The position numbers were made by a program, and so were the translations under genes. 64,000 nt of DNA from the IMG/VR virus record IMGVR_UViG_3300050821_002957, positions 124,001-188,000 of that record. The stretch is one strand, 5' to 3'. Within the stretch, counting starts at the first letter, position 1; the number at the start of each line of letters is the position of its first letter. Positions 1-64,000 of this stretch are shown piece by piece. A model generated the notes under the pieces. That model saw nothing but the letters and a program-made list of their open reading frames with translations. It searched no databases and was not told the DNA's origin.

Positions 1-424
1 TTTCTCCAAATACAATATTGCTTCTTTTAAAATCTTGGGATCATCTTGAACATTCCCCAACAATACATTACATGTTAGACACAAAATCCCTCTGACCTTG
101 TTAGTTACGTGAGAATGATCCACATTAGGAATCGTTTTCCTAGTGACTCGATCCAATACCACCTTACAAATTGCACAGCAGCCACCTTGTTCTGCAAATA
201 TCAAATCGAAAGTTTCTGGTGTAATTCCATACTTATGCATTCGTCTAGATTTTGGACCGTTTACCTTACGCCAATGTGCAAGGTAACTTTTATGTCTAGG
301 CGTTTGTTTCGTTGCTCGTCGGCACGCCACACACTTTTTTGTGCTTACATATCGAGTTGTGGCACCACACTTCACACACGCATGTCCATCAAACGTTTCT
401 AGTGGTTTTTTCGGTCTGTATTGT

Positions 425-1594
425 TTACACGGTTTGTATTCTTTCATTTTTTTCTTCAAGCAAACTGTCGAACCTAGGACCGCCCTCCACTAAATGAGCC
501 ACGTATCCAGCGTCTTCGGGACCGATCTTTTTTGGTCGAATCGCAAACAGCACTGCCGGATGATAAACTGTCGTCGGCACCAACGGTATAGAAGATGGCA
601 TCGAAATTCCAGTTTCAGCCTTCACATTCAAATTGTAAAAAGCATCGAACACAATGAAGACCGGCCATTGCGTATCGGTACGAACGACGGCACGCATTTT
701 CACTTTTTTCAATGCATCTTCCAATTTCAAAGGGTCCAAAGTCCGATGCTGCCCCAAGTGCAACATGACGATCTTGATGTCTGAATCACCCTTTGTCGAA
801 TGAGTCTGCAAGAATTTATACACCGACTGTGACAACTTCCCGGCTGGCGACGAATTGAACAATTTTTCCGCTGTCTGATACGCCCATCCAACGGCTTTCG
901 CTACGGTTCCATGTGTCGGACTTTCGGTGATCAATTTCATGTACCGATCTTCATTGGTCTTGGTCGCCAGGGGAAGCATCAGGCCGACATCCTTCGACTT
1001 AGTTCGTTCGTTGTATCCTTCATTGAACAGGCGTAAAACCGAAGACCAAGAATTACCGCCAACTTGTCCCAGTGTCTTTCCTGATTTCTTGGCACCGGCT
1101 TTCAATGAAATTTTCTCGAAGATGTACTTGTCAGTTTTTACGGTAATATCGGCTTTGGTTCCAGTGTTGTTTGAAATTCCATCAACATCAATCTCAAGTT
1201 TGTTGTCGATGTTGTTCTGATACATCGCTTCGGCCAGAGCTTCAATACGAGGAGAGTTGACATAAGAAGCAGCAGCATCACCGACACGAGCCAGGAGTTT
1301 CAGGTCCAATGCTCTTAAGTCGGCCATCATGCGTTTACCAAGATTCAGCAGGAAGACGATTTTGTCTTTAGCTGTACCGCCCATGTCCATTTTAACTTGA
1401 GACTTGGTGCTGCCTTTTGGTGTGAGAGGAGCCTTCTGCATGACCTTCAGAGCTTTCATGACATCTGAAGACGTGACTTTGCCGATTTGACCGTTTGGCT
1501 TACGGAGAATGAGTTTGGCTACGATGGCGGCACCAAGCACACCTTCTGCTAGATTGCCTTCGTTGACTACTTTGTCTTTTTGTTTGAGTGCCAC
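425..1594 (-). CDS. hypothetical phage protein, possible PD-(D/E)xK nuclease fold
   Basis: 389-aa ORF with a KADI...KISLK motif reminiscent of restriction-like nucleases; CTAAATA-N5-GTG start. Confidence 0.6.
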   Translation of the reverse strand: MALKQKDKVVNEGNLAEGVLGAAIVAKLILRKPNGQIGKVTSSDVMKALKVMQKAPLTPKGSTKSQVKMDMGGTAKDKIVFLLNLGKRMMADLRALDLKLLARVGDAAASYVNSPRIEALAEAMYQNNIDNKLEIDVDGISNNTGTKADITVKTDKYIFEKISLKAGAKKSGKTLGQVGGNSWSSVLRLFNEGYNERTKSKDVGLMLPLATKTNEDRYMKLITESPTHGTVAKAVGWAYQTAEKLFNSSPAGKLSQSVYKFLQTHSTKGDSDIKIVMLHLGQHRTLDPLKLEDALKKVKMRAVVRTDTQWPVFIVFDAFYNLNVKAETGISMPSSIPLVPTTVYHPAVLFAIRPKKIGPEDAGYVAHLVEGGPRFDSLLEEKNERIQTV

Positions 1595-1598
1595 ACGC

Positions 1599-2393
1599 CT
1601 ATTTAGAAAGAGCGTGTACTACTTTCTGAGGATTGACGTGATACCAACCGGAACAATGCAGACAGTTGATTTCGCCGACTTTGAGTCCTTTGTCAGTCTT
1701 AAAAATGTCAATGACGTAGCTGTCAGTAGCGAAGGGGAACTTTTCTACCATGCGTTGGGCGTAGCTGGTGACGTACCAATTCTCGTCGGCATTGGAATAC
1801 TGAATGTCACCATTGCGGACGTATTGGGAAGCTGAGACTACTTCACCGTTAATGACCCAGACTCGCCATTCATCAGTGATCGTTTTGACCGGCGCAGTGA
1901 CGAACAGAGAATCGCCATTGATCGGATGCCAGTCGTGATGATGTGGATTAGAATCGTTTTCTCGATCTTCTGTAAAACCACGAACCCAATCCGGCCATGC
2001 ATAGGCGTTGATAACTTTGCCTTTGATGATGTTAAATCCGGCAGCTTCACGAATATAAATTTTGCCTTGGTCTGGAACCACCAACTTGTCGAGCGGACCA
2101 ACCGTCATGTCGTAGTTGATGAATTCTTCGCCAAGAGCAAGCAGGCTGGAGTATTCGTAACTTTTGTCCCAGAACACTTTCCATCCTTGTTTCATTGCAT
2201 AGGCGACGAAGGATCGTGTACCAAAAGGAATCAGTTCGCTTGGTACAGTGTCGGTGAGCTTGAGATCAATCGTGGATTCCCAGAACACATAGTCGAGTTG
2301 GATACGGCGGTCGCCAGTTGCATCGATAGCGGCTGTGAATTGGTCGATCCCAAATTCGTCACCAAACATTGCATTTTGTACGAGCCAGATCAT
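1599..2393 (-). CDS. ATP-grasp domain protein (DUF4343/R2K-like)
   Basis: EWRVWVINGEVVSASQY, YVIDI and VGEINCLHCSGWY motifs. Confidence 0.75.
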   Translation of the reverse strand: MIWLVQNAMFGDEFGIDQFTAAIDATGDRRIQLDYVFWESTIDLKLTDTVPSELIPFGTRSFVAYAMKQGWKVFWDKSYEYSSLLALGEEFINYDMTVGPLDKLVVPDQGKIYIREAAGFNIIKGKVINAYAWPDWVRGFTEDRENDSNPHHHDWHPINGDSLFVTAPVKTITDEWRVWVINGEVVSASQYVRNGDIQYSNADENWYVTSYAQRMVEKFPFATDSYVIDIFKTDKGLKVGEINCLHCSGWYHVNPQKVVHALSK

Positions 2394-2513
2394 AGTGGGT
2401 CCTGAGATTTTTCAATCATGTCGATATTGCAATAGGGACAGGTCGCCGGGAAATTTGTAGATTCGCACTGACAGACGGGACAGGCCGAAAGAAAGGTCTG
2501 ATTGAAAGTTGAT

Positions 2514-2978
2514 TTAGTATCCATTTTTGGCAATAAAGTCCAATGTATCTTTGAGTGGCGTAACCAACAGAGGATGTCCAAGAGGCGTTTCGTAAAACCC
2601 TTTGCTGATTTCCATTCGCTTGATCGGATTGTGAAGGATCTTGAAATCGCCTTCGACTGGTTTCTTATTGACCGATTCAATTTTACCACAGACCAGACAC
2701 ATACGAGTTTCAGGATGCCAGTCGTCGTTGTCCCAGGAATACGAACCACCGTAGTAGGAGTGTAGAGTAACAACAACTTTGTGCGTACACTCAGCCTTAA
2801 GAGCTTCGATCTCGGCGTTCAATTCCCTAGTAAGTTTTTGCTTGAGAATTTCTTTGGTACGAATCTGCTTGGCGAGAGATTTGTAAGTCATTGACAACCA
2901 CCTGCATAAACCAGTAATACTGCTATGGTCAATGTTAACAAACCACCCACGCCGAAAGCTACTGGAATAGACCACCAA
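2514..2978 (-). CDS. hypothetical protein
   Basis: ORF in the co-directional gene run; real start probably at MTYKSL. Confidence 0.55.
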   Translation of the reverse strand: MVVYSSSFRRGWFVNIDHSSITGLCRWLSMTYKSLAKQIRTKEILKQKLTRELNAEIEALKAECTHKVVVTLHSYYGGSYSWDNDDWHPETRMCLVCGKIESVNKKPVEGDFKILHNPIKRMEISKGFYETPLGHPLLVTPLKDTLDFIAKNGY

Positions 2979-3025
2979 GGAACCGAATTCCTCTTCATGA
3001 ATTCTTCAATCATGAAATCATTCTA

Positions 3026-3565
3026 TCACGATTGTTTGACAGGCGCAATCAGAGCGACAGCGAGTTTGCCATCTTGACGTGGAATCGATTCAGGCTTTCC
3101 AAATGGCTCCAGGTCGGCAATGAGACGTTTGAGAAGATCGTATCCAATGTTGGTATGAGCGATCTCTCGGCCACGGAACTGAACGACGGCTCGGACTTTG
3201 TTGCCGTCTTTCAGGAATTCAATTGCATGTTTCTTTTTGAAATCGTAATCGTGATCGTCAGTGTTTGGCCGGAACTTCAGTTCTTTGATGACGGTGACGT
3301 GTTGGTGACGCTTTGCTTCTTGTTTTTTCTTTTTCTCTTCAAACAAATACTTACCGTGGTCCATAACTTTGGCGACGGGCGGCTTGGCAGTTGGAGAAAT
3401 GCAGATGAGATCAAGGTTGAGTGCTCTGGCTCGTTGGATTGCTTGATTGGTTGGAAGGATGACGTTGGAGCCATCTGGGAAGATTGTCCGAACTTCAGGA
3501 AACCGGATACCTTCGTTTACGTTATCTTTGATTTTTGGTCGTGGGGTTCTTGGTTGATATGCCAT
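3026..3565 (-). CDS. infC: translation initiation factor IF-3
   Basis: NEGIRFPEVR, KPPVAKVMDHGKYLFE, IKELKFRPNTDDHDYDFK and FRGRE motifs. Confidence 0.97.
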   Translation of the reverse strand: MAYQPRTPRPKIKDNVNEGIRFPEVRTIFPDGSNVILPTNQAIQRARALNLDLICISPTAKPPVAKVMDHGKYLFEEKKKKQEAKRHQHVTVIKELKFRPNTDDHDYDFKKKHAIEFLKDGNKVRAVVQFRGREIAHTNIGYDLLKRLIADLEPFGKPESIPRQDGKLAVALIAPVKQS

Positions 3566-3586
3566 TAAGTGTAATTATTTAGACCT

Positions 3587-3985
3587 TTACCACTTGATTA
3601 ATAAAGTCCATTCGGTGTAGGCAGCATGAGAGTAGTCACCTTCACCACAACTGGCGGCAGTGTCCTTATATTCTGGATAGTATTTGGAAATAAGGGCCAC
3701 ATGATACCCTTCGTTTTCTAGTAGTTGTCTAGCGGCAGTAGTGACAACCCGTCCATTATCATCTTTCCACCAATCAGGAGAGACTTCTAAAGATTGAAGA
3801 CCTTTGCTGGCAGCTTCTTCAATTTTCTTGTGAATCTTTTCGACCATCTCTTTTGGATACTTGTCTTTCAAGTCCAATTGAAATTTTTTGGTTTCTTCTT
3901 CCCGCCTGATCCGGTCGGCCTCACTCTTTTCCCAGGCGAGTTGATTGGCTTTTTTGGTTGCGGCGGCAGCTTCTTTTGCAGTCAT
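3587..3985 (-). CDS. hypothetical protein
   Basis: 132-aa ORF in the gene run. Confidence 0.55.
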   Translation of the reverse strand: MTAKEAAAATKKANQLAWEKSEADRIRREEETKKFQLDLKDKYPKEMVEKIHKKIEEAASKGLQSLEVSPDWWKDDNGRVVTTAARQLLENEGYHVALISKYYPEYKDTAASCGEGDYSHAAYTEWTLLIKW

Positions 3986-4042
3986 AGTTTATAACGTGGC
4001 CGGATGCTATTAGTCACCCGGCTACGCCCACAGCGATGGATA

Positions 4043-4549
4043 TTACTCCACCAAATCGAATGCCCAGTTTGCCGCTTGAATCGACGTATCGAGCAGACGA
4101 AGTTCTTGACTCAGGTCATCGACGAGCTTGGTAAAATAGGCCAAGCTGACACCAGGAGCCACGAGCATTTTCGGAGCGTTCTCACCGTACATGCGGCGAG
4201 ACTGATTACGCCCACGAATTTGCTCTTTGATATTTGCAAAATGTTGGATCTGCGATTTCAAGGCATCACGATGAGCAAGCGCCTGCATCATGGTTCGTTC
4301 GCCGACCATCGTAGAATTGTTGGAAGTGTTGATGGAAACCGTCAGTGCTTCCCAACGATGAAATGCACTATGAAGAGAGATTAACAGTGCAGCAGCGTCT
4401 TCTCTTTCATCGTCATCGGCTACAAGACCGGGTAGCCCGAGACCAATCGTTGGTTCTTCAACTAATGCTGCTTCTGAAAAACGACGGTTCAGGTCTGTAA
4501 TACGTGCGCCCAAGGCTTTCTTTTCGAGCAATGCTTCTGCAAGTTTCAT
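4043..4549 (-). CDS. DIP1984-family coiled-coil protein
   Basis: N-terminal MKLAEALL and C-terminal LRLLDTSIQAANW signature; SD aaagga upstream. Confidence 0.8.
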   Translation of the reverse strand: MKLAEALLEKKALGARITDLNRRFSEAALVEEPTIGLGLPGLVADDDEREDAAALLISLHSAFHRWEALTVSINTSNNSTMVGERTMMQALAHRDALKSQIQHFANIKEQIRGRNQSRRMYGENAPKMLVAPGVSLAYFTKLVDDLSQELRLLDTSIQAANWAFDLVE

Positions 4550-4558
4550 AATGTCCTT

Positions 4559-4771
4559 TTAATCTCGTCCCGATCCCCAAGTGTTGTTTGGCTCGTATGA
4601 GCATTGTTCGACCGTTGCCATTGCACGAACAAAAACGATGCCACCATGTTCTACCTCTGGAAGAGAGAAATCAATATCTTTGATGTCACACTTAAGATTT
4701 TTGCGGATTAGATATTGTTTAATTGCTAATTTGATCTCTGGCTCGTCAAGAGTTACTTGGTGTGTCAACAT
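4559..4771 (-). CDS. hypothetical protein
   Basis: 70-aa ORF. Confidence 0.5.
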   Translation of the reverse strand: MLTHQVTLDEPEIKLAIKQYLIRKNLKCDIKDIDFSLPEVEHGGIVFVRAMATVEQCSYEPNNTWGSGRD

Positions 4772-4803
4772 GCTTTGATGATACTGTATTTTTGTTGAGT
4801 TGT

Positions 4804-4831
4804 AAAGGGGTGCTGCGAAAACACCCCCTTT
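4804..4831. terminator. intrinsic terminator hairpin closing the ncRNA cluster
   Basis: aaaggggtg-ctgcgaaaa-cacccccttt inverted repeat flanked by A/T runs. Confidence 0.7.
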
Positions 4832-4832
4832 T

Positions 4833-5205
4833 GATGGCCGCAGGATTCTACTGTTTCCAATCCTGCCAAAGTCAACCGCTAAACTTTCCCGGTTGGTCAG
4901 CCTACGTCTCGTGCAGGCTACGCTATTCTTTCACAGTATGTCACGATACTTGCCGAACCAATTAAGGCCGGGGAACTGACTGTCAGCTACTCGATAAAGA
5001 ATAAATTTTAGTGGAAGCATCCGACCATCTTACGATGACTTTGCTGCCCCGTCCACAAGCGGGAACGTTTTAGCCTGTTTCGATTACTCTAACAGATTAC
5101 TCTTTCGAGAGACGTTCGTGACAGACTTTTTAACCCAGGTCTGCCAGCCGGATTCTCCTCAAATGGAGTTGTCGGCGAACCGATTCCATACACTCAGGAG
5201 TCGAG
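4833..5205 (-). ncRNA. candidate large structured ncRNA (~370 nt) of unknown family
   Basis: No credible ORF; many hairpins on the minus strand (ctctc-gaaa-gag, gtcatc-gtaa-gatggt, agcctgc..gtaggct, gcaggatt..aatcctgc, gcagac..gtctgt); ends at the terminator. Confidence 0.5.
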
Positions 5206-5210
5206 AAATT

Positions 5211-5360
5211 TTTGATCCGAACAAATGGGAGCAATGGATGTTGTTAGGTGCTCTACCATTGAGCTACGTCCTCCATAATAATTTTGGGAGGACGATGGGA
5301 CTCGAACCCATAACCACCCGCTTAATAGGCGATAACCCATCACGAACGGCTCGAATCAAA
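5211..5360 (-). ncRNA. Y RNA-like (YrlA-type) permuted tRNA mimic, copy 1
   Basis: Terminal stem GAGCCG/UUUGUUC and GUUAUC motif, then T arm (AUGGG UUCGAGU CCCAU), loop-closed acceptor stem (CGUCCUCC/GGAGGACG) and D arm (GCUC AAUGGUA GAGC). Confidence 0.85.
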
Positions 5361-5366
5361 CTTGAA

Positions 5367-5496
5367 TCGTGAACAAATAAGCGCCATCCGAGGTTTAGCA
5401 TCTTAACCATTAGACGATACTAGTTTTACCCAGCAGCGGGACTCGAACCCACATCGCTCGTTTTATAGACGATAACGGACAACAAACGGCTCACGA
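5367..5496 (-). ncRNA. Y RNA-like (YrlA-type) permuted tRNA mimic, copy 2
   Basis: Same GAGCCG...GUUAUC...UUUGUUC frame; T arm GUGGG UUCGAGU CCCGC precedes the closed acceptor stem and D arm GUCU AAUGGUUA AGAU. Confidence 0.8.
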
Positions 5497-5500
5497 AAAT

Positions 5501-5677
5501 TTTGGTGCGAACAAATGGCGACAGTAGGGAATGCTCACTCTTTTCAAGTTTTGCTGAACTTCGCCCAGGCCGAGACCTTTACGAGCGGTGAGGATTCGAC
5601 CCCACTCTTTCATTACCCTTGCGGATAATGACGTTCCAAACCAATAGATAACCTACCAATCAACGGCTCACACTAAA
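5501..5677 (-). ncRNA. Y RNA-like ncRNA, copy 3 (divergent, extra helices)
   Basis: GAGCCG/GUUAUC/UUUGUUC frame; T-like arm with GUCGAAU loop; extra GCAA-capped hairpin. Confidence 0.7.
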
Positions 5678-5682
5678 CTCTT

Positions 5683-5862
5683 CTACTTGTTTTTATAATC
5701 GGTCTCGTAGAACCCCGATCCTTTGAAGTGAATCGCAACAGGCGACATCAACTTCTCCAGCTTACCACCGCACTCATGTCTGTCAAGCGGTGCATCATCC
5801 ATTCGTTGTCGAACTTCAAATATTTCTCCGCACTTTTCACAAACGTATTCGTACAGTGCCAT
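5683..5862 (-). CDS. FmdB-family zinc-ribbon protein (59 aa, absent from the ORF track)
   Basis: Manual translation MALYEYVCEKCGEIFEVRQRMDDAPLDRHECGGKLEKLMSPVAIHFKGSGFYETDYKNK*. Confidence 0.9.
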   Translation of the reverse strand: MALYEYVCEKCGEIFEVRQRMDDAPLDRHECGGKLEKLMSPVAIHFKGSGFYETDYKNK

Positions 5863-5871
5863 TCAAATTTA

Positions 5872-6026
5872 TTGTCCGAACAAATGATCGCCTAAGGAAA
5901 TTTGTGACGGTCGCTCTACCAACTGAGCTACATCCAACGTTAACGTTCGCACGCCTAGATGGAAGACAGGACTCGAACCTGCGGCCTACTGTTTGGAATG
6001 ATAACCCTAAACTACGGCTCGAACAA
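5872..6026 (-). ncRNA. Y RNA-like (YrlA-type) permuted tRNA mimic, copy 4
   Basis: GAGCCG/GUUAUC/UUUGUUC frame; T arm GCAGG UUCGAGU CCUGU followed by D arm GCUC AGUUGGUA GAGC. Confidence 0.82.
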
Positions 6027-6033
6027 AACTCTA

Positions 6034-6121
6034 TCTCCCGAAAGGATCTTCCTTCACTTCTGGCTCCATATTACCGTTCGCACGACTTTTTAGCCATCGT
6101 TCTAGCTTAAACTACAGGAGA
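6034..6121 (-). pseudogene. degenerate tRNA-like element
   Basis: Acceptor-like UCUCCUG/CGGGAGA and D-like arm; 6-nt anticodon loop, no TTC T-loop, no CCA. Confidence 0.35.
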
Positions 6122-6126
6122 AAATC

Positions 6127-6203
6127 TGGTAGTCAGTCTCGGACTCGAACCGAGGGCCTTCTCCGTGTAAAGGAGTTGCTCTAACCAACTGAGCTAACCG
6201 ACT
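6127..6203 (-). tRNA. tRNA-Val(TAC)
   Basis: Cloverleaf, anticodon loop TTTACAC, CCA encoded. Confidence 0.95.
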
Positions 6204-6208
6204 AAAAT

Positions 6209-6285
6209 TGGTAGCGGATCTAGGAGTCGAACCTAGTATCTCAAGGTTATGAGTCTTGAATGGTTGTCCGTTCCACTCACCCGCA
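6209..6285 (-). tRNA. tRNA-Met(CAT), initiator-like (1:72 mismatch)
   Basis: Loop CTCATAA, CCA end, U1/U72 mismatch. Confidence 0.85.
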
Positions 6286-6402
6286 AATCGAAACCGGAGC
6301 ATACTGCGCTCTACGGTAAACTTGTATTCCTGCCTACGTCCTCTCGCCTTCAGTCATTATGGTACGAAACCCATGCATAGATTCCGCACTGAGGATCATC
6401 AG

Positions 6403-6801
6403 TCACCGTAAAGCTCGGTTCGCATCTACGAACAACTGCAACGCTACGGAATGCCGTTTTTCCGGCAGGAAATTCTCATATGTTTCTATCCTGTGGCAAT
6501 TGGCACACAGAACTTCACATTTTGCAATCTCAGCACGTACCCTAGCTTCGCTCCAACATTTACGAACCGCATCGGCCACGTTTGCTACTTTATCACGCAA
6601 ATGATGAAAATCAAGAACTCTAAAATCCTTGATCCCACATTCTACGCATCCACTCGCCTCTTTCAAAGTTCTAACCAACAACAGAAGACGCTCTTTCGTA
6701 GCACGATTATGAATCAATGCCCTAGCTTTTAACTTGGCTTTGTTATTCAAATAATGCCGATGAGCACTCTCTTTCTGTTTGATCTTACACTTATGAGGCA
6801 T
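6403..6801 (-). CDS. HNH homing endonuclease
   Basis: CVECG...LDFHH...CEVLCANCHRIET motif; start moved to the ATG just after the tRNA CCA. Confidence 0.88.
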   Translation of the reverse strand: MPHKCKIKQKESAHRHYLNNKAKLKARALIHNRATKERLLLLVRTLKEASGCVECGIKDFRVLDFHHLRDKVANVADAVRKCWSEARVRAEIAKCEVLCANCHRIETYENFLPEKRHSVALQLFVDANRALR

Positions 6802-6803
6802 TC

Positions 6804-6880
6804 TGGTTGCGGCAGATGGCTTCGATCCATCGACTTCTTGCTTATGAGGCAAGCGTTCTACCGGGCTGAACTATACCGCA
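6804..6880 (-). tRNA. tRNA with CAT anticodon (Met or Ile2)
   Basis: Cloverleaf with cttgc-CTCATAA-gcaag anticodon arm; CCA. Confidence 0.9.
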
Positions 6881-6889
6881 AAAACTTTC

Positions 6890-6971
6890 GCAATGAACAA
6901 ATTTTTCAATGTCGGGTTTTCCTGGCATCTTAAAAGAACGCTGATAACCAACATCTTCGGCTCATCACTGC
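6890..6971 (-). ncRNA. short Y RNA-like ncRNA lacking the tRNA module (YrlB-like), copy 5
   Basis: GAUGAGCCGAA...GUUAUC...UUUGUUCAUU; begins 5 nt after a TATAGATA late-type promoter. Confidence 0.7.
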
Positions 6972-7000
6972 TTTACTATCTATACACGCAAAAATTGTGT

Positions 7001-7135
7001 AGAGCGAACAAATATGTAGGTCTCCGCTTGTAACTACCGCCCGGACGCAATCAATATTACTACTGACTGCGGTATGGAATCGAACCACATCGCCTTTTTT
7101 GCAGAAAGAGAACAGAAACCCAGGCGGCTCACTCT
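7001..7135 (-). ncRNA. Y RNA-like ncRNA, copy 6
   Basis: GUGAGCCG/UUUGUUCGC stem; T arm UGUGG UUCGAUU CCAUA; closed acceptor-like stem; TTGACA/TATTCT and CTAAATA promoters directly upstream. Confidence 0.72.
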
Positions 7136-7175
7136 GACTTATTTAGAATACCACACCCAGTCACAGTGTCAAGTA

Positions 7176-7481
7176 TTATTTTCCGAGAAAGAACAAAGAC
7201 GAATAGATGCCGGTCACCGTACCAAGAACACCACCGGCAGTATAACCGATCCATTGAATAAAAGTGTCCTCATCTTTGCCTTTCATCATTTTCTTGATCA
7301 CAAAAAATGTCAATGAGGCCAGTGTTGTATCTGTGATGATAGCCGCCAGAACGTTAGCCTGTGCGACGGCTCTCCATGAGATTGTACAAAGACCCCAATT
7401 GAAAAACTGCATGGCTCCAATTTCAAGTGCATCAATGATCTGTTTCTTGTTGACTGCTGGAAATCGGAAAATTACTTTCAT
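7176..7481 (-). CDS. small membrane protein
   Basis: Three hydrophobic segments. Confidence 0.6.
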   Translation of the reverse strand: MKVIFRFPAVNKKQIIDALEIGAMQFFNWGLCTISWRAVAQANVLAAIITDTTLASLTFFVIKKMMKGKDEDTFIQWIGYTAGGVLGTVTGIYSSLFFLGK

Positions 7482-7494
7482 GCTTGGATTTAGA

Positions 7495-7968
7495 CTAAGC
7501 TAAAACTGCAACATGCTTACCCAGGCGTGCAGAAAAATAACTTACAGCTTCTTCATACGAAGAGAAAATGTTCGCAGTCGGAAACCTTTCACGAAGATCC
7601 TTTTCAGTCTTCTTCAGAGCTTTTAAGAGATGGCCGCTGTACTCTCTGTTGTCGAACACAATCACAGTAGTACTTGGCTTATCGTACAAGCCCATCACAG
7701 CCTCGACAATGCTGTAGACAGAAACATGTGTCGCATCGCCGGGGTTCGGAGAGCAGATGTAAAAGAGGTTATATTGCGCCTCACGTTTTGCCTGATCTTC
7801 TGCGACTTGACATTCCGGTGTCCAATCAGGAACTACAGGATTATAAAGGGATTCTGCCGGAACACCAGCAGCTACAAGATCATCAATGAAAGTGGACCGC
7901 CATGTGGTAGATCCGACAGTACCGCCAAGGAAAATGGATGTGTGTGACATGAATTTATCACACCACAT
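7495..7968 (-). CDS. nucleoside 2-deoxyribosyltransferase-like protein
   Basis: IFLGGT...WR, YNPVVPDW and SIVE motifs. Confidence 0.7.
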   Translation of the reverse strand: MWCDKFMSHTSIFLGGTVGSTTWRSTFIDDLVAAGVPAESLYNPVVPDWTPECQVAEDQAKREAQYNLFYICSPNPGDATHVSVYSIVEAVMGLYDKPSTTVIVFDNREYSGHLLKALKKTEKDLRERFPTANIFSSYEEAVSYFSARLGKHVAVLA

Positions 7969-7972
7969 ATTC

Positions 7973-8323
7973 CTATTCTGTCAACATTGAGGCGTAGATA
8001 AGAAGCTCTTCTTGAGATCTAAAGTAATGTTCGATTTTGCGAGAACATTCAAGATGACTCGGCATGAAACTACTGTACATGCATAAAGTACAGCCCATAT
8101 CATGCCGAGAGCGTAGAAACGTCGTCAGAGGCGCTGGAAGATCCTTTCGGTCCTCTAGGTCATACAAGTCCTGTTCAGCACGTCCTAACGTCTTCATGCG
8201 CTCGGCACACTCTTTCATCACACTATCTTTGAAATTCGATTCAGTAATCAGACGTGCATTCACACTGGCAGCTTTCTTTGCTACCATCCACGTCCGTAAT
8301 GTATCGAAAATCAGTTTATCCAT
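7973..8323 (-). CDS. hypothetical protein
   Basis: ORF coupled to the thioredoxin gene. Confidence 0.5.
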   Translation of the reverse strand: MDKLIFDTLRTWMVAKKAASVNARLITESNFKDSVMKECAERMKTLGRAEQDLYDLEDRKDLPAPLTTFLRSRHDMGCTLCMYSSFMPSHLECSRKIEHYFRSQEELLIYASMLTE

Positions 8324-8648
8324 TTATTGGGGTTGCCAAATACTTCAAAAGATCGGTCGGTGTTCTTGGACCGTCATATCGTGAAACTTCAACCCCGCCT
8401 TTGAACAGAGCCAAGGCGGGAATGGACCGGATTTTGAACTGCTCGGTCTGGATTGGATTTTCGTCAATGTTCAATTTACCAACTTTCACTGCACCGGCAA
8501 TATCGTTCGCTACGATTTCCAAAACTGGCGTCAGCTTCACACACGGACCACACCAGGGTGCCCAAAAATCCACCAGGACGGGTAACTCAGACTTCAGTAC
8601 TTCTTCCTCAAAATTTGCGTCAGTCAATTCTACAATGTTCTCGCTCAT
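8316..8648 (-). CDS. trxA: thioredoxin
   Basis: VLVDFWAPWCGPC active site. Confidence 0.97.
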   Translation of the reverse strand: MSENIVELTDANFEEEVLKSELPVLVDFWAPWCGPCVKLTPVLEIVANDIAGAVKVGKLNIDENPIQTEQFKIRSIPALALFKGGVEVSRYDGPRTPTDLLKYLATPING

Positions 8649-8930
8649 GCTTTCCTTCCCTTAATTGGTTCCTTCCGATGATTCTTGCAGTAATATTGCC
8701 CGTTTTCCATGTGCCGGGTTACTTTACCGCAGCCAATAACACACGGTCTTGCTTTGTTTCGTCCAGTCATTTGTCCTCTTGTTTAGTATAGCATTCCAGG
8801 CATCTTACCGTCGTCGTTCGATTGGTCAGGATGGTATGTCCACACTCGCCTCGCACCACGTTAGGATAACCATTTAGCGCCGGTCTGATCACTTCAGTAA
8901 TTTTCACCGAAGGCCAGTTCTTTAGAAACA

Positions 8931-9530
8931 TCATTCCCAATAGTTACGATACTCTGTGCCGTAAACTTCATTTAGCTTCTTGAAGTAGGCATCAGTTTTG
9001 ATCTTCACCTGGAAACCATCACCCTTTGCCACGACGCCTTCCCATACAGGATACACCCCTTTTCGCACATCGTCAATGAACTGCTTGTTGAGGTTGCCTT
9101 CGTAGACTACCTGTGCAGCTTGGGGCATGTCACCGAACGTCTTCAGGAATGTTCTAGGGGCCATGAAACCACGTTTGAACAAGAATGCATCGATCAGACG
9201 AAGTTCCATCAAATCGTTAGGATCATGTTGACCGGCAAAACTGTTGGGGCCGAAAAATTCTGTGAAAACTGTGATGCGTTGGATGCCTCGCTCCAAATGT
9301 TTCACCCGACGCACGATCTCATCGCCCAATGTGTCTTTGAAAATTGGAATTGCTTTGGCATACAACGGATCAGACTCATCGAACAACTGATGCTTGGTGC
9401 CGTACTTATGCCAGCCTTGTTTCGGCGACCATTCCCAACGCAAGTTGCTTCCATCGTACTTGTAAAAAGCAATGCAAGGCTTTCCCAATGGTGCCTTAGC
9501 GCTGCCGTCGATGGAAGGGAACTGTTGCAT
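8931..9530 (-). CDS. RNA ligase (Rnl2-like nucleotidyltransferase domain)
   Basis: Motif I KYDGSN, EFFG, EGVV and KIK. Confidence 0.8.
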   Translation of the reverse strand: MQQFPSIDGSAKAPLGKPCIAFYKYDGSNLRWEWSPKQGWHKYGTKHQLFDESDPLYAKAIPIFKDTLGDEIVRRVKHLERGIQRITVFTEFFGPNSFAGQHDPNDLMELRLIDAFLFKRGFMAPRTFLKTFGDMPQAAQVVYEGNLNKQFIDDVRKGVYPVWEGVVAKGDGFQVKIKTDAYFKKLNEVYGTEYRNYWE

Positions 9531-9713
9531 TATTTTAGTGACTTTAGATATTCCGAAATTCGTGCATCTCTTATGGCTTGATCCTGTTTGAATGCTTTCA
9601 TCTGAGCGTTGAACTTGCGTCGTTCTTCATTTGGCAAAAACCATCCAATTAACAGGCCGACGACAGCCGATCCTGCGAGAAACATCCAAATTTCAGAATT
9701 GGTCATTTATAAG

Positions 9714-9796
9714 TGAGCGGGTGCGGGAGTTGAACCCACATTTCCATCGGTGATCAAACCGGGCTAGGCGTCCTGTCCATTTAGACGAACCCTCTC
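9714..9796 (-). pseudogene. atypical tRNA (Gln/Glu-like D arm, expanded anticodon arm)
   Basis: D arm GUCU AAAUGGACA GGAC and T arm GUGGG UUCAACU CCCGC intact; anticodon region ~24 nt; no CCA. Confidence 0.55.
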
Positions 9797-9805
9797 ATAA
9801 CCTTT

Positions 9806-10189
9806 CTATCCCGTTGCCTTCATCATCAACGGGGCGGTGTCGATCTGCTTCGCACAGGCAGTCGTATAAAGCTGTCGAACGTTGGTCGCCGTAAATTCTT
9901 GATTGAACCGGGTCTTGAATCCATCATGATTTAGAATTCGTGCAATGGTATTGAACGACGAATTCACTTTACGGAGTGACATCATTCGCTCGGTCACTGC
10001 TTCCAAATTGTAATCAGGATTGGTCGGCTTCTTTCCGATGTTCACACCAGCTTCTTTTGAGACATGAGCACTCAATTCGAGAATCAAACCTTCGTGGTTC
10101 TTTTCCTCGAATGCAACGTCTTCTTTAAGATTGGCAATCCGATTTTTGGACTGCCGGATCTTATTCATGATTTCTTTGTACGATGGCAC
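9806..10189 (-). CDS. hypothetical protein with recombinase-type HTH
   Basis: SFNTIARILNHDGFKTR motif. Confidence 0.55.
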   Translation of the reverse strand: MPSYKEIMNKIRQSKNRIANLKEDVAFEEKNHEGLILELSAHVSKEAGVNIGKKPTNPDYNLEAVTERMMSLRKVNSSFNTIARILNHDGFKTRFNQEFTATNVRQLYTTACAKQIDTAPLMMKATG

Positions 10190-10207
10190 TGTTGTTGTCC
10201 TTTCTTT

Positions 10208-10504
10208 TCAGATCAAAAGTTTACAGACTCGGGCCTTGACGAAGCCGGTTGTAATCTCACGTCCGGTGTCGGCACAAATCCTGTTACGAATCAAAAAATC
10301 CAACATGGTTGCGTTTTCGCTCCAGGTCTTTATAATAACTTCATTAGCCTGAATGTCATGTTCGGGCAAGTTTACCGTGGCGCTGGCAACCTGCCCCTCC
10401 GCATCCATCAATACTAACGCCACTCGACCGTTGGCATATTTTTGTTTTTCCAACCACACGTTATAGACATCACTCGGCGTGGTGTACTTGTACATTTGCT
10501 TCAT
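10208..10504 (-). CDS. hypothetical protein (DUF4313-like)
   Basis: YANGRVAL...ATVNLP...IKTWSEN...TGFV pattern. Confidence 0.55.
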   Translation of the reverse strand: MKQMYKYTTPSDVYNVWLEKQKYANGRVALVLMDAEGQVASATVNLPEHDIQANEVIIKTWSENATMLDFLIRNRICADTGREITTGFVKARVCKLLI

Positions 10505-10550
10505 AACGGTAATCGTACCACATCTGAAACAGGATCAACAAACAAAATTT

Positions 10551-10625
10551 TGGGGTGCTATGAGAGGCTCGAACTCTCCCTAACAGGTTCACAGCCTGTT
10601 GTGCTACCGCTACACTAAAAGCACC
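10551..10625 (-). tRNA. tRNA-His(GTG)
   Basis: Loop CTGTGAA, G-1, C73, CCA. Confidence 0.93.
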
Positions 10626-10857
10626 ATAATGGTCAACGTCTGAACAATTTCTGACACTCAACATACCATCGATCAACGACTTTGTTGTTGGGCCAGCCTG
10701 CCGCCTCTAAAACAATTGCGGCTTTCATGTCATCAACGTCAACGAACTTTTCTTCAAGTGATAATCCAAGCTCGACCATTAACTTCTCGAGAACTTGAAC
10801 CTCTTGAACAATCTCACCTTCAAACTCACCGAACAGCATGAATTGTCTCATAAATTT

Positions 10858-10931
10858 TGGCTCCCGGTCAGAGACTCGAACTCCGATTAGAGGCTTCAGA
10901 GGCCCCTGTCCTGCCATTAGACGAACCGGGA
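10858..10931 (-). tRNA. tRNA-Gln(CTG)
   Basis: Loop CTCTGAA, CCA. Confidence 0.93.
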
Positions 10932-10935
10932 ATAA

Positions 10936-11496
10936 CTAAACTCGTTTCACATTGCGACCAGCAAACGTTTCTGTTTGACTGTTGCAATTCGGACATAACA
11001 GCCGAAGATTGTCCAGTCTGTTATCATCCTTCACCCCATTGATATGGTCAAGCACCATCACCAACATTTTTCCGTTCCATTCCGGCTGCTGGCCACAATC
11101 ACTACACTCATTCGCCAGTATACCATCTCGGATCAAACGATTTTTCAAGTGTCCTCGATTGTATGTCGATCCCTCTACCAAAACATTCAACAATGAAACT
11201 GATCGTTCCTCAATATTCGGTACGATTCGACCACACTCAACCGACTTATACCATGATGCCGGATTCATCCCAAATTTGTTAATACACTCCCGAAAAGAAG
11301 CTCCTCTATCAATCTCTTTTTGTACAGCAGTCCAATCATATCGCTGTGCGCCATCACGACCCATAAAGACTATGGACGGATTCTCAGCATGGCGGCGTGC
11401 ATGATAACTAATCGTAGATCGAGCACAACCCAATTCTTTTTCAATCTCTCGATACGAACGTCCTTCTTTCAACAACTGAATAATACGATGCTTCAT
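10936..11496 (-). CDS. HNH homing endonuclease with N-terminal HTH
   Basis: GRSYREIEKELG HTH; LDHINGVKDDNRLDNLRLLCPNCNSQT; CTAAATA-N5-ATG start. Confidence 0.92.
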   Translation of the reverse strand: MKHRIIQLLKEGRSYREIEKELGCARSTISYHARRHAENPSIVFMGRDGAQRYDWTAVQKEIDRGASFRECINKFGMNPASWYKSVECGRIVPNIEERSVSLLNVLVEGSTYNRGHLKNRLIRDGILANECSDCGQQPEWNGKMLVMVLDHINGVKDDNRLDNLRLLCPNCNSQTETFAGRNVKRV

Positions 11497-11574
11497 AATC
11501 CTATTTAGGTAGGATCAAGATTTCACCACATCATCCATACTACTTTGGTTCGACCGCCACTCACATTTTAGTTT

Positions 11575-11808
11575 TCAAGCAAAATACCAAAATAACCAGA
11601 CGGTCAATACAGATGAGAGGGACGAAACAAAAATGGCCATCAACCAACTCATTGGACCGAACAACAAATACAGAAAAATGTATCCAGCGCCGCCGCCCAT
11701 ACTGCCGATGAAGTAAGCCAAAAGCGGAGCCTTCCAACTGACAACTGCTCCACTAGAATTCTCCGTCAACCTGTTAAACAATCTGTACGGCTCACGTTTC
11801 AAAAACAT
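11575..11808 (-). CDS. small membrane protein
   Basis: Two transmembrane-like segments; SD gagg upstream. Confidence 0.55.
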   Translation of the reverse strand: MFLKREPYRLFNRLTENSSGAVVSWKAPLLAYFIGSMGGGAGYIFLYLLFGPMSWLMAIFVSSLSSVLTVWLFWYFA

Positions 11809-11825
11809 GTTTCCTCTTTCAAAAT

Positions 11826-11899
11826 TGGCACCGGGGCGTGGTATCGATCCACGGTCTTGGGTTTCAAAGACCCACGTTCTACCATTGAACTAACCCGGT
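11826..11899 (-). tRNA. tRNA-Gln(TTG)
   Basis: tgggt-CTTTGAA-accca anticodon arm, G73, CCA. Confidence 0.9.
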
Positions 11900-11910
11900 A
11901 TAAACTTTTT

Positions 11911-11984
11911 TGGTAGCCCTGGAGAGAATCGAACTCTCGTTCTCTGACTGAGAATCAGGTGTCCTCCCACTAGACGACAAGGCC
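11911..11984 (-). tRNA. tRNA-Glu(CTC)
   Basis: Loop TTCTCAG, CCA. Confidence 0.92.
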
Positions 11985-12214
11985 ACAACAAACCTAACCG
12001 AACGTTTCTTTCAACGTTGCTTTGGGATTTATAAACCCACTCATGAGACATACCAAACCATTCGAGCCGCCGACTGCAAGTAGCTCTTGGCTTTGTCTCC
12101 AGGGATTACCATCTTCATCCCGACTGGTTTCTACACTCACAAAAATCTTTTCGCCGGAATCATACTTCTCCAACAATTTCCGTAGATCCCCGACTGTCTC
12201 AACCTTTTCTGCCT

Positions 12215-12817
12215 TCATACCGATAAGCCTCGAAACGTCAAACTCACACGAGGACCACAATTCTGAATCGAACTCTTCGGAATTCGATGAAAATGTGTAT
12301 CCTGCATCCCGGCTTCCATCAGACACAAACTACCAGAGTCAAGCCACAACTTCGTGACATTGGTAGTATCTGGTTTCACCGTAGTCAATGTCGTCTCTCC
12401 CATCGCCGTAGTCTTAATCGCTGGTGCAAAATAAATCTCTCGTCTCGCACCCAACGACACAATCGCAATAGGACGCTCGTCATCCATTTCAGGAGAGTCG
12501 TCGGCGTGCCAGCCTAACTGGTCGCTTCCATCACGATAGCCGTTGAGGAAACACACTTCAAAACGGCATCCTGCAATCTTCTCTGCACCCTCTCGAATCG
12601 CCGTAATGACCGGATGCCACGGCTGCGCCTCATAAGTCCGCACGCCAGCACCACGCCCATACGTATACGGCAGGCCCGAATCGTTGCAATAATACTCCGA
12701 CCGAGGCGTCTGATCACGTCGCACCCAGGCCAACTCTTTCCATAGAGTTTCAAACACAGTCGCCGAATCAGCAACGAATTCCTGCACGTATTTTATCGGT
12801 ACGCCGTTCATGATCAT
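12215..12817 (-). CDS. AlkB-family 2OG-Fe(II) dioxygenase
   Basis: NGYRDGSDQLGWHADD, IVSLGA, HRIPK and RVSLTFR motifs. Confidence 0.93.
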   Translation of the reverse strand: MIMNGVPIKYVQEFVADSATVFETLWKELAWVRRDQTPRSEYYCNDSGLPYTYGRGAGVRTYEAQPWHPVITAIREGAEKIAGCRFEVCFLNGYRDGSDQLGWHADDSPEMDDERPIAIVSLGARREIYFAPAIKTTAMGETTLTTVKPDTTNVTKLWLDSGSLCLMEAGMQDTHFHRIPKSSIQNCGPRVSLTFRGLSV

Positions 12818-13008
12818 CCTTTCCGAATTGCAATAATCTTGTCCAAAGTTGCTCGATTAAGCTGGACAGTGATTCTCCGATCCAACAAATTCTCTGGACC
12901 CTCATTCACCTTACACCGAAGCTCAATCGTGCTGCCATCCATCGTGACAGCAACCATCTCTACTACGACCGCACGAACAGGAATCATACAAATCCTTTCG
13001 CAAAAATT

Positions 13009-13083
13009 TGGTAGCGATACGGGGAATCGAACCCCGATTCTGAGAGTGAAAATCTCATGTCCTAACCGTTAGACGATATCGCC
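13009..13083 (-). tRNA. tRNA-Glu(TTC)
   Basis: tgaga-TTTTCAC-tctca anticodon arm, CCA. Confidence 0.95.
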
Positions 13084-13127
13084 ACAATTCAGGTGAGCGG
13101 CCCAATTACCGCCCACCAAACCCTTTA

Positions 13128-14426
13128 CTACTGTGCCTGACCCTGATAGCTGGCCGCATCAATCGCAGCCGCCGCAATCTCTTCAGACGACTTTCTCAGT
13201 GTCTTCTTTACCTTCACCGGAGCCATATCTTCCGGCAATCGAAACGCAATGCCCTTGGCGATTTGCGGCAAACCATCGTGGCTGAAGCCCTGATACTTCA
13301 CCGTCAACTGCTGACCGAGATACTTATCGGCTTCCAAGAACAACTCAGCACGGTCGGCCAACGTTCCATTCGGCACAACAAAGAACACACCCGGAACATC
13401 ATCACGATAGGCCGTCTTCATCAAGTTGCCGGTTTTTTCTTTACCTTCCAGGCTGAACCCAGGAACCACACACTGCCAAATCACACAACCGGCATGACCA
13501 CCTTCGGCCTGCTTGAAACCAACAACCTCGAACTCGGCATCTTCAAAGAGCTTGATCTTCAACAAATTCTTCGAGCGCACACCGGACTCATACTTGCCAT
13601 GCTTATTCCGCAACATCGAACCTTCAAATTTACTCTCGATGCATTTCTCTTGAAAAGCCAGCACTTGCTCTTCGTTTTCCACTTCCAACGTCAAAACCTT
13701 CACCAGATGCGGCGTACCAGGATCAGCCGTCATCCAATCGCCCGGAACCAACGCAACCAAATCGGCGATGCGCTGTTCCTGAATGCGATCTTCTTCACCT
13801 TCGCACATTGGAACGTCATAAATGTGAAATTCCAATTTCTTCGACTCAGGATAATTGTTCGACAACCACTTCTGAATCGTCTGCCGCTTTACACCGTGAA
13901 AATACATCTCGCCGTCAAACATGGCGTCACGAGGCATCACCTTTTCCAACTGCGCCTTGATGTGCGGAGCCTGCCATTCCTTGCCGCCACGAGTCATTAA
14001 GACGATCCGGTCGCCGTCCCAATACGCTAGACACCGGGCACCATCCAACTTCGGCTGCACGAACGCCGGATACTTCGCATAACGATTCGTGCTCTTTGCT
14101 GGCCCACGTTCTTTATCAATGAACTTTTCGTTCGGAGCCAACATCACTTCGATCTTCCGGGTCACGCCGACGTTTTCGACGCCGACCACGTACTTGTGCT
14201 CAACCTTGTGCTTCCATTCGGCGACGGCTTCATTTTCAGCCTGAATTTCCGGGGTAGTTGCATTCGCTTTTCCCACGTTCTTGGCTTCACATGCCCGTCG
14301 ATGGGTGATCAGCTTGCCACCGACCTGTCCAGCTTCGATTACAATCTCATTGCCTTCGGTCCAAATTCGCCACTGAAGCAAAGCTCCAGTCGAACTCTTT
14401 CGATAAAGTGTTGGTAAAGTGTCCAT
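13128..14426 (-). CDS. ATP-dependent DNA ligase
   Basis: QPKLDGARC, FDGEMY, EGSMLR, LLKIK and LTVKYQ motifs; start at MDTLPTL after a TATAAT promoter. Confidence 0.93.
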   Translation of the reverse strand: MDTLPTLYRKSSTGALLQWRIWTEGNEIVIEAGQVGGKLITHRRACEAKNVGKANATTPEIQAENEAVAEWKHKVEHKYVVGVENVGVTRKIEVMLAPNEKFIDKERGPAKSTNRYAKYPAFVQPKLDGARCLAYWDGDRIVLMTRGGKEWQAPHIKAQLEKVMPRDAMFDGEMYFHGVKRQTIQKWLSNNYPESKKLEFHIYDVPMCEGEEDRIQEQRIADLVALVPGDWMTADPGTPHLVKVLTLEVENEEQVLAFQEKCIESKFEGSMLRNKHGKYESGVRSKNLLKIKLFEDAEFEVVGFKQAEGGHAGCVIWQCVVPGFSLEGKEKTGNLMKTAYRDDVPGVFFVVPNGTLADRAELFLEADKYLGQQLTVKYQGFSHDGLPQIAKGIAFRLPEDMAPVKVKKTLRKSSEEIAAAAIDAASYQGQAQ

Positions 14427-14516
14427 GCTGAAAATTATACCACACGCAGACAAAAAGATGCAACTACTTGCGAACGTTTATTTTAGGGGAACCGAGAATC
14501 AGGACGATTTCGGCGG

Positions 14517-14600
14517 TTACTGATGTCGATGAACCTGCACACCAGTCCCCACACGTTCTTGCTGTTGCTCGTGTTGGTGTTGATGTGTCATGTTCTTCAC
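14517..14600 (-). promoter_or_regulatory. His/Gln/Glu-rich leader mini-ORF (MKN)MTHQHQHEQQQERVGTGVQVHRHQ*
   Basis: TATAAATA (14606-14613) 5 nt before GTG; hairpin after the stop; upstream of Glu, Glu, Gln, Gln, His tRNAs. Confidence 0.65.
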
Positions 14601-15525
14601 GTTTTTATTTATACAGACAAACAAATTTGGTGGAAGGTCTCTCAGCCATATGGGTGGTATACGTGCCTTCCACCATCCATATCGCACCCTGGTCGTCAAA
14701 GAACCTTCCAGGATCACAGGGTTAATTAGTGTTCCAAAAAGCCTTACAGCCAACCCTGTATCTTTTATACCACTTCTTTTTCAGGATGTCAAGCACCAAC
14801 CAAAAAAGATTTTATATCTGGGTTTTGGATTGTTTAGCGGCTTGATGCTGCCATCTGTGTTGATCTTGATTATGCGTTCGGTGTCTGCCATTATGTTCCT
14901 TTTTTGACGCATCCACATTTTCTCCAATGTAGATGTCCATTACCATGTAGACACTTCACGCAACCGCACGAAGGACGCTGCCAAAGCTCATTGCCATGAA
15001 TGCATTTTACAGGCATCGGCGTCGGAAGTGCCTTGAAATGAAAAAATTTTCTGAAACGATCACGCATCGCCACAGTTCGAGGATCACCCAGGTCAATTTT
15101 ATTCAGATAATCAGCCATCAAAAGTGCAAAGGGCATTATTCCTCCGCTTGTGGACCCAGAAGAGCTTCGATCACAGCCGGATCATTGGTTGTGCTGATAA
15201 TCATATCGGGAATCTGACAACCACTTCCATCGTCATCTCGTGCATCAGGTTTGAAAACGAGAACAGCAGTGAGTCCATTTTGACCTGCTTCTTTGATCAG
15301 ATCGAGATATTCTTGATATGAGGTCATCCATGATCGTAATTATACAACAGGGATGAAAATAAATCCAGGCTCTTGATTAGTTATTTGTTGGTAGACGATC
15401 AGTGCTTCGTTTGGTGTCAAGGAGTCATCAACGTAAACGATAGGGCAAATTTCTTTGGCTTTCACAACATCATCAGAATGACAGATGATGTATTTAACGA
15501 GTGAAGGTGAGGCATTCATAAATTG

Positions 15526-15599
15526 TGGAGCCGGGGCCGAGAATCGAACTCGGGGCTGATCATTACAAGTGAACTGCTTTACCACTAAGCGAACCCGGC
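15526..15599 (-). tRNA. tRNA-Thr(TGT)
   Basis: Loop CTTGTAA, CCA. Confidence 0.93.
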
Positions 15600-15822
15600 G
15601 TATTAGTCCTCAAATTCTACCGTACCATCATCGACATCACTGACAGCCATCGTAACCTGAACGAGCCGATCATTTTCATACCAACGAAGCGTAACAAGAG
15701 AACCTTGAATGGTTACGCCTACGCCGGTCGAAACGAGCTTCTTCCGCATCGCTTCAATAATATCATTAGCGACTGGCTCAACGAATTTTGTTTTTCCTAC
15801 CCACATAAAGCACTTCAAAAAT

Positions 15823-15900
15823 TGGCGGGGTGTGTGGGGCACGATCCCACCATCTCCAACGTGACAGGCTGGCGTCTTAGACCATCTCGACCTACACCCC
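15823..15900 (-). tRNA. tRNA-Asp(GTC)
   Basis: Loop CTGTCAC, G73, CCA. Confidence 0.9.
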
Positions 15901-15980
15901 GTTTACGAACAAAATCAAAACTGCTACAACTAATCCAGCAATAATGCGAACCAAGGATCATTTTCTGGCATTTGAAAATT

Positions 15981-16055
15981 TGGCGGGGCGTAGGAGAATC
16001 GAACTCCCATTTTCTGATAGACAGTCAGATATCGTAGCCGTTGGAACAACGCCCC
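15981..16055 (-). tRNA. tRNA-Asp(GTC), second divergent copy
   Basis: tctga-CTGTCTA-tcaga anticodon arm (unusual U37), CCA. Confidence 0.85.
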
Positions 16056-16062
16056 GTAAGTG

Positions 16063-16115
16063 TGCCGGGACGATTTCTCTCCCGGCAGTTAATCTGATGT
16101 CTGTGTTCGTGTCAT
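16063..16115 (-). promoter_or_regulatory. leader mini-ORF MTRTQTSD* (16089-16115) plus 8-bp hairpin (16063-16087)
   Basis: TATAATA-N4-ATG; three ACA codons and a GAT; directly upstream of the Asp, Asp, Thr(TGT) tRNAs. Confidence 0.6.
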
Positions 16116-16353
16116 ACTGTATTATATAGTCTCACACATTTTCCGATCTGTCAACTCTCATCTAACAATTCCAACAAGGTTAGCGCCAAACCAATCGGAC
16201 CCAAAAGAAAAACCACAATGCTCGCACCGATTTGAAATGGCACACTGTAGATGCTCTCAAGATCTGTAAAAGCAAATTTCCGGCCTTCACGACGAGCGAT
16301 CAACCACATGACCACGAAAGTCATACCACCACATGAGAACCACAAGAACCAAT

Positions 16354-16608
16354 TCACAGTTTCGTCTCCGTAATTTCAACCTTGAAAACACCAAGAACTT
16401 CTTCGATGAATCCGCCGTAATAACCCAGGTCTTCGACGATTTGTGCGCCACGATCACCTTCAGTGGACATTGCTTTCTCAATCTTTGCTAATAACTGAAA
16501 GGCTTCTTCCGGCGTATTGAATATTCGGATTTCGTTTTCCCAGCCGTTGTCCATGCGACCGGAATTGTAATGATACAGACGGAACCGAACTTCATACTTG
16601 GTAATCAT
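16354..16608 (-). CDS. hypothetical protein
   Basis: 84-aa ORF. Confidence 0.5.
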   Translation of the reverse strand: MITKYEVRFRLYHYNSGRMDNGWENEIRIFNTPEEAFQLLAKIEKAMSTEGDRGAQIVEDLGYYGGFIEEVLGVFKVEITETKL

Positions 16609-16851
16609 AAGCTATTCAAAATCGGTCGGACATAATTCTTCGTGTGTATCGGCAGCAAGAAAAACCTTGCCGTGAAAGCGATCTCCGACTTTCACTGGAA
16701 GCGGAATCTTCTCAATCAAAATGGCACACCGGCTCGACCATGCAGGAATCACACCAGACTCCATCTTCTGATATAGCAATTACCCGAAAAAGCGTCCGAA
16801 AGAATCGTTCGGGAGGCGGCTGTTCTCGACCGTAATCAAAAATGCTCTTCA

Positions 16852-17691
16852 TCATCGGTTCTCGAATCTGTCTTCAATTTCACGGACCAAATCAATGAAT
16901 CCCGGCATTCTCTTCACATCTGGGTGCCACATGAAACCCAATTCGATCATGTCCAATGTATCGACAATACGTGCGCCAGGAATCTCATTACCGGCTACGT
17001 CACGTTCACGATCCATAATCCATACCGTATCTGCAATCGCCAAAGCCGAAGGAATGTCATGCGTCACCATAATGATCGTATTTAAATCATCCTGGTTCGC
17101 AACTTCCTGAACGAGCTTCGCCACTCGATTCTTGTTCTTTACATCCAATCCGGCAGTTGGCTCATCCATCAACAAAAAATGTTCTGAGCACAAAAGTTGC
17201 TGGGCAATGGCGACTCGCTGTCTCTGACCACCAGAAAGTTGCGCCGGATATAATTCAGCCTTATTGACCAAATCAAAACGGTTCAGCATCTCCATGCATT
17301 TTTCGTAACCATTCTTTTCGTTGCATCCGGTCTGCTTCACCGAAACCATCAGATTGCTCATGACGGTACGGTTACGATACAGATAATACTGCTGAGAAAC
17401 CATTCCGACGAGGCCAGGAGCGACCGGAGTACGACCATGCCCCAAGTATACATTGCCTGTCGTCGGCTTCTGAAGCCCCGCCAGAATGCGAAGAAACTGG
17501 GTTTTACCGATGCCTGATGGTCCGAGGAAAGCGATAATCTGCCCGGTCACGTCATTGGCAAGCTCAGGCCGGATCAAGTTGTCGATTTTAACGTTGATGT
17601 CTCGAAGAATTAAATTCGATCCATACGACAACGAAACATTCTCGACGGAGAGAAGCGTTTCTGTTCTTGCATATGACATGACGGCACCCAT
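16852..17691 (-). CDS. ABC transporter ATP-binding protein (NitT/TauT type)
   Basis: Walker A GPSGIGKT, signature LSGGQRQR, LLMDEP, VTHD. Confidence 0.95.
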   Translation of the reverse strand: MGAVMSYARTETLLSVENVSLSYGSNLILRDINVKIDNLIRPELANDVTGQIIAFLGPSGIGKTQFLRILAGLQKPTTGNVYLGHGRTPVAPGLVGMVSQQYYLYRNRTVMSNLMVSVKQTGCNEKNGYEKCMEMLNRFDLVNKAELYPAQLSGGQRQRVAIAQQLLCSEHFLLMDEPTAGLDVKNKNRVAKLVQEVANQDDLNTIIMVTHDIPSALAIADTVWIMDRERDVAGNEIPGARIVDTLDMIELGFMWHPDVKRMPGFIDLVREIEDRFENR

Positions 17692-18544
17692 TAAAAGTGG
17701 TTTCCCCAGCGGATGTCTTGCATAACCTTGATAGCTGCTTCGACACCAGCGTGTTTTGTAACCGCCTGAGCTACATCGTCGATCAAGCCACCGATACTAT
17801 GAGCATTTTCGGACTCCGCACGCTCATTCAAGTCTCGGACAATTTTTGCGAGCTTTGTTTCTGGTTTCATTTTCATCCTCCAAAAGTTTCTGTGTACAAC
17901 TGACGAATCTCCATCAAAGTAGTCTGGCGAGAATCCCAATAAGCCAAATTAAAACAAAATTCCTTTTCCAAATTTTGCTTACACTCCAATATCAGAGCAT
18001 CAAGCGTATTCCGAAATAGCACTTTTGGATCTGGTAGGCTCACTGTCTTCTTTTGCCCTCTACAAATTTCCTCGCCGCATTCGGAACCCTTCCAAGTTGC
18101 ATTGACGGTTGATCGGCGCTTTACCGTATGCCCACAATCCAAATACAAAGTCCAGTTACAATATCCACTATACCCTGGTCGCTGCACTTCAGGAAAATCA
18201 GGAACCGCCCGGACAACTTTCCGATACCGGCCCTTGGTTCTCATTTCTTTTTCTTTCCTGGCACAATGATATCTTTCAAAGGAATCCAGATCGAATAGCT
18301 ATCAAATTGAACTTCGATAACTTCTTGTCCAAGAGTCCGTACCGTTCCTTTGACAAGAAGTTTACTCCCAGGTCGGCCCTCTTTCAATTGCGAAAGTTCC
18401 CGTTTGGTCATTTCTTTTTCGCCTTTTCTGCTTCATGATATTGTATCGCTTCAGCCACCACTTCTTCGACATCTGCTACCTTCATACCACAGCCAAGAAG
18501 TTCTGTGACCAAATCCCAAAGACGATCTGATGGAGAAATTATGG

Positions 18545-19405
18545 TCATGAGCGTTCCATTCCTAGGCTGGCGTAAGGACATGCTAGTTTCTTGATGTACT
18601 TGATTACCGCATCCTGAAAGAATCCAATGAGCATGATGACAAAGAGAGCACAGAAAACCCGGTCGAGCTTGAGGTACTTGTTCTCAATCTCCATCATCGC
18701 ACCAATTCCACCTTCATCACGGAAACGACCTTCGACCATCGGAAGCATCATCCATCCCATCGCCACATTGACTGCTATGATGTCGATGACTTGATCCATC
18801 GTTCCCAAAACAACAACTTCCCAGACCACTCGCCATTCACTCATACGAAGTGTCCGACTGTGATCAAACAAATCTTTCGGAATATTTTCAATCATTTTAG
18901 TCAGACTCAAAACTGTGAAGACACCCATTCCAAAAACTAAGAGCGCAACTTTCACGTCGGCATGACTATGAAAAACAGACATGAACACAATCGGCAGTCC
19001 GACAAATCCATTAAAACGACCCAGGCTTACAATTTTCGCCAATGCTGCCCCGGCTGGCGTCACACTCAAAATTGAAAGTGGATACGAAATCGAGAACATG
19101 ATAGCGATTGATGTAAGATTCAGTTGCATCGAGTCCCACAGTCGAATCCCCATACCTTCTTGGAACCACAAAACCGGGAACGCCTGAATCACTTCCATTG
19201 GAGAAGGAAGATACTTGGCTCCAAATGAAATCCAAGCAAAAACCATCATGCCGATCCAAGCACAGATCAAGAGAATTTCAGTTGATTGATTTCTGACGCT
19301 ATTTGGGGAGATCCAATGCATCACCTTCAGCTTACGCTTGACCGGCGTCTTTGGCGTCATGACTACGACAGTTGTGTTCACGGCATCCTTCTTTACTGAA
19401 AGCAT
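18545..19405 (-). CDS. ABC transporter permease (SsuC/TauC-like)
   Basis: Multiple TM segments, YLPSP motif, EAA-like loop (DLFDHSRTLRMS). Confidence 0.85.
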   Translation of the reverse strand: MLSVKKDAVNTTVVVMTPKTPVKRKLKVMHWISPNSVRNQSTEILLICAWIGMMVFAWISFGAKYLPSPMEVIQAFPVLWFQEGMGIRLWDSMQLNLTSIAIMFSISYPLSILSVTPAGAALAKIVSLGRFNGFVGLPIVFMSVFHSHADVKVALLVFGMGVFTVLSLTKMIENIPKDLFDHSRTLRMSEWRVVWEVVVLGTMDQVIDIIAVNVAMGWMMLPMVEGRFRDEGGIGAMMEIENKYLKLDRVFCALFVIMLIGFFQDAVIKYIKKLACPYASLGMERS

Positions 19406-19782
19406 TAATTTCTCTTGTCCGACAAAGTGTGGCGTCCTCGAATTCTAACGTTCATTTTGCTCTCGATTTCATCTTCAATTTTGCCGACTAACTCTGTCAC
19501 TGTATCACGATCACAAGAAAAGGCAAATCCCACTTTACTGTGCGAGGGGCCGCAATTAAAAACAATTTCATATGTGTGAGATAGTTCATCCGTCTCAGGA
19601 TTTTTGTATGTCGAATAAAGAGTAATCGTATCAATAATCCCGCCAGCCATCTCCCACAAAATTTTAAGAAACACATTGGTGTCCCACTTTCCAGGATCGG
19701 TGAGAACAAAACAAATATCTCGACTGATCTTGGTGAGTGAACCGGCAGCAATAGGAACCTTGTTCAATCCAATGTATGTCAT
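19405..19782 (-). CDS. stand-alone ferredoxin-fold anticodon-binding (FDX-ACB) domain protein
   Basis: ISRDICFVL...IIDTITLYSTYKNPET..SHTYEIVF...VRIRG resembles the PheRS C-terminal domain. Confidence 0.6.
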   Translation of the reverse strand: MTYIGLNKVPIAAGSLTKISRDICFVLTDPGKWDTNVFLKILWEMAGGIIDTITLYSTYKNPETDELSHTYEIVFNCGPSHSKVGFAFSCDRDTVTELVGKIEDEIESKMNVRIRGRHTLSDKRN

Positions 19783-19830
19783 GTGATTCTCCTATGAAGG
19801 GAGCCTCCCAAAGGAAGACTCCCAATTCAT

Positions 19831-21693
19831 TTACTGCTCGATGGTGCCGAGAACGATTTCGACACGGCGGTTCAATGCACGCTCAGAAGGTGAATTCTGA
19901 TTTGCGTTCGGATGAAGAGGCTCTTCCTGACCATGAGCGTAGGTGCGAACGATGTTCTTCACACCCTTGTTCTTCAGGTATTGAGCAACCGAATCTGCAC
20001 GAGCCTGAGAAAGCGTAACGTTGGCATCGGCATTTCCGGTATTGTCGGTATGGCCGTGAGCAGCCACGGCGTACTTGGTCAATACGATGTCATCGGCGAG
20101 TTGATTCAACACACCGTAAGAAACCGGCAGAATCGTAGCGCTGCCAACCGAGAACTGAATGCTGTAGTTCTTACGGCCTTCAATGCTCGACATGGACTTC
20201 GTGGACTTCGTGACCACGACATCTTCGGCATTGTTTGTCGGCAGAACATTCTTCGCAGCAACCGCAGCCACATATTGCGTATCCAAAATTTCTGAAACCG
20301 CAGGATAAGTCGCCATGATGTTAGGATACTGCTGGACATCGATCTTACCGAAAGTGTTGTACGTGGCAGCAAAAAGATTCACGCCGCCGTTCAAACCGAA
20401 GGACTGCATCGCATCGGCAAGATTGGCAACAGAAGAACCACCGAGATGGACACGAACACCCAATGCATCCGGTTCAGTAACACCCTTGTAGTATCGAACC
20501 CAATAATCCGCCGACTCTTCGTTATAAAGAGCGTAAGCGACCTTGCCGTATTCGGTCAAAGCTGCCGGATTCACACGCATCTGATCGGCACCCTCGAAAG
20601 CTGCTGACAACATCTTTACGATGTCTTCTTTGTGAGCACGATCCCAGCGACGAAGGCCGATAAGCACACAAGGCATCTGGAATGCAGACTGTTGAGTGGT
20701 CATGATCGGCACGACTCCACCCTTCTTCTTCGCCACAGTCACGTCACCGGGCGTCCAGGTAACCACGGCATCGGCACATTTATGAATCTTGCCGCCACCG
20801 ATGCCCTTTACAGTGAAGTCAGCACAGGCCACGCCGTTTGCGAAGTCCGCTGCCGCATCAGTATACGATTTGGAATCAATCCAGTTCATCGCAGTCTTGT
20901 CGTAGGTGTTAGTGTCCGGGTTATTCGGAATGTTGCACTGACCCAACTTCTTCAGAGCGATATTCCAGTCGCCGTCACGAAGCACGCCAACGGTCACACC
21001 GCCACGCATTGCTTCACAGTTGTTCTTCCACTCTGCCGGTCCCCAGAAACCATCCTCACCACGGCTGTAACCGATAGTAGCGATAACTTCTGCAATCATG
21101 TCGGGTGCGATCTTCGCCAACTTCGGATTGATCGTCGCAAAGAAAGCCGGATCGCCATCACCCATGTCCGTAATGAACTTCACACCGCTGGCATTCGGGT
21201 CACTTGCAAGACGCTGCGCTGTATCCAACAGATCAGCTTGCATCTGATTGGTGTCATCCTGACGAGTGATACGAACGTTGACGCCATACTTCTCCATCAA
21301 CGATCCTTTGCTGGTCTGAATGAACTTGGATTTACCGCTCTGCCCAACAGAGCTACCAACAGCATAGTCCAGACCGCCGTTCGCATTCCAGGCCCATTGC
21401 TCGATCTCATGAACGGGGCCTGCAATGCAATTACGAATGTTGCCGTCCATGCATGGCTGAACTGCCGTCGAAGTCGGAAGCGGAGCCGCCTTCACGTTGC
21501 CGGGGTTGGTTTCGAGCACATTCGCAGTGATCTCTTCGGCCTTGACCGGGATGTAAGCCTTCAGTGCGTTCGGGCGAGGGATGAGTCCAGTGTAGACGGC
21601 ATGACGATAGCCGAATACCAGACCACCAACCACAAGCAAGAACAAAATCAGTTTCGGTAGCGGTTTCATTTTCATATGTTTGTTCCTTTTCAA
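19831..21693 (-). CDS. ABC substrate-binding protein fused to a C-terminal OmpA domain
   Basis: N-terminal TM anchor, YSRGEDG motif, C-terminal GHTDNTG..N..LSQARA..NRRVEI. Confidence 0.9.
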   Translation of the reverse strand: MKRNKHMKMKPLPKLILFLLVVGGLVFGYRHAVYTGLIPRPNALKAYIPVKAEEITANVLETNPGNVKAAPLPTSTAVQPCMDGNIRNCIAGPVHEIEQWAWNANGGLDYAVGSSVGQSGKSKFIQTSKGSLMEKYGVNVRITRQDDTNQMQADLLDTAQRLASDPNASGVKFITDMGDGDPAFFATINPKLAKIAPDMIAEVIATIGYSRGEDGFWGPAEWKNNCEAMRGGVTVGVLRDGDWNIALKKLGQCNIPNNPDTNTYDKTAMNWIDSKSYTDAAADFANGVACADFTVKGIGGGKIHKCADAVVTWTPGDVTVAKKKGGVVPIMTTQQSAFQMPCVLIGLRRWDRAHKEDIVKMLSAAFEGADQMRVNPAALTEYGKVAYALYNEESADYWVRYYKGVTEPDALGVRVHLGGSSVANLADAMQSFGLNGGVNLFAATYNTFGKIDVQQYPNIMATYPAVSEILDTQYVAAVAAKNVLPTNNAEDVVVTKSTKSMSSIEGRKNYSIQFSVGSATILPVSYGVLNQLADDIVLTKYAVAAHGHTDNTGNADANVTLSQARADSVAQYLKNKGVKNIVRTYAHGQEEPLHPNANQNSPSERALNRRVEIVLGTIEQ

Positions 21694-21708
21694 ATTGATT
21701 CGACGAAT

Positions 21709-22797
21709 TTACTTTTTCTTAAACAGATCGCCGTATTCGTCACCGGAAGTCTGTTGCTGTGCAGGCACGTACATCGGTTTGCCACTCGTCATGCTCATCG
21801 TCAAAGCCGCAGGCGTAGCTTCGATCTGACGAGTAGCGTCGGAAATGATGTTTGCCTTGCTTACCTGATTGCCGTTGCCGCCTAACTGTACACCGGCATT
21901 CTTATTCTGCCATGCGTCCAACATCTGCATAGCCTTCTCAGTATCCACGCCGTCCTGTAGATCGGACTGCTTGAGAATGTCTTTCGTCACGTCGAGGAAG
22001 TTTTCGACTTCACCCATCGCAGCGGTATAGTCTTGTTCCAATTTGACAGTGGCTTCATCCCACATGTCTTTTTCAGGAAGACCCTTGAGAATCGCCATTG
22101 CACCACGAACCACGCCACGGTCGGCCTTGGCTTCTTCACGCTCTTCTTCACGGAACTTGATTTCGTTGCCCATGTCGATGATCGTGTCGCTGCACAGATG
22201 ATAGTAGCGATCCATGATAGTGATCAACAAAGTCAGGCGCTTCATTTCTTCGATGTAGCGAGCCTTCTTCGCTTCCAGGCGGGTGACCTGTTTCTTGTTG
22301 ATGTTCATCCCGCTTTGATCGTTGTTTTTCACGGCCTGATTCAAAAGACCGTAAGTATTTTCCAGTTCTGCATCATTGGCTTGCTGACGACGTTGAACCT
22401 TGACACGCTGCCCTTTCAGAGCATCGAGAGATTCCTTCATCTCATTCAGCTTGCCTTCCATGCGTTCCTTGTAAGTCTTCAGGATACCGATAGGGTCGAT
22501 GCTAATGAATTGACTGGTAAGCCAGCGCATCATCGAGCGATACAAGTAGAAGACCATATTTCGCAGTTGCCCATCGACGACAAGCCAGCCGAGCAGCGCA
22601 ATACCGATGCCAACCACAAAAAGATGGAAAATGTTGTCCACTGCATTGACCATGTAATCGCCAATGGAGCTTCCGAAAAAGTAAAGAATCAATGCGACCG
22701 CTGCGACTGGAATACCGTAGCTAAAAGCCTTGGTTAAACCATCTCCCGGTCGAGTTCCTTTAGTTACTGTTGAAAGTGTGTTAAGTTCGCCTGCCAT
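21709..22797 (-). CDS. membrane-anchored coiled-coil protein (PspA-like)
   Basis: Two N-terminal TM segments, DPIGIL motif, long coiled coil. Confidence 0.65.
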   Translation of the reverse strand: MAGELNTLSTVTKGTRPGDGLTKAFSYGIPVAAVALILYFFGSSIGDYMVNAVDNIFHLFVVGIGIALLGWLVVDGQLRNMVFYLYRSMMRWLTSQFISIDPIGILKTYKERMEGKLNEMKESLDALKGQRVKVQRRQQANDAELENTYGLLNQAVKNNDQSGMNINKKQVTRLEAKKARYIEEMKRLTLLITIMDRYYHLCSDTIIDMGNEIKFREEEREEAKADRGVVRGAMAILKGLPEKDMWDEATVKLEQDYTAAMGEVENFLDVTKDILKQSDLQDGVDTEKAMQMLDAWQNKNAGVQLGGNGNQVSKANIISDATRQIEATPAALTMSMTSGKPMYVPAQQQTSGDEYGDLFKKK

Positions 22798-22836
22798 ATT
22801 GTTCCTTTGTTGTTGTTCCTTTCGATTCGATGCTGA

Positions 22837-23520
22837 CTACTTCGCCGTCGATGCAGAGGAAGGCATCGGGGAGTAAATCTTCAGCTTGTTCAGCGAATCG
22901 TTGATTTCGGCAGTGACTTGCTGAGTTGCCGTGTCGAGACTGGTTTGCATGACACCGATCTCTGCACGCTGTTCGATCACTTGCGTAGAGAGTTGATCAC
23001 GCTGCTTGGAAAGTTCTTCGATCTGATTATTGATGCCAGTGATCGAATTTTCACGAGTGGTCACTTCTTTTTCGGTCTGGGCCTTGATTGCGCCAATGAT
23101 CTTACCGTGTTCTAATTCGATGACATTGAGCATCGCATTGAACGCTTCGGCCAATTGCGCCTGAGTAATGTTCTGTGTCTTCGCCAATGTCTTCAGGGCC
23201 GCACGAAAACGACCACCTTCGTCCTTGATGGCGTCTTCAAGAGACTCAGCAATCGTCAGAAACGACTGAATTGTAACTGCATTTGGCGACAATGCCAATT
23301 TCGCACGGAACTTGGTCACAAAGTCAGTGACTCGGCCAGGATCGACCGCTCCGTTCAAAATCGGAGTTGAAGTTGTCGGTGCATTTCCACGAATCGACTG
23401 AGAAATCGAAGACGAAGGTGCAGCGGCAACAGGTGTTTCGGTTTTCTCGGCATCGGCAGCAGAATGATCAAATAATGCATCACCAAGCGCCGACCCAATA
23501 GAGCTAATGTTAAATTTCAT
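22837..23520 (-). CDS. coiled-coil protein of the ABC/OmpA operon
   Basis: 227-aa ORF, first gene of the operon. Confidence 0.65.
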   Translation of the reverse strand: MKFNISSIGSALGDALFDHSAADAEKTETPVAAAPSSSISQSIRGNAPTTSTPILNGAVDPGRVTDFVTKFRAKLALSPNAVTIQSFLTIAESLEDAIKDEGGRFRAALKTLAKTQNITQAQLAEAFNAMLNVIELEHGKIIGAIKAQTEKEVTTRENSITGINNQIEELSKQRDQLSTQVIEQRAEIGVMQTSLDTATQQVTAEINDSLNKLKIYSPMPSSASTAK

Positions 23521-24006
23521 ACGGGTCCTTTCAATCTACTCACAAATTTTCTACAACGTCAAGTATTTCGTACATTAACGTTTTACAACTTGAACACCAA
23601 TCTCAACGCTGACTTGCCGGTTTCTTGCATCGACACTAATTCCTCAGCAATGAGTTCTTGCTTTTGCTTGGCCGTCAACGAGGAGTCATCGTACAGACTA
23701 ACTATTCGCTTCAGATACTCGTCCATTCGTGTCAACTGCACTCTGAACGCTATCTGTTCCGGCGTCGGTTTTGATGGTTTCTTTGTCATTCCGTCTGCGT
23801 ATCTCTGCCCACAATTGCTGCACAAGAAAATGTTCGGGACCTAATGACTTTTCAAGTTCATATGATCACCAACCAACTTCTCAAGCGGCTGTTCATGGAG
23901 AGGAATGTTTAGATCATTCATCTTGACATTCTTTCCTTTCATTTACTCAGGTGTTTGACCTAATTCATACATCAAACCTAACATGACAATACCTGCCTGT
24001 CAAGAA

Positions 24007-24372
24007 CTAGATGCACCTTTGTGTGTTCTTTTCTTTGGCACTCACTTTTAACACTGACTCACGACTAATACGAATAGGATTAGGACACTTCGCTCCGGGC
24101 ACATCAGGACAGTTATGTGCTATGCGGTCACCAAACTCTTCTTCTAACTCTGCCTGTCGTTCAAGTAAAATAGTCAAGTTGTAAATGTGTCCTTCGATAC
24201 CTTTGAGAGTGACAAACCACTGATTAACTTTCATCCTAACTTGATGGCGCTCCACATTCTTTACGATAGCAATACCACCGCAGACATCACGTTCACCCTG
24301 TTCAATGTACCAACTAGAGTCTATGTACAGTTCGTCTCCTGGTCTAACTTCTGACGGATTTTTCTTCGACAT
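24007..24372 (-). CDS. hypothetical protein
   Basis: 121-aa ORF. Confidence 0.5.
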   Translation of the reverse strand: MSKKNPSEVRPGDELYIDSSWYIEQGERDVCGGIAIVKNVERHQVRMKVNQWFVTLKGIEGHIYNLTILLERQAELEEEFGDRIAHNCPDVPGAKCPNPIRISRESVLKVSAKEKNTQRCI

Positions 24373-24688
24373 TCTTCATCTACCTCCCAATTATCGGCGT
24401 GGTTTTCACAACAAAATAATCGATACCGGCGCACAGGATCAAATAATTGTTTTACGTAATCATCCAACAAAACAATGGCTACGGTGCTGTCCTTAAGACA
24501 AAAAAATTCATGACAATAATCACACTCAGCCTGTGACGACCAATCGCCAGGAAGACGCAATGGAGGATCAAGACGTTCACCCGCCAACATCCGAATGACA
24601 ATCTCACCGTGTTCTTTCACACGCTTCGGACGATGTTTTTGATGAACGCCTCGACTTCCACCAGTCTGTAATGAAGTACGCTTATACA

Positions 24689-25297
24689 TTACGTCGCTAT
24701 CATCACCTGATCCGGCTGCACGACCGTCGCCGACAATGCTTCGATGGCAATGCGAGCTTCGTATTCTTGAATGTATTCGAGATGAACTTTTTCGATTTTC
24801 GCCACAACCTTTTTCGGAAGGTCGGCTTTCACAGCAACCTTGACGACTGCCGGGGTTCCCTTTACCGGGCATCCTTCAGTCTCACCACCGCAGGCGCAGG
24901 ACTTTGCATGGACACCTTTTTTGATGGCTGTTTTGAGGATACTGGCGTAGACGAGTTTCTTGGCTTTTTCAGGAGGGATGTTTTCGTTTTCTTTCCACTC
25001 GTAAGAGCGACGAACACCGATGTTAAGATTCTTGATGGGATTGTTCTGCTTACGTTTGTCTTTTTTCTTTGGTTGAGGATTTGCTTCCATCAAAGATCCG
25101 GCCAGAATTGTAATCGGCTCCAAGATGCCCTGATATTGTCGGTAGAGATTGGTAATCGTCTCTACTTCCGCCGCATACTCAATCTGCAACGTGGCAATCT
25201 GCGTCTTCAATATTTCGACACGATCCCCTGAACGGCGAAGCAAATCTATTACTGTGGCTTCATCGGTTTTTTCACCGAGGTTTAAATTTTCAATCAT
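24689..25297 (-). CDS. hypothetical protein
   Basis: 202-aa ORF with SD ggaagg and its own TTGACA promoter. Confidence 0.6.
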   Translation of the reverse strand: MIENLNLGEKTDEATVIDLLRRSGDRVEILKTQIATLQIEYAAEVETITNLYRQYQGILEPITILAGSLMEANPQPKKKDKRKQNNPIKNLNIGVRRSYEWKENENIPPEKAKKLVYASILKTAIKKGVHAKSCACGGETEGCPVKGTPAVVKVAVKADLPKKVVAKIEKVHLEYIQEYEARIAIEALSATVVQPDQVMIAT

Positions 25298-25662
25298 AGT
25301 TGTTCCTTCCGGTCTCGATAGACCTTTCCTGAACCATCATAAAACATCTACATCTACTTTGTCAAGCAGATACATCAAGTGCTAGATAGCAATATGGTTT
25401 GTCTCTTTGATCGTTTCCTCACCGAAGAACTCTCGGTGCCATCAGATGCTATTCTCAGCTTTTACGCCCATCCTCGAATTCAAGTCCAAGTATACGATGA
25501 TTCGCCCTGTTATACGGCACTTTTCTACGTGGACGGCAAACCGACACTCAAAGAAAATCTAATCGACGGACTCTCAAAATTTTTTGAACGAACAATCATC
25601 GACGCAAATTTTCACGCCTTCCTAATTGAAATTGTCTCATAAAACGCTGTCTAAATGGATGC

Positions 25663-26271
25663 ATGAAGACACCAGAAGTTCTCTACCACTATACCACCGG
25701 CAACATTTTCCGCAAGATCCTTCATCAAGGTGCAATCGAACCAGATCGTACCGAACCAAAAAATGAAAATGAAGTTCCGACCGTCACTTTTTCGAGCAAT
25801 CCTGTTTGGGAGCGCACTCGTTTTCGTGTTGGTAAACTGCCTGACGGCCAATTGATCATGATGAGTCAGCAGCTTTTGAAAGAATTTGATGGCGGTGTAT
25901 TTCGTATTTTGGTGCCTGGAGAGCTTGCTCCGCTTACTTGGCACGACATGAAAGACACCTGCGGCATCAGTAAAGAAGCCATGAAAGGCATCTACGATTT
26001 TGCACTTCAGGTTGGCGCAAAAACCTCTCAATGGTTTGCCACGACCGAACGAGTACCTGAAGATGTATGGATCAATGTCGAAAAATTGAATGACACTGGG
26101 GAATGGGTCGAACTGGCTGAAGATGAAATTCCTGAACCATCTGCCGAAGAATCTGGTAACATGGGATTCAATACTTCCAGTCCCATAGAAATTGGAAACA
26201 AAGAAGAATTGGTTCCTGTGACCGATGAAAATGTTCTTCGTGAAGCCGGATCATTGGTCTCCGCAGAATAA
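25663..26271 (+). CDS. hypothetical protein (LYHYTT motif, possibly ADP-ribosyltransferase-like)
   Basis: LYHYTT...I..G.I and VTFSSNP motifs. Confidence 0.5.
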   Translation: MKTPEVLYHYTTGNIFRKILHQGAIEPDRTEPKNENEVPTVTFSSNPVWERTRFRVGKLPDGQLIMMSQQLLKEFDGGVFRILVPGELAPLTWHDMKDTCGISKEAMKGIYDFALQVGAKTSQWFATTERVPEDVWINVEKLNDTGEWVELAEDEIPEPSAEESGNMGFNTSSPIEIGNKEELVPVTDENVLREAGSLVSAE

Positions 26272-26418
26272 AATTTTCCGCAGAAAGATTCTGAAGAACT
26301 TAAAGTTTCTGGAGAATTTCTTTCGCTTCACTGGAGATTGTAGCGAATTTTTCAGGAATGTCAAGTAGGTCAACTTTTCTCTTGGAAATATTACCGAGTC
26401 TGTGATAGTATTCTGCCC

Positions 26419-26883
26419 ATGAGCGAAAGACCGCTACCAGGAAAACCACAACCAAGAGAACGCAGACCGTTGGCGGAACCGGAATGGGATGGAAATGCTT
26501 GCCTCTTTATTACGGCACATGCAGCCCGTCGTATGGAGGAACGTTTTGGTCTCACCCGGCTTCGGACTACACCGTTTGAAATTCAGACGATGTATTGTGA
26601 AGCAACCGACATTGACCGGCCTGTCTGGGCACTTCGGATCAGCAATGGAAAATCAAATGGATGGATTCTTGGCAGATGGGAACTCGCCGAACCCGTTCTG
26701 GCCCGAGGAATCTACAAATATTGGTTTGTCGGCACCACAGTTATCAACGACAAACAGTTCAATTATTCCCGGCTAGAGGTTCGTAAGACCATCAGAATCA
26801 ACGTCAAACGAATCATCAACGAATCTTCACGAATACGTCCAAAAAGTGAAGATACATCTATTGACATTTACGACCAACTCTGA
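26419..26883 (+). CDS. hypothetical protein
   Basis: ITAHAARRMEERF motif reminiscent of RelE/Barnase-like RNase folds. Confidence 0.5.
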   Translation: MSERPLPGKPQPRERRPLAEPEWDGNACLFITAHAARRMEERFGLTRLRTTPFEIQTMYCEATDIDRPVWALRISNGKSNGWILGRWELAEPVLARGIYKYWFVGTTVINDKQFNYSRLEVRKTIRINVKRIINESSRIRPKSEDTSIDIYDQL

Positions 26884-26889
26884 TACGAT
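26850..26889 (+). promoter_or_regulatory. sigma70-type promoter with upstream AGATACATCT palindrome
   Basis: TTGACA-N17-TACGAT-N6-ATG. Confidence 0.75.
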
Positions 26890-26895
26890 TGGTTC

Positions 26896-27177
26896 ATGGT
26901 TCCAAAGACGATAAAGCAAATTCAGGACGATGTGTCCCGGATTCATTTTATGACACGAGATTTTGCGATCCATGTTCGTAAGTTGAAACTGGCTCACAAG
27001 AATCGTGTCGTCGAGCAACAGCGTATGTCGGATGAAGGCGTGCCCGGAAGTCAGGAGCCTTTCAATGTGCCAGCGTTTGCTTTGGAATATCAAGCTGACG
27101 CACTTATTGATCTCGCCAACCAAATCAAGGAATCGGCCAAGTTCTTACGAAATACGCCGGTAGATGAATGGAAATGA
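26896..27177 (+). CDS. hypothetical early protein
   Basis: ORF starting 6 nt after a -10 box. Confidence 0.6.
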   Translation: MVPKTIKQIQDDVSRIHFMTRDFAIHVRKLKLAHKNRVVEQQRMSDEGVPGSQEPFNVPAFALEYQADALIDLANQIKESAKFLRNTPVDEWK

Positions 27178-27952
27178 ACCAATACGAAAAGATGGTCAAG
27201 GCAAAAGAGTTACTCATCGAGGCTCGCAAACTTTGGTTCGAGGCAGCTTGTGGAAATTTTAATCCTCCAATCGAAAAGCACAATGCGATGGCCGGTCACT
27301 CATTACAGGATGAAGGTGTGCGTCCAATGATCGACACGCTGATCCTCATGGCGGAAAACGAACTCGTCCATTACGTAAAGGAATCCTAATGCCACAGTCG
27401 CAAGCCAGCACCGCCGATCAACTTGAAAAACTGAAGGTTCTCGTCGCCGATCAGGAATATGATCTCGACAATCTTGGTCCACATGATCTTCGGGCCATTG
27501 TGAAGATTGCGAATTTCAACGGTTTGTACGATGCCGCTGACTTCGTAAGAAATCAGGCCGGAAAATAAAAAATCACATTGGAGTGGAAATGAATCCTGAA
27601 CACTACCCGACTTGGGCCGCACTATCTTATGAATTTTGGGCGTTTGCCTCGATTCATCCTTTTGAGGCGACCGTTTTCGTATTGGCTACATTGACTGTTA
27701 TTGGTTGGTGGGTCCGAAAAGACTAACGAAGAATGACAGATTGAAAACCTGTGGTACGATGTGTCATGACTTTTGATCCGCACGATTTCAAACCCACGAC
27801 GCTTGGACTTTGCGAGATTTGCGCCGAGCACAAGTACCATCCTTCGCACCATGAATTTATTCTACATCCCACGTATAGAGGACCCGGCTGCGCTCATTGT
27901 GGAAAGCCGGAAAAAGGTCACAAACCAGCCTCAAAAAAAGTTGAAAAAAATT

Positions 27953-27992
27953 AGATACATCTATTGACATCAACCCAGTTGTTTGGTATTCT
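27953..27992 (+). promoter_or_regulatory. sigma70-type promoter with AGATACATCT palindrome
   Basis: TTGACA-N17-TATTCT-N6-ATG. Confidence 0.75.
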
Positions 27993-27998
27993 TGATTC

Positions 27999-28591
27999 AT
28001 GAGCACAACGACCAAGACGACCAAAAAGACTGCGGTAAAGAAGACGGTTTCCAGGGCGAAAACGACCTTGGTGATGAACCGGGACAAAAAGGCCAAGCCG
28101 GTAACAACAGCCAAGAAGAATGCACTGACGGCTCGCTCGCCTTTTGCTCCGAAAGTTTCCAAGCCTCGTGTGTTTGTTCCGGTGAATCAGCTTGGTGTTG
28201 TCGATCAGATCACCAATGCGTTTGCCCGTCACAACATGTTCGCTACGGTTTTGGGGGTCCTCATCGGCAGTTTCGTTCCGGTTGCGGTTTGCCGGCGCAT
28301 TATGGTGTTCAGGTTCATCCGGCTCTATGGGTTCTGGTGTTGGGCGGTCTGGTCTACTCAGCGCTGACAGTTTTCAAGTGGGGTGTTGCTGCGTTTTCGT
28401 CGCCGGTCAAGAGCGTCGGCTTTGTGCTGCTGCTGGAAGGTACGTTGACGTTCAGTAATGAACACGCTTTGGCTTTGGGTGCTTTAGCAATTCTGGCATT
28501 CATCAACGCAGTAGCGACGGCTTGCAACTTGATCGCTCAGAAGAAAGAAGCGAAGCAGGAAGCAATTGCAGCAAAGAAAGCAGGAAAGTAA
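27999..28591 (+). pseudogene. frameshifted membrane protein with Lys/Thr-rich N-terminus
   Basis: Protein-like N-half in frame 27999 and hydrophobic C-half in frame 27983 join near 28290. Confidence 0.55.
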
Positions 28592-28967
28592 ATGTTATCA
28601 CCTATAACTAAAGCTGATCTAGAGAAATTTTTGCAGGAGAATAGTCATCTTCCTGGTGACACTCCCATTTACATCATTTACGGTCTCGGCCCTGCCAAGA
28701 TGGACCAGATGTATGTTGATGATGAGATGTGTGAAGAAGTGGCAATCTTTTTCCAGTAAAGGAATGGGAACATGATCGAACTTTCAGTAATATTGTCGTG
28801 CGGCCACGTTGCTGTCGTAGAGTCGCCGGTTCCCTTTGATATTTTGGATCGGATGGGATTTGCATCGGCATCATGTCCTCAGGGATGTGGTTATCGAATG
28901 ATCATCAAGGAAAATAAAGACACATCTTCTATTGACAAACCGAAGAAGGTGGGATAGGCTAAGAACA

Positions 28968-29309
28968 ATGACGATTCAACAGAATGGTGGTTTCAAATCG
29001 AGTGGAGAAGGGCCGAAGGAAGTGCGCCCACCGGAGCCAGTCAGCTTTATTGTAAAGTTTACATACTGGCCATCGATGACCAAGGATTGCAGTCCTTCGG
29101 ATAGTAAGATCATCGTTCAGGCAATGAGCTACGACGAGGCTGTAGAGAACTCCAAGAAAGAACTCAAGGCTAAGAAAATGTGGCGGCAGGTTATCGCTAT
29201 TCACTCGGTGAGTTTTGTTTGTGATGGTTGGGGTCGAGCGATCAAGCCGACAAGTTCCAATCGAGGGAAACTTCAATTCGAGGAAAGTGTCGCTGAATAT
29301 CTACTATGA
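28968..29309 (+). CDS. hypothetical protein
   Basis: ORF after a TTGACA-N17-TAGGCT promoter. Confidence 0.55.
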   Translation: MTIQQNGGFKSSGEGPKEVRPPEPVSFIVKFTYWPSMTKDCSPSDSKIIVQAMSYDEAVENSKKELKAKKMWRQVIAIHSVSFVCDGWGRAIKPTSSNRGKLQFEESVAEYLL

Positions 29310-29515
29310 CCCAACAAGAGGTCGTCGAAAAAATTGTTCAGTTGAGAGAGGAACGGTGTGATTGTGTTTTGTCCGTCCGTATGCCCTCAACTTGTCGCCG
29401 ATGTTGGGATCTGATGTTTTACACGGAATTATTGAGAGATTGGAAAGAAAACGAAGAATTGACTTGGCCGGAACTAACCGTCACTTGTCGTGAAGAAAAG
29501 ATGGAGGATTAAAAA

Positions 29516-30943
29516 ATGAATTTTGAAACTTTGAAGCACACAAACTATGGGGCAACTGTCGTAACGCTCTCGAAGTTTGTTGCATTGGAAAAGGGTGATG
29601 GTGGCCGTCAGGCGTGCGACAACGTGAAAGCTGCGTTGATTTTTGGTATGCAGGTTATCGTCAGCAAGGATGTCGAAGCTGGTTCGGTAGGTCTGTATTT
29701 CCCTGCGGAGACTGCGCTGTCAGCAGAATTCCTGGGTCAGAACAACCTCTATCGCAAGGCCGAGTTTGGCAACACCGATCCCGAAAAGAAGGGATTTTTC
29801 GAGCAGCATGGTCGTGTCCGTGTCGTGAAGTTCCGTGGTCACAAGTCGGAAGGCTTCTGGATTCCGCTGGACTCACTCAAGTATCTGGGCCTGCCGCTGT
29901 CGGAATTTCCAGTTGGTGCTGAATTCGATTTTGTGAACGAACACGAAATCTGCCACAAGTACATTCCTCGCCGTAACCGGGTGTCGAATCCTTGTGCGCC
30001 TCGTGGCCGTAAGGCTCGTGTCGAAGACAAGCTGGTAGACGGTCAGTTCCGTTTCCATATCGATACGGCGCAGCTTCGTCGTAATGCTCATCGTATCGAA
30101 CCGGACACGTTAATCTCGGTGTCTGAGAAGTGGCATGGTACGTCGGCCATCTTCTCGAACATCCTGGTAAAGCGTGATCTGGCGTGGTATGAGCGTGCGC
30201 TGAAGTGGCTGGGCACGAAGATCCAGGAATACGAATTCGGTTTCACCTGGGCGTCTCGCCGTGTTGTGAAGGGTGTGGATGGCGAAGCAAAGAAGGATGC
30301 CGTTCATTTTTACTCGACCGACATCTGGGGCACGGTCGCAAAGGAAGTCCAGGAATTCATTCCGAAGGGCTTCACGATTTACGGCGAAATTGTCGGCTTT
30401 ACGCCGGATGGTGGTGCGATCCAAAAGGGTAAGACTGGTGTTTACCATTATGGTTGCCAGCCGGGTACGCATCGCTTCTTGGTGTATCGTGTCACGTCAA
30501 CGAACTACGATGGTAAGGTCGTAGAACTGGCGTGGCCGCAAATGAAGGAATTCTGCCGCAAGTACGGTCTCGAAATGGTCAAGGAACTATACTATGGCCG
30601 TGCGGATGGATTCTTTCCGATGGATCGAGTTGAAGCGTTCGACAACGAAGGCTATTCAATCGGTAATCGCAACATGACGCTCGACGAATGGCAGGAAGGT
30701 TTTGTCAAGGCGCTTGAAAAGGCGTTTGTCTATGACCAGATGTGCCAACACAACAACATGGAAGTTCCGGCAGAAGGTGTCGTGGTCCGTGTTGAACGCT
30801 ACGACGAATGCGAAGCCTTCAAACTGAAGTCGTTCCTGTTCCTCCAGCACGAGTCTGATCAGTTGGACAAGGGCGAACTGGACATGGAAACGGCAGAAGC
30901 CGAAGGTGGCGCTGACGAAGTTACGGAAGGCGCAGAAGCATGA
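29516..30943 (+). CDS. RNA ligase, DRB0094-like (N-terminal OB-like domain)
   Basis: VKFRGHKSEG, EKWHGTS, IYGEIVG, EGVVVR and FKLKS motifs. Confidence 0.85.
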   Translation: MNFETLKHTNYGATVVTLSKFVALEKGDGGRQACDNVKAALIFGMQVIVSKDVEAGSVGLYFPAETALSAEFLGQNNLYRKAEFGNTDPEKKGFFEQHGRVRVVKFRGHKSEGFWIPLDSLKYLGLPLSEFPVGAEFDFVNEHEICHKYIPRRNRVSNPCAPRGRKARVEDKLVDGQFRFHIDTAQLRRNAHRIEPDTLISVSEKWHGTSAIFSNILVKRDLAWYERALKWLGTKIQEYEFGFTWASRRVVKGVDGEAKKDAVHFYSTDIWGTVAKEVQEFIPKGFTIYGEIVGFTPDGGAIQKGKTGVYHYGCQPGTHRFLVYRVTSTNYDGKVVELAWPQMKEFCRKYGLEMVKELYYGRADGFFPMDRVEAFDNEGYSIGNRNMTLDEWQEGFVKALEKAFVYDQMCQHNNMEVPAEGVVVRVERYDECEAFKLKSFLFLQHESDQLDKGELDMETAEAEGGADEVTEGAEA

Positions 30944-31501
30944 TTGGGAAGTTGACACGCCTGCAATTTGCGGTATGATTGTAGGCGTGTCAATCCCTAA
31001 ATTATCGAACAAGCAAATTACTCTCAATGCAGTCCTCCCTCTGAAAGGCGTAACATTCACCGACCGAGAAGCAATGGATGATGCATTTTTACCGTACTTC
31101 GCACCACTCCAAAATTTCTTCCACGGCGAAGGACATCGTGATCTTGTTGATCGTCTGATTCGTTGTGGATGGATCACTGTAGATCGAGTCAAAGGCACAT
31201 TTACCGTGGTGCTTGAAGAAGGCATCCAAGTTGCAATGCAGGCGACCGACCCAACACAAGGCCCGACTCCTCGCACAGTAGAAATGTCATTTCTGGAAGA
31301 ACATCAGCCGGTGACGCAACTCACTTTCGTTCAGATGCAAATGATCGATGAAGTCGGGAAGCATACATCATATGATCCAGGCCCCAATGAACCGAAGCGA
31401 ATCGCCATTCTTGAAACTCTTATCGATGCAGGTTTGGTTCAAATTTCATATTCATTGACTCCATTGGGCATTGCAGAATTCAAAAAACTCGGATCTATTT
31501 A

Positions 31502-32554
31502 ATGCGTCTGAAAAAAGCATTTTCGTTCGACGACGTGATGCTCGTGCCACGTCTTAGTCACATGAACACCAGGAGCGATGCCGATCTCTCTACGACTGTC
31601 GCTAGTGTACCGTTAAAAATTCCAATCATCGCCGCCAACATGTCTTCCGTGTGTGAAGCAGATATGGCTATTGCTTTGGCACAAATCGGTGGTCTTGGAA
31701 TTATTCATCGCATGTGCTCTGTAGATGAACAAGCAGCAATGGTCAGACATGTTCGTGGAAGTGCTGGAATTGTACGTCCTCTTGAACCACCTGCTGTACG
31801 AGTTGGGTTTTCCATAGGCGTTGGTGAAGATTGGCGTGACCGTATGGATGCTTGCCGACATCATGCTGATATTGTATGCTTAGACATTGCACATGCTCAT
31901 CATCAGCGGGTCATTGAACTGCTCGACAAATATTTTGGAATTTACAAAGACTATCCGATCATCATTGGACAGGTAAGTACGGCTGCTGCGGTTCGTGATC
32001 TTCTCCGGTCGAATCATGTAGCAAAACATTTACCGACGATTGCGTTCAAGACTTCTATTGGCGGCGGCTCGCTTTGTACGACTAGAATCAAAACGGGATT
32101 TGGTGTGCCGACACTTCAGTCAATCATGGACATTCACCAAGTATTTCCTGAAATTAACATCATTGGTGACGGCGGCATCAAAGAATCTGGTGACATCGTA
32201 AAGTCGCTGGCCGCAGGCGCAAGTGCTGTGATGCTTGGCAGTCTTCTTGCCGGAACCGATGAAGCCCCTGGTAGAATCGTAAAGAGTAAAGACATCATGT
32301 TCAAGGTCTATCGTGGTTCGGCGTCGTTCGGTGATAAAGCTCTACGTGGAGAAAAGACACGAAACGTCGAAGGCGAGGAAGCTCTTGTTCCCTACAAAGG
32401 TAGTGTTCATCGTGTCGTCGAAAATTTACTCGATGGAATTCGTAGTGGATTTTCTTACGGTGGTGCTGCTACAATAAATGAATTACAGGACGGAATCGAA
32501 TTCATTGAAATTTCAGCCCACGGTTACCAAGAAAGCCTACCGCATGGTAAGTGA
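31502..32554 (+). CDS. guaB: IMP dehydrogenase / GMP reductase family protein
   Basis: [17 protein letters not shown] and [30 protein letters not shown] motifs. Confidence 0.9.
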
Positions 32555-32804
32555 AGAAGAAGTACTGAAAGTATGTGCTAAAGAGCGCCCAGAGTGGAGA
32601 ATGCGCTACAGTCATCGGTATTTCTACATGTCCTGGGGTGCTGATACACTCGCTGAATTGCGGCGGATCGTATCTAATAAAGGTCTTAAATTTGTGATTG
32701 ATAATTCAAAATTTTGATACGAATTATTGTTGGAGTTTTCTTGTGTTTTGCTACCATATTCGTGTATTATGGTGTTCTAAGCTGGGTCGTAAAAAAGAAC
32801 AGAA

Positions 32805-33323
32805 ATGATAGAAGATAGAACGGACTCTCAACACGCAGTTTACGCCGGGACGTTCGATCCATTTACAAAAGGTCATGAGCATGTACTGATGCAGGCGAAG
32901 CCACTCTTCGACCGGATCACACTTGCAATCGGTGTGAACCCAGGTAAGAAGACGATGTTCACGTTGGAAGATCGCCTCGCTATGTTGCGTGATGTAGCAA
33001 ATCAGCACAACAGAATGAAGGTCTCCTCTTTCGAGAATTTGTACCTCATGGATTATGCCGAGAGTATTGGTGCCCGGTATGTAATCAGAGGTCTCCGTAA
33101 TGCAGCCGATTTTGAGTACGAGCTTTCGATTGCTCAAATCAACAAAGGAATTAATCCTCGTATTCGTACAGTATTTTTCATGGCAGATCGTGAATTCGCC
33201 GACATCAGTTCCAGTGTCGTCAAAGGTCTCATCGGCCCGAAGGATTGGCAGAAAGTTATTAAAGAATATTTGCCGATGGAAATGTGGGAACGTTTTTTCA
33301 AAATACTTGACAAGAACTCATAG
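32805..33323 (+). CDS. coaD: phosphopantetheine adenylyltransferase
   Basis: YAGTFDPFTKGH, IRGLRNAADFEYE and ISSSVVK motifs. Confidence 0.95.
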   Translation: MIEDRTDSQHAVYAGTFDPFTKGHEHVLMQAKPLFDRITLAIGVNPGKKTMFTLEDRLAMLRDVANQHNRMKVSSFENLYLMDYAESIGARYVIRGLRNAADFEYELSIAQINKGINPRIRTVFFMADREFADISSSVVKGLIGPKDWQKVIKEYLPMEMWERFFKILDKNS

Positions 33324-33343
33324 AGAGGTTAACATCAAAACTA

Positions 33344-35731
33344 ATGACGAACGGATCAACCAATCATAATAGCGCTCTCGAAACCGTCTTAACCGGCGAA
33401 GCGAGTAAGCTGCTTCATACACACAGTGCCACTGTCTTGGCGAAATACGGAAGCCTTAGGAAGGAATTGGAAGCTCTTCAGAATGCTGTCAATAAGCATG
33501 AAGAGAAAATTTCAAAGTTAGTCAGAACCGCAAAGAAGCAACTCGATCCGTTTTACGATAGGTTTGATCCGACCAGCAAAGCAGGCGTCGAAGACCTCTC
33601 GATTTTCCGGTTCATTGATAACGTCGGCGGCAGTCTGATCAACTTCATGTCGAACAGCAGTGCAAGATTGCAGATGATCCAGATGTATAGTGATCTTCTG
33701 CTTCCGGCGCTTCAACACAAGACCAGTGAACTGTCAGACATCGTTCTGGCAGAAGACAGCGGATCTGAATTGATTCGTACCTGCTCTGCGGAATTTCAAC
33801 AGACTGTACTTGGTTTCGAGAAGTTGTTAGCTTCTATCTACGTCGGCACTCGTGGTGAATACAAGAAGCTCCGTCGTAAGTTCTTGGGCGGAAGTGCGGC
33901 CCCTGATAACGATAACGTCGAAGATCAGTTGCTCATGTCCTTCTTTGGAACCAAACCGCCGCAACGTGAGACGACTGGTCCTGCAACTGCTCTGATCGAT
34001 GAAAACTGTGTTCTGACTCAGTTGCTCATTGACATCGGTGAGAATCTTCCTCGTTTTTACGAAAAGGTCACCCCGATTTTGAAGCGTGGAAAGTTGTCCG
34101 GTAAGACCAAGACGACCAAAATTCTTGACCAGGGTGAAATTGAAGACTGGGCCGGTACGTTGACTTCAATTTCCAATCCGATCTACTGGAAGTACGTCAA
34201 TAATCCTGGCGAACTGACCACGACCATTCTCAGTGTTGTAAAGGCATTCCAGACTGAATACACACAGATTGCAACTGCTCTGCACGCTCTGGTCATGAAG
34301 GCCAATCTCGAACACGAAGAGAAGCGGCGCATCATCGACGATCCGGCTGCGTTGACCAAGCAGTACAATCGTATCAACTTTCTGTCGATCAGACCGTCTG
34401 CTGAAGACATTGCTCCTCGCACCAAAATGGATGCAGATTTGGCAGCAGCACGTACCAAATTGTTTGTCCAGTTGAAAGAGACCATTGATCTTCTATCTCA
34501 GATGGATCACCACGAACAGACCACGGAAGATTTCGCTATCGACCGTGTAAGAAAGGCCATCGAACTGAAAGAAGCGATGGATGACATTCAGCGTACAGAA
34601 GCTCAGAAGCATCTCAAGCGCAATATTGCTGACGACAATGAATTCTACGTCGGCAAGTCGGGCAATCTTGGTTCGATTAGTTCCGAGCGTGAACCTGCTC
34701 CTCGCATCACGTATGACGATGTGATTGGTGCCAGCTTCATCAAGGCCAAGCAGCACGTCGATGAAGTAATCAAGGTTGCTTCTCATCCTCACTTGATGCG
34801 TCTTTCGGCTCCTCGTGGAAATGTGAAGAGCAATTTGCTGTTCATTGGGCCTTATGGTTGCGGTAAGACGGAAATAGCTCGTGCTATCGGTGGTGACAAA
34901 CGTATCATCGGCTTCAACGTTGCTGTTGCAGACATGTTGACTGCTTACATGCACGAATCGGTCAAGAACGTCAAGCGTGTCTATGATTGTGCCAAGGATC
35001 TCCGCAAGGGTTCTCGGTACACCAAGCCGGTTGCAATTTTGATGGACGAGTTTGATCGTCTCTTCAATTACGGCGAAGGTGTTCATGCTGCCTATGATGG
35101 CGGTCGCATGACTGGTGTTCTTCAGGAAATGATGGACGGCGTTGTGGACTACGAAGGTGTGTTCTTGGTCGGCATGACGAACGTTCCGAAGCAAATTCCT
35201 GAAGCTGTTCTGCGTCGGTTCAAGTACGTCGATGTGGTCGGTCAGTTGACGCAGGAAGAGCGGGTCAAGTTGTTCAAGATGTTCCTGACTCGTGGTCTCC
35301 CGGTCGATGAATCCGTCACCGAAGCCGATTATCTGAAGTGGGCCGATATGATGAATCACGCTCCTGGTGATGTCATTGGAAAGGTCACCGACGAAATTCA
35401 CTTCAAGTTCATGCATGAGCTTGTAACCCGAGACGAAAAAATCATCGCCACTCTAGAAAAGTCTTTGTCCAAGAAACTTCGTGATCGTGAAGCCAAGAAA
35501 ACCGACTACACATTCCTGAAGGCAGCACTGGCGAAGCACAAGACGATTGGCGCAGCCGACATCACGACCGCACTGGAAGCAGTCATCGTCCAGCCACAAG
35601 TAAAGATGCAAATCAACAAGGCGAAGCAGACCTACAAGGATGCAGAAGACATCATGAAGGGTTTGAGTGCAATCGGCGAGTCGGACCACGGTTTCCACGG
35701 TCTGAAAAAGTCCCAAATCTGGGGCCAGTAA
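33344..35731 (+). CDS. AAA+ ATPase with long helical N-terminus
   Basis: GPYGCGKT, ILMDEFD and MTNVP..IPEAVLRRF motifs. Confidence 0.9.
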   Translation: MTNGSTNHNSALETVLTGEASKLLHTHSATVLAKYGSLRKELEALQNAVNKHEEKISKLVRTAKKQLDPFYDRFDPTSKAGVEDLSIFRFIDNVGGSLINFMSNSSARLQMIQMYSDLLLPALQHKTSELSDIVLAEDSGSELIRTCSAEFQQTVLGFEKLLASIYVGTRGEYKKLRRKFLGGSAAPDNDNVEDQLLMSFFGTKPPQRETTGPATALIDENCVLTQLLIDIGENLPRFYEKVTPILKRGKLSGKTKTTKILDQGEIEDWAGTLTSISNPIYWKYVNNPGELTTTILSVVKAFQTEYTQIATALHALVMKANLEHEEKRRIIDDPAALTKQYNRINFLSIRPSAEDIAPRTKMDADLAAARTKLFVQLKETIDLLSQMDHHEQTTEDFAIDRVRKAIELKEAMDDIQRTEAQKHLKRNIADDNEFYVGKSGNLGSISSEREPAPRITYDDVIGASFIKAKQHVDEVIKVASHPHLMRLSAPRGNVKSNLLFIGPYGCGKTEIARAIGGDKRIIGFNVAVADMLTAYMHESVKNVKRVYDCAKDLRKGSRYTKPVAILMDEFDRLFNYGEGVHAAYDGGRMTGVLQEMMDGVVDYEGVFLVGMTNVPKQIPEAVLRRFKYVDVVGQLTQEERVKLFKMFLTRGLPVDESVTEADYLKWADMMNHAPGDVIGKVTDEIHFKFMHELVTRDEKIIATLEKSLSKKLRDREAKKTDYTFLKAALAKHKTIGAADITTALEAVIVQPQVKMQINKAKQTYKDAEDIMKGLSAIGESDHGFHGLKKSQIWGQ

Positions 35732-35999
35732 AATCCTCTTTACAATCGTTCATGGATCTGTTAGTATTTGGTCCATGAACGATTCCCTAAAAGGCACAAT
35801 GAATTTGAATGAACTGATCATGGGTGTTCGGGCGGAACCGGCATTTAATGGTAAGGTTCGTCTTAAGTATCTTGCAATTTCAGGAGGCTGTGGCCCGGAA
35901 CTGAGCATGGACTTCGATTTAGCAAGAAAAACCATCATGGCATTGGAAACGGCAATGGCGGGTGGAACCTACGAAAGCGAATAAAGGTACATCTACCTG

Positions 36000-36028
36000 T
36001 TGACAATCGCTCATGAGCCTGCTAGAAT
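36000..36028 (+). promoter_or_regulatory. sigma70-type promoter for a leaderless transcript
   Basis: TTGACA-N17-TAGAAT-N6-ATG. Confidence 0.75.
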
Positions 36029-36034
36029 GGGTTC

Positions 36035-36376
36035 ATGAGCGATTCCTTTTTGAACGGTTCAATGCCTGGAGATTACGTCGAGCTAGGCGATGTCTGCCGA
36101 AAACGCCTGGGAATGCAGTGTCAATACGGCTCCCGGTACGCTAACGATCTCTGCAAAGACCTTCGTTACATCGGAACAACCGCCGACTACCACTCGATGC
36201 AGATTCACCGAGATGACGTTGAAGAGTATGTCGGTCGAGTGGCCATCTATCGCCATAAAATTGGTGCCATTGGGGAAGCCGAATCATTTGCGTTGTGTCC
36301 TGCCGCTCATAGATTTGATTCGCATATTTTTGATGTGGTCGCCGAGTTCATTCGCAAAAAGGACGTAAAATGCTGA
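36035..36376 (+). CDS. hypothetical protein
   Basis: ORF directly after the promoter. Confidence 0.6.
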   Translation: MSDSFLNGSMPGDYVELGDVCRKRLGMQCQYGSRYANDLCKDLRYIGTTADYHSMQIHRDDVEEYVGRVAIYRHKIGAIGEAESFALCPAAHRFDSHIFDVVAEFIRKKDVKC

Positions 36377-36551
36377 GAGTAGGAGATCGTGTTCGCCGAG
36401 AAAAAGAGCTAGGCCGGATTCGGATGACACCAGCAATGGAATACGGTCGATATGAAATCGAATTCGATAACGGTGTGACACTATTTCTGAACGCCGACGA
36501 ATTTGAAGACGTTCCTTTACCACAATTTTGCAGGGATATTTTTGAGGAATT

Positions 36552-37199
36552 ATGAACGAAGACACCATCGAGACACATCCAAGTTACGCCCAGATCAGTG
36601 CCAGCCGAGTGAGTTCAAACCCCGGCGCAACAATGTACGGTTCCAAACTTCAGCATGGTCGTTATATCATCATCACAATCTCGGAATCGGAACTGCATCG
36701 CTCGATTAATTCGGATCGTTACCATGATCGCAAGCAATTGATTCGTGTTCGTCTGACAGAAAACCAGTTCGCAGAATTCATTACGTCATTGAACAGCGGC
36801 GGCGGCGCACCTTGCACTATTGAACGGCAAAACGGCCAACAAATTCCTTCGCCACCATTTCGTGATGAAGTTGGCACCGTCCGAAACGAGTTTGAAGCCA
36901 AGGCCAAGGAAGTCGCCAAGACTCTGGCAGATGCACAGAAGCGTCTCGCTGTAATGATTGCACCGGGTGGCAAGGCTTCCAAGGCCGACCTGAATACTCT
37001 TCAAAGCGAAATTGACAAAGCTGTGCGGGAGATCGGTGCAAACATGCCGTACATGGCCGAGTGCTTTGTCGAAACGATGGAAGAAGTCGTGACCGACGCC
37101 AAGGCCACCATTGAAGCCTTCGCTGCCGACCGTCGTCAGTCTGGTCTCACCGAAGCTCCAGTGTTGACTTTAAACGCCGTCGATGAGGACCCAAAATGA
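36552..37199 (+). CDS. hypothetical phage protein
   Basis: 215-aa ORF with HPSYAQI and G.PCTI motifs; SD gagg. Confidence 0.65.
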   Translation: MNEDTIETHPSYAQISASRVSSNPGATMYGSKLQHGRYIIITISESELHRSINSDRYHDRKQLIRVRLTENQFAEFITSLNSGGGAPCTIERQNGQQIPSPPFRDEVGTVRNEFEAKAKEVAKTLADAQKRLAVMIAPGGKASKADLNTLQSEIDKAVREIGANMPYMAECFVETMEEVVTDAKATIEAFAADRRQSGLTEAPVLTLNAVDEDPK

Positions 37200-37458
37200 C
37201 ACTCAAAATATTGGTCATGTCGGCTTTGGAGACCATTTCCGAAGACGGAGGGTTTCTTCCGGCTACCAAAGATCCTGTCAATGCAACATCGAAGCGAGTG
37301 AAGCCAAATCCGTATGCTGGGTATGCTCCGCTTGCCGACGACATAATCAAGGCTTGGGATGAAGATCCTGACCAGATCGTTACTCCCGATGCCTATGAAG
37401 ACGTTTGTATCGGCATTCATGAATACGCAAAAGCACGCCCACCAAAAAAGAAAGCGTC

Positions 37459-37977
37459 ATGATCCTCGACATTCTCAAAGCGCAAAACCCAGCAGACTTC
37501 ACTTTCCTGAAAAAGAAAGCTGCTGATGTCACTTCATTCGGTGAAGCAATACAAGCTCTTGCCGACCAGATGATTGAAACCATGCTGGCACCAAATGAAA
37601 ATGGAGATCCCAGAGGCGTCGGTTTGGCTGGTCCACAAGTTGGTGTTGGCTTGAACATCTTCGTCATGCGTACCCAACATGGAATCGAACATGACACTCG
37701 TGAATCGATGGTTATCATCAATCCTCACGTCCTAATCGAAACCAATGGCACCGAGGAAGAGATAGAAGGCTGTCTGAGCATTCCCGGCCTCTTAGGGAAG
37801 GTGAAGCGACACAAAGAGCTTGGCGTGGTGTTCTATGACGCCTACGGCCACCGCAAAGGCATGGCCTTGAGCGGTTTCATTGCCCGAGTCTTCCAACACG
37901 AGAAAGATCACCTGGACGGCATTCTCTTTACCGACCGAACCAAAGATTTGTACGTCCCAAAAAAGAAGGCATCATGA
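37459..37977 (+). CDS. def: peptide deformylase
   Basis: GVGLAGPQVG, EGCLSIP and FQHEKDHLDG motifs. Confidence 0.97.
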   Translation: MILDILKAQNPADFTFLKKKAADVTSFGEAIQALADQMIETMLAPNENGDPRGVGLAGPQVGVGLNIFVMRTQHGIEHDTRESMVIINPHVLIETNGTEEEIEGCLSIPGLLGKVKRHKELGVVFYDAYGHRKGMALSGFIARVFQHEKDHLDGILFTDRTKDLYVPKKKAS

Positions 37978-38231
37978 TCATCCTGGTAAAGCCGTGTGTT
38001 CGACCAGAAGACAATTTGAAAGTGGATTATCACGATCAAAATGGTGGATGCTGGTATCGAGCCATCAATGTTGCTGGTCAGTTGTGTTTTGAAGCGACAG
38101 GCGGTGAAGAAGAAGTCGGCGGCTTCATCACGTTAGTCATGCTTGGTGAAGGAATGCAAGTCGGTAACGAATTTTCTTTGACTTTAGTTCCGGCCTAGTG
38201 GTATTCTTTCTTTGGAGGGTTCAACAAACCT

Positions 38232-38462
38232 ATGGCTGACGAAAACAGCGGTCCCCAGATTCAGGGCAAACCGGCAAAAACTGCTTCTGCAATAGAAAAG
38301 GCGCTTCTCGGTGAAATGGCCGAAGCTCGCATCAAAGAGTTCCGTAACAAGCTCAAGGAACTGGTAGTCGCTCGTGACGCCGCACAGAAGGTACTCGACG
38401 GAAAGAACGCAGAGATCAAGGCGCTTTCCGAAGACTACAGCGACGTTCTAGCACCTGAGTAA
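38232..38462 (+). CDS. small coiled-coil protein
   Basis: SD ggagg; 76-aa ORF. Confidence 0.6.
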   Translation: MADENSGPQIQGKPAKTASAIEKALLGEMAEARIKEFRNKLKELVVARDAAQKVLDGKNAEIKALSEDYSDVLAPE

Positions 38463-38477
38463 TTTCATTCAACCGGC

Positions 38478-39167
38478 GTGCAACATCACATTGAAGATCC
38501 CGAAGACAATTGGGGTTATGAAATGATTCCCACGCCGGAATACTCCAAAGAAGATTATGAATACCAGGGAAAAGTGAGCCGCCGCAGAATGTATTTTGTG
38601 AAACCAGTGAAATTTCCGTACAAAGTCGTACTGAACGACAATGACGAAAGTGAATTCCCAGAACCTATGTCTAGCAAGGCAGAACAACACACACGATGGT
38701 ACAATTCAATAGCATTGTATGAGATGGTTCACAATAGCCAGATCGTACTCAATTTTGGTGGATTGCATTATCTAGCCGAAGATCTTGCAAAAGCAGGCTG
38801 GACGTGTAGAATCACATACAATCCCTATGGTGGTCGCACGAAAGTAGTGTTTAATAGCGCCGACCGTCGATCCACATTGTGTTTCCGTGTGGACCGATCA
38901 AAACAAGATTTCAAGTCAAACGACCATGCGCTTCTAAAGCGTCTTGGTGAGGGCACATTCAACATCGTCCCCAAGATCCTGGTCACTGAAAAGGTCATTC
39001 AAAAAGAAGTGGTCACGGAAGTAGTCAAAGAAGTGATAACTGAAGAAGCATCTGATTTTGAACTTTTGGATCGTGTCAATCAGAACATCCAAAAGCGTCT
39101 CAAGGCTCGACCGAAGAGAAAAGCTGTTCCAACTGAGGTTCCGCAGGTAATGAAAGCGGCATCATGA
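38478..39167 (+). CDS. hypothetical protein
   Basis: 229-aa ORF. Confidence 0.6.
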   Translation: MQHHIEDPEDNWGYEMIPTPEYSKEDYEYQGKVSRRRMYFVKPVKFPYKVVLNDNDESEFPEPMSSKAEQHTRWYNSIALYEMVHNSQIVLNFGGLHYLAEDLAKAGWTCRITYNPYGGRTKVVFNSADRRSTLCFRVDRSKQDFKSNDHALLKRLGEGTFNIVPKILVTEKVIQKEVVTEVVKEVITEEASDFELLDRVNQNIQKRLKARPKRKAVPTEVPQVMKAAS

Positions 39168-39571
39168 TAAACAGACTGACCCACGACGAAGAAACTGGCA
39201 AACGCTTTCTGACGAAGGAAGAGCTTGAAGACGGTGCTTATTACGTCGGACATTGCCGGAATGCGTCTGTGGCTCGTTGGAACGCCGAGAAACAACAATT
39301 CTATCACTGGCGAGAGAAGTGGGGAATCTTTTCCACTGAGACTATCAAACATCCAGTCGATGACGAGAAATTTGATGTTTTTCTTCCACATCGAAAACTC
39401 GAAGAACCAAAATTTGAAATCCCATTCGACGAGACTGAGTTCAAAGGGGATAAAAAATTGCTTTATGAGCACAACCTTGAAGTTTGGTGCTATTGTGGGT
39501 TAACCGGCAAGTGCATCCATTGCAAATGTGATGCCCGAGAAAGAGAGCTACAAAACGATGTCGATGCATAG
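39164..39571 (+). CDS. hypothetical phage protein
   Basis: GAYYVGHCRNASVARW motif. Confidence 0.6.
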   Translation: MINRLTHDEETGKRFLTKEELEDGAYYVGHCRNASVARWNAEKQQFYHWREKWGIFSTETIKHPVDDEKFDVFLPHRKLEEPKFEIPFDETEFKGDKKLLYEHNLEVWCYCGLTGKCIHCKCDARERELQNDVDA

Positions 39572-40014
39572 TTACGTCCAGGGAATCAAACCTCCAGACG
39601 AAAAGTTCAACCAGATGCTTACAATTTGGAAGGCATGTATTGATGCAAACGTTAATCCGCCTGCCGCTGTCCATGAATTTTTTCGGGGTGATGTTCCTGA
39701 TGAAAAGGGCGTCATTGTGGACTTACAAGACGGTCATCCAGCAGTGCGGGAATATAAAGTAGACATGCAAGACGGCTTTGAGATCGATCTTCGCAAGCTG
39801 CCGGAAGACATCAAGATCATTCGATTCGTGAATTCGTACTAGGGAGAAACATCATGATCGCTACGAACATTTCTGAAAAAGAAGCAGAGAAGATCGTGGA
39901 TAAACTCATCGACGACTTACAGGGCCGCAGCGGTCTGGGTAATGTCTGGGATGAGATGGATGATGAGATTCGTCGGGATCTCAAAGACGCCTGGATTGAA
40001 ATCGTAATGAAAAC

Positions 40015-40389
40015 ATGACGCAAATCCCGGTCTCTCGGTTGATTGAATTTTACAATCCGTTCGAGTCACCATCGCCTTGGTATGATGTCGAATTGGATTC
40101 TAACCAAAGACTCTCGATGCAGGTTATAAGTGAAGCAATCCGTCGTGAACGTTTCATTTCGTCAAATTGTTACGGAGAAAAATTTGACGACCGCATCTGT
40201 CGAATTGCTTACCTTGTGAAATTCGGATGGTCGGATGCAATTTCACTGAAGATCACAAGTTCAAATTGTAAAATTGAAGATGGCAATCATCGCTTCGCTG
40301 CCGCCATTTTCCGTAAAGATACCTACATTTCTTGCAATCTTTCTGGACAAGTTGGGTATTGTTTCGCTTTGTTCGGAGTCAAACCTTAA
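40015..40389 (+). CDS. ParB/Srx-like domain protein
   Basis: IEDGNHRFAAA motif. Confidence 0.65.
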   Translation: MTQIPVSRLIEFYNPFESPSPWYDVELDSNQRLSMQVISEAIRRERFISSNCYGEKFDDRICRIAYLVKFGWSDAISLKITSSNCKIEDGNHRFAAAIFRKDTYISCNLSGQVGYCFALFGVKP

Positions 40390-40781
40390 GACAGAAACTT
40401 CGGTTCCAGATGAATGGCGAAGGGGATCTCATGGGTATAGCCTTTACCGATCAGATCATTCGAGTGAACCGGCTTCATTTTCTTTCCACGATCTAAAGAC
40501 AATGTGATGTGATAGAGCTTTCCATCTGGACGCTTGGTGCTCCCGTTGATTTCGACGACGAGAGCTTCCAGGCCATCTTGGGATGCATAGCCGACAACAT
40601 GAGCTTCCTTTACAGCAGGCGGCAAGGGATCGCTGCTGCTGGCCGGGAACTTATACGTGACATGGTGACAAATCACTTCAGGATTTTTTGGCTGATAGTG
40701 ATGCAACAATTCACGTCGGCTCGCATCAGTCAATTCGTATGCTGTGTACCCCATTTTATTAAACGCCTCGAAGGTAAGCAT
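40386..40781 (-). CDS. 2H phosphoesterase
   Basis: Two HxT motifs (HHVTY, YHITL). Confidence 0.75.
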   Translation of the reverse strand: MLTFEAFNKMGYTAYELTDASRRELLHHYQPKNPEVICHHVTYKFPASSSDPLPPAVKEAHVVGYASQDGLEALVVEINGSTKRPDGKLYHITLSLDRGKKMKPVHSNDLIGKGYTHEIPFAIHLEPKFLS

Positions 40782-40789
40782 AGCACAAA

Positions 40790-41767
40790 TTAGTATTGCT
40801 TTGCGTCTGGTGCGAACGGGCCAGCTTTGTGGTGAGCCATGAGTGAATCGTGATGTTGGACGCCTTTGGTAATGTGCGAGTGCATCGATTTCAAATCTGT
40901 ACCGCCATCATGAAATGCACCACCACGCCATGAGTGTTTATCAGGACGGCCCTTGTGTGTAGTCGTCACTAACTGGACACCTGATTTCCAATGATGATCT
41001 GGTTGATATGTATGGACAGTCGTTGCGCCTTTCTTCCATGTACTCTTATGTTCCAGACCAGCTTTTGTAGCTTCGTCGTGCCACGGATGACGTTCTTCTG
41101 GCTTTACATCTTTTGCATCGGTTAAGGTAGAATGGGCTTCGTTCATTTCTTCGTCCTCATTTCTAAGTCTACCAAATTCGATGTTTTTTTTGCGACGTTC
41201 AAGTGCCAAATCCCGAACTGCCTTTTGCTTCACAATTGGATCAGCACTCAACAAACTGGTGTTGATGTTCTTTCGCAAATTATAAAGTCTACGAATTTCC
41301 ATAAGACTTTCACCGTTCGGTCCAACTTCTTCGTGTAAACTGCGGAGATGATGTTGAAGATCACGAAGTGGAGTTGCATTACCGCCGACACCCCGTTTCT
41401 TTCCTGCCTTTACGTGATTCCAGCTACGATCATCACCAAAAGTTAGAGTATGACCGGATTCATGCTTCCAAGTGTTCGGCGAGCCTTTGACACGTTTGTA
41501 CTCGTGCTTTCTGGCGTGATGCTCCTGGCGTTCTTTGATGTGCGCCATACGCTCTGCTTTACGACTCTCTGCGGCTTCCTTCTTGGCGTGCAACTTCAAC
41601 AATGCTTTATACTTAGGATGTTTCGTGCCGTACTTTGAACTAGCCGACTTGATGTGACTTTTGAGAGTTTTGAGATCCCGAATTTCGTTCAGGTTCATTT
41701 CATCCAACAGGACGAGTTCTTGCAGTTCTTCCGCAAGCAATTGACCGAGTTCTTTAGCGTATGACAT
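40790..41767 (-). CDS. His/Lys-rich late protein, possibly virion-internal
   Basis: CTAAATA-N5-ATG start; strongly basic and His-rich. Confidence 0.6.
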   Translation of the reverse strand: MSYAKELGQLLAEELQELVLLDEMNLNEIRDLKTLKSHIKSASSKYGTKHPKYKALLKLHAKKEAAESRKAERMAHIKERQEHHARKHEYKRVKGSPNTWKHESGHTLTFGDDRSWNHVKAGKKRGVGGNATPLRDLQHHLRSLHEEVGPNGESLMEIRRLYNLRKNINTSLLSADPIVKQKAVRDLALERRKKNIEFGRLRNEDEEMNEAHSTLTDAKDVKPEERHPWHDEATKAGLEHKSTWKKGATTVHTYQPDHHWKSGVQLVTTTHKGRPDKHSWRGGAFHDGGTDLKSMHSHITKGVQHHDSLMAHHKAGPFAPDAKQY

Positions 41768-41820
41768 GTCTGTATTTAGAACAACTTGACAGAACCCAAA
41801 TTCGTGTTGAAATAGTTGGC

Positions 41821-42303
41821 ATGAGTCGTACAATTCCAGATTGGGACAGCTACTTCATGGGGATGCTTGAACCAATTTCTCGTCGTAGTAAAGATCCTAA
41901 TACACAGGTCGGATGTGTAATCACAGGATCAGATCACAACATTAGATCGACGGGGTTCAATAGCTTTCCACGAGGCATTCAAGACGATGTTCCTGAACGT
42001 CTTGAGAGGCCCGAGAAGTACTTTTGGATTGAACATGGAGACCGTAACGCAATTTATGCCGCCGCCAGAGTTGGAACACCACTACAAGGTTGCAAAATGT
42101 ACCTTACTGGTTTGCCATGTATGGATTGTGCCCGAGCCATTATTCAGGTGGGAATCGTCGAAGTAATCTATGATGGCAACCGACAAGACGAATGGGCAAA
42201 AACCACACCAAAATATGTACCAGATTTTGAGCGAGTAAAAATCTTGTTGCACGAGGCAGGTATTATACTGACCGAGTGGCGAGAGAGTCCATGTTCTTCA
42301 TAA
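41821..42303 (+). CDS. dCMP deaminase
   Basis: SKDPNTQVG, EHGDRNA and PCMDCARAIIQ motifs. Confidence 0.92.
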   Translation: MSRTIPDWDSYFMGMLEPISRRSKDPNTQVGCVITGSDHNIRSTGFNSFPRGIQDDVPERLERPEKYFWIEHGDRNAIYAAARVGTPLQGCKMYLTGLPCMDCARAIIQVGIVEVIYDGNRQDEWAKTTPKYVPDFERVKILLHEAGIILTEWRESPCSS

Positions 42304-42770
42304 CGGTCTTTCCATTGTTTGCTGCTTTTGTCGGTGGTGTTTTGGTGATTTATGCTGCGTTCCACAAATCTAACGAATCAGGAACCATCGAAGGCAAAAT
42401 TAGAAATCTTCGGGTGAGTCGGCCACTTTACAAGAACACCAAGCGAGCCGGGACACGGTTTGATTTTCAGGTCTGGGTGGAGAACAATTCCGGGCGTGAT
42501 GTCATATTCGGCTTTCCGACCATAGAAATCAATTTGAAAGACGGCAAGGTTCATGAATGGAAACTTCCTGACCAAATTGGATTCGTACCTAAAGAAAGTT
42601 ACGTACTAATTCCAAAAAGCAGAAGTGAATTCATCAGATTGTATCTTGATGATGTGGATCAATCGGCACTTGACCTGAAGTCGTTGTCGGTGAAAGTTAA
42701 GGATAATAAAGGAATGTTGTATGTTTTCATTGAGGAGTAAGAGACACCGCTAGACCGCTAAATAGTAGCG

Positions 42771-43064
42771 ATGGCAAGAACCACCAATCAACTGGCCGAA
42801 GGTTTCAGTTTCGCCGGAACGTTTCTCTTCTCGCAGAAAGCGGATGCTGAGGGCATAGCAGCAATGTTAGGTCTTCAGGGTGCCTTTCCGATGCAAACCG
42901 ATGAAGGTTTGTTTTGGATGCCCGGAACATCATACGACGAACTTCTTCAGCGCATCTATTCTGATTGGACGTTACCCGACAAAGCCACGGTTCCTCTAGC
43001 CCATCCTCAAGATCCAAACAGACTGACGTTTCTTGCTTACCTAGATACTCAGGGAGAGCAATAA
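42771..43064 (+). CDS. hypothetical late protein
   Basis: CTAAATA-N6-ATG start. Confidence 0.55.
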   Translation: MARTTNQLAEGFSFAGTFLFSQKADAEGIAAMLGLQGAFPMQTDEGLFWMPGTSYDELLQRIYSDWTLPDKATVPLAHPQDPNRLTFLAYLDTQGEQ

Positions 43065-43070
43065 AACTAT

Positions 43071-43349
43071 ATGCCAATTTACGAATACGGATGCTCCAAT
43101 TGCGAGACACTATTCGAGAAGATTCTGAAGATGAGTGAGATGGAAGAGCCTTTGCACAATCCATGTCCTGAATGTGGTTCCTTAGGGAGCATTACACAAG
43201 AGGTCACAGCGGCAAATTTCGGAGATCCCGTTCGCATGGGTCGAGTAAAACCCGATGCTGGATGGAATGATGTCTTGAAGAAGGTAAAGAGTGCTCACCC
43301 GAAAGGCAACTGGGGGAATAAGAAATTTACCCCGACGCAAGGGAGGTAA
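43071..43349 (+). CDS. FmdB-family zinc-ribbon protein
   Basis: MPIYEYGCSNC...CPECGS motif. Confidence 0.88.
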   Translation: MPIYEYGCSNCETLFEKILKMSEMEEPLHNPCPECGSLGSITQEVTAANFGDPVRMGRVKPDAGWNDVLKKVKSAHPKGNWGNKKFTPTQGR

Positions 43350-43388
43350 TGAGCACAGTTAGAAATTAATTTTAGGAGAACGCAAGGA

Positions 43389-44144
43389 ATGTCCAAGCGC
43401 AAAAGAACGGCAAACGGCGACCAACACAACAACCAGTCGCTAGACCAGAGTTTCAGATTGAAGAAGATTTCTCCGATGACCGATACGCAATCCGACGTAT
43501 TCGATGCGTATTCAGAGGATTTGAATCTTTTCTTGTACGGCTGCGCCGGAACGGGAAAAACATTCATCTCGCTCTATCTTGCTTTAAAAGAAGTTCTGAA
43601 TCCAAATTCGCCATATCGCAAGGTTTACATGGTGAGGTCGTCTGTGCCTTCCCGAGACATGGGCTTCATGCCGGGTAACAAGCAAGAGAAGATGGCTGTC
43701 TACGAAGCTCCTTACATTGCGATGGTCAACACATTGTTTGGTCGGGGTGATGCCTATCAAGTTGCCGTCCAAAAAGGTGCTTTTGAAATGCTTTCGACAT
43801 CCTTCATGAGAGGCGCAACGCTTGAAAATTGTATTGTGATCGCCGACGAAGTTCAAAATTATTCCTTCCAGGAGCTTGATACCCTTGTCACCAGACCGGG
43901 ACAAAACTGCCGTATGATCATGTGCGGCGACGTAGAACAGTGTGATTTGATCCGTAACAAGTACGATACTACTGGTTTGCCTCAGTTCATGAAGATCGTT
44001 GATTTGATGGAGTCTTTTGAGTTTATCGAGTTCATGCCGCAGGACATCGTTCGTTCGGGTTTTGTCAAAGAATATATAATGGCAAAGCGTAAGGTTGAAC
44101 ACGGTGAGACATCAGAATTTCTCCCGTCCGAGGAACCAGCATAA
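43389..44144 (+). CDS. phoH: PhoH-like ATPase
   Basis: GCAGTGKT, FMRGAT, DEVQN and DIVRSG motifs. Confidence 0.95.
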   Translation: MSKRKRTANGDQHNNQSLDQSFRLKKISPMTDTQSDVFDAYSEDLNLFLYGCAGTGKTFISLYLALKEVLNPNSPYRKVYMVRSSVPSRDMGFMPGNKQEKMAVYEAPYIAMVNTLFGRGDAYQVAVQKGAFEMLSTSFMRGATLENCIVIADEVQNYSFQELDTLVTRPGQNCRMIMCGDVEQCDLIRNKYDTTGLPQFMKIVDLMESFEFIEFMPQDIVRSGFVKEYIMAKRKVEHGETSEFLPSEEPA

Positions 44145-45137
44145 ATTATGGAATATTATTGCCCATCATGTCGAGATTGGTTCGACACCACATACTGTGC
44201 ATCACACTATGAAAGTGTTCACGGTCAGTCTGACGTAACATTTGAAAAGTTGAGACAACGCATGAAAGTGGTTGGTGGGTTAGACGTTAGAGACGAAAAA
44301 GAGGCCGCACTTGAAGAAGAGGAGCGGCCCGTTTTCGTGACAAATAATTTCAGACATCAATTGTAGAGATAGAGGAACATATGACAACAATCGCAACATA
44401 CAATCAAGCTCGTTCGCTGGCACATGCCCTTGGAGAGTTTAATATCGGCATAAAGCCTGAAACCTTCGAGATGACAACCTCTGGAATCTACATTCCTCGT
44501 TGGATAGGTTATAGCCGGATTCCTCATGAATTCGATCCTATCACTGGTGTCGCTCAATGGTATTTCTTTTTCCGTTTTGTCAACACAGCAACCGCCGATC
44601 TCAATGTCGGAGAAGCTCTTGACTTCCAAAACGGAAAACCGTCTGGCGCTCGTGGAATGGCTGCATTGGTCAACAAGATCAAGTCAAACGTTCGTGTCGT
44701 AAAACCGTAACTTGACGTTTTGAGATTGTGCGGTATGTTAGGATTATGCCGCCAACACGAAGACTTGAAGCACGAGATACACCACTACTCGGTATTGCCA
44801 AACTTTCTGAAGGTGTTCCTCGCATTGTTGAAATTTTAGACAATCTGTTCAAATATGCTTCGATGATCGATCCCTACTCTATTTTGGGTGGGGCGGCGTA
44901 TCTTGTCTATTTGGATGAATTAGGAATCTATTGTAGTGACATCGGAGCTTTGTTTAGGCGTTGCAACCAAAATGTTCTGGAGATGGCAACCGTATTACGT
45001 GCCTATCAATTGGGCATTCTGACTGACACCGAAATTCGTTCAGTTATTGATTCTAAACATGGATTTAATACTCAGGCTCTTTTTACCGCCGTCCAAGCGG
45101 AATTGCCGGGTTTTGGACAAATGTCCATACAGAAAGA

Positions 45138-45808
45138 TGAATAAGACTTTTACTCATCTACCACTGCAAACTCCTCTTCCTGAGCTTTCCGCAGACACTA
45201 CAGACCACGGACGTTTTTATACTACACCGGCAGGAAACGTTTATCCTTCTATCACCACAGTCCTTTCTGTATTGAGCAAAGAACACATTGGTAAGTGGAA
45301 AGAAAAAGTCGGCGAGATCCAGGCTAAAGAAATTTCAGAACACGCTTCCAATCGAGGAACGGAGCTTCATGCAATTTTAGAGTCGTATCTCAATAATGAA
45401 GAATTGATTTTTCCGACTGATCCCAAAAGCAAAGTGCGGATCATGTTCAATCGCATGAAACGTGTCTTGAACAACGTCGATAACGTCATAGCTCAAGAAG
45501 TTCCATTGTATTCTGATGAACTTGGTATTGCAGGCCGGTGTGACGTGATCGCTGAATGGATCAAGAAATTGTCCATCATCGATTTTAAAGGATCGACCAA
45601 GGCAAAGAAGGTCGATTGGATCTCTGGTTATTTTATGCAAGCGACCGGCTACTCTCTTATGTTTGAAGAACGTACCGGGATTAAGATCGACCAAATTGTA
45701 ATTTTGATGTCGGGGGAAGATGACTTCTCTTGTCAGGTGTTTGTTGAAGATCGAGAGAAATTCATTGAACCTCTGAAAGAGACCATTGCACTATTTCACA
45801 AACAATGA
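45138..45808 (+). CDS. PD-(D/E)xK exonuclease (Cas4-like phage exonuclease)
   Basis: YPSITTVL, RGTELH, AGRCD, IIDFKGS and YFMQ motifs. Confidence 0.88.
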
Positions 45809-46251
45809 GCAACCACACTCTTACGTACAAAGAAATCATGAACATTCCAGCGGGACGCATCATGAATACATTTATCAATGAATACGTCCTTGGTCAACAT
45901 CCAGAACGCTGGAGCAATGGACAACAAAAGGAGATCAGAGTCCATTGGTTTGAAGAGCATCCTCGTGCGTGCGCTGAGGATGACGGGGGCTACTGCTCTG
46001 CGGATAGCATATCAAAATTCAGCACGGACATTTCGGCAGCAATGGCACTGGCAAACGTACTATTTGGAAAAACCTTGACAACCAAGACCATCACAGATAA
46101 AGATGCGACGGTCGTCAATCAATGGGCCACGTTTTCAAATGTAGGATTTGGAGATCCTAACTACAACTGGAAGCAGGCGTGGGCAGTCGGAGAAACGATG
46201 GCTTTAGCAATATGTAGAGCCGCATTACTAGCAGTATAACTATTAACAACT

Positions 46252-47418
46252 ATGAAACTCATCTCAAAACTCACAGCAATTCTCGCCCTGTTTACAGCAG
46301 CGGCATTCGCACAACAGACGTATCCATTCACTCTCTCTCCAAATGGTGGTGTTTCGGCTACTCTGAACAAGTACACATCTCCTAGCATCGTTCAAATTCC
46401 GACGCCCGTAGTCGTATCTCTGGCAAGTGGTGTTGTCGGCAATCACGTCGTCAGTGTCAACATGCCGCCGACTGTCGATGTCAACGGAAACATCAATACA
46501 GCGATGTTCAGCTTTACAATTACCAACGCTGATGGTTCCTATAACGGATCACAAGGTTTGGTTCTTGGATCAGGTGGCCCTACATCAGTCTATTTGAATG
46601 TCAACGTTGCTCTTCTACCGGCTACCTCGGGTCAACCTCTTGGTATTCCAATGTACGTCACGGATGCTTCGTCGGGATTGACATCAGCAATCTTTTTCTA
46701 CATCACCAATGTGGATGGTCGCACTTACGTCTACCCAGCGTCGAATGTTCGGGCACTCCCACACGTTGCAAGTGGTGTAGGTTGGCAGACAATCGTAGAG
46801 TTCACAAATCAGAATTCTTCAAACACTCAGGTTCGTGTTGACTTCTCTGATCAATCTGGAAATCCTTTGGCGCTGCACTTAGCTGACGGTCGCCAAGCAT
46901 CTTCCATTTACGAAGACATCAATGCTCATGGAAATGCAAGTATCACTATCGCCGATTCAGCCGCAACCTCGACGATCATTGCAACCGCTTTGGTCACTCC
47001 AACGATTGGTTTTCCAGTTGGCGTTACTGAAATTTTCAATACGACAAACGTTCCGCATTCGGCTGGTGTTGCGGCACAGCTTATCAATACCGATAGTTTG
47101 ACATTCTTTTATGACACAACCAACGGCAATGCAATTGGTCTGGCTCTTCTCAATTCGTTGAACTATGCCGAACCGTTGACATTGACCTACTACGATCAGT
47201 TCGGAAATCAACTGGCACAGACTACAGAGACATTGTGCGCCGGATGCCAGATCGCTCGTACACTCACCGCAGCAGTCGTTCCTGCTATTCAAGGTAAGAC
47301 TGGCACGATCACAGCATCCTTCCCGGCTGGTTTTTCGGCAATGACTGGAATTGCTTTCCGTTTTGATTCTAATTTCTTCTTCATTCCGATTCTTCCTATC
47401 ACCAACACAATTCAGTAA
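46252..47418 (+). CDS. secreted beta-rich protein, Acidobacteria-type
   Basis: Signal peptide; LPHVASGVGWQTIVEFTN and GLALLN patterns. Confidence 0.65.
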   Translation: MKLISKLTAILALFTAAAFAQQTYPFTLSPNGGVSATLNKYTSPSIVQIPTPVVVSLASGVVGNHVVSVNMPPTVDVNGNINTAMFSFTITNADGSYNGSQGLVLGSGGPTSVYLNVNVALLPATSGQPLGIPMYVTDASSGLTSAIFFYITNVDGRTYVYPASNVRALPHVASGVGWQTIVEFTNQNSSNTQVRVDFSDQSGNPLALHLADGRQASSIYEDINAHGNASITIADSAATSTIIATALVTPTIGFPVGVTEIFNTTNVPHSAGVAAQLINTDSLTFFYDTTNGNAIGLALLNSLNYAEPLTLTYYDQFGNQLAQTTETLCAGCQIARTLTAAVVPAIQGKTGTITASFPAGFSAMTGIAFRFDSNFFFIPILPITNTIQ

Positions 47419-47457
47419 AAAGGAAATGGGACGTTCTTCGGAGCGTCCCAAACTTTC

Positions 47458-47841
47458 ATGGGATATTACACAAAATTTTGGTTGACTATCGAACAAGGTC
47501 TCATTGATGATTTCGGGAAGGTTTATGATCTTCTCAGTAAAATTGTGACGGATGGACAAGGTTCTCCGTTTTATTACGAAGCCGACAGCGATCAACTCAG
47601 TAGTGATGACACCATGACTTGGTACGATCATGATGAAGACTGTGCCGAAATGTCAAAGTCATTTCCTGATGTCACATTTTGCCTGGAAGGTCAAGGTGAA
47701 GAAGCCAGTGATACTTGGAAAAGTTATTATCGAAATGGTTTAATGCAAATCAGTCGGGCGATCATTACGTATCCACCATTTGATCCAACAAAGCTGAAGT
47801 CAGTATTTGAGGCTCAATCAAATGACAACGGACGACCTTAA
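47458..47841 (+). CDS. hypothetical phage protein
   Basis: MGYYTKF...WY...GEE motif. Confidence 0.6.
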   Translation: MGYYTKFWLTIEQGLIDDFGKVYDLLSKIVTDGQGSPFYYEADSDQLSSDDTMTWYDHDEDCAEMSKSFPDVTFCLEGQGEEASDTWKSYYRNGLMQISRAIITYPPFDPTKLKSVFEAQSNDNGRP

Positions 47842-47871
47842 AGCAAAATCATTAAAAACGGGAATTAAACA

Positions 47872-48267
47872 ATGCCTATCACCGATCTTTGGCTCGACGA
47901 TGATCCAAGAAGAAAACTTCCCATCTGTGGAATTAGCTGGACATGGGTGCGTACCGCCGATGAAGCCATACTAGCTCTCCAGACTGGCACTGTAGAATTT
48001 GCCTCGCTCGATCATGATCTGGCTGACGAACATTACGTCAAGTTTTTTGAAGCTGAAGAAAATGGCACAGAACTAGACACATCCGACTGCAAAGAACGAA
48101 CCGGATATGACGTTCTCCTGTGGATGCGAGAGAACAATGTCTGGCCCTCTGAAGGTGTCCGAATCCACACAATGAATACCGTCAGAAAACCCATTATGTT
48201 GGCAATGGTCTACGAGCATTATGGGCGCACTTTTCAATATCAATACGCCGGGACGCACAATGTCTAA
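47872..48267 (+). CDS. cyclic-phosphate-processing receiver domain protein
   Basis: LWLDDD.R, SLDHDL, TGYDVLLW and IHTMN motifs. Confidence 0.8.
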   Translation: MPITDLWLDDDPRRKLPICGISWTWVRTADEAILALQTGTVEFASLDHDLADEHYVKFFEAEENGTELDTSDCKERTGYDVLLWMRENNVWPSEGVRIHTMNTVRKPIMLAMVYEHYGRTFQYQYAGTHNV

Positions 48268-48314
48268 CAACTTGACAAATAAGGGAAATTTTTGATAGAA
48301 TGGGTTCTGAAAAA

Positions 48315-48887
48315 ATGGTAAGAAAAATCGGTCTCGCCGGAAAAAGCGGAAGCGGAAAAGATGTGGTGGCCGACTATTTAGGAGACCGCTACAGCTACAA
48401 GAAAATTGCTGTTGCCGATGCGATCCGTAATGAAGTAGCTGACTTTTTTGATCATGCATTAGGATCGTGGTTTACCCACATTCCCGGATTCGTCACTGTC
48501 ATCAAAGCATTCAAAGGCATGGTCTGGGAAAAACCTACACACTCAGCCATGCGTGTTCTGTTACAGTGGTGGGGTACAGAATATCGTCGTTCACAAGATC
48601 CTGATTACTGGACCAAAAAACTAGCTGCTCGTCTTGACAATAATGAATGGATAGTTGTATCTGATGTTCGTACACCCGAAGAAATGCGTGTAATTCGTGA
48701 AGCTGGTGGCGAAGTTTGGTTTGTATCTCGTCCTGGTGTTGCGCCGGTCGGAATTCCGAATCATTACACCGAAGTCGCCTTAGAGGGTGCAACGTTCGAT
48801 CAAACAATTTTGAATGACGGAACCTTAGAAGATTTGTTCCAACTTGTTGATTGGAAAGCAGATAGTTTCTGTAATTGCAAGTCCTAG
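48315..48887 (+). CDS. deoxynucleoside monophosphate kinase
   Basis: IGLAGKSGSGKD, LLQWWGTE and VSDVR motifs. Confidence 0.9.
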   Translation: MVRKIGLAGKSGSGKDVVADYLGDRYSYKKIAVADAIRNEVADFFDHALGSWFTHIPGFVTVIKAFKGMVWEKPTHSAMRVLLQWWGTEYRRSQDPDYWTKKLAARLDNNEWIVVSDVRTPEEMRVIREAGGEVWFVSRPGVAPVGIPNHYTEVALEGATFDQTILNDGTLEDLFQLVDWKADSFCNCKS

Positions 48888-48957
48888 TACTTTAGTCCAA
48901 TTGATGTATCTCTTGGGGTATGCTAGAGTGGTTTCCAGTGTGGAGACACTCTTTTCA

Positions 48958-49632
48958 ATGAAGACTATCAAACTGTTTTTCGCAACTATTTTTCTTGCCT
49001 TGGCTTCTAATGCCGTTGCAAGCTCTGTAACCATCGACTTCACTGCGCTACCCGGTCAGACCGCTGGTGGTGAGTACGTCGGCTTCTCACAGGCGACGAT
49101 CATCACGCCGACTCAGACCTTCACCAATTTCGATCTGATCTGTGACGATTTCGAGCATACGACCAACATGCCAAGCGGCCCGTTCACTTACGATGTATCG
49201 ACGCTGCCTACGTTGTCGAACGTTCGTTGGACGCAATCACCGGAACTAATGGACTATGAATTGGCGGCAATCATCGTCTACACTTTCAACGGACTTGGTT
49301 CTGGTCAGAGTGCAGCCGCAGGAGCTTATAACTTTGCTTTGTGGGACCTGTTCGATCCGTCTGCTCCGACCTTTACGGGATCGGCGGCAGTATTGAGTGC
49401 AGCGCAGACTCAGTACAATCTGGGCGCAAGCAATGCCGCAAACATTCATGCGTACAATCAGATTCAAATCTTCACTCCGGTGGGCGATTCTGCCAGCAAC
49501 CAGGAGTTCTTGGGACTCTCTGGTACGCCGATTGGTGGGCCGCAGACACCTGAGCCTACCTCGATGCTTTTGTTGGGGTCTGGTCTGGTGTTCTTCGGCG
49601 TGATCGGTCGCAAGCGTCTCGCCAAACAGTAA
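48958..49632 (+). CDS. PEP-CTERM sorting-domain surface protein
   Basis: Signal peptide; C-terminal TPEPTSMLLLGSGLVFFGVIGRKR. Confidence 0.9.
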   Translation: MKTIKLFFATIFLALASNAVASSVTIDFTALPGQTAGGEYVGFSQATIITPTQTFTNFDLICDDFEHTTNMPSGPFTYDVSTLPTLSNVRWTQSPELMDYELAAIIVYTFNGLGSGQSAAAGAYNFALWDLFDPSAPTFTGSAAVLSAAQTQYNLGASNAANIHAYNQIQIFTPVGDSASNQEFLGLSGTPIGGPQTPEPTSMLLLGSGLVFFGVIGRKRLAKQ

Positions 49633-49645
49633 TTGGTGTGATATA

Positions 49646-50242
49646 ATGGCGAATGTGATGACCAAAGAAGAGCTTGACCGACGCATTAAAGAGCGAGCGC
49701 CTCATAGTGAAGCAGTCCGTGAAGGCATGGAGCTTGTCGAGCGAGCACGCACATTCGCCATTAAAAATCACGGTGACCAAAAGTATGACACCGAACCCTA
49801 TTCAGTGCATCTTGACGCCGTAGAGAACGTTCTAATCGAATTTGACCACATTTCCTCAGTCTTACGTGCGGCAGCGTGGCTTCATGATCTTGTCGAAGAC
49901 ACGAATGTTTCCCAGGCCGAAATCGACATCGAATTTCCTGGCTATGTTGCATTGATCGTTGGTGCTGTTACTTCAGAACCAGGGAAAAATCGTCGTGAAC
50001 GAAACATTAAGACGTATCCAAAGATCGCACAGTACCCCGAAGCAATCATTCTCAAATTGGCCGACCGCATTGCAAACGTCCGCAACTGCATCGCCACTCA
50101 AAGCGATTTGTTGAACATGTACCGCAAAGAGTATCCTGCCTTTCGTCTTGCGTTGAAAAGCGATAATCCCGACGTAAAACGGATGTGGTGGTATCTTGAT
50201 TTCCTAATGAGTTACAATGACGACAGCAAACAAAGCCAATAG
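49646..50242 (+). CDS. HD-domain hydrolase (Mesh1/SpoT-like small alarmone hydrolase)
   Basis: H.DQ..PY..H, AAWLHDLVEDT and LKLADRIAN motifs. Confidence 0.85.
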   Translation: MANVMTKEELDRRIKERAPHSEAVREGMELVERARTFAIKNHGDQKYDTEPYSVHLDAVENVLIEFDHISSVLRAAAWLHDLVEDTNVSQAEIDIEFPGYVALIVGAVTSEPGKNRRERNIKTYPKIAQYPEAIILKLADRIANVRNCIATQSDLLNMYRKEYPAFRLALKSDNPDVKRMWWYLDFLMSYNDDSKQSQ

Positions 50243-50484
50243 AATAATCTTTCTTGCACGTACCAGCGAAACACGAACACGTCAAGCCATGATCGATGCC
50301 AAGATCACATTGGCAGGCGTGGAGGCAATGTATGATGCTTGGGTTCGTGAGTATAACAGTGATCCTGACAACTTCGAGCCGGGACCGGGATTTCATCGAC
50401 CCAATCCGTACAATGTCGAAAATGCACAAGAACAAGTAAAGCGAGCAGAAGAAGCCTATAACGAAGCACGAGAGACACTGGAAT

Positions 50485-50940
50485 TTGCAACTGATGAATT
50501 TGTTCGCCGCCTTGTCTGACGAAGAAGAGCCTCCGGTTACACGTCTAGTCAACATCCGAAAGAAAAAAGATAGCATTTGGTACACCTGTGATGTTAGAAT
50601 AGATCGAGGTAGCTATTGGGGAAATCCTTTCAGTCATCTTCGAGCGAGTGCCGCTAAGTATCTTGTGGCGACCAGGAAAGAAGCCATCGAGAGTTATCGA
50701 GACTATGTTTTATCTCGCCCGGACATGATGGCTAGATTGGGTGAACTTAAAGGAAAGACGTTAGGGTGTTGGTGTGTATCAAAACCTTGGACCTTTGGTG
50801 ATTCGCCGCCAGAGGACTATGTGTGTCATGGACAAATTCTGATACAATTGATGCATGGATCGGCGCACACTAGCAGCGATTGGAATGAAACTGGAAGAAG
50901 GAAGACTGAAGATGGCGGCAGCGAAGAAAAAGAAGTCTGA
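50485..50940 (+). CDS. DUF4326 protein
   Basis: IDRGSYWGNPF, LKGKTLGCWC and CHGQIL motifs. Confidence 0.85.
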   Translation: MQLMNLFAALSDEEEPPVTRLVNIRKKKDSIWYTCDVRIDRGSYWGNPFSHLRASAAKYLVATRKEAIESYRDYVLSRPDMMARLGELKGKTLGCWCVSKPWTFGDSPPEDYVCHGQILIQLMHGSAHTSSDWNETGRRKTEDGGSEEKEV

Positions 50941-51292
50941 AGTCAAAACGGAGTCATACAACGAATTCCGAGAGCGAGTTCTGACTGTCTGTGCTCGTGA
51001 AGCGCCGGATCAAGCGATCACTGAGGTCAGCACAAATACTGTAAGAAAAACGGTTCTGTACTATACGAACCCGGCCAAAAACAGTGACAAGGTTTACATC
51101 GCCGAAATCCTTAAGAGTAAAACATCGACTTTGTACGACGTTGTTTTTCAGTACGGAAGACGGGGCGGAACTTTGAAAGATGGCTTCAAAAAACGGAGTG
51201 TCGTGTGGTCCGAAGCGTTTCATGCCTACAACAAAGTGCTCGACGAGAAATTGAAAGAAGGATATACCCAAGACATTAAGGGTGGTTTATGA
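50885..51292 (+). CDS. WGR-domain protein
   Basis: SDKVY, QYGRRG and EKLKEGY motifs. Confidence 0.75.
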   Translation: MKLEEGRLKMAAAKKKKSEVKTESYNEFRERVLTVCAREAPDQAITEVSTNTVRKTVLYYTNPAKNSDKVYIAEILKSKTSTLYDVVFQYGRRGGTLKDGFKKRSVVWSEAFHAYNKVLDEKLKEGYTQDIKGGL

Positions 51293-51693
51293 AAAAATGC
51301 GTTAATTGCGGTCAAAACGACGCTAAGGCCGACTCTGTAATTTGTCAAGCGTGTGAGAACAGCGCTGCTGGATTACCTAAAGAATTTGCCGATCAAGTCA
51401 AAGAATATGGCCGGATGATGAAAGAGTCGATGGACAAATGCGAAGCTGCTTGTGGCGTCGGATCTGGTTGTGTTAAAATTGGCAACTGTATGGCTCATGC
51501 TCCAGGTTGTAAAAATGGTATTGGAAGTCATTTCTAAAATGAGCTACGACACGAAATGGCTGCTTTGTTTCTTGGTTGTGTTGGCCTCTGCAATCGTAAT
51601 TGATTGTACTCCTAACCTTTTGATTCAGAGTGTGTCGGGATGTGCCGGTATTGTCGCAACCGGATTTGTGCTGTATAATTATTATAAGTCATT

Positions 51694-52230
51694 ATGAGCC
51701 TGTTTCTCAGAGCATTGGTGCGTAGCGAAGGCAAGAGTTGCGAAGGCAAACTCAAGTATCCTCGTGAGGACTCTGCTGTCCGTAATGCTCTCGCAATGAC
51801 CGAAAAGAAAAAGAAGCTCCACGCTGCCGAGGGCCGGGAGTCAACCGAATTTTTTGAGACGTACAAATGCAACTTTTGTGACGGCTGGCATATCGGTCAC
51901 CAAACCAACTTCGATTGGATTCCACAGTCACACCGGGCGCAGCATTTGATGATGAATAAGTACGAGTGCTTCAGCAAAATCGATGAAGTCGTGTGTGGCA
52001 AAATTTGGATCAGCAACACAGTTTTCTCGAATCGAATTCTGGAGCATTTTCCGAACGTCAAAGATGAAATGGAGCGTCTTGTTATTTGTCCGAAATGCAA
52101 AGGAACACTGTACAAGAATCATGGCCGTCTTTGGGTGAATCTGGAGACGATCAACCCAGAATCCACTGAAACCATCGAAGCACTTTGGGCCAAACAAGAT
52201 GTATCTGTTGACAATCTCGCCGAATCGTGA
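51694..52230 (+). CDS. hypothetical zinc-finger protein
   Basis: YKCNFCDGWHIGH motif. Confidence 0.6.
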   Translation: MSLFLRALVRSEGKSCEGKLKYPREDSAVRNALAMTEKKKKLHAAEGRESTEFFETYKCNFCDGWHIGHQTNFDWIPQSHRAQHLMMNKYECFSKIDEVVCGKIWISNTVFSNRILEHFPNVKDEMERLVICPKCKGTLYKNHGRLWVNLETINPESTETIEALWAKQDVSVDNLAES

Positions 52231-52236
52231 TAGAGT
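52197..52236 (+). promoter_or_regulatory. sigma70-type promoter with AGATGTATCT palindrome
   Basis: TTGACA-N17-TAGAGT-N6-ATG. Confidence 0.7.
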
Positions 52237-52586
52237 TTGTTCATGACGTACCGTATTCGTTTTCGCAACATAGGTTCCTTGCACGAATCGGAACCAAAGA
52301 CTTTCAATGAGGCATGGGTTATCGCCATCAATCTCTCCCATTGGAATCAGCGTGTCGATATTATTGACGCTGAGACCGGCGAAGTACTCAAATCCTCAGA
52401 ACCGTACTCCGAGAATGGGGCACGGCAACTTGAAGCGATGCTGGCGCAGTAAAGGCCAATCCTGGTGATTCGTGGAGCCTCTGCTGTTCGAGGCTCTCCC
52501 CACCGGGGTCTTATAAATAAAAACGTGGCAACCCCACATAGGAGGTCATCAATGTCAAGATTTATAGCTTAGGAGGCTTTAAATAC

Positions 52587-53495
52587 ATGCGTGATGACAT
52601 CGTAAAACTCATTTACGAAAAAGAGCGGGGAGGATCTCGTTCAAAGTCCCTCAAGACTGGAAAGAAACTCGATCCTCGCATTGACTATGACGACGATTTT
52701 GATTGGGGTCCGAAACGGATTTCCATAGCTCGTCGTAAAGAATATGGTTGGGACTGCAAGAGTCTCAATTACAATTTGCGTCCTCTCTATCGGTTCCTGG
52801 ATCAGTCTGTGGGCCGACCTTGGAATGACGTACACAGCGAGATCCACAGTCAGATTGATCCTCGCACAGCCAACGGCCACACCATTTACAAATGCATGGA
52901 TCACCACGTTGACTCGCATGGCAATGGTGTAGTAAGCTGGCGGCGTTACGGCGGTGGTTTGTACGTCGATGATGACGGTATCCTTTGCAAGACCGAATAC
53001 CATCCTCGTCAACGTCCTGAAGTGCCTGTGACTTCGCTGCACTGGTACGATAATATCTGGTTTCAGCTTCACACTTTTAAGACCAAGGCAAAGTGTGGAT
53101 GCGTTCACTTCAAGGAGCCGGTTCATCCTGAGGATGCTGATAAACCTCGTTGGTATCGTCCGTATCGAAACGAGCCTGCCGTCTGCATCCACGGTAACGA
53201 ACCTCTCACTCGTGAAATTTGGTACGTTGTCGAATACGTCTACCACAAGCCGGATGAAATCTACATGGTTCACAAGCTCGAAGACTATCGTCAACCTGGA
53301 GGCGGTCTTCGGCGTGGCTATGAGAAGTGGGGCCTGAGCGAAAGCTACCCGGTTCACTATGTCTACTATCGTGACGTTCCTGAGAAAATGAAGGACCCAA
53401 TTGAAAAGTTGACCAAGCGCCGCACTGCAAACCGCAAACACTTGAAGCTCATTCGTAAAGCATTGGAAAAGGCCGCTGGACAAAAAGCGGCCTGA
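52587..53495 (+). CDS. hypothetical protein
   Basis: 302-aa ORF with SD aggagg; PLYRFL..VGRPWNDVHSEI and LYVDDDGILC motifs. Confidence 0.7.
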   Translation: MRDDIVKLIYEKERGGSRSKSLKTGKKLDPRIDYDDDFDWGPKRISIARRKEYGWDCKSLNYNLRPLYRFLDQSVGRPWNDVHSEIHSQIDPRTANGHTIYKCMDHHVDSHGNGVVSWRRYGGGLYVDDDGILCKTEYHPRQRPEVPVTSLHWYDNIWFQLHTFKTKAKCGCVHFKEPVHPEDADKPRWYRPYRNEPAVCIHGNEPLTREIWYVVEYVYHKPDEIYMVHKLEDYRQPGGGLRRGYEKWGLSESYPVHYVYYRDVPEKMKDPIEKLTKRRTANRKHLKLIRKALEKAAGQKAA

Positions 53496-53716
53496 TGCTA
53501 CAATGAGTGCATGAGATTTCTGTGTACGTTCCTTTTCTTTTTTGCAATTCTCTTGGGTGCCGAGACTCTTGCTAACAGTCACCATTTTATGGTGACCGGC
53601 ACAGTACGAAATTACACAATCACAGAATTTCAACCTTCAAAGAACACACATTGTTACGTACTTGAACCTCATTACGATAGCAACTCACCATCGATCAGTT
53701 GCGTCGTCGAGCCATA

Positions 53717-54280
53717 ATGAAACCTCAAACACAAGAGCAATTCCATTTTTTCTATGGAGGTCCGTTCTCACAATGGGCCTTCTCGCCGTTCACTGTCAAT
53801 GGCATTTACTACAAGACCGCCGAGCATTACATGATGTGGTACAAAGACCAACTTTTCGGTGGTACACTCTCCGATGAAATTCTTGCTGTCGATCATCCTC
53901 GTGATGCAAAGTTATTGGGCCGGAAAGTTCCAAATTTTAACATCAATGTTTGGAATGCTGTCGCCAAGCCGGGTGTCTATCGTGGCAACATGGCGAAGTT
54001 CACACAAAATCCTCTCATGCTTCAACAGTTAATGGAGACCTATGGTTACACGTTGGTTGAAGCCTCGCCGACCGATATTGTCTGGGGAATCGGTTTGGGG
54101 GAGCATGATCCGCTGCGTCTTGACCGTTCAAATTGGCGTGGAACGAATTGGTTGGGTGATGTACTTATGGATGTTCGAGACACGTTGACGCTTGCCTATC
54201 GTTGGCATGATGATCCTTCTGAGATCGGCAATCCAACAATCATCGAAGGTGAGAATTTGATTGGATCGGTCGAGCTATGA
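53717..54280 (+). CDS. NADAR-family protein
   Basis: FSQW, TAEHYMM, KFTQN, LVEASPTDIVWGIG and GTNWLG motifs. Confidence 0.93.
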   Translation: MKPQTQEQFHFFYGGPFSQWAFSPFTVNGIYYKTAEHYMMWYKDQLFGGTLSDEILAVDHPRDAKLLGRKVPNFNINVWNAVAKPGVYRGNMAKFTQNPLMLQQLMETYGYTLVEASPTDIVWGIGLGEHDPLRLDRSNWRGTNWLGDVLMDVRDTLTLAYRWHDDPSEIGNPTIIEGENLIGSVEL

Positions 54281-54632
54281 CCGCAAAAATGATATTGGAA
54301 TTAGAAGACGTTTTGGACAGAAAAGAGTCTCAAGAACTGACTCGTACTTTATTGTGTCGTTTGCTGGCAAAGTACCGAGCGGCAAATTTCTTCATAAAGT
54401 ATCACATCTCGTTGAATCGTACATATCCACAAATTATTTTGCAATATCCAGACAGCCGAAAAGAACGCTGGCTGTACAAAGAAAAAGGACTTGAACTGAT
54501 TCCTTTTGGATTGCCAATCGTCTATAAGGTTCCTACCACAGTACGAAAGTGTGGGCAAATACATAGTTGTCGTAATGGATGTTCCCAATGCTGGGAGATC
54601 ACCAAAATTGAAAAGGGGTATACCGAGGTAAG

Positions 54633-55220
54633 ATGATTTACTCAGGAACCGGCCATCGACTGGAAGTGTTGCGTGGGGCCGACGAAACTATCGATCTAGA
54701 AGTTATCCACCACAAAGCTGTCAGGTATGCGAAAAGCATTCTTCCATCTTACGCCGACATCACTCAAGGTATTTCAGGAATGGCAATTGGATGGGACACT
54801 GCCTTTGCTCTAGCTCTGCTCGATCACGGTGTCCCAGTGATCGCTGCCATTCCGTTTATTGGTCAAGAAAGCATTTGGCCGGAACATGCCAAAAAACGTT
54901 ATCACGAAATTCTTGACAAGTGCGCCGAGGTCCATGTTGTCTGTGAAGGTGGTTACGCTCCGCACAAATATCATGAGCGGGACAAATGGATGGTCGAGCG
55001 GGGTCAAAAAATGATGGCTCTATGGAACGGTCATCCAAAAGGTGGAACTGCTGCGACCGTGCGCTATGCAAAGAAGGCAGGCAAAGAAATTGTCAATGTC
55101 TGGCCGGGATGGGAAATTTTTGAAATTGGATGCCCATGCGGATGCGGAGCCGATAGCGAGTCACATTGTTGGAATGCTTCTACGTGGGATAATGAAGGTG
55201 GTCAAACTCAAATTTTTTGA
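54633..55220 (+). CDS. SLOG-superfamily protein (YspA/DUF1273-like)
   Basis: TGHR, ISGMAIGWD, AIPF.GQE and GGTAATVRYA motifs. Confidence 0.88.
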   Translation: MIYSGTGHRLEVLRGADETIDLEVIHHKAVRYAKSILPSYADITQGISGMAIGWDTAFALALLDHGVPVIAAIPFIGQESIWPEHAKKRYHEILDKCAEVHVVCEGGYAPHKYHERDKWMVERGQKMMALWNGHPKGGTAATVRYAKKAGKEIVNVWPGWEIFEIGCPCGCGADSESHCWNASTWDNEGGQTQIF

Positions 55221-55529
55221 TACGACGTATACCCATACCGTTTCCGAATTGCATTATGAGCCTTCTCTTGTAAAACTGAATCAACCGTTGGACTAGACCA
55301 TGTATAAAAAGTTGCTTGAGTTGTTCGATTGACATGATCCACTGTGATCACACCATGCTGAAGAGAACGGTGATCGTCAATGCCATGATCGTCGGCTAGA
55401 ACTTTATGTGATTCTTTGTCGGTGCCGATTACGTAACGGTCAAAATCTAAAATGTATGGATAAACTTCCTTAACCAATTGAGAATGTTTTTTCATTGAAT
55501 TCGTGGTATACTTCATCCCAGAAATATTT

Positions 55530-55886
55530 ATGCAGAGAATCACTCCAGACCCAACCGGAAAAGACGCTCCAACCCCAGAAACATTGGTGAATATGCTATA
55601 TGGCAGAGTCGAGGAACTTGAAGCCATTGTGAAACGCCTAGAGCCTCAACCGCATTGGTCGGGAGCATCTAAAAGTCTTGTGATGCGTCTGAGAGGCATC
55701 TACGCAATAGGCCCAAACGCAATGCAAATGGGACCCAACGACAAACCAGAATTTGGCTGGCGCACTTTCGACCAAATGCCTCCAATCCAATTTGAAGCGG
55801 CAGCACGCATTCAAGAATTGGAAGACAGACTTCAAAAATGCCTTGAACGATTTTTCAAACAGGAATGTGATCTTCGAGGAATCTGA
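55530..55886 (+). CDS. hypothetical protein
   Basis: ORF in the gene run. Confidence 0.5.
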   Translation: MQRITPDPTGKDAPTPETLVNMLYGRVEELEAIVKRLEPQPHWSGASKSLVMRLRGIYAIGPNAMQMGPNDKPEFGWRTFDQMPPIQFEAAARIQELEDRLQKCLERFFKQECDLRGI

Positions 55887-56073
55887 TGTCACAAGGCGTT
55901 TTTAGTTCTTGTGGTTTTTGTGGACTCCATCTCCCTTTGACTTTTGATGAACAAAAAGATGCCGACCGAGCATGGAAATTCAGCGGAATGAACATCCATG
56001 AATGGCATCGCCGCAAGTTTCCAAATTACCATCCCCGGTTGACATTCAAGGTTCCGCTTGATATCATTGAGAA

Positions 56074-57054
56074 ATGTCAAAGCCAGACAAAAAAGATTCA
56101 GTGATCCTTACCGGGACCATTGGATCTCATAGCTACGGAACGGCCACGCCGACTTCAGATTACGACTACATGTCCGTCGTGATTGCATCGTCTGACGTGT
56201 ACCTGGGTCTTGACAATTGGGGAACTGCTGGAACCAAAGACGACGTTTACGAAGATCCCGAAAAGAGTCTGGTCGAACATCGGTATTTTGAATTGAAAAA
56301 GTTCGTTGGTATGTGCGCCGGAATGAACCCAAATGCAGTTCCGCTTTTGTGGCTGCAACCGGAGCACTACGAAACCATGTCGGCGGCTGGTAGAAAGCTC
56401 GTCCAGGCCCGAGAGATTTTTAATTCCAAAAAAGCATACGATACGTTCTCTGGTTACGCTCATGGTCAGCTTCAAAAAATGGGCGGCGTGTTCAATGATG
56501 CCGAAGAGTCGAACAAACTCTTGAAGCAAGGTCATATCAAATTTCAAGACTGGTCTGAAGACATGATCAAGCTGCTTCGGATGATTCGTGATGGAAAGTC
56601 ACCGATCCCTGAAGACGCCAAGCCTGCGGACATTTACATTTACGACGAAGGATGGTTGAACGCTCTTATTGCCTTGAAGACTCATTCCAAGGAAGAGATC
56701 AAGCGTATCAAAGACGGTCCAATCACCGGGCGCATGGGAGCGAAGCGGAAAGAGCTTCGTTCTCAATATGGTTTCGACACTAAATTTGCTTTTCATACGA
56801 TTCGACTGATGAGAATGTGCGTCGAATTTCTTACGCACCCTGAAGAAGGTCTGAAGGTGTACCGCAAAGACATCGATGCTGACTTCTTGTACTCAATCAG
56901 AACCGGCGCTGTCTCACAAGAAGACATCAAGAAGATGGCCGACGACCTGTTCGCTCAAGCCAAAGAAGCCTTGGTCACCACGTCTCTTCCAGATAAGCCT
57001 GACACCGAAGCAATTCATAACTTGACGATGGACCTGATTAGATCATCCATTTGA
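56074..57054 (+). CDS. Pol-beta-type nucleotidyltransferase (YcgL/RlaP-like)
   Basis: GSHSYGTATPTSDYD, NPN and FDTKFAFHTIRL motifs. Confidence 0.85.
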   Translation: MSKPDKKDSVILTGTIGSHSYGTATPTSDYDYMSVVIASSDVYLGLDNWGTAGTKDDVYEDPEKSLVEHRYFELKKFVGMCAGMNPNAVPLLWLQPEHYETMSAAGRKLVQAREIFNSKKAYDTFSGYAHGQLQKMGGVFNDAEESNKLLKQGHIKFQDWSEDMIKLLRMIRDGKSPIPEDAKPADIYIYDEGWLNALIALKTHSKEEIKRIKDGPITGRMGAKRKELRSQYGFDTKFAFHTIRLMRMCVEFLTHPEEGLKVYRKDIDADFLYSIRTGAVSQEDIKKMADDLFAQAKEALVTTSLPDKPDTEAIHNLTMDLIRSSI

Positions 57055-57098
57055 CAGATCACAACTTTCCATAGCAGCTATATAACTAATAGACTGCT

Positions 57099-57563
57099 AT
57101 GGATATTACACAGTACATTTCGGTGGGTTTGAGTGCCTTGGGACTTGTAGGTGGTTTATTCTCCTACGTTCTAAGCCTACGTATCAAACACGACATTCTA
57201 GAGAACAACGAAAAACTTGAAAAAGACATTCAAGCTGCAAAGGACGCAGCTACAGTTGGACTATCTCAACTTAGGAATGATTTACTTCGAGAGTTTGGAA
57301 CCAATCAGGATAAGGGCGACGAAAAACGAGAACGCCTTGAACGTGAATTGGGCGATCTCCAGGCCGGTCTTACAGATCGTATTCTAAATGCAGTAAATGG
57401 GAAGTATGTAAGGATCGATATTCATCAACAAGCTATAGCCAATATTCAAGATCGTTTCCTATCCATGAAAGAACTTATCGAAGTCAACATGGGTAAGATT
57501 GAGCAAGGTCTGGATCGGCAAATTTTAGACTTGAAGGATCGAATCTTTCATCAACCCAAATAA
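57099..57563 (+). CDS. membrane-anchored coiled-coil protein
   Basis: N-terminal TM segment followed by a coiled coil. Confidence 0.6.
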   Translation: MDITQYISVGLSALGLVGGLFSYVLSLRIKHDILENNEKLEKDIQAAKDAATVGLSQLRNDLLREFGTNQDKGDEKRERLERELGDLQAGLTDRILNAVNGKYVRIDIHQQAIANIQDRFLSMKELIEVNMGKIEQGLDRQILDLKDRIFHQPK

Positions 57564-57819
57564 GGGGTAAGCAATGGCCGATAAAGCTGTAGCAACGAAA
57601 AGAGAGAAACTTACCATCGATCCCCGAGAATTGATGTTGTATGAGCTTCAAAAGGTCCGTAAGACATTCGCAGACGTAGCGGTCCAAGTATCCAAGGATC
57701 TTACGAAAGTGATGCCTACAAACTTGACATAATCCGTCGATGTGCTATCGTGGTGTTGTGAAGTTTCAAACAATGAGCTAGGACAACCTTGTTCATATCT
57801 AGGAAAACAAAAAACAAAC

Positions 57820-58308
57820 ATGAAAAATTTAATTGCATTATTTGTATTGGCATTGGGCACTGTCTTTGCACAGTCCGCAGTACCGCAGAATGAAGTTTTT
57901 GGCAACGTAGGTCTGTCGTTCCCTCGCACGCCTGCAATCACGACCACCGTCAGCGCAACCGCAGGTTATGGTCGGACTCTGGCAAACGAAACCTTTGGCA
58001 GCACTGAAGTGATCGGCACTTATGATTTCACTCGTGCTACCCCGAAGGGCGGCGTTCAGTCTTTCTTGGGTGGCGTGAAGCAAAACTTCAAGAGCACTCT
58101 TCCGGGCATCGTTCCATTCTTGTCGGTCCAAGTCGGTGAGGCAACATTGCTTCGTAAGACCAGCTTTGCAACCGAAGTAGCTGGCGGCGTTCGGTTCACC
58201 AAGCTGTGCCCATTGTTTGGCGTCGATCTTGGCGTCAAGGGTACGAAGGTTGATGACAAGACACCGATGTATGGTGGTGTGTTCGTCGGCCTCTCGAAGA
58301 GCTTCTAG
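57820..58308 (+). CDS. putative outer-membrane beta-barrel protein
   Basis: Signal peptide, amphipathic strands, C-terminal VGLSKSF. Confidence 0.6.
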   Translation: MKNLIALFVLALGTVFAQSAVPQNEVFGNVGLSFPRTPAITTTVSATAGYGRTLANETFGSTEVIGTYDFTRATPKGGVQSFLGGVKQNFKSTLPGIVPFLSVQVGEATLLRKTSFATEVAGGVRFTKLCPLFGVDLGVKGTKVDDKTPMYGGVFVGLSKSF

Positions 58309-58367
58309 TTTTAAGAGCGTCTAGAATCGTCTAGACAATTTCAACGAGGGTGTGTTAGTATGAGAAC

Positions 58368-59060
58368 ATGAAAACTCTGCTAACCGCCCTCGTTTTATTT
58401 GGTGTTGCTGCTTCAGCGCAGACATCGCAAGAAAAGCCGTGCCCAAATGGTGGCTACGGTCCAGATTGCATCGTTCCCGGACTATTGCAACTTCCTTCCG
58501 AAACCACGACCACTCCTAAGTCCGATAAGATTTCTGACGGATCAACATCAAATGATCTGTTCTTCATGGTTGGCTCCGATTTCGACCGTCCTGGTTTGCT
58601 GCCTCGTGCAAATTACAATGTCGGCCTGGGTCACACTTTCTCCTTCTTGACCAATTCTCCTGTTCATTATTTCGGCGATGAAGTTACCGTTGCGTACACT
58701 TACGAAAACGGTGGACCGAAAGGTTTCTGGCATGGTCCTACAAGCACCAGCACTGAAAGCCTTGGTCTGATGAAAAACATCAGCATTCCGCATACGAAGA
58801 AAGTTACTGTCTACACTTGGCCGCAACTCGGTCTTACATCCATTTTTACCGGAAAGCCAGCGACAATACTGGATACAAAAGTGGTTGTTGATGGTGTTCC
58901 TCTTCCTCCCACACAAAATCGTCTGTATGCCGGTTTTGCTATTGGGGCGATCATCCACCTTCCACACAACACGTCCATTTGGATTCAAGAGAGCTACAAC
59001 AAAGTCGTGACGGTGCCGTGGTACACAACGACTTCGATTGGCTATACGATCAGCTTCTAA
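58368..59060 (+). CDS. putative outer-membrane beta-barrel protein
   Basis: Signal peptide, C-terminal IGYTISF beta-signal. Confidence 0.6.
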   Translation: MKTLLTALVLFGVAASAQTSQEKPCPNGGYGPDCIVPGLLQLPSETTTTPKSDKISDGSTSNDLFFMVGSDFDRPGLLPRANYNVGLGHTFSFLTNSPVHYFGDEVTVAYTYENGGPKGFWHGPTSTSTESLGLMKNISIPHTKKVTVYTWPQLGLTSIFTGKPATILDTKVVVDGVPLPPTQNRLYAGFAIGAIIHLPHNTSIWIQESYNKVVTVPWYTTTSIGYTISF

Positions 59061-59214
59061 TGATACTACAATCACTAAAACAATTTTTGGGACGCATTAT
59101 GTTTTAGTCTCCTTGGGATGTTCCCTTCGGTATTTAGTTGCTAGAATATTTCTTCCGGCATAGGAAAATTTTATAAGGTATTGACAGGATACGGGTCTTG
59201 TGCTATAAATAGAG

Positions 59215-59490
59215 TCGTAGCAGATAGTCGAAGTGAACGAAGAACGCTTCTTGGACATGGGTTCAATTCCCATCGGCTCCACCAAAATTCTGATTTTAGG
59301 CATCAGAGAACTTATGGGGCCGCCCCGGTTTCGACAGGATGAGATGTTGCGTAAGCAGGGCTACCGTGGTCCTTGTCCACGTTATCCAGAAGGAATCATA
59401 AACGCTAATGCACCTGCATTTGCTTTCGCTGCCGCTGCCTAAACAGCGCTCGAACGAAGTCGGAGAACTTTGTTAAAGAACTCCCAACAG
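59215..59490 (+). ncRNA. ssrA: two-piece (circularly permuted) tmRNA, tag ANAPAFAFAAAA
   Basis: T arm and CGGCUCCACCA (ends 59284) precede GGGGCCG...GGUUUCGAC (starts 59316); G3.U70 pair; tag ORF 59404-59442; TTGACA/TATAAA promoter upstream. Confidence 0.92.
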
Positions 59491-59521
59491 AAGGCCGGGG
59501 CAACTCGGCCTTTTGCTTTTT
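59491..59521 (+). terminator. intrinsic terminator after the tmRNA
   Basis: aaggccggg-gcaa-ctcggcctt hairpin followed by a T run. Confidence 0.85.
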
Positions 59522-59681
59522 GAAAGGTTGTGTTTATGAGACGACATTTGAAAATGGTCCATCACCACGGCAAACGAGCACTAAAGTCTAAGTACGGACA
59601 GGTGTTCATCATCCTGTGGTTCGTGCCGGAAGCCATTGCACTTTTTGGTTTGATATGGGCTGCATGGCGACACCTTGTAAA

Positions 59682-60032
59682 ATGAAGTTTCTTCTGTTCA
59701 TTCTCTTATTCTTCGCATCAAGCGCCTGGGCCGCAGAGAAGCCTCTTGTCGAAAAATGCTTCAAAGTCCAGTCTCTCATCAAGGCAGATCCAGAGCATTA
59801 TTGGGCTACCTGGAAGAACGCCTGTCCGTACATCATTGACTCGATCTACGTAAACGTCGATTTCAAAGACAAGGCCGGAAGCATTCTTGGACATGGAGTC
59901 TGGTCGCTACATTATGTCAAACCGGGCGAGGGCCGCTACATTCGATTCTCAACTCCATCCTTGACAAGTGACTATTTCTCTGTTATCTTAAAAGAGATTA
60001 CTTTGGACGCTTTCAAAGCTCTACGGTACTAA
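59682..60032 (+). CDS. secreted hypothetical protein
   Basis: Signal peptide MKFLLFILLFFASSAWA. Confidence 0.6.
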   Translation: MKFLLFILLFFASSAWAAEKPLVEKCFKVQSLIKADPEHYWATWKNACPYIIDSIYVNVDFKDKAGSILGHGVWSLHYVKPGEGRYIRFSTPSLTSDYFSVILKEITLDAFKALRY

Positions 60033-60040
60033 ATACGAAC

Positions 60041-60104
60041 ATGGTACGTTTTTCCACCATCACGACAAGCACTACCACGACCGTCTAGTTCCTCTAGAAC
60101 GGTC
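60041..60104 (+). promoter_or_regulatory. thrL-like leader peptide MVRFSTITTSTTTTV* (60041-60088) with hairpin (60079-60104)
   Basis: 7 Thr in 10 codons; CTAAATA-N5-ATG; 35 nt upstream of two tRNA-Thr genes. Confidence 0.8.
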
Positions 60105-60123
60105 CACTTCCCATTTCAATTAA

Positions 60124-60199
60124 GCCGAATTAGCTCAGTTAGCAGAGCGCCGCCCTCGTAATGCGGAGGTCATGAGTGCAACTCTCATATTCGGCTCCA
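60124..60199 (+). tRNA. tRNA-Thr(CGT)
   Basis: Loop CTCGTAA, CCA; atypical T loop TGCAACT. Confidence 0.9.
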
Positions 60200-60202
60200 A
60201 AT

Positions 60203-60276
60203 GCCGCCTTATTTCAATGGTAGACTCTATCTCTGGTACAGATAGGATTTGGGTTCGATTCCCAAAGGCGGCTCCA
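60203..60276 (+). tRNA. tRNA-Thr(GGT)
   Basis: tatct-CTGGTAC-agata anticodon arm, CCA. Confidence 0.9.
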
Positions 60277-60330
60277 CATAGTTTCGGAAAATCGATGTGT
60301 CTAAATATCCAATAAGAGGATATTCCGAAC

Positions 60331-60957
60331 ATGACACGCAGCGAAGCCGGAAGGTTAGGTGGACAAATTATAGGGCAAAGAAATCGTGATGAGTCGTTTG
60401 CTCGATATTATGCAAACCCAAAATATTGTTTCCAGTGCGGATCGATCATTAAAATTCCACTGGGTAAGAGATACCAGTCCATTGCAAACAAGAAATTTTG
60501 TACGTCAAGTTGTTCGGCAACGTTTAACAATGCACAACGAGGACGGAAGGAACGGCTATGCAAGCGATGTAGCGCTGTCATCTCAAATTCCAACAAAGAA
60601 TTTTGCAGCCATGTTTGTAGCAATCAATTTCGATACGAAAGATTCATTAAAGAGTGGCGAGCCGGGGACACATCAAAGGCTTCAACTTGCGACGGACTAT
60701 CCATCAGCAACCATATCCGTCGCTATCTGTTCGATAAGTATGAATCGAAGTGCTGTAAGTGTGGCTGGAACCGAGTCAATTCGGTAACTGGAAGAATTCC
60801 TCTAGTCGTCAATCACATCGATGGGCACTCGGAGAATAATTTAGAAAGCAACCTGGAGCTTATCTGCCCATCTTGCGATAGCCTAACGCCGACCTACATG
60901 GCTCTGAACATTGGTCACGGTAGGAAGGCTCGTTACCGGGCAAAGGGTCCAAAATAA
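60331..60957 (+). CDS. HNH homing endonuclease
   Basis: KFCTSSC repeats; NHIDGHSENNLESNLELICPSC. Confidence 0.9.
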   Translation: MTRSEAGRLGGQIIGQRNRDESFARYYANPKYCFQCGSIIKIPLGKRYQSIANKKFCTSSCSATFNNAQRGRKERLCKRCSAVISNSNKEFCSHVCSNQFRYERFIKEWRAGDTSKASTCDGLSISNHIRRYLFDKYESKCCKCGWNRVNSVTGRIPLVVNHIDGHSENNLESNLELICPSCDSLTPTYMALNIGHGRKARYRAKGPK

Positions 60958-61024
60958 TTTTATAGCTTCGCTTGACAGGTTCTTTTCCTTAGTGTATTCT
61001 TAGTTCAGGCTTAGGGAAAATTTA

Positions 61025-62242
61025 GTGCAACAAACTAGAACATCGACGACTTTTCGTGTTAAACATACTCCGTGGAATAAAGGTAAGAAGACCGGAGTTG
61101 GTGGACCTAAAGGGAGAAAATGGACAACAGAAGAGCGTCAACGAAGTTCTGAGGTACGGAAAGGACAAACCCCTTGGAATAAAGGGAAGACGGGAATTGG
61201 TGTGTGGTCCTCACAGCGCCGCAAACAACATACCGAAAAGATGAAAAAACGGTGGGCTGTTTCCCTGCAAACACGAGATGAAAAATTATCGGTTTCTATG
61301 AAGAAAGTTCTATCAACAGTGGATTACACTTTCATTAGTCACTATAGAGGAATGACCGGAAAGTGGCCGCTCGTCCGAATCATCTACAAGTGTACAAAAG
61401 GACACAAAATTGATGCTTCATGGCCTGCTGTTAAACGAGCCATAGAAATTCGTGGATCAAATTGTCGCTTGTGTTCAATTCAGGTAAAACGAGAACATCC
61501 TTTTCCTGGTAGAATACACATAAAACCGTTTTCTACATATGCCTTACTATTCAAAGAAGCAGGAGCAACTCTTCTTTCAATTGAATACAATCCTAAAAAG
61601 GAATTTCATTATGTGTGTCGGTGTGGTAAACGTTGTAAAACGACTCACTACCAACGTTACCAGTGTCGAGAGTGTGGAAACAAAGCCGGGGCACAAAAAA
61701 ATCGAGAATTTATTAGACCTATAGGATTAGCCGCTCCTGGTCATCTTGGACAAAAGCGTGCTTCTAGACTCGAACAACTTCAAGCAGAATTTTTAGCAGC
61801 CGGATGTAAGATAACAAAATATGTAAATTGCAAGCGAATGTACTACATTTGTTCATGTGGAGGGTTTGGTGTTTCCACTTTGTGGAATTGGCGTCGGGGC
61901 GCACGATGTTCAAAATGTTCGTCTAGACGACAAGGCAAACAGAAGTCGTTTAAAGAAATTCTAGCCACATTCTTGAAGGCTGGATGTGTCCCTTTGTTCG
62001 ATCAATATCTGAATGCTCATGATCCTTTACGATTTCGTTGTCGATGTGGTCGCATTGCCCAGAAAGGCTTCCAAATGTTCGAGCATCATCCGCACTGCAT
62101 TCATTGTGGGCGAGAAATCCAAGCCCAACAGGGACAGCGTATCACTAAAATTAGAAAATTCTATCAAGAGGCAATTACTAAAATCAATGTTTCCCGAGAA
62201 TTGAAACGTGTCCTGAAAGGGGTCAAGAAGATGGGACCATGA
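61025..62242 (+). CDS. NUMOD3 / zinc-ribbon repeat DNA-binding protein (homing-endonuclease related)
   Basis: PWNKGK twice and repeated CxCG...CxxC; no clear catalytic domain. Confidence 0.65.
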   Translation: MQQTRTSTTFRVKHTPWNKGKKTGVGGPKGRKWTTEERQRSSEVRKGQTPWNKGKTGIGVWSSQRRKQHTEKMKKRWAVSLQTRDEKLSVSMKKVLSTVDYTFISHYRGMTGKWPLVRIIYKCTKGHKIDASWPAVKRAIEIRGSNCRLCSIQVKREHPFPGRIHIKPFSTYALLFKEAGATLLSIEYNPKKEFHYVCRCGKRCKTTHYQRYQCRECGNKAGAQKNREFIRPIGLAAPGHLGQKRASRLEQLQAEFLAAGCKITKYVNCKRMYYICSCGGFGVSTLWNWRRGARCSKCSSRRQGKQKSFKEILATFLKAGCVPLFDQYLNAHDPLRFRCRCGRIAQKGFQMFEHHPHCIHCGREIQAQQGQRITKIRKFYQEAITKINVSRELKRVLKGVKKMGP

Positions 62243-62458
62243 AGGTACTACAATTCCCTAAACCGCAACTGATTCAGTCAGTCGCACCCGGCCAAGTCTA
62301 CGATGATTTGTATGTGATGGAAAAAACAGATCGTCGCCAAGGTGGACATGTGATCTGGCAATGTCGGTGTCAATGTGGGCGTATCACATACGTCACAGCC
62401 TACCGATTAAGATTTCGAGTTATTAAATCATGTGGCAAATGCCGCAAAGGACAACATC

Positions 62459-63193
62459 ATGAACAGCATTACGTTTAAGAACAAATTGCGTCCCTTATCG
62501 GACGAGATCAAGAATGAATTGGCAGCAGTTCGGGACCAGGGCAACTCTGTTTTGGATTCTCTCCAGAGCGTTTTGCTCAAAGCACTCGTCTCGATCCACG
62601 GTGCATGGCGACAGGAACCGATCCCGAACAAGAAAGCGATGTGGGATCATGTTTCAAAAGAAGCGAAGCGTATCCTCGTTGACAAACAACATGGCGGCGG
62701 GGCCGATCATGGTTGGACATTAGGCACCTTCCAGAACTACATAAGTCGGGTGAAGAAAGCCATTGTATTTCAGGTGGACATCTACACCGCCGAAAGTGAA
62801 ACCACGGAATTACTTCGTGAAGCTCAAATTCGTGCCGAGAAGCTGGCCGAAGACGCTGGCAGCATGAAGACCGAAAAGTTCATGGTGGCTGCAATTAAAG
62901 CCGTCAAAGTTGATCGTGAAGCCAGAGCAAAAGCGAACGCCGAAAAGGAAGCAGTGGGACATGGATTTCATGGTCTTCCAAATCCGAATGAATTCAAGGA
63001 CGACGAAGCGCTCGCCCTTGGAACCATCAAGCAGTTCTATTCATATCTTGGATACATCCAAGATCGCATCAAAGGTGACAGCGATGCCGAGAAGCTGCTT
63101 CGCAAGATTCAGAAACAAGTCGTCACCTACAAGGAAGAACATTCTTCTGAGTTTGCTGAATTTGAAGAAGTGCTGGCTTCGGCGGCAGCTTAG
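62459..63193 (+). CDS. hypothetical protein
   Basis: Helical ORF with SD aagga. Confidence 0.6.
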   Translation: MNSITFKNKLRPLSDEIKNELAAVRDQGNSVLDSLQSVLLKALVSIHGAWRQEPIPNKKAMWDHVSKEAKRILVDKQHGGGADHGWTLGTFQNYISRVKKAIVFQVDIYTAESETTELLREAQIRAEKLAEDAGSMKTEKFMVAAIKAVKVDREARAKANAEKEAVGHGFHGLPNPNEFKDDEALALGTIKQFYSYLGYIQDRIKGDSDAEKLLRKIQKQVVTYKEEHSSEFAEFEEVLASAAA

Positions 63194-63711
63194 GTCTCTC
63201 TTTTTCCGAAGAGGGTCATTTTGGCCCTCTTCACTAATCTAAGGCGTTGTATTGATCACGAAGTTGAGTCTTTGTTAATCGTCCGTTTTCGTAATCCTCC
63301 AATAGTTCTGTCAATTTGTTTTCTCGTTCTTGTAGTGTCGATAAACAGCGCTCGACAGCCGGAAAGTTTGTTTTGAGATAAGTCACCAGAATATTTAGTC
63401 GTGGTAGAAATGGCTTTTAACTCCTTTTGTTTCAAGTAAATAGAGGTATCCCTTAAAATATGATGGTTAAGAAAACAAAGTTGGCGGATGGCGTGAGTAG
63501 TATCGAATTTTTAGATCGATACGACAAGCCATGCATCCTGCTCCGAGATACTTTGCCAGACGATGCCATCCCTGGGATTACATTTGTGGTGACCGGACAG
63601 ATTCATTTAGATTTGGATCAAGTACGATGGCTGGCTCGTGAATTGTCTCATTTTGCTGAATGGGGGAAATTTTTAGAATAGGATAAAAAATGCATCTACA
63701 CCTATTTCCAT

Positions 63712-63996
63712 TCAAATCAATCTCTGAGCAAGTAACGCCATGATTTCCTTCTCTTCCTGAAGCGAATGGCGTAACATCTCGTCGATCACGTCAACAGGCT
63801 CTTCCTGAGGTTCTGGCGGCTCTGGTGGGGTTGTTGGGGCCGGTGGTGGTTCTGGGGCCTTGGCCTGTTCCTGAACGTTCTGAGGCTCTGGCTGGCCGAA
63901 CATTGGATCGAATTCATCCAAAAGAGGATCGTAAAAATCTGTAAAAGTTGGTCGCCGGGTTTGCGGTCTTGGCCACAGTTCAAACCGATAGGTCAT
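63712..63996 (-). CDS. Pro-rich hypothetical protein
   Basis: 94-aa ORF at the window edge. Confidence 0.45.
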   Translation of the reverse strand: MTYRFELWPRPQTRRPTFTDFYDPLLDEFDPMFGQPEPQNVQEQAKAPEPPPAPTTPPEPPEPQEEPVDVIDEMLRHSLQEEKEIMALLAQRLI

Positions 63997-64000
63997 TGAA

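What the first reader, a model, noticed from the sequence alone, without database searches (positions are those of the whole stretch)
14480..60276. Codon-matched leader peptides in front of phage tRNA clusters: candidate tRNA-shortage-sensing attenuation system
Seen: three separate tRNA clusters are each preceded by a promoter, a leaderless mini-ORF and a hairpin. In each case the mini-ORF is enriched in codons read by the tRNAs downstream. (1) 60041-60088 has Thr ACC/ACG/ACT before Thr(CGT) and Thr(GGT). (2) 16089-16115 has ACA x3 and GAT before Asp, Asp and Thr(TGT). (3) 14517-14600 has CAT/CAC, CAA/CAG and GAA/GAG before Glu(TTC), Glu(CTC), Gln(TTG), Gln(CTG) and His(GTG). Known: thrL/hisL-type attenuators use ribosome stalling on such codons to control amino-acid biosynthesis operons. 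Inference: the phage turns on its own tRNAs when cognate host tRNA is uncharged, depleted or cut by anticodon nucleases. I do not know of this being described for phage tRNA genes.
Basis: partly seen in the sequence, partly recalled or inferred. Interest (0 to 1): 0.95.

Follow-up and report, generated by a model that had tools for sequence, protein, structure and literature searches.

The report
Codon-matched leader mini-ORFs before phage tRNAs
In a 405-kb soil jumbo phage and its relatives, tiny leaderless reading frames rich in exactly the codons read by the phage tRNA genes downstream, each ending at a conserved hairpin, sit in front of those genes. This looks like a previously undescribed way for a virus to tune its own tRNA supply to how well those codons are being decoded.

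Summary
All three mini-ORFs, their hairpins and the downstream tRNAs are where stated. Among 1,185 ATG-started short ORFs in the window, the three rank 2nd, 1st and 1st for codons read by their own downstream tRNA cluster.

- **Thr leader:** the Thr-rich leader and hairpin before tRNA-Thr(CGU)/(GGU) recur in 4 diverged relatives, with compensatory hairpin changes.
- **His/Gln/Glu leader:** it recurs in 5 relatives, always upstream of ligase, followed by Glu/Gln/His tRNAs wherever the contig reaches that far.
- **ACA/GAT leader:** it recurs in 1 of 3 relatives.

Start codons lie 5 nt after T4-late-like TAAATA motifs, which predicts leaderless mRNAs.

These are not thrL/hisL family members. They lack a U-run terminator and a competing antiterminator, and give no Rfam hit. 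ORF 3 is separated from its tRNAs by a promoter and the ligase gene.

My best reading (confidence about 0.5) is a single-hairpin, ribosome-occlusion leader. Ribosomes dwelling on cognate codons next to the hairpin keep it open, which alters read-through or processing into the tRNA genes. The sign of the control is unproven. I class it as a new variant of a known kind, of high interest.

The parts
60027..60035 (+). TACTAAATA, a T4-late-promoter-like motif 5 nt before the sORF1 ATG. It predicts a leaderless transcript. A sigma70-like TTGACA(59961)-N17-TATCTT(59989) lies further upstream.
   Evidence: The same TAAATA-N5-ATG/GTG spacing occurs at several genes in the window. The motif and spacing are conserved in L039 (TATAAATAcgatcATG).
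60041..60088 (+). sORF1, MVRFSTITTSTTTTV*: a Thr-rich leader ORF (7 Thr in 14 codons after the start).
   Evidence: Homologues in L036, L039, L037 and L035.
60079..60104 (+). Hairpin 1 (GACCGTCTAG / CTAGAACGGTC). Its 5' arm is the last Thr/Val codons plus the stop codon. It is followed by the C/U-rich tail CACTTCCCATTT (60105-60123).
   Evidence: (6 consensus pairs, 2 with compensatory changes).
60124..60276 (+). tRNA-Thr(CGU) and tRNA-Thr(GGU).
   Evidence: The synteny tmRNA...Thr-Thr is conserved in L035, L036, L037 and L039.
16121..16154 (-). Promoter of cluster 2: TTGACA (16154-16149) ... GTGAGACTATATAAT (ends 16121), 5 nt before the sORF2 ATG.
   Evidence: The same promoter is conserved in L033 and L121. 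An RNA-library contig ends at 16105 with adapter sequence.
16089..16115 (-). sORF2, MTRTQTSD* (ACA x3, GAT).
   Evidence: All 24 sense-codon nt are identical in L121. Absent in L033 and L032.
16064..16086 (-). Hairpin 2 (GCCGGGA / TCCCGGC), 2 nt after the stop codon and 8 nt before tRNA-Asp.
   Evidence: L121 has a hairpin of different sequence at the same place.
15526..16055 (-). tRNA-Asp(GUC) x2, a 79-aa ORF and tRNA-Thr(UGU).
14606..14613 (-). TATAAATA late-type promoter motif, 5 nt before the GTG at 14600. An early-type promoter TTGACA(14792)-N17-TATAAA(14764) and a roughly 150-nt structured spacer lie upstream.
   Evidence: TATAAATA is conserved upstream of sORF3 in L032, L033, L121 and L014, with CTAAATA in L122.
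14517..14600 (-). sORF3, (VKN)MTHQHQHEQQQERVGTGVQVHRHQ*. The His/Gln/Glu codon tract (R1) pairs with the conserved GU-rich segment GAACGTGTGGGGACTGGTGTG (R2). R2 can alternatively pair with the C-terminal His/Gln codons (R3).
14486..14513 (-). Hairpin B (CCGAAATC / GATTCTCGG) plus a TTCCCC tail, 3 nt after the sORF3 stop codon.
   Evidence: Each of 6 genomes forms a hairpin here with a different stem sequence.
13128..14463 (-). Ligase promoter (TTGCAT 14463-14458, TATAAT 14439-14434) and the leaderless ATP-dependent DNA ligase gene (14426-13128).
   Evidence: The promoter and ATG spacing are conserved in relatives.
10551..13083 (-). tRNA-Glu(UUC), Glu(CUC), Gln(UUG), Gln(CUG) and His(GUG), interspersed with an AlkB-like 2OG-Fe(II) oxygenase ORF (12817-12215) and an HNH endonuclease ORF (11496-10936).
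   Evidence: The same tRNA set follows the ligase in L032, L033 and L121, and in part in L122 and L022.

Best explanation
The three elements are cis-acting, translated leader ORFs on the primary transcripts of phage tRNA genes. I call the proposed device a single-hairpin, ribosome-occlusion leader.

**Proposed mechanism.** Transcription starts at, or a few nt before, the start codon, 5 nt after a TAAATA-type motif. This gives a leaderless mRNA that a ribosome can load directly. The ORF is packed with codons read by the tRNAs encoded downstream, and it stops inside or 2-9 nt before a conserved hairpin. A ribosome whose A site is on one of the last roughly five codons physically prevents that hairpin from forming. 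In every family those codons include cognate ones: Thr in sORF1, Asp in sORF2, His-x-Gln in sORF3. When the cognate charged tRNA is scarce, ribosomes dwell there longer and the hairpin stays open. RNA polymerase, or the processing machinery, then proceeds into the tRNA genes. When decoding is fast, the hairpin forms and damps tRNA output. In sORF3, an additional conserved helix (codon tract R1 pairing with R2, alternatively R2 with R3) could serve as a pause or synchronising element.

**Shown:**
- the ORFs, their codon bias and its statistical exceptionality;
- their conservation, the hairpins and their covariation;
- the promoter-to-start spacing and the obligatory passage of tRNA transcription through leaders 1 and 2;
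- the geometry of occlusion, in silico only.

**Inferred:**
- that the ORFs are translated;
- that the hairpin lowers tRNA output, as a weak terminator, a pause or a processing block;
- the sign of the response.
For: **Existence and statistics.**
- Within the window the three sORFs rank 2nd, 1st and 1st of 1,185 for their own cluster's codon set.
- The Thr leaders are the top 3 of 234 sORFs upstream of tRNA cluster heads in about 60 phage loci.

**Conservation with change.**
- sORF1 family: window, L036, L039, L037 and L035 all keep a Thr-rich ORF end plus hairpin before Thr(cgt)/Thr(ggt).
- This holds although the N-terminal parts are non-homologous (73-aa and 56-aa frames in L036 and L035, no BLASTP similarity) and L035 has an HNH gene inserted.
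- Two of the six hairpin pairs covary.
- sORF3 family: 6 genomes, down to 52% ligase identity, keep an ORF of 24-30 codons with 8/24 to 17/29 His/Gln/Glu codons.
- Its indels are in frame and its synonymous changes include CAA/CAG, CGG/CGT, GGT/GGC and TTT/TTC. The last sense codon is always Gln.
- The Glu/Gln/His tRNA set follows the ligase in every relative whose contig extends that far, including L022.
- sORF2 is identical in L121, with a different hairpin sequence.

**Start context.**
- TAAATA + 5 nt + ATG/GTG recurs at real genes in the window.
- An RNA-library contig spanning sORF2, the hairpin, tRNA-Asp1 and part of Asp2 ends with adapter sequence 10 nt inside sORF2. This is compatible with a start at the ATG and with read-through of the hairpin.

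**Geometry and architecture.**
- Constrained folds show the hairpin is lost only when the A site is on the last roughly 5 codons or the stop codon.
- Only 8-35 nt lie between hairpin and tRNA in families 1 and 2, so no other promoter can serve those tRNAs.
- L033 drives the same tRNA-Asp from the same promoter without a leader. The leader is therefore an add-on, as expected of a regulator.

**Precedent.** In mycobacteria, leaderless polycysteine sORFs act through stalled ribosomes that block an mRNA structure (bioRxiv 10.1101/834739).
Against: - No hairpin is followed by a U-run. The tails are C/U- or A-rich (CACUUCCCAUUU, UUCCCCUAAAA), and the terminator scan misses them.
- No alternative structure competes with the hairpin when upstream codons are masked.
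- A ribosome at the stop codon masks the hairpin as well as a stalled one. The leaders are also so short (60-90 nt) that a ribosome could influence the same polymerase only if the polymerase pauses.
- The sORFs have no Shine-Dalgarno sequence, and translation is not demonstrated.
- All three frames of the CA-rich tracts are open, so openness of the frame carries no information.
- CA-rich 27-mers are common in the window, about 60 in total.
- Some segments are conserved at the nucleotide level far beyond what codon identity needs. R2 is nearly invariant in 4 genomes, and all 24 sense-codon nt of sORF2 are identical in L121.
- sORF3 is separated from its tRNAs by a hairpin, a promoter and a 1.3-kb gene.
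- sORF2 is missing in L033 and L032.
- The Met, Val and Gly tRNA heads have no leader.
- The RNA evidence consists of low-depth, undirected contigs, and DNA carry-over cannot be excluded.
Confidence: 0.5

Rival explanations
1. The elements are the same translated leaders but with the opposite sign, as in a pyrBI/pyrE-type coupling attenuator. Only a ribosome that follows the polymerase to the end of the sORF prevents the hairpin. Efficient decoding of the cognate codons would then give read-through, and stalling further upstream would give hairpin formation and less tRNA. This is a feed-forward or commitment switch rather than a shortage sensor.
For: - The stop codon lies inside or 2-9 nt before the hairpin, which is the defining geometry of pyrE/pyrBI attenuators (established knowledge).
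- Masking by a ribosome with its A site on early cognate codons leaves the hairpin intact. This applies to sORF1 codons 6 and 8, sORF2 codons 2, 4 and 6, and the whole R1 tract of sORF3.
- No antiterminator exists.
Against: - Positive feedback on tRNA supply has no obvious benefit.
- The cognate codons closest to the hairpin would still open it when stalled.
- There are no U-rich polymerase pause tracts in the leaders.
- The hairpins lack U-run tails, so their terminator function is itself doubtful.
Confidence: 0.15
2. These are RNA-only leader elements. The CA-rich tract, GU-rich partner and hairpin would form a 5' structure used for precursor processing, stability or protein binding. The reading frames would be untranslated, and the codon/tRNA match would be a by-product of CA-rich sequence, since CA-rich triplets encode Thr, His, Gln, Pro, Asn and Lys.
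For: - Nucleotide-level conservation exceeds coding needs. GAACGTGTGGGGACTGG(T/C)GTG is nearly invariant in window, L032, L121 and L122, although ligase identity falls to 52%.
- All 24 sense-codon nt of sORF2 are identical in L121 while the adjacent hairpin differs.
- R1 pairs with R2 in all family-3 members.
- There is no SD, all three frames are open, and CA-rich tracts are frequent.
- A hairpin plus (U)CCCC also occurs at ordinary gene ends at 35783 and about 52490.
Against: - Other frames of the same tracts would give His/Asp (sORF1), His/Glu (sORF2) or Asn/Thr/Ser (sORF3). In all 13 family members the start-codon-defined frame is the cognate one.
- Rearranged genomes (L036, L035) replaced the upstream part yet stay in the Thr frame.
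- Family-3 indels are in frame, and third-position variation within CAN keeps the codons as His or Gln.
- The start codon sits at the predicted +1 of a TAAATA promoter, as in real leaderless genes of this phage.
- sORF1 sequences differ widely in nucleotides but keep Thr.
Confidence: 0.2
3. The sORFs are independent small genes whose peptides act in trans. The Thr-rich and His/Gln-rich micro-proteins would have their own function and merely be syntenic with the tRNA genes.
For: - There is some peptide-level conservation (ERVGTGV; S-T-x-T-x-K-T-A).
- Hairpin B plus its tail could end a separate small transcript upstream of the ligase promoter.
Against: - The peptides are 8-30 residues, of low complexity and variable length.
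- In family 1 only the codon-rich tail is conserved, and it is fused to non-homologous N-termini.
- This gives no explanation for a match to the downstream tRNA identities in three separate loci.
Confidence: 0.07
4. The match is a chance coincidence found by searching a 64-kb window for a pattern.
For: - Single-residue-rich sORFs do arise by chance. One example is MNRNNIGNLN before a tRNA-Asn in L068, which is an out-of-frame ORF inside a gene.
- About 25 of 3,480 sORFs in the window have at least 43% of one residue.
Against: - The three rank 2nd, 1st and 1st of 1,185 for their own cluster's codons.
- Two families are conserved across 5 and 6 diverged genomes with covarying hairpins.
Confidence: 0.03

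Closest known systems
Leader-peptide transcription attenuators of amino-acid operons (thrL, hisL, trpL, pheL, leuL; Rfam Thr_leader, His_leader)
   Same: Both have a short ORF at the 5' end of the transcript, enriched in codons that report on one or a few amino acids, ending next to a hairpin upstream of the regulated genes. The sORF1 peptide (MVRFSTITTSTTTTV) even resembles E. coli ThrL in style. sORF3 has a 1:2 / 2:3-like pair of alternative helices involving the codon tract.
   Different: The regulated genes are tRNA genes, in a phage. The mRNA is leaderless. There is a single hairpin without a U-run. No antiterminator is mutually exclusive with it. There is no Rfam match.
Mycobacterial polycysteine leaderless sORF attenuators, the 'Cys ribulon' (Canestrari et al., bioRxiv 10.1101/834739)
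   Same: Both are leaderless short ORFs carrying a run of sensed codons. In the mycobacterial system, ribosomes stalled in the tract block an mRNA structure, and several loci share one signal.
   Different: There, the blocked structure sequesters the ribosome-binding site of a protein-coding gene, so control is translational. Here the downstream genes are untranslated tRNAs, so the output must be transcription, pausing or processing.
pyrBI (pyrL) and rph-pyrE coupling attenuators of E. coli
   Same: The leader ORF ends within or a few nt before a single attenuator hairpin, so a ribosome close behind the polymerase prevents hairpin formation.
   Different: Those sense polymerase speed (UTP) through U-rich pause sites and have canonical U-run terminators. 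Here the distinctive feature is the codon content of the ORF.
T-box riboswitches
   Same: Functionally analogous: a cis-RNA that senses the supply of a particular charged tRNA and controls genes of the same decoding pathway.
   Different: T-boxes bind tRNA directly, have no ORF, and regulate aminoacyl-tRNA synthetase and amino-acid genes. No T-box model matches here.
tRNA gene arrays of large lytic phages (T4, T5-like), with homing endonucleases between tRNAs and a proposed role against tRNA-targeting defences (eLife 2023;12:e85183, seen)
   Same: Clusters of phage tRNA genes are interspersed with HNH/LAGLIDADG ORFs, next to RNA-repair genes.
   Different: I found no description of codon-matched leader ORFs or tRNA-responsive control for these arrays in four literature searches.

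Membership tests
thrL/hisL-type leader-peptide transcription attenuator | Short translatable leader ORF at the 5' end of the transcript | tested here: met
   ATG/GTG lies 5 nt after a TAAATA-type motif, and a start codon is present in all 13 family members. Translation itself was not tested.
thrL/hisL-type leader-peptide transcription attenuator | Clustered regulatory codons matching the regulated pathway | tested here: met
   Cognate codons are 6/14, 4/7 and 14/23, ranking 2nd, 1st and 1st of 1,185 sORFs. The bias is conserved in relatives.
thrL/hisL-type leader-peptide transcription attenuator | Intrinsic terminator: GC-rich hairpin directly followed by a U-run | tested here: not met
   Hairpins are present, but the tails are CACUUCCCAUUU, ACACUUAC and UUCCCCUAAAA. 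None is reported by the terminator scan.
thrL/hisL-type leader-peptide transcription attenuator | Antiterminator structure mutually exclusive with the terminator, favoured when the ribosome stalls on the regulatory codons | tested here: not met
   In constrained folds with a 28-30-nt ribosome mask, the hairpin persists unless the mask itself covers it. In sORF3, R2 re-pairs with R3 without touching hairpin B.
thrL/hisL-type leader-peptide transcription attenuator | Similarity to the curated RNA families (Rfam Thr_leader, His_leader and related) | tested here: not met
   There is no hit at gathering score in the window, and none at E<=1 or E<=10 on the three leaders.
Leaderless sORF ribosome-stalling attenuator (mycobacterial Cys ribulon type) | sORF starts at the 5' end of the mRNA (leaderless) | tested here: inconclusive
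   The promoter-to-start spacing predicts +1 at the start codon. An RNA-library contig ends 10 nt inside sORF2. No direct TSS mapping was done.
Leaderless sORF ribosome-stalling attenuator (mycobacterial Cys ribulon type) | Stalled ribosome blocks an mRNA structure | tested here: inconclusive
   In silico, ribosomes on the last roughly 5 codons, which include cognate codons, remove the hairpin. There is no experimental test.
Leaderless sORF ribosome-stalling attenuator (mycobacterial Cys ribulon type) | [quoted passage not shown] | tested here: not met
   The downstream genes are tRNAs (families 1 and 2) or a leaderless ligase with its own promoter (family 3).
pyrBI/pyrE coupling attenuator | Leader ORF terminates within or just upstream of a single attenuator hairpin | tested here: met
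   The stop codon is inside the 5' arm or loop in sORF1, 2 nt before the hairpin in sORF2 and 3 nt before it in sORF3.
pyrBI/pyrE coupling attenuator | U-rich polymerase pause sites and a canonical U-run terminator that sense the nucleotide pool | tested here: not met
   The leaders are CA-rich with no U-runs.
T-box riboswitch | Specifier loop, T-box sequence and match to the T-box covariance model | tested here: not met
   No Rfam T-box hit in the window.

The most novel reading that the evidence does not exclude
Jumbo phages carry built-in tRNA-supply sensors. These would be leaderless mini-ORFs whose translation speed over Thr, Asp/Thr(ACA) or His/Gln/Glu codons sets how much of the matching phage tRNA genes is transcribed or matured. 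The phage would then induce precisely those tRNAs that the host lacks, has left uncharged, or has cut with anticodon nucleases. This would be the first case of leader-peptide sensing that controls tRNA genes themselves, and a new layer of phage counter-defence.
Probability: 0.35. Interest if true: 0.9.

Novelty: new variant of a known kind. Interest (0 to 1): 0.8.

Why it matters
Why large phages carry tRNA genes, and how those genes are controlled, is a long-standing open question. A codon-matched, ribosome-read leader directly in front of tRNA genes would make tRNA supply a sensed and regulated quantity during infection. It would connect phage tRNAs mechanistically to host tRNA depletion by starvation, anticodon nucleases or tRNA-targeting toxins.

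It would also extend leader-peptide attenuation, known for amino-acid and a few other operons, to non-coding RNA genes. The elements are small (60-130 nt) and their predictions are sharp: start-codon removal, synonymous versus non-cognate codon swaps, and hairpin mutations. The idea is therefore directly testable with reporters.

Tried and rejected
**Searches for relatives that found nothing useful**
- GenBank phages (blastn, distant mode) hold no relative. Only tRNA-sized hits came back.
- IMG/VR holds only the source contig and an identical 68.8-kb copy for the conserved motifs GAACGTGTGGGGACTGG and ATGACACGAACACAGACATCAGAT.
- A homologue search with the 405-aa ORF 61025-62242 found only the protein itself.
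- Two contig look-ups returned no DNA.

**Known-family and structure tests**
- Rfam gave no Thr_leader, His_leader or T-box match.
- The search for a classical antiterminator by constrained folding was negative.
- RNAalifold on hairpin B gave a poor consensus because MAFFT misaligns stems of different length. I rely on the per-sequence folds instead.

**Generality tests**
- The Met, Val and Gly tRNA heads in the window and relatives have no matching leader.
- In about 60 unrelated large-phage loci, nothing comparable appeared apart from two cases. One is a chance out-of-frame Asn-rich ORF in L068. The other is a weak candidate in L079 (p 1.5e-4 among 234 tests).
- A bacterial survey used the pattern ACCACNACNACN, 10-40 nt, then GCYGNNNTAGCTCAG in 185,579 genomes. 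It gave 42 stretches (43 matches), and 32 matches were not at a tRNA.
- Of the 11 matches at tRNAs, 8 are tRNA-Thr. That 5' motif is itself typical of tRNA-Thr, however.
- The two cases I read in full (L129, L160) are C-termini of longer frames. One more (L128) looked from the 100-nt extract like the 3' end of a preceding tRNA.
- The count is no higher than my rough chance estimate, so this gives no evidence for bacterial counterparts.

**Other negative results**
- Codon-level specificity of the sORF1 family (avoidance of ACA) is not supported. ACA is 3 of 29 Thr codons there, against 17% genome-wide.
- The metatranscriptome data are too thin for 5'/3'-end mapping.

Full report
**What the window is.** The 64-kb window is positions 124,004-188,003 of a 405,631-bp viral contig from a soil metagenome (IMGVR_UViG_3300050821_002957). 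An identical 68.8-kb contig also exists.
- It has no close relative among GenBank phages.
- It carries 14 tRNA genes and a permuted (two-piece) tmRNA.
- It also carries an IF3 homologue, an RNA ligase, an RlaP-type RNA-repair nucleotidyltransferase, an AlkB-like oxygenase, an ATP-dependent DNA ligase and HNH endonucleases among the tRNAs.
- Relatives encode T4-type gp32, gp59 and the late-transcription co-activator family.
- Many genes in the window begin 5 nt after a (T/C)TAAATA motif resembling the T4 late promoter TATAAATA. That resemblance rests on my knowledge of T4. The spacing puts the predicted +1 on the start codon, so these would be leaderless mRNAs. Genes inside operons use AGGA/GGAG ribosome-binding sites instead.

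**Checking the observation.** All three mini-ORFs are present as described.
- sORF1 (60041-60088, +) reads MVRFSTITTSTTTTV*. It starts 5 nt after TACTAAATA. It ends inside a hairpin (60079-60104) that is followed by CACTTCCCATTTCAATTAA and then tRNA-Thr(CGU) and tRNA-Thr(GGU).
- sORF2 (16115-16089, -) reads MTRTQTSD* (ACA x3, GAT). It starts 5 nt after TATATAAT. A GC-rich hairpin (16086-16064) follows, and 8 nt later come tRNA-Asp, tRNA-Asp, a small ORF and tRNA-Thr(UGU).
- sORF3 (14600/14591-14517, -) reads (VKN)MTHQHQHEQQQERVGTGVQVHRHQ*. It starts 5 nt (GTG) after TATAAATA and is followed by hairpin B (14513-14492) and TTCCCC.
The Glu, Glu, Gln, Gln and His tRNAs come only after that, over 2.5 kb.

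**Is it more than chance?**
- Of 1,185 ATG-started sORFs of 7-40 codons on both strands of the window, the three rank 2nd, 1st and 1st for the codons read by their own downstream cluster.
- CA-rich tracts as such are common, about 60 in the window, and all three frames of these tracts are open. The informative fact is therefore that the frame fixed by the start codon is the cognate one.
- The other frames would read His/Asp for sORF1, His/Glu/Arg for sORF2 and Asn/Thr/Ser for sORF3.

**Relatives.** Homologue searches with the ligase and RlaP proteins, followed by contig look-ups and a metagenome scan, gave diverged relatives at 52-80% protein identity.

*sORF1 family.* Every genome with the Thr(cgt)/Thr(ggt) pair has a Thr-rich ORF end plus hairpin just upstream:
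- L039: MFLTFTTRTTSKTAGY*, with TATAAATA-cgatc-ATG.
- L037: MLITLTSTSTTKTA*, wedged between the tmRNA and the tRNA.
- L036: ...MASKLNITFSTTSTTTTV*.
- L035: ...MRFFSTSTNKTA*.

In L036 the original ATG is lost. About 200 nt are inserted, yet a new ORF runs in frame into the Thr tract. In L035 a 53-codon frame does the same, and an HNH gene has been inserted between hairpin and tRNA. The N-terminal parts of these two frames share no similarity, so only the Thr tract and hairpin are conserved. The hairpin has two compensatory pair changes among six consensus pairs.

*sORF3 family.* Six genomes keep a 24-30-codon ORF with 8/24 to 17/29 His/Gln/Glu codons, always ending in Gln.
- Indels are in frame, and synonymous differences occur.
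- A hairpin follows the stop codon in each, with a different stem sequence each time.
- Then come a conserved TTGCAT promoter and the leaderless ligase.
- The ligase is followed by Glu/Gln/His tRNAs wherever the contig extends.

*sORF2 family.*
- All 24 sense-codon nt are identical in L121, the most distant relative, and are followed there by a hairpin of different sequence.
- L033 uses the same promoter but starts tRNA-Asp 13 nt after the -10 box.
- L032 has only Thr(tgt), behind a plain 21-nt leader.

*Wider scan.* In a scan of 234 sORFs upstream of tRNA cluster heads in about 60 loci, the Thr leaders are the three best and the two sORF2 copies rank 8th and 10th. The other good scores are a chance out-of-frame ORF (L068) and one weak candidate (L079).

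**Anatomy and mechanism.**
- Each leader folds into a stable hairpin at its 3' end.
- sORF3 additionally has a conserved helix between the His/Gln codon tract (R1) and the nearly invariant GU-rich segment GAACGUGUGGGGACUGGUGUG (R2). When R1 is masked, R2 re-pairs with the C-terminal His/Gln codons (R3), leaving hairpin B untouched.
- With a ribosome-sized mask moved along each ORF, the terminal hairpin disappears only when the A site is on the last roughly five codons or the stop codon.
- Those last codons include cognate ones in every family: T-T-T-T-V* or T-K-T-A*, S-D*, and H-x-Q*.
- None of the hairpins has a U-run. The tails are C/U-rich or UUCCCC followed by A-rich sequence. Similar hairpin-plus-(U)CCCC elements occur at ordinary gene ends at about 35783 and 52490.
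- In families 1 and 2, only 8-35 nt separate hairpin and tRNA. All tRNA transcription must therefore traverse the leader, and the hairpin cannot be an efficient unconditional terminator.
- An RNA-library contig covers 15869-16105 (the rest of sORF2, the hairpin, tRNA-Asp1 and part of Asp2) and carries adapter sequence at 16105, 10 nt inside sORF2.
- Another RNA-library contig covers 14320-14492, which is the ligase start and the promoter region up to hairpin B.
- These contigs are compatible with a start at the sORF2 ATG and with read-through. They are low-depth, undirected, and not proof of transcription.

**Interpretation.** The data support a conserved functional link between a start-anchored, codon-biased mini-ORF, a hairpin, and tRNA genes that decode those codons.
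- The most economical mechanism is ribosome occlusion of a single hairpin. Ribosomes that linger on the cognate codons adjacent to the hairpin keep it open and let transcription or processing continue into the tRNA genes.
It is close in principle to the mycobacterial leaderless polycysteine sORFs, where stalled ribosomes block an mRNA structure (bioRxiv 10.1101/834739).
- The sign is not established. A terminating ribosome masks the hairpin too, and stalls on early codons leave it intact, so a pyrBI/pyrE-like coupling device with the opposite response is a real alternative.
- An RNA-only reading is kept alive by the unusually strong nucleotide conservation of R2 and sORF2 and by the absence of SD sequences. 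It does not explain why the start-defined frame is always the cognate one, or why rearranged genomes preserve that frame.

**Comparison with known systems and novelty.**
- The elements fail three defining tests for thrL/hisL attenuators: U-run terminator, competing antiterminator and Rfam similarity. They are not T-boxes.
- They share the leaderless sORF and ribosome-blocks-structure principle with the mycobacterial Cys ribulon. They differ in regulating untranslated tRNA genes.
- Four full-text searches found no description of leader ORFs controlling phage or bacterial tRNA genes.
- A one-shot pattern survey of bacterial genomes gave no evidence for counterparts.
- I therefore class this as a new variant of a known kind: ribosome-mediated leader control with a new target class and a new host (a virus).

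**Verdict.**
- Observation: confirmed.
- Interpretation: partly supported.
- Confidence that these are functional translated codon-sensing leaders for tRNA genes: about 0.5.
- Confidence that they specifically switch tRNAs on under shortage: about 0.35.
- Interest: 0.8.

Noticed in passing
window 59192-59533 (+); L035:12533, L036:11459, L037:12800, L039:6055, L043:5728: The phage encodes a permuted (two-piece) tmRNA behind a TTGACA-N17-TATAAATA promoter (Rfam tmRNA_permuted, 93.5 bits). It is conserved in all relatives, but the tag peptide differs in each: ANAPAFAFAAAA, ANSYEYALPLAA, ANNQNVMAMAA, ANYNSYAMAA, ANNFALPVAA, ATNMVAPMTMAAAA. It lies immediately upstream of the Thr leader/tRNA module.
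   Followed up: partly
window, e.g. 60027, 14613, 11509, 41780, 3583, 52512, 59204: A (T/C)TAAATA motif like the T4 late promoter recurs, typically 5 nt before ATG/GTG, implying many leaderless mRNAs. TAAATA is otherwise under-represented: 20 occurrences against about 49 in shuffles. Relatives encode the T4 gp33-like late co-activator family.
   Followed up: partly
window 3026-3565 (-); L032:17780-18319; L121:12457-12999: The phage encodes a full-length translation initiation factor IF3 homologue (IF3_N and IF3_C, E 4e-24 and 4e-29). This is notable in a genome that appears to rely heavily on leaderless mRNAs, which IF3 normally discriminates against.
   Followed up: no
window 14614-14765 (-); L122:320-575; L032:9665-9760: A structured spacer of 100-250 nt lies between an early-type promoter (TTGACA-N17-TAxxxT) and the TATAAATA/sORF3 start. 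It has several predicted stems and no Rfam match. Its sequence is not visibly conserved between relatives, and it is absent in L033.
   Followed up: partly
window 6212-6285 (-): A 14th tRNA-like gene is found only by Rfam (39.6 bits), directly upstream of tRNA-Val. ARAGORN does not call it, and its identity was not determined.
   Followed up: no
window ~7060-7110 (-); L121:9700-9800: There are tRNA-like T-arm sequences (GTGGTTCGATTCCA) inside an otherwise non-tRNA transcript, behind a promoter upstream of tRNA-Met. This may be a tRNA-like small RNA or a decayed tRNA.
   Followed up: no
L032:15665-15770; L033:16975-17100: A conserved structured RNA candidate lies upstream of tRNA-Val/Met in relatives (GTGCTGGTGG...ACCTAGCTGTAGGGT...AGTCAGCAC). 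It was not searched against Rfam and is not seen in the window.
   Followed up: no
window 35738-35795 (+) and 52470-52510 (+): Strong hairpins followed by TTCCCTAAAA or CCCCACC sit at ordinary gene ends. They have the same hairpin-plus-(U)CCCC signature as after sORF1 and sORF3. This may be the phage's usual transcript-end or processing signal in place of a U-run terminator.
   Followed up: partly
window 29516-30943 (+), 56074-57054 (+), 12215-12817 (-): An RNA ligase (PF09414), an RlaP RNA-repair nucleotidyltransferase and an AlkB-like 2OG-Fe(II) oxygenase are embedded among the tRNA genes. This is a repair toolkit consistent with tRNA damage as a selective pressure.
   Followed up: partly
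window 10936-11496 (-), 60331-60957 (+); L035:13050-13285; L121:1040-1525: Mobile-endonuclease-type ORFs (HNH, a Zn-ribbon ORF, a LAGLIDADG-like ORF) are inserted at different places between the tRNAs in different relatives. In L035 one lies between the Thr leader hairpin and tRNA-Thr.
   Followed up: partly
L079:14073-14129 (+): In an unrelated 300-kb phage contig, an 18-codon sORF (MNSTKRNRSEAKRQWHRA*) lies 127 nt upstream of a 13-tRNA cluster (Trp, His, Lys, Arg, Ala, Asn, Gln). Of its 17 residues after the start, 13 belong to that set (p 1.5e-4 among 234 tests). This is a weak candidate for a second, independent case.
   Followed up: partly

Follow-up and report, generated by a model that had tools for sequence, protein, structure and literature searches.

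Short ORFs matched in codon content to the tRNA genes that follow them in a giant phage

Bacteria couple the transcription of several operons to the progress of a ribosome on a short leader ORF, and this leader-peptide attenuation is a textbook mechanism for amino-acid biosynthesis and for one tRNA synthetase operon. In the enterobacterial hisL, thrL, trpL, leuL and pheL leaders, the ORF carries a run of codons for the amino acid concerned, the RNA around its 3' end folds in mutually exclusive ways selected by ribosome position, and a GC hairpin with a U-tract serves as terminator. The pheM leader of the pheST (phenylalanyl-tRNA synthetase) operon applies the same principle to a gene of the translation apparatus, whereas tnaC of the tna operon, mgtL and others act through Rho and lack an intrinsic terminator. 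T-box riboswitches, in contrast, read one specifier codon without translation. In phages such as T4 and T5, tRNA genes are clustered among small ORFs and homing endonuclease genes, and T4 late promoters (TATAAATA) are read by gp55 with gp33 and the sliding clamp. No case in which leader-peptide attenuation governs tRNA genes themselves is known to us, and full-text literature searches found no description of one. Here, a conserved mini-gene rich in His and Gln codons is described upstream of a giant phage's DNA ligase gene and Glu/Gln/His tRNA genes, together with similar mini-genes before Thr, Asp/Thr and Met tRNAs, an arrangement which suggests that the phage adjusts tRNA production by sensing ribosome stalling on those codons.

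A His/Gln-rich ORF ahead of the ligase and tRNA genes

The DNA analysed, referred to as the window, comprises 64,000 nucleotides (positions 124,001 to 188,000) of the IMG/VR record IMGVR_UViG_3300050821_002957. A preliminary description of this sequence had pointed to a perfect TATAAATA 5 nt before a GTG, to an ORF in which 14 of 24 residues are His, Gln or Glu with both codons of each amino acid in use, and to the agreement of these amino acids with five canonical tRNAs on the same strand, while cautioning that a ligase gene with its own promoter intervenes, so that the leader would control only part of the (late) transcription. This observation is confirmed at the stated coordinates (Table 1). 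The ORF has 5 His, 7 Gln and 2 Glu, encoded by CAT x3, CAC x2, CAA x4, CAG x3, GAG x1 and GAA x1, and the tRNAs were placed by ARAGORN and Rfam. The interpretation that had been given to it, however, is supported only in part, as set out below.

Table 1. Positions of the leader ORFs, their predicted RNA elements and the neighbouring genes in the window
Feature	Position	Strand	Details
Upstream sigma-70-type promoter and structured RNA	14614..14792	-	TTGACA 14792-14787, 17 nt, TATAAA 14769-14764; about 140 nt of structured RNA ending in a terminator-like hairpin (GGTGGAAGG 14674-14666 with CCTTCCACC 14637-14629, then AAATTTGTTTGT)
78-aa ORF	14753-14517	-	Frame open from the TTG at 14753
TATAAATA promoter element	14606..14613	-	Matches the T4 late-promoter consensus; no -35 box; 14 nt before the leader ATG
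In-frame GTG	14600-14598	-	Follows TATAAATA after 5 nt (aaaac)
Leader ORF	14517..14591	-	24 codons, MTHQHQHEQQQERVGTGVQVHRHQ; ATG 14591-14589, TAA 14519-14517
Region 1	14559..14588	-	A+C-rich run of His/Gln/Glu codons (codons 2-11); predicted stalling site and 5' arm of the alternative 1:2 hairpin
Region 2	14538..14558	-	G+U-rich core GAACGTGTGGGGACTGGTGTG (ERVGTGV); predicted to pair with region 1, or with region 3 and the CCCC tract
Region 3	14519..14525	-	CATCAGT, last two codons plus first base of the stop; 3' strand of helix P2, pairing with ACTGGTG at 14546-14540
Hairpin P3	14492..14513	-	CCGAAATC / gtcct / GATTCTCGG; starts 3 nt after the stop codon
TTCCCC tract	14486..14491	-	CCCC (14489-14486) pairs with GGGG (14550-14547) to close a three-way junction (helix P1)
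Sigma-70-type ligase promoter	14434..14463	-	TTGCAT 14463-14458, 18-nt spacer, TATAAT 14439-14434; ends 7 nt before the ligase ATG
ATP-dependent DNA ligase gene	13128..14426	-	ATG at 14426; Pfam PF01068, 3e-17
tRNA run	10551..13083	-	Glu(UUC) 13083-13009, Glu(CUC) 11984-11911, Gln(UUG) 11899-11826, Gln(CUG) 10931-10858, His(GUG) 10624-10551; interrupted by an AlkB-like gene, an HNH endonuclease gene and small ORFs
Second leader	60041..60088	+	MVRFSTITTSTTTTV; 7 Thr among 14 residues after the start Met; 35 nt before tRNA-Thr(CGU)
Hairpin at second leader	60079-60104		Contains the stop codon
tRNA-Thr genes	60124-60199, 60203-60276		Thr(CGU), Thr(GGU)
Third leader	16089..16115	-	MTRTQTSD; three ACA codons and one GAT; starts 5 nt after a promoter -10 box
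Hairpin after third leader	16086-16064
tRNA-Asp, tRNA-Asp, tRNA-Thr(UGU)	16055-15981, 15900-15823, 15599-15526		In that order

Among all 2948 ORFs of 12-45 aa in the window, this one has the highest H+Q+E fraction, with a binomial p of 6e-8 against the window's own amino-acid usage, although the Glu component is not enriched by itself (2 of 23 residues). The TATAAATA element alone is not significantly enriched, with 3 copies against 0.82 expected and 7 of 100 shuffles reaching 3. All three window copies and 10 of 11 copies in relatives nonetheless lie between genes on the coding strand, and the 16-mer TATAAATAAAAACGTG recurs exactly at 52512 before a gene with a strong ribosome-binding site. 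The position and the lack of a -35 box agree with a T4-type late promoter in the window and in the relatives L028, L031, L034, L035 and L033 (numbers of this form denote sequences of relatives). As to the late-transcription apparatus, relatives carry T4-type gp32 and gp59, and a weak gp33-like (Trans_coact) hit lies next to these genes in L040, which is compatible with a T4-like late promoter but, with gp55 not sought outside the window, does not decide whether that apparatus is present. Half of the TATAAATA sites in this phage group also have a consensus TTGACA at 17 nt, so they may simply be strong host-type promoters. The promoter further upstream may be a second, early promoter with a long 5' UTR for the same leader, the GGTTGG after its -10 box matching the start of the 5' UTR in L010 and L035.

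Conservation and predicted folding of the leader

The preliminary description had stated in advance that its reading would fall if the peptide were only the C-terminus of the 78-aa ORF with no internal promoter, and the comparative data refute this possibility, leaving it with next to no credence. Although the long frame is open in the window, it has no homologues and is closed upstream in six of the eight sequences compared, whereas the short ORF is kept in all of them, and both a conserved promoter element and a terminator-like hairpin lie inside the putative 78-aa ORF. These sequences are the window and seven relatives whose ligases are 53-80% identical. TATAAATA is kept at the same place in seven of eight, L033 having TCTAAATA instead. 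The ATG is in frame with the conserved core and with a stop 1-4 nt before hairpin P3 in 8 of 8, despite seven different lengths before the core (9-15 codons) and four after it (14-17 codons from the core through the stop). The ATG frame has no stops in 8 of 8, frame +1 has stops in 8 of 8, and the last codon is Gln in all 8. The N-terminal half keeps its composition but not its sequence, the H+Q+E enrichment persisting with p between 7e-3 and 5e-9. Ligase is the next gene in all 8 relatives, and the order leader, ligase, then Glu/Gln/His tRNAs is kept in every relative whose contig reaches that far, the tRNAs following in the window, L028, L029, L031, L033 and L034. Beyond this group, the best ligase match in cultured phages is only about 35% identical, DNA searches hit only tRNA-Glu, and the core motif was found in IMG/VR only in the window's own two contigs. 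In distant ligase relatives (about 30% identity, L013-L015), Gln-Glu-Arg-Ile-Lys tRNAs lie upstream of ligase and have no leader.

The 3' half of the ORF lies in a conserved RNA fold for which RNAalifold predicts helices P1, P2 and P3. Four pairs of P3 keep pairing through changes on both sides in 4-5 of 8 sequences, and the 21-nt core is identical in 4 relatives with only 3 variable columns among 6, although the ligases are only 53-77% identical, being nearly invariant even at synonymous sites. Two mutually exclusive pairings are predicted, the core pairing either with the His/Gln codon run (1:2) or with the last codons plus the CCCC tract (2:3, helices P2 and P1) around a constant P3. Masking a ribosome footprint on the His/Gln run gives P2 plus P3 in 8 of 8 sequences, mostly with P1, and masking at the stop gives the 1:2 hairpin in 7 of 8; since P1 and P2 are mostly invariant and the 1:2 pairing was given no formal covariation test, these predictions do not settle whether ribosome position selects the fold. 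The whole-region fold is no more stable than shuffles (z = -0.6). Rfam found only tRNAs and a permuted tmRNA at the gathering threshold, and only chance-level hits at E <= 10 in 14300-15000, so that neither a T-box nor a known leader family is present there.

The same data bear on two readings that dispense with a sensing role. A non-coding structured RNA (an sRNA or a processing signal) with an incidental open frame would be in line with the conserved P1-P3, the covariation of P3, the lack of a Shine-Dalgarno sequence in most copies and a frame +2 that is also open in 5 of 8 sequences. This reading appears very unlikely, however, given the in-frame ATG kept over seven different distances to the core, tandem ATGs that are also in frame, the fixed position of the stop, the absence of an Rfam match, and equivalent ORFs with other cognate codons before other tRNAs. 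A functional His/Gln-rich micropeptide, for example a metal-binding or protein-binding peptide whose surrounding RNA structure only stabilises or terminates a small mRNA, is also unlikely. The conserved ERVGTGV core and H-x-Q C-terminus, the ORF's own promoter and the hairpin directly after the stop, as at the 3' end of a small transcript, would fit such a peptide, but the conservation at synonymous sites points to RNA-level constraint, the N-terminal half drifts in sequence, no homologous protein family was found, and the ORFs before other cognate tRNAs are left unexplained.

No hairpin-plus-U-tract terminator was found after the leader. P3 is followed by UUCCCCUAAAA, no terminator-like site is predicted between 14517 and 13083, and the other leaders lack a U-tract as well; the defining terminator of classical attenuators is thus missing, while nothing predicted as a terminator would stop a transcript between the leader and the first tRNA. 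A hairpin followed by UCCC was considered as a phage-specific terminator, with one striking further case at 35743-35790, but was dropped because the motif is not enriched over control motifs (7.2% against 3.7-9.0%). The -35 and -10 boxes before ligase are kept with a variable spacer in 9 relatives, the -10 box ending 5-9 nt before the ATG, so the ligase mRNA is probably leaderless. With this promoter directly before the ligase ATG, tRNA transcription does not depend on the leader, from which the tRNAs lie 1.4 kb downstream.

Codon-matched ORFs before other tRNA genes

Three further leader/tRNA pairs strengthen the link between codons and tRNAs. The Thr-rich ORF before tRNA-Thr(CGU, GGU) is conserved as MVIFNTTTRTTTTV in L039 and MNMQLTFSTSRTSTTKTA in L040, and the ACA/Asp ORF before Asp-Asp-Thr(UGU) as MTRTQTSDL in L035 and MTFTRTTSDDTDIV in L034, while an ORF beginning MRMRM precedes three tRNA-Met genes in L034. 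The corresponding ORF of the window before tRNA-Met (VMSRRCWLSAFF) is not Met-rich, so the Met leader rests on L034 alone. The cognate sets are enriched (p 3e-6 to 9e-3 for the Thr and Thr/Asp leaders, 0.06 for the Met leader) and the unrelated sets are not. Thr codon choice also follows the downstream anticodons, ACA being 10 of 11 Thr codons before tRNA-Thr(UGU) but 3 of 20 before Thr(CGU, GGU) (Fisher p 6e-5), against 21% of Thr codons genome-wide. Every leader ends in, or 0-4 nt before, a stable hairpin that a ribosome two codons before the stop would melt. Most leaders lack a recognisable Shine-Dalgarno sequence, the families are few, and the sequences within a family are related rather than independent. 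Some relatives have a promoter directly before the same tRNAs with no leader at all (L028 Thr and L029 Asp). The motif GAACATG was examined as a start-site signal and occurs in 18 copies against about 9 expected, only some at gene starts, which leaves such a role undecided.

The leader bodies are 75-87% A+C, and RNA of that kind encodes Thr, His and Gln in its three frames, so the binomial p-values overstate the codon-tRNA match. A+C-rich tracts are common on both strands of the window and were rejected as a specific marker of leaders. It is conceivable, though unlikely, that the ORF is a real translated regulatory ORF serving only ligase or its own transcript, its match with the tRNAs being a by-product of an A+C-rich, unstructured 5' coding tract, for example for Shine-Dalgarno-independent initiation or as a Rho loading site. 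The constant position of ligase as the next gene, the intervening ligase promoter, the absence of Glu enrichment and the Thr-rich or His-rich reading of the other frames favour this view. In contrast, the ATG-defined frame is the cognate one in all 14 sequences of the three A+C-rich families, Thr codon usage tracks the anticodons, the Met leader is not A+C-rich, the Thr and Thr/Asp leaders directly abut tRNAs with no protein gene to regulate, and A+C-rich tracts elsewhere in the window are not associated with tRNAs.

A possible sensor of tRNA supply and its relation to described systems

The likeliest reading, held with no more than moderate confidence, is that the 24-codon ORF is a translated, cis-acting leader of the his/thr/pheST attenuator type that reports how well the infected cell decodes His and Gln codons, and perhaps Glu codons, and that belongs to a set of codon-matched leaders placed ahead of tRNA genes by this group of uncultured, T4-related giant phages. 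The comparative analysis itself establishes the conservation of the ORF, its ATG, its frame and the position of its stop, the conserved fold around its 3' half with its predicted alternative pairings, and the cognate tRNA genes that follow; everything beyond this is inference. In this view, a ribosome stalling on the His/Gln codons, in the 5' run or in the last codons before the stop, would change which structure forms next to the stop codon and so let transcription from the TATAAATA promoter, and possibly from the upstream sigma-70 promoter, continue through ligase into the tRNA genes, whereas a ribosome that translates smoothly and leaves at the stop would allow shut-off. That the leader controls transcription into the tRNAs is not shown; expression data are lacking, and the response of read-through to the supply of charged tRNA was not measured. 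In the absence of a U-tract, shut-off is more likely to be Rho-dependent termination on the exposed C-rich, G-poor RNA, as for tnaC, or a processing or decay step, than classical intrinsic termination. The net effect would be negative feedback, scarce cognate tRNA raising phage tRNA output and ample tRNA lowering it.

A more far-reaching possibility, which is tentative and somewhat less likely than not, is that this lineage runs a tRNA homeostat. Each tRNA cluster would be preceded by a short translated ORF made of the very codons its tRNAs read, down to the isoacceptor (ACA before Thr-UGU, ACG/ACC/ACT before Thr-CGU/GGU), and stalling would switch on transcription or maturation of the phage's own replacement tRNAs when the host pool is scarce or has been destroyed, for example by anticodon nucleases. 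This would be the first case of leader-peptide attenuation controlling tRNA genes, and a phage sensor for tRNA-targeting host defence. If control of this kind is real, phages would do more than carry tRNAs and would meter each set according to how well its codons are being read, which bears on why phages keep tRNA genes at all and how they cope with defences that cut or deplete specific tRNAs. The same genomes carry a tmRNA, RNA ligases, an RlaP RNA-repair protein, an AlkB-like oxygenase, IF3 and an ArfB-like release factor, so the leaders would fit into a broad translation-maintenance toolkit. A codon-matched mini-ORF plus hairpin before a tRNA also provides a simple signature that can be searched for in all phage genomes.

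Among the described systems, T-box riboswitches likewise couple expression of translation genes to the state of a specific tRNA through codon-anticodon recognition in a cis-acting RNA, but they have a conserved T-box sequence and a terminator/antiterminator pair, whereas a translated ORF with many cognate codons is present here. The T4 tRNA cluster resembles this locus in its setting, but no cognate-codon leaders are, to our knowledge, described for it, and a simple scan of a T5-like tRNA array (Salmonella phage S124) found none. With the Rho-dependent attenuators the locus shares a leader of similar size (TnaC has 24 residues), the lack of an intrinsic terminator, C-rich, G-poor RNA around the stop codon, and, in the proposed mechanism, a ribosome at or near the stop that would mask RNA needed for termination. 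The leader bodies are 29-47% C and 10-17% G and UCCCC-type tracts follow the hairpins, but as such tracts are common in the window and the Rho dependence, rut site and stalling signal were not assayed, this composition does not tell whether the leader is of the tnaC type; the proposed signal is tRNA supply rather than a free amino acid or an ion. The pheM leader controls a synthetase through an intrinsic terminator, while here the products are the tRNAs themselves and the terminator is absent. In codon content the ORFs resemble the leaders of the amino-acid operons, MVRFSTITTSTTTTV closely resembling E. coli thrL and the His run resembling hisL. In contrast to these, however, the element is found in a phage, the downstream genes are tRNA genes (plus a ligase) rather than biosynthetic enzymes, and several amino acids are combined in one leader, His and Gln (and possibly Glu) in one case and Thr and Asp in another.

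A conserved short ORF ahead of the ligase and tRNA genes

The window, an identical part of the 405,631-bp IMG/VR contig IMGVR_UViG_3300050821_002957, belongs to an uncultured giant phage with T4-like replication genes and a large translation and RNA-repair module, this description resting on the T4-type gp32, gp59 and weak gp33-like hit carried by relatives together with the gene content of the window itself. No cultured phage is close, the best ligase match being about 35% identical and DNA searches hitting only tRNA-Glu. The window has a G+C content of 46% and encodes 14 tRNAs and a permuted tmRNA, an RNA ligase and an RlaP RNA-repair protein, as well as an AlkB-like oxygenase and an HNH endonuclease among the tRNAs. 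With the RF-1/GGQ-domain (ArfB-like) gene also carried by this phage group, the RNA ligase, RlaP and AlkB-like genes, lying among or near the tRNAs, look like a broad translation-maintenance and RNA-repair toolkit.

Everything in the preliminary description, which had drawn attention to a His/Gln/Glu-rich leader upstream of ligase and of a run of Glu, Gln and His tRNAs, is present on the minus strand, and its observation is thus confirmed. The element TATAAATA is followed by 5 nt and an in-frame GTG, and the ORF beginning at the subsequent ATG encodes MTHQHQHEQQQERVGTGVQVHRHQ, in which 14 of 24 residues are H, Q or E and both codons of each are used. Among the 2948 ORFs of 12-45 aa in the window this ORF has the highest H+Q+E fraction, with a binomial p of 6e-8 against the amino-acid usage of the window. 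Glu, however, is not enriched in this ORF, making "His/Gln leader" the safer name. TATAAATA alone is not significantly over-represented in the window, with 3 copies against 0.82 expected.

Positions of the features in the window and in loci of relatives (L numbers)
Feature	Sequence	Positions	Strand
TATAAATA element	window	14613-14606	-
GTG of the leader	window	14600	-
ATG of the leader	window	14591	-
TAA of the leader	window	14519-14517	-
P1, GGGG with CCCC	window	14550-14547 with 14489-14486	-
P2, ACTGGTG with CATCAGT (last codons plus first stop base)	window	14546-14540 with 14525-14519	-
P3 hairpin	window	14513-14492	-
Ligase promoter-like site, TTGCAT-18-TATAAT	window	14463-14434	-
Ligase	window	14426-13128	-
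tRNA Glu, Glu, Gln, Gln and His	window	13083-10551	-
Upstream promoter and structured RNA	window	14614-14792	-
Differing structured sequences at the equivalent place, with tRNA T-arm-like motifs	L035; L028	2470-2590; 7690-7720	
Hairpin before tRNA-Glu(UUC)	window; L031	13084-13127; 1700-1752	- (window)
Thr leader	window	60041-60088	+
Hairpin containing the Thr leader stop codon	window	60079-60104	+
tRNA-Thr(CGU) and tRNA-Thr(GGU)	window	60124-60276	+
Thr/Asp leader	window	16115-16089	-
tRNA Asp, Asp and Thr(UGU)	window	16055-15526	-
Met leader	L034	9573-9620	
ORF MILREHIET plus hairpin	L034	about 4720-4750	
Permuted tmRNA	window	59192-59533	+
Second copy of the 16-mer TATAAATAAAAACGTG	window	52512-52527	+
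Gene with AGGAGG	window	52587-53495	+
Hairpin followed by UCCCUAAAA	window	35743-35790	+
Promoter and tRNA-like RNA	window	6880-7171 (promoter 7171-7140; T-arm and acceptor end about 7095-7065)	-
tRNA called by Rfam only	window	6212-6285	-
Hint/intein-like interruption of ligase	L010	about 620-979	
RF-1/GGQ-domain (ArfB-like) gene, RNA ligase, RlaP and AlkB-like oxygenase	L032; window	2-334; 29516-30943, 56074-57054 and 12215-12817	

The 78-aa ORF that contains the leader has no homologue among 5.8 billion proteins. Using ligase as an anchor, seven distinct relatives with sequence upstream of ligase were recovered, namely the loci L010 (80% ligase identity to the window), L031 (77%), L028 (75%), L029 (71%), L033 (63%), L035 (55%) and L034 (53%). 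All seven have the short ORF, as MTMTHQHQHQHEQQQERVGTGVQVHQHSRQ, MTHQLQHEQQQERVGTGVQVHQSHQ, MTLHQHHEQERVGTGVSVFHHQHRQ, MNMTLHQHQQPHEQERVGTGVSAVLHRQ, MTMTHQHQHREQLERVGTGASFHQHRQ, MIYILHQHQPERGDGVFIVSEHPIQ and MKNALHQRHEHRERVMGVFFEQHIQ. That the peptide might be only the C-terminus of the 78-aa ORF had been put forward in advance as grounds for abandoning the reading, but the frame upstream of the ATG is closed in six of the eight sequences, so this objection fails. A translated ORF is further supported by the number of codons between the ATG and a conserved core, which takes seven values (9-15), and between the core and the stop, which takes four (14-17), while the ATG, including the tandem ATGs, is nevertheless always in frame and the stop always lies 1-4 nt before the same hairpin. 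The ATG frame never contains a stop, whereas frame +1 does in all eight sequences. In a further relative, L032 (64%), an endonuclease VII gene occupies the place where the leader would be, and there is no leader. The ligase of L010, for its part, is interrupted right after the active-site KLDG by a Hint/intein-like sequence beginning with Cys, although the Pfam Hint hit (E = 1.6e-6) is below the curated cut-off.

In further support of a translated ORF, TATAAATA is kept in seven of the eight sequences, L033 having TCTAAATA instead, and 10 of 11 TATAAATA copies in the relatives lie between genes on the coding strand, before this leader, the tmRNA, the Thr leader described below and gp32. In the window, an exact copy of the 16-mer TATAAATAAAAACGTG recurs 75 nt before a gene with an AGGAGG ribosome-binding site, this second copy being preceded by a hairpin plus UCCCC, and the permuted (two-piece type) tmRNA lies behind a TTGACA-17-TATAAATA promoter next to the Thr leader, an arrangement also found in L039, a relative recovered through the HNH gene neighbouring that leader. 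Upstream of the His/Gln leader, a consensus-like promoter (TTGACA-17-TATAAA) is followed by about 140 nt of structured RNA ending in a 9-bp hairpin plus AAAUUUGUUUGU, directly before the TATAAATA. Relatives have different structured sequences here, some with tRNA T-arm-like motifs, and there is no Rfam match.

Predicted RNA folds around the stop codon

The 21-nt core GAACGTGTGGGGACTGGTGTG is identical in four sequences and has three variable columns among six, although the ligases of those phages share only 53-77% of residues, so the core is also constrained as nucleic acid. RNAalifold applied to the eight sequences predicts a three-way junction of P1, P2 and P3, the last being a hairpin that starts just after the stop and in which four pairs are kept through changes on both sides in 4-5 sequences. 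Single-sequence folds show a competing long hairpin, the minimum-energy fold in five of eight sequences, in which the A+C-rich His/Gln codon run pairs with the G+U-rich core (the 1:2 hairpin). When a 30-nt ribosome footprint is masked on the His/Gln run, P2 plus P3 are predicted in eight of eight sequences, mostly with P1, whereas placing the footprint on the stop codon causes P2 and P3 to be lost and the 1:2 hairpin to return in seven of eight. This is the logic of an attenuator. However, P3 is followed by UUCCCCUAAAA rather than by a U-tract, and no terminator-like site is predicted anywhere between the leader and the first tRNA. A very stable hairpin (-20.6 kcal/mol) at the end of the 795-aa AAA ATPase gene is followed by UCCCUAAAA, the same tail as that of P3, but this motif is not statistically enriched overall. 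A conserved hairpin, GGUGGGCGG...CCGCUCACC, also lies directly before tRNA-Glu(UUC), with a compensating difference in L031.

Codon-matched leaders before other tRNA genes

A composition scan of all small ORFs and inspection of the sequence before every tRNA gave three more cases. The first, a thrL-like Thr leader in the window, reads MVRFSTITTSTTTTV and lies 35 nt before tRNA-Thr(CGU) and tRNA-Thr(GGU), with a hairpin containing its stop codon. It is conserved as a Thr-rich ORF, MVIFNTTTRTTTTV in L039 and MNMQLTFSTSRTSTTKTA in L040, the two relatives found through the neighbouring HNH gene. In these two, a roughly 50-codon ORF lies between the leader and the tRNAs, and a protein gene in between, as with ligase, is therefore not exceptional. 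The second, the eight-codon Thr/Asp leader MTRTQTSD (three ACA codons and one GAT), starts 5 nt after a promoter -10 box and is followed by a hairpin and by tRNA Asp, Asp and Thr(UGU), with longer versions, MTRTQTSDL and MTFTRTTSDDTDIV, in L035 and L034, respectively. The third, MRMRMSNLDASVPSF, precedes three tRNA-Met genes in L034. This Met leader rests on a single sequence, as does a nine-codon ORF in L034, MILREHIET, which with a hairpin lies just before tRNA Glu, Glu, His and His. Elsewhere in the window, a promoter is followed by RNA with a tRNA-like T-arm and acceptor end that ARAGORN does not call, and one tRNA is called by Rfam only.

Each Thr and Thr/Asp leader is enriched for its own cognate set (p 3e-6 to 9e-3), and no leader is enriched for an unrelated set, while the Met leader reaches only p = 0.06. 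Thr codon choice follows the anticodon, ACA making up 10 of 11 Thr codons before tRNA-Thr(UGU) but 3 of 20 before Thr(CGU, GGU), where ACG, ACC and ACT dominate (Fisher p 6e-5; genome-wide, ACA is 21% of Thr codons). Every leader ends in, or 0-4 nt before, a stable hairpin that a ribosome two codons from the stop would melt, and none of these hairpins has a U-tract. In the His/Gln leader the last codon is Gln in eight of eight sequences, with His two to four codons earlier, so that cognate codons lie next to the hairpin there too. In contrast, two relatives have the same tRNAs directly behind a promoter with no leader and no hairpin (Thr in L028 and Asp in L029), and the hairpin therefore goes with the leader rather than with tRNA processing. 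A T5-like tRNA array (Salmonella phage S124) scanned as a control showed no such leaders.

The codon content might nonetheless have another origin. The bodies of the His/Gln, Thr and Thr/Asp leaders are 75-87% A+C, and RNA of that kind reads as Thr-rich in one frame and His/Gln-rich in another, the window Thr leader reading HHHDKHYHD in frame +2 and the Thr/Asp leader HEHRHQ in frame +1. A+C-rich tracts are also common in the window. The binomial p-values therefore overstate the case, and an RNA-level reason for the composition is possible, candidates being an unstructured initiation region for mRNAs that mostly lack a Shine-Dalgarno sequence or a C-rich, G-poor Rho loading site. Four observations are hard to explain in this way: the ATG sets the cognate frame in all 14 sequences of these families, the Thr isoacceptor match holds, L034 shows Asp enrichment, and the Met leader is not A+C-rich. 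Sequences within a family are relatives rather than independent trials.

Proposed mechanism and comparison with known attenuators

The preliminary interpretation, that the leader acts on part of the transcription into the tRNAs, is partly supported, and we hold the regulatory reading with moderate confidence, as somewhat more likely than not. The sequence analysis itself establishes a conserved, translated-looking ORF with cognate codons, alternative predicted RNA folds around its stop codon, and cognate tRNA genes downstream. It is an inference from these that ribosome stalling on the cognate codons alters the fold next to the stop and raises transcription or survival of the downstream RNA, giving negative feedback on tRNA supply. 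As the classical terminator is absent and the RNA around the stop is C-rich and G-poor, Rho-dependent termination that is blocked while a stalled ribosome covers the leader, as in tnaC, is favoured over intrinsic termination, although a processing or decay switch is not excluded. For the His/Gln leader itself the effect can only be partial. Ligase has a sigma-70-type promoter whose -35 and -10 boxes are conserved in the window and in L010, L028, L029 and L031-L035, the -10 box ending 5-9 nt before the ATG with no Shine-Dalgarno sequence, and the ligase mRNA, like that of the Thr/Asp leader, is thus probably leaderless. L028 also encodes an IF3 homologue.

Leader-peptide control is an established kind of regulation, and what would be new here is its application to phage tRNA genes. 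Full-text literature searches found no report of leader peptides controlling tRNA genes in phages or bacteria, though this is not proof of absence. TATAAATA without a -35 box equals the T4 late-promoter consensus, the gp55/gp33 apparatus having been traced no further than the weak gp33-like hit in a relative. The element is not a T-box. It resembles tnaC-type Rho-dependent attenuators in size and layout, a likeness that was not put to any test here. In the proposed reading it works like the hisL, thrL and pheM attenuators, but it fails one of their defining features, the intrinsic terminator, and for that reason is not classed as a member of that group.

Follow-up and report, generated by a model that had tools for sequence, protein, structure and literature searches.

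Short open reading frames (ORFs) at the 5' end of operons are textbook sensors for amino-acid operons. In the leader-peptide transcription attenuators of amino-acid operons (trpL, hisL, thrL, leuL, and pheL) and of pheST (pheM), a very short ORF is enriched in codons for the amino acid or acids relevant to the operon, as in thrL, which uses Thr and Ile, and an RNA hairpin lies next to the stop codon. In tnaC and in mgtL and mgtP of Salmonella, a ribosome held on a leader ORF controls access of Rho to the downstream RNA without an intrinsic terminator, and in ermC-type systems a ribosome stalled near the 5' end stabilises the mRNA. T-box riboswitches bind uncharged tRNA directly through a specifier codon and a T-box bulge, without translation. 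Full-text literature searches found no description of leader peptides in front of tRNA genes, in phages or in cells. Here we describe a set of tiny leader ORFs in a 405-kb soil phage whose codons mirror the tRNA genes downstream, suggesting that the phage senses tRNA supply.

The analysed stretch of 64,000 nucleotides (the window) corresponds to bases 124001-188000 of a single 405,631-bp virus record. The genome has 46% GC, 44 tRNAs grouped by amino acid (Arg/Lys/Ile/Val, Gly, Pro/Leu/Ser, Val/Met, His/Gln/Glu, Asp/Thr, Thr, Tyr, Asn, Trp, and Ala), and a permuted tmRNA, and it carries a DNA ligase, an RNA ligase, and pst-like ABC transporter genes. The DNA occurs in soil metagenomes. No close phage was found in GenBank, the best ligase match being at most 35% identical, and exact-pattern searches of IMG/VR and JGI recovered only the same phage and one relative.

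The first-pass annotation had pointed to a mini-ORF encoding MTRTQTSD upstream of tRNA-Asp and tRNA-Thr genes, in which the three Thr codons are ACA, read by the downstream tRNA-Thr(UGU), and the last codon GAT matches the two Asp tRNAs. It had also pointed to a 10-mer, GAAATCGTCC, shared with the leader of the His/Gln/Glu cluster, and to a common string after the two stops. This observation is correct as written. The features of the two loci, and of a third leader in the window, are as follows.

16121-16154, minus strand: sigma-70-type promoter of the Asp/Thr leader, with TTGACA (16154-16149), a 17-nt spacer, and TG-extended GACTAT (16131-16126) overlapping TATAAT (16126-16121); the ATG lies 5-10 nt further on, so the mRNA is leaderless or nearly so.

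16089-16115, minus strand: leader mini-ORF MTRTQTSD-stop (ATG 16115-16113, stop TAA 16091-16089), in which Thr is ACA three times and Arg, Gln, Ser, and Asp are CGA, CAG, TCA, and GAT.

16064-16086, minus strand: post-stop hairpin with a 7-bp stem (5' arm GCCGGGA 16086-16080, 3' arm TCCCGGC 16070-16064) and a 9-nt loop (16079-16071), containing the 10-mer at 16077-16068 and followed by an 8-nt spacer.

15526-16055, minus strand: tRNA-Asp(GUC) 16055-15981, tRNA-Asp(GUC) 15900-15823, a small ORF, and tRNA-Thr(UGU) 15599-15526, identified with ARAGORN and Rfam.

14517-14591, minus strand: His/Gln/Glu leader ORF MTHQHQHEQQQERVGTGVQVHRHQ-stop, preceded by a TATAAAT-type -10 box at 14613-14607.

14486-14550, minus strand: three-helix RNA structure of the His/Gln/Glu leader. 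In P1, GGGG 14550-14547 pairs with CCCC 14489-14486. In P2, 14546-14540 pairs with 14525-14519, which includes the last codons and the first base of the stop. P3 is the post-stop hairpin 14513-14492 with loop GTCCT, and contains the 10-mer at 14511-14502. TTCCCC and an A-run come next.

13128-14463, minus strand: ATP-dependent DNA ligase gene (Pfam PF01068) with its own promoter (TTGCAT 14463-14458, TATAAT 14439-14434), ATG at 14426, and a leaderless mRNA; tRNA-Glu, Glu, Gln, Gln, and His lie downstream (13083-10551).

60041-60104, plus strand: Thr leader ORF MVRFSTITTSTTTTV-stop (60041-60088), with a hairpin at 60079-60104 that overlaps the last codons and the stop, a promoter at 59961-59989, and tRNA-Thr(CGU) and tRNA-Thr(GGU) at 60124-60276.

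The Asp/Thr hairpin folds far better than shuffled sequence (-16.7 kcal/mol, z = -3.8, 1 of 200 shuffles as good), as does that of the Thr leader (z = -4.6). On composition alone, however, the MTRTQTSD ORF is marginal, with 4 of 7 codons being Asp or Thr (binomial P about 0.003-0.008, rank 4 of 319 mini-ORFs tested), and it becomes convincing only through its conservation in relatives.

To determine whether the 10-mer shows a common origin of the two hairpins or a shared trans-acting factor, as had been proposed, its occurrences were counted. It is found twice in the window against 0.25 expected, both copies on the minus strand, and 2 of 100 shuffles reach two copies. Genome-wide it occurs 4 times against about 1.5 expected under Markov models of order 1 to 4, and the other two copies lie inside long ORFs of 245 and 173 aa. 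The 10-mer spans loop plus 3' arm in the Asp/Thr hairpin, but 5' arm plus loop in the His/Gln/Glu hairpin. Relatives (lineages of related uncultured phages, here numbered L007 to L022) change it at both sites: the Asp/Thr hairpin of L021 has GAAATGCCCC, the His/Gln/Glu hairpin of L007 has GAATCCGTCC, and other relatives are unrelated there. The part conserved at the Asp/Thr site (AGAAAT loop) and the part conserved at the His/Gln/Glu site (closing pair and loop C-GTYCT-G) are different halves of the 10-mer, so that its identity in this phage looks like a coincidental juxtaposition. Both leaders do read TAA then C(T/C)GCCG, but this reflects a shared architecture, a GC-rich hairpin base 0-5 nt after the stop. 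A shorter ATCGT motif after the stops, judged by eye, is present in 3 of 8 leaders and is not conserved in relatives.

The interpretation given with the observation is thus partly supported: the mini-ORF is a leader tied to the downstream tRNAs, whereas we find no support for a shared factor or origin, and the match of ACA to tRNA-Thr(UGU) is weakened. The Trp and Asn leaders are also Thr-rich, and match Thr best, without any Thr tRNA downstream, and L021 keeps the three ACA codons although no tRNA-Thr follows in the 15 kb examined. Thr-richness is generic to the leaders that begin MT, and only the Asp codon or codons look specific to this cluster. The CA-rich start ATGACAC is shared by the Asp/Thr, Trp, and His/Gln/Glu leaders and may serve initiation on leaderless mRNA. 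The neighbouring ligase gene supports that possibility, since its ATG lies 6-7 nt after its -10 box in our phage and in five sequence-distinct relatives, which indicates that an ATG at the transcript start is usable in this system.

To place the two leaders in context, mini-ORFs upstream of every tRNA were listed, and both were found to belong to a set. Besides MTRTQTSD, the leader peptides and the tRNAs that follow them are:

MRRITITRREVKRKR: Lys, Arg, Ile, Arg, Val, Lys

MKNVLLSTPSSSPLTVVGLPLSPSSLPSLLS: twelve Pro, Leu, and Ser tRNAs

MTHQHQHEQQQERVGTGVQVHRHQ: the ligase gene, then Glu, Glu, Gln, Gln, His

MVRFSTITTSTTTTV: Thr(CGU), Thr(GGU)

MTLYYYT...: Tyr

MTYTTYNT: Asn

MTRTFTYW...: Trp

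An unbiased scan of all 319 ATG mini-ORFs lying up to 1.5 kb upstream of a same-strand tRNA ranked first the Pro/Leu/Ser (22 of 30 cognate codons, P = 2e-8), Thr (7 of 14, 7e-6), Arg/Lys/Ile/Val (11 of 14, 4e-5), Asp/Thr (4 of 7, 3e-3), and Tyr (3 of 15, 5e-3) leaders. Against the phage's own amino-acid usage the binomial P values are 1e-10 for Pro/Leu/Ser, 2e-8 for His/Gln/Glu (14 of 23 codons), 2e-5 for Arg/Lys/Ile/Val, and 3e-5 for Thr. At least five tRNA clusters (Pro/Leu/Ser, His/Gln/Glu, Arg/Lys/Ile/Val, Thr, and Tyr) are preceded by mini-ORFs enriched in the cluster's own amino acids. The true pairing of the eight leaders with the eight tRNA sets is the single best of 40,320 permutations. 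The match extends to codons. The Pro/Leu/Ser leader uses all six Leu codons and codons for every Ser and Pro tRNA in its cluster; the Thr leader uses ACC, ACT, or ACG, which the two downstream tRNAs read, for 6 of its 7 Thr codons, while the Asp/Thr leader uses only ACA (one-sided Fisher test on this split, calculated by hand, P = 0.03). Many tRNAs of the genome (Gly, Val/Met, Cys, Ala, Ile, and others) follow protein genes directly and have no convincing leader. As a further control, two unrelated tRNA-rich phages were explored and nothing similar was found: the T5-like phage S124, with 27 tRNAs, gave a best P of 0.06, and the Thr-tRNA trio of Streptomyces phage Comrade has no such ORF.

Relatives were reached through ligase homologues that are 44-77% identical; they are few and not independent of each other. 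The His/Gln/Glu leader is present upstream of the ligase gene in all 8 lineages. Length differences come in whole codons, both ends stay H/Q/E-rich although individual positions change, and the core ERVGTGV is kept through synonymous changes (CGT to CGG, GTG to GTT, and GGG to GGA). RNAalifold on 6 and on 8 sequences found the three helices; in P3 both sides changed with pairing kept in up to 5 of 8 sequences per pair, whereas P1 and P2 are mostly invariant. The Pro/Leu/Ser leader recurs in the 370-kb relative (2 lineages in total). From codon 6 onward the changes are four synonymous, one cognate-to-cognate (Leu to Ser), and one cognate-gaining (Thr to Ser), while the first five codons vary, with one cognate Leu lost. 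A synonymous change in the last codon is matched by a change in the hairpin's 3' arm. A search for homologues of the protein next to the Thr leader returned none.

The Asp/Thr leader is found in 4 lineages, each time behind the same promoter block and ahead of tRNA-Asp. The block (TTGACA ... GAGACTATATAA) is conserved in L016, L021, and L008, and as GTACTATATAA in L017. L016 encodes MTRTQTSDN, its first 24 nt being identical to ours; L021 encodes MTRTQTSDR, with one synonymous change (TCA to TCG); and L017 encodes MTFTRTTSDDTDIV, with three Asp and five Thr codons (8 of 13 cognate, P = 6e-6). The 5 nt after the Asp codon have diverged completely, yet an in-frame stop is always present there, and although the stop position differs the hairpin starts 5 nt after the last Asp codon in all four lineages. 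L016 shows one compensatory G-C to A-U change plus a stem extension, while L017 has an unrelated stem. In L008 the same promoter runs straight into tRNA-Asp with no ORF, and L007 and L022 also lack the leader. The element is therefore an accessory, not something that tRNA processing needs. We consider it likely that the Asp/Thr element is a conserved functional unit.

In six of the eight leaders a stable hairpin starts 0-5 nt after the stop or overlaps it or the last codons; in the Tyr and Trp leaders the hairpin starts inside the ORF, well before the stop. No U-tract follows any leader hairpin, in this genome or in the relatives, although the phage does use a canonical hairpin-plus-U terminator after its tmRNA. 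RNA-library contigs run from inside two leaders, through the hairpins, into the tRNAs (15869-16105 and 60059-60206), but their depth is only 2-6x, they carry no strand information and no usable transcript ends, and DNA carry-over cannot be excluded. Pairing of the hairpin's 3' arm with the 5' acceptor strand of the first tRNA was predicted for the Asp/Thr leader in our phage, L021, and L017, but it is absent in L016 and in the Thr, Tyr, and Trp leaders, and was dropped as a general mechanism.

Taken together, these data suggest, more likely than not, that the MTRTQTSD ORF with its hairpin is one member of a family of translated leader mini-ORFs, at the 5' ends of tRNA transcription units in this phage and its uncultured relatives, that act in cis as sensors of cognate charged-tRNA supply. 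What the analysis establishes is the ORFs, their match to the clusters, their conservation, the hairpins next to the stop, and the lack of U-tract terminators; translation, stalling, the direction of control, and the effector step, including any dependence on Rho, are inferred without direct evidence. In this view, a ribosome would stall on the sensor codons when the supply is short. The mRNA entry and helicase site of the ribosome lies about 11 nt downstream of the first P-site base, so a ribosome with the last Asp codon of the Asp/Thr leader in its A site would sit flush against the intact hairpin, and ribosome plus hairpin would cover almost the whole 60-nt leader. We infer, with low confidence in this particular step, that such occupancy changes the fate of the precursor, most plausibly by shielding it from Rho or from 5'-end-dependent RNases, and that phage tRNA output would then rise when the cognate tRNA is limiting. 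Several findings weigh against the model. Co-transcriptional control looks kinetically hard for a 60-nt leaderless transcript, and the His/Gln/Glu leader is separated from its tRNAs by a ligase gene that has its own conserved promoter; the failure to find a terminator/antiterminator pair or a U-tract, the generic Thr-richness, the ACA codons kept in L021 without a downstream tRNA-Thr, the tRNAs without leaders, the lineages that lack the Asp/Thr leader, and the few, non-independent relatives also count against it.

A more far-reaching and tentative reading is a phage-encoded homeostatic circuit, in which each cluster of phage tRNA genes would be headed by a translated "codon sampler" whose ribosome occupancy reports the supply of exactly those charged tRNAs and sets the cluster's output, through a ribosome-against-hairpin geometry rather than a terminator/antiterminator switch. 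It could serve as an automatic response to host tRNA depletion or to anticodon-nuclease defence, and would be the first leader-peptide control of tRNA genes. Large phages carry many tRNAs whose regulation is essentially unknown. If the leaders work as proposed, they show a virus measuring the decoding capacity of the infected cell codon by codon and topping up only what is short, which bears on phage codon adaptation, on counter-defence against tRNA-cleaving host systems, and on the design of tRNA-responsive genetic switches. With leaders of 8-31 codons and matched tRNA clusters that can be moved directly into reporters or cell-free translation, the set is also a compact, testable system.

Among the alternatives, all of which we consider unlikely, the one that survives best is that the ORF is a chance open frame and the hairpin just a processing or stability element of the pre-tRNA 5' leader, translation playing no part. 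The marginal enrichment of the ORF alone is in its favour, as is the transcription of the same tRNAs from the same promoter without it in L008. However, four lineages keep an ATG-to-stop frame that ends at the hairpin base despite the diverged 5-nt spacer, the L017 version is strongly Asp/Thr-rich, and the architecture recurs at seven other clusters, with highly significant matches for Pro/Leu/Ser, His/Gln/Glu, Arg/Lys/Ile/Val, and Thr. Slightly less likely, the conserved 24-nt block could be an untranslated RNA or DNA element, such as an initial transcribed sequence or a binding site. All third codon positions are conserved between phages whose ligases are only about 50% identical, which is more than amino-acid coding requires, and the ATGACAC start is shared between leaders. 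This does not explain the in-frame stop kept next to the hairpin, the extra Asp codons in L017, or the synonymous and cognate-swapping changes in the other leaders, and conservation at the codon level is also what a codon-specific sensor predicts. It is also doubtful that the mini-ORFs encode small peptides functioning in trans, with a composition unrelated to regulation of the tRNAs. The amino-acid conservation of ERVGTGV would fit, but the leaders are 8-31 residues of low complexity, their composition tracks the neighbouring tRNA sets (although the Trp and Asn leaders match Thr best), and the sensor parts tolerate swaps between cognate residues. The 10-mer as a site for a trans-acting factor or mark of common origin is very unlikely on the counts, positions, and non-conservation given above, even though within L017 the two leaders also share an ATCG..TTC-like string; with 8 leaders there are 28 pairs in which such a match could have been noticed. 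Equally improbable is classical trp/his-type attenuation, suggested by a short ORF with regulatory codons followed at once by a stable hairpin, since no leader hairpin is followed by a U-tract, no alternative antiterminator pairing was found, the phage has a canonical terminator elsewhere, and the RNA-library contigs read through both hairpins.

Relative to described leader-peptide sensing, what is new here is the target (tRNA genes), the setting (a very large phage), the multi-amino-acid "codon sampler" leaders, and the inferred non-terminator output. Like the trp/his-type attenuators, the phage leaders are short ORFs enriched in regulatory codons, highly significantly so for the Pro/Leu/Ser, His/Gln/Glu, Arg/Lys/Ile/Val, and Thr leaders and marginally for Asp/Thr in this genome. 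They differ in that the genes downstream are tRNA genes (with a DNA ligase gene in the His/Gln/Glu case) and not genes that make or charge the sensed amino acid, and in that several of the mRNAs appear leaderless and lack a Shine-Dalgarno sequence. Nor were mutually exclusive terminator and antiterminator pairings found: the Asp/Thr leader has a single hairpin, no alternative was found to the three-helix fold of the His/Gln/Glu leader, and folding with the 5' arm masked gave no consistent alternative across leaders. No T-box or any other Rfam family matched either leader at the gathering threshold or at E up to 5 over 14400-16200, although the logic, with the state of a specific tRNA feeding back on genes of the same decoding pathway, is that of a T-box. 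Compared with the Rho-dependent tnaC and mgtL type, seven of the eight leader ORFs are C-rich and G-poor like rut sites (0-12% G in the sensor part), but the codon identities themselves bias composition, and the Arg/Lys/Ile/Val leader is G-rich, which weakens a general Rho model; the leaders are moreover short (60-190 nt) and followed by highly structured tRNAs. As in ermC, a ribosome stalled in a short 5' leader ORF next to a hairpin could protect the transcript from 5'-dependent decay, but in erm systems the stall is induced by a drug and a nascent peptide rather than by a shortage of cognate tRNA, and the output is the translation and stability of a protein-coding mRNA.

A Thr-rich leader ORF was observed on the plus strand of the window, and its Thr codons are mostly those read by the two tRNA genes that follow it. 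The hairpin that overlaps its stop codon gave a fold z-score of -4.6.
Window 60041-60104, plus strand: Thr-rich leader ORF MVRFSTITTSTTTTV with a hairpin overlapping its stop, followed by tRNA-Thr(CGU) and tRNA-Thr(GGU).
In the relative L017, a mini-ORF with three Met codons in its first five was found 28 nt upstream of a run of tRNA-Met genes, and it may be a Met leader.
L017 9375-9423, plus strand: mini-ORF MRMRMSNLDASVPSF.

The region just before the His/Gln/Glu leader harbors a strong promoter that drives a non-coding stretch of roughly 150 nt, ending in ...CCTTCCACCA.
Window 14620-14792, minus strand: promoter (TTGACA 14792-14787, TATAAA 14769-14764) and non-coding stretch.
At this place the relatives L015 and L017 carry a tRNA-like element that appears to lack a T arm and is closed by a 7-bp acceptor-like stem. 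These elements were not called by ARAGORN, and an Rfam search, which covered the window's copy but not those of the relatives, did not find any match. A similar promoter plus structured RNA precedes the Arg/Lys leader at genome position about 7060-7160. Rfam found an extra tRNA (39.6 bits) next to tRNA-Val that ARAGORN did not report.
Window 6212-6285, minus strand: extra tRNA found by Rfam.
Upstream of the Ala tRNA pair, outside the window, we observed four tandem copies of a 10-nt unit (gtttcgttct).
Genome about 295,440-295,490, minus strand: tandem 10-nt repeats.

The start codon of the DNA ligase gene lies 6-7 nt after its -10 box in this phage as well as in five sequence-distinct relatives, which implies a leaderless mRNA and hints at a host that translates leaderless messages well.
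Window 14424-14463, minus strand: promoter and ATG of the DNA ligase gene.
The phage also carries pstB-like and pstC-like ABC transporter genes and an OmpA-domain protein, and in the 370-kb relative the ABC ATPase gene is interrupted by an intein-like Hom_end_hint/LAGLIDADG insert.
Window 16852-21693, minus strand: ABC transporter genes and OmpA-domain protein; 4416-6347 of the relative L007: interrupted ABC ATPase gene.

The phage encodes a permuted (two-piece) tmRNA with the tag ANAPAFAFAAAA, a TATAAATAG-type promoter, and a canonical hairpin-plus-U terminator at 59488-59515.
Window 59192-59533, plus strand: permuted tmRNA.
The sequence TATAAATA[ACG] occurs 10 times in the genome, with five copies at tRNA leaders and one at the tmRNA. 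An RNA ligase gene (PF09414) is also present.
Window 29516-30943, plus strand: RNA ligase gene.
Together with the 44 tRNAs and the tmRNA, this gene suggests investment in repairing or replacing damaged tRNAs.
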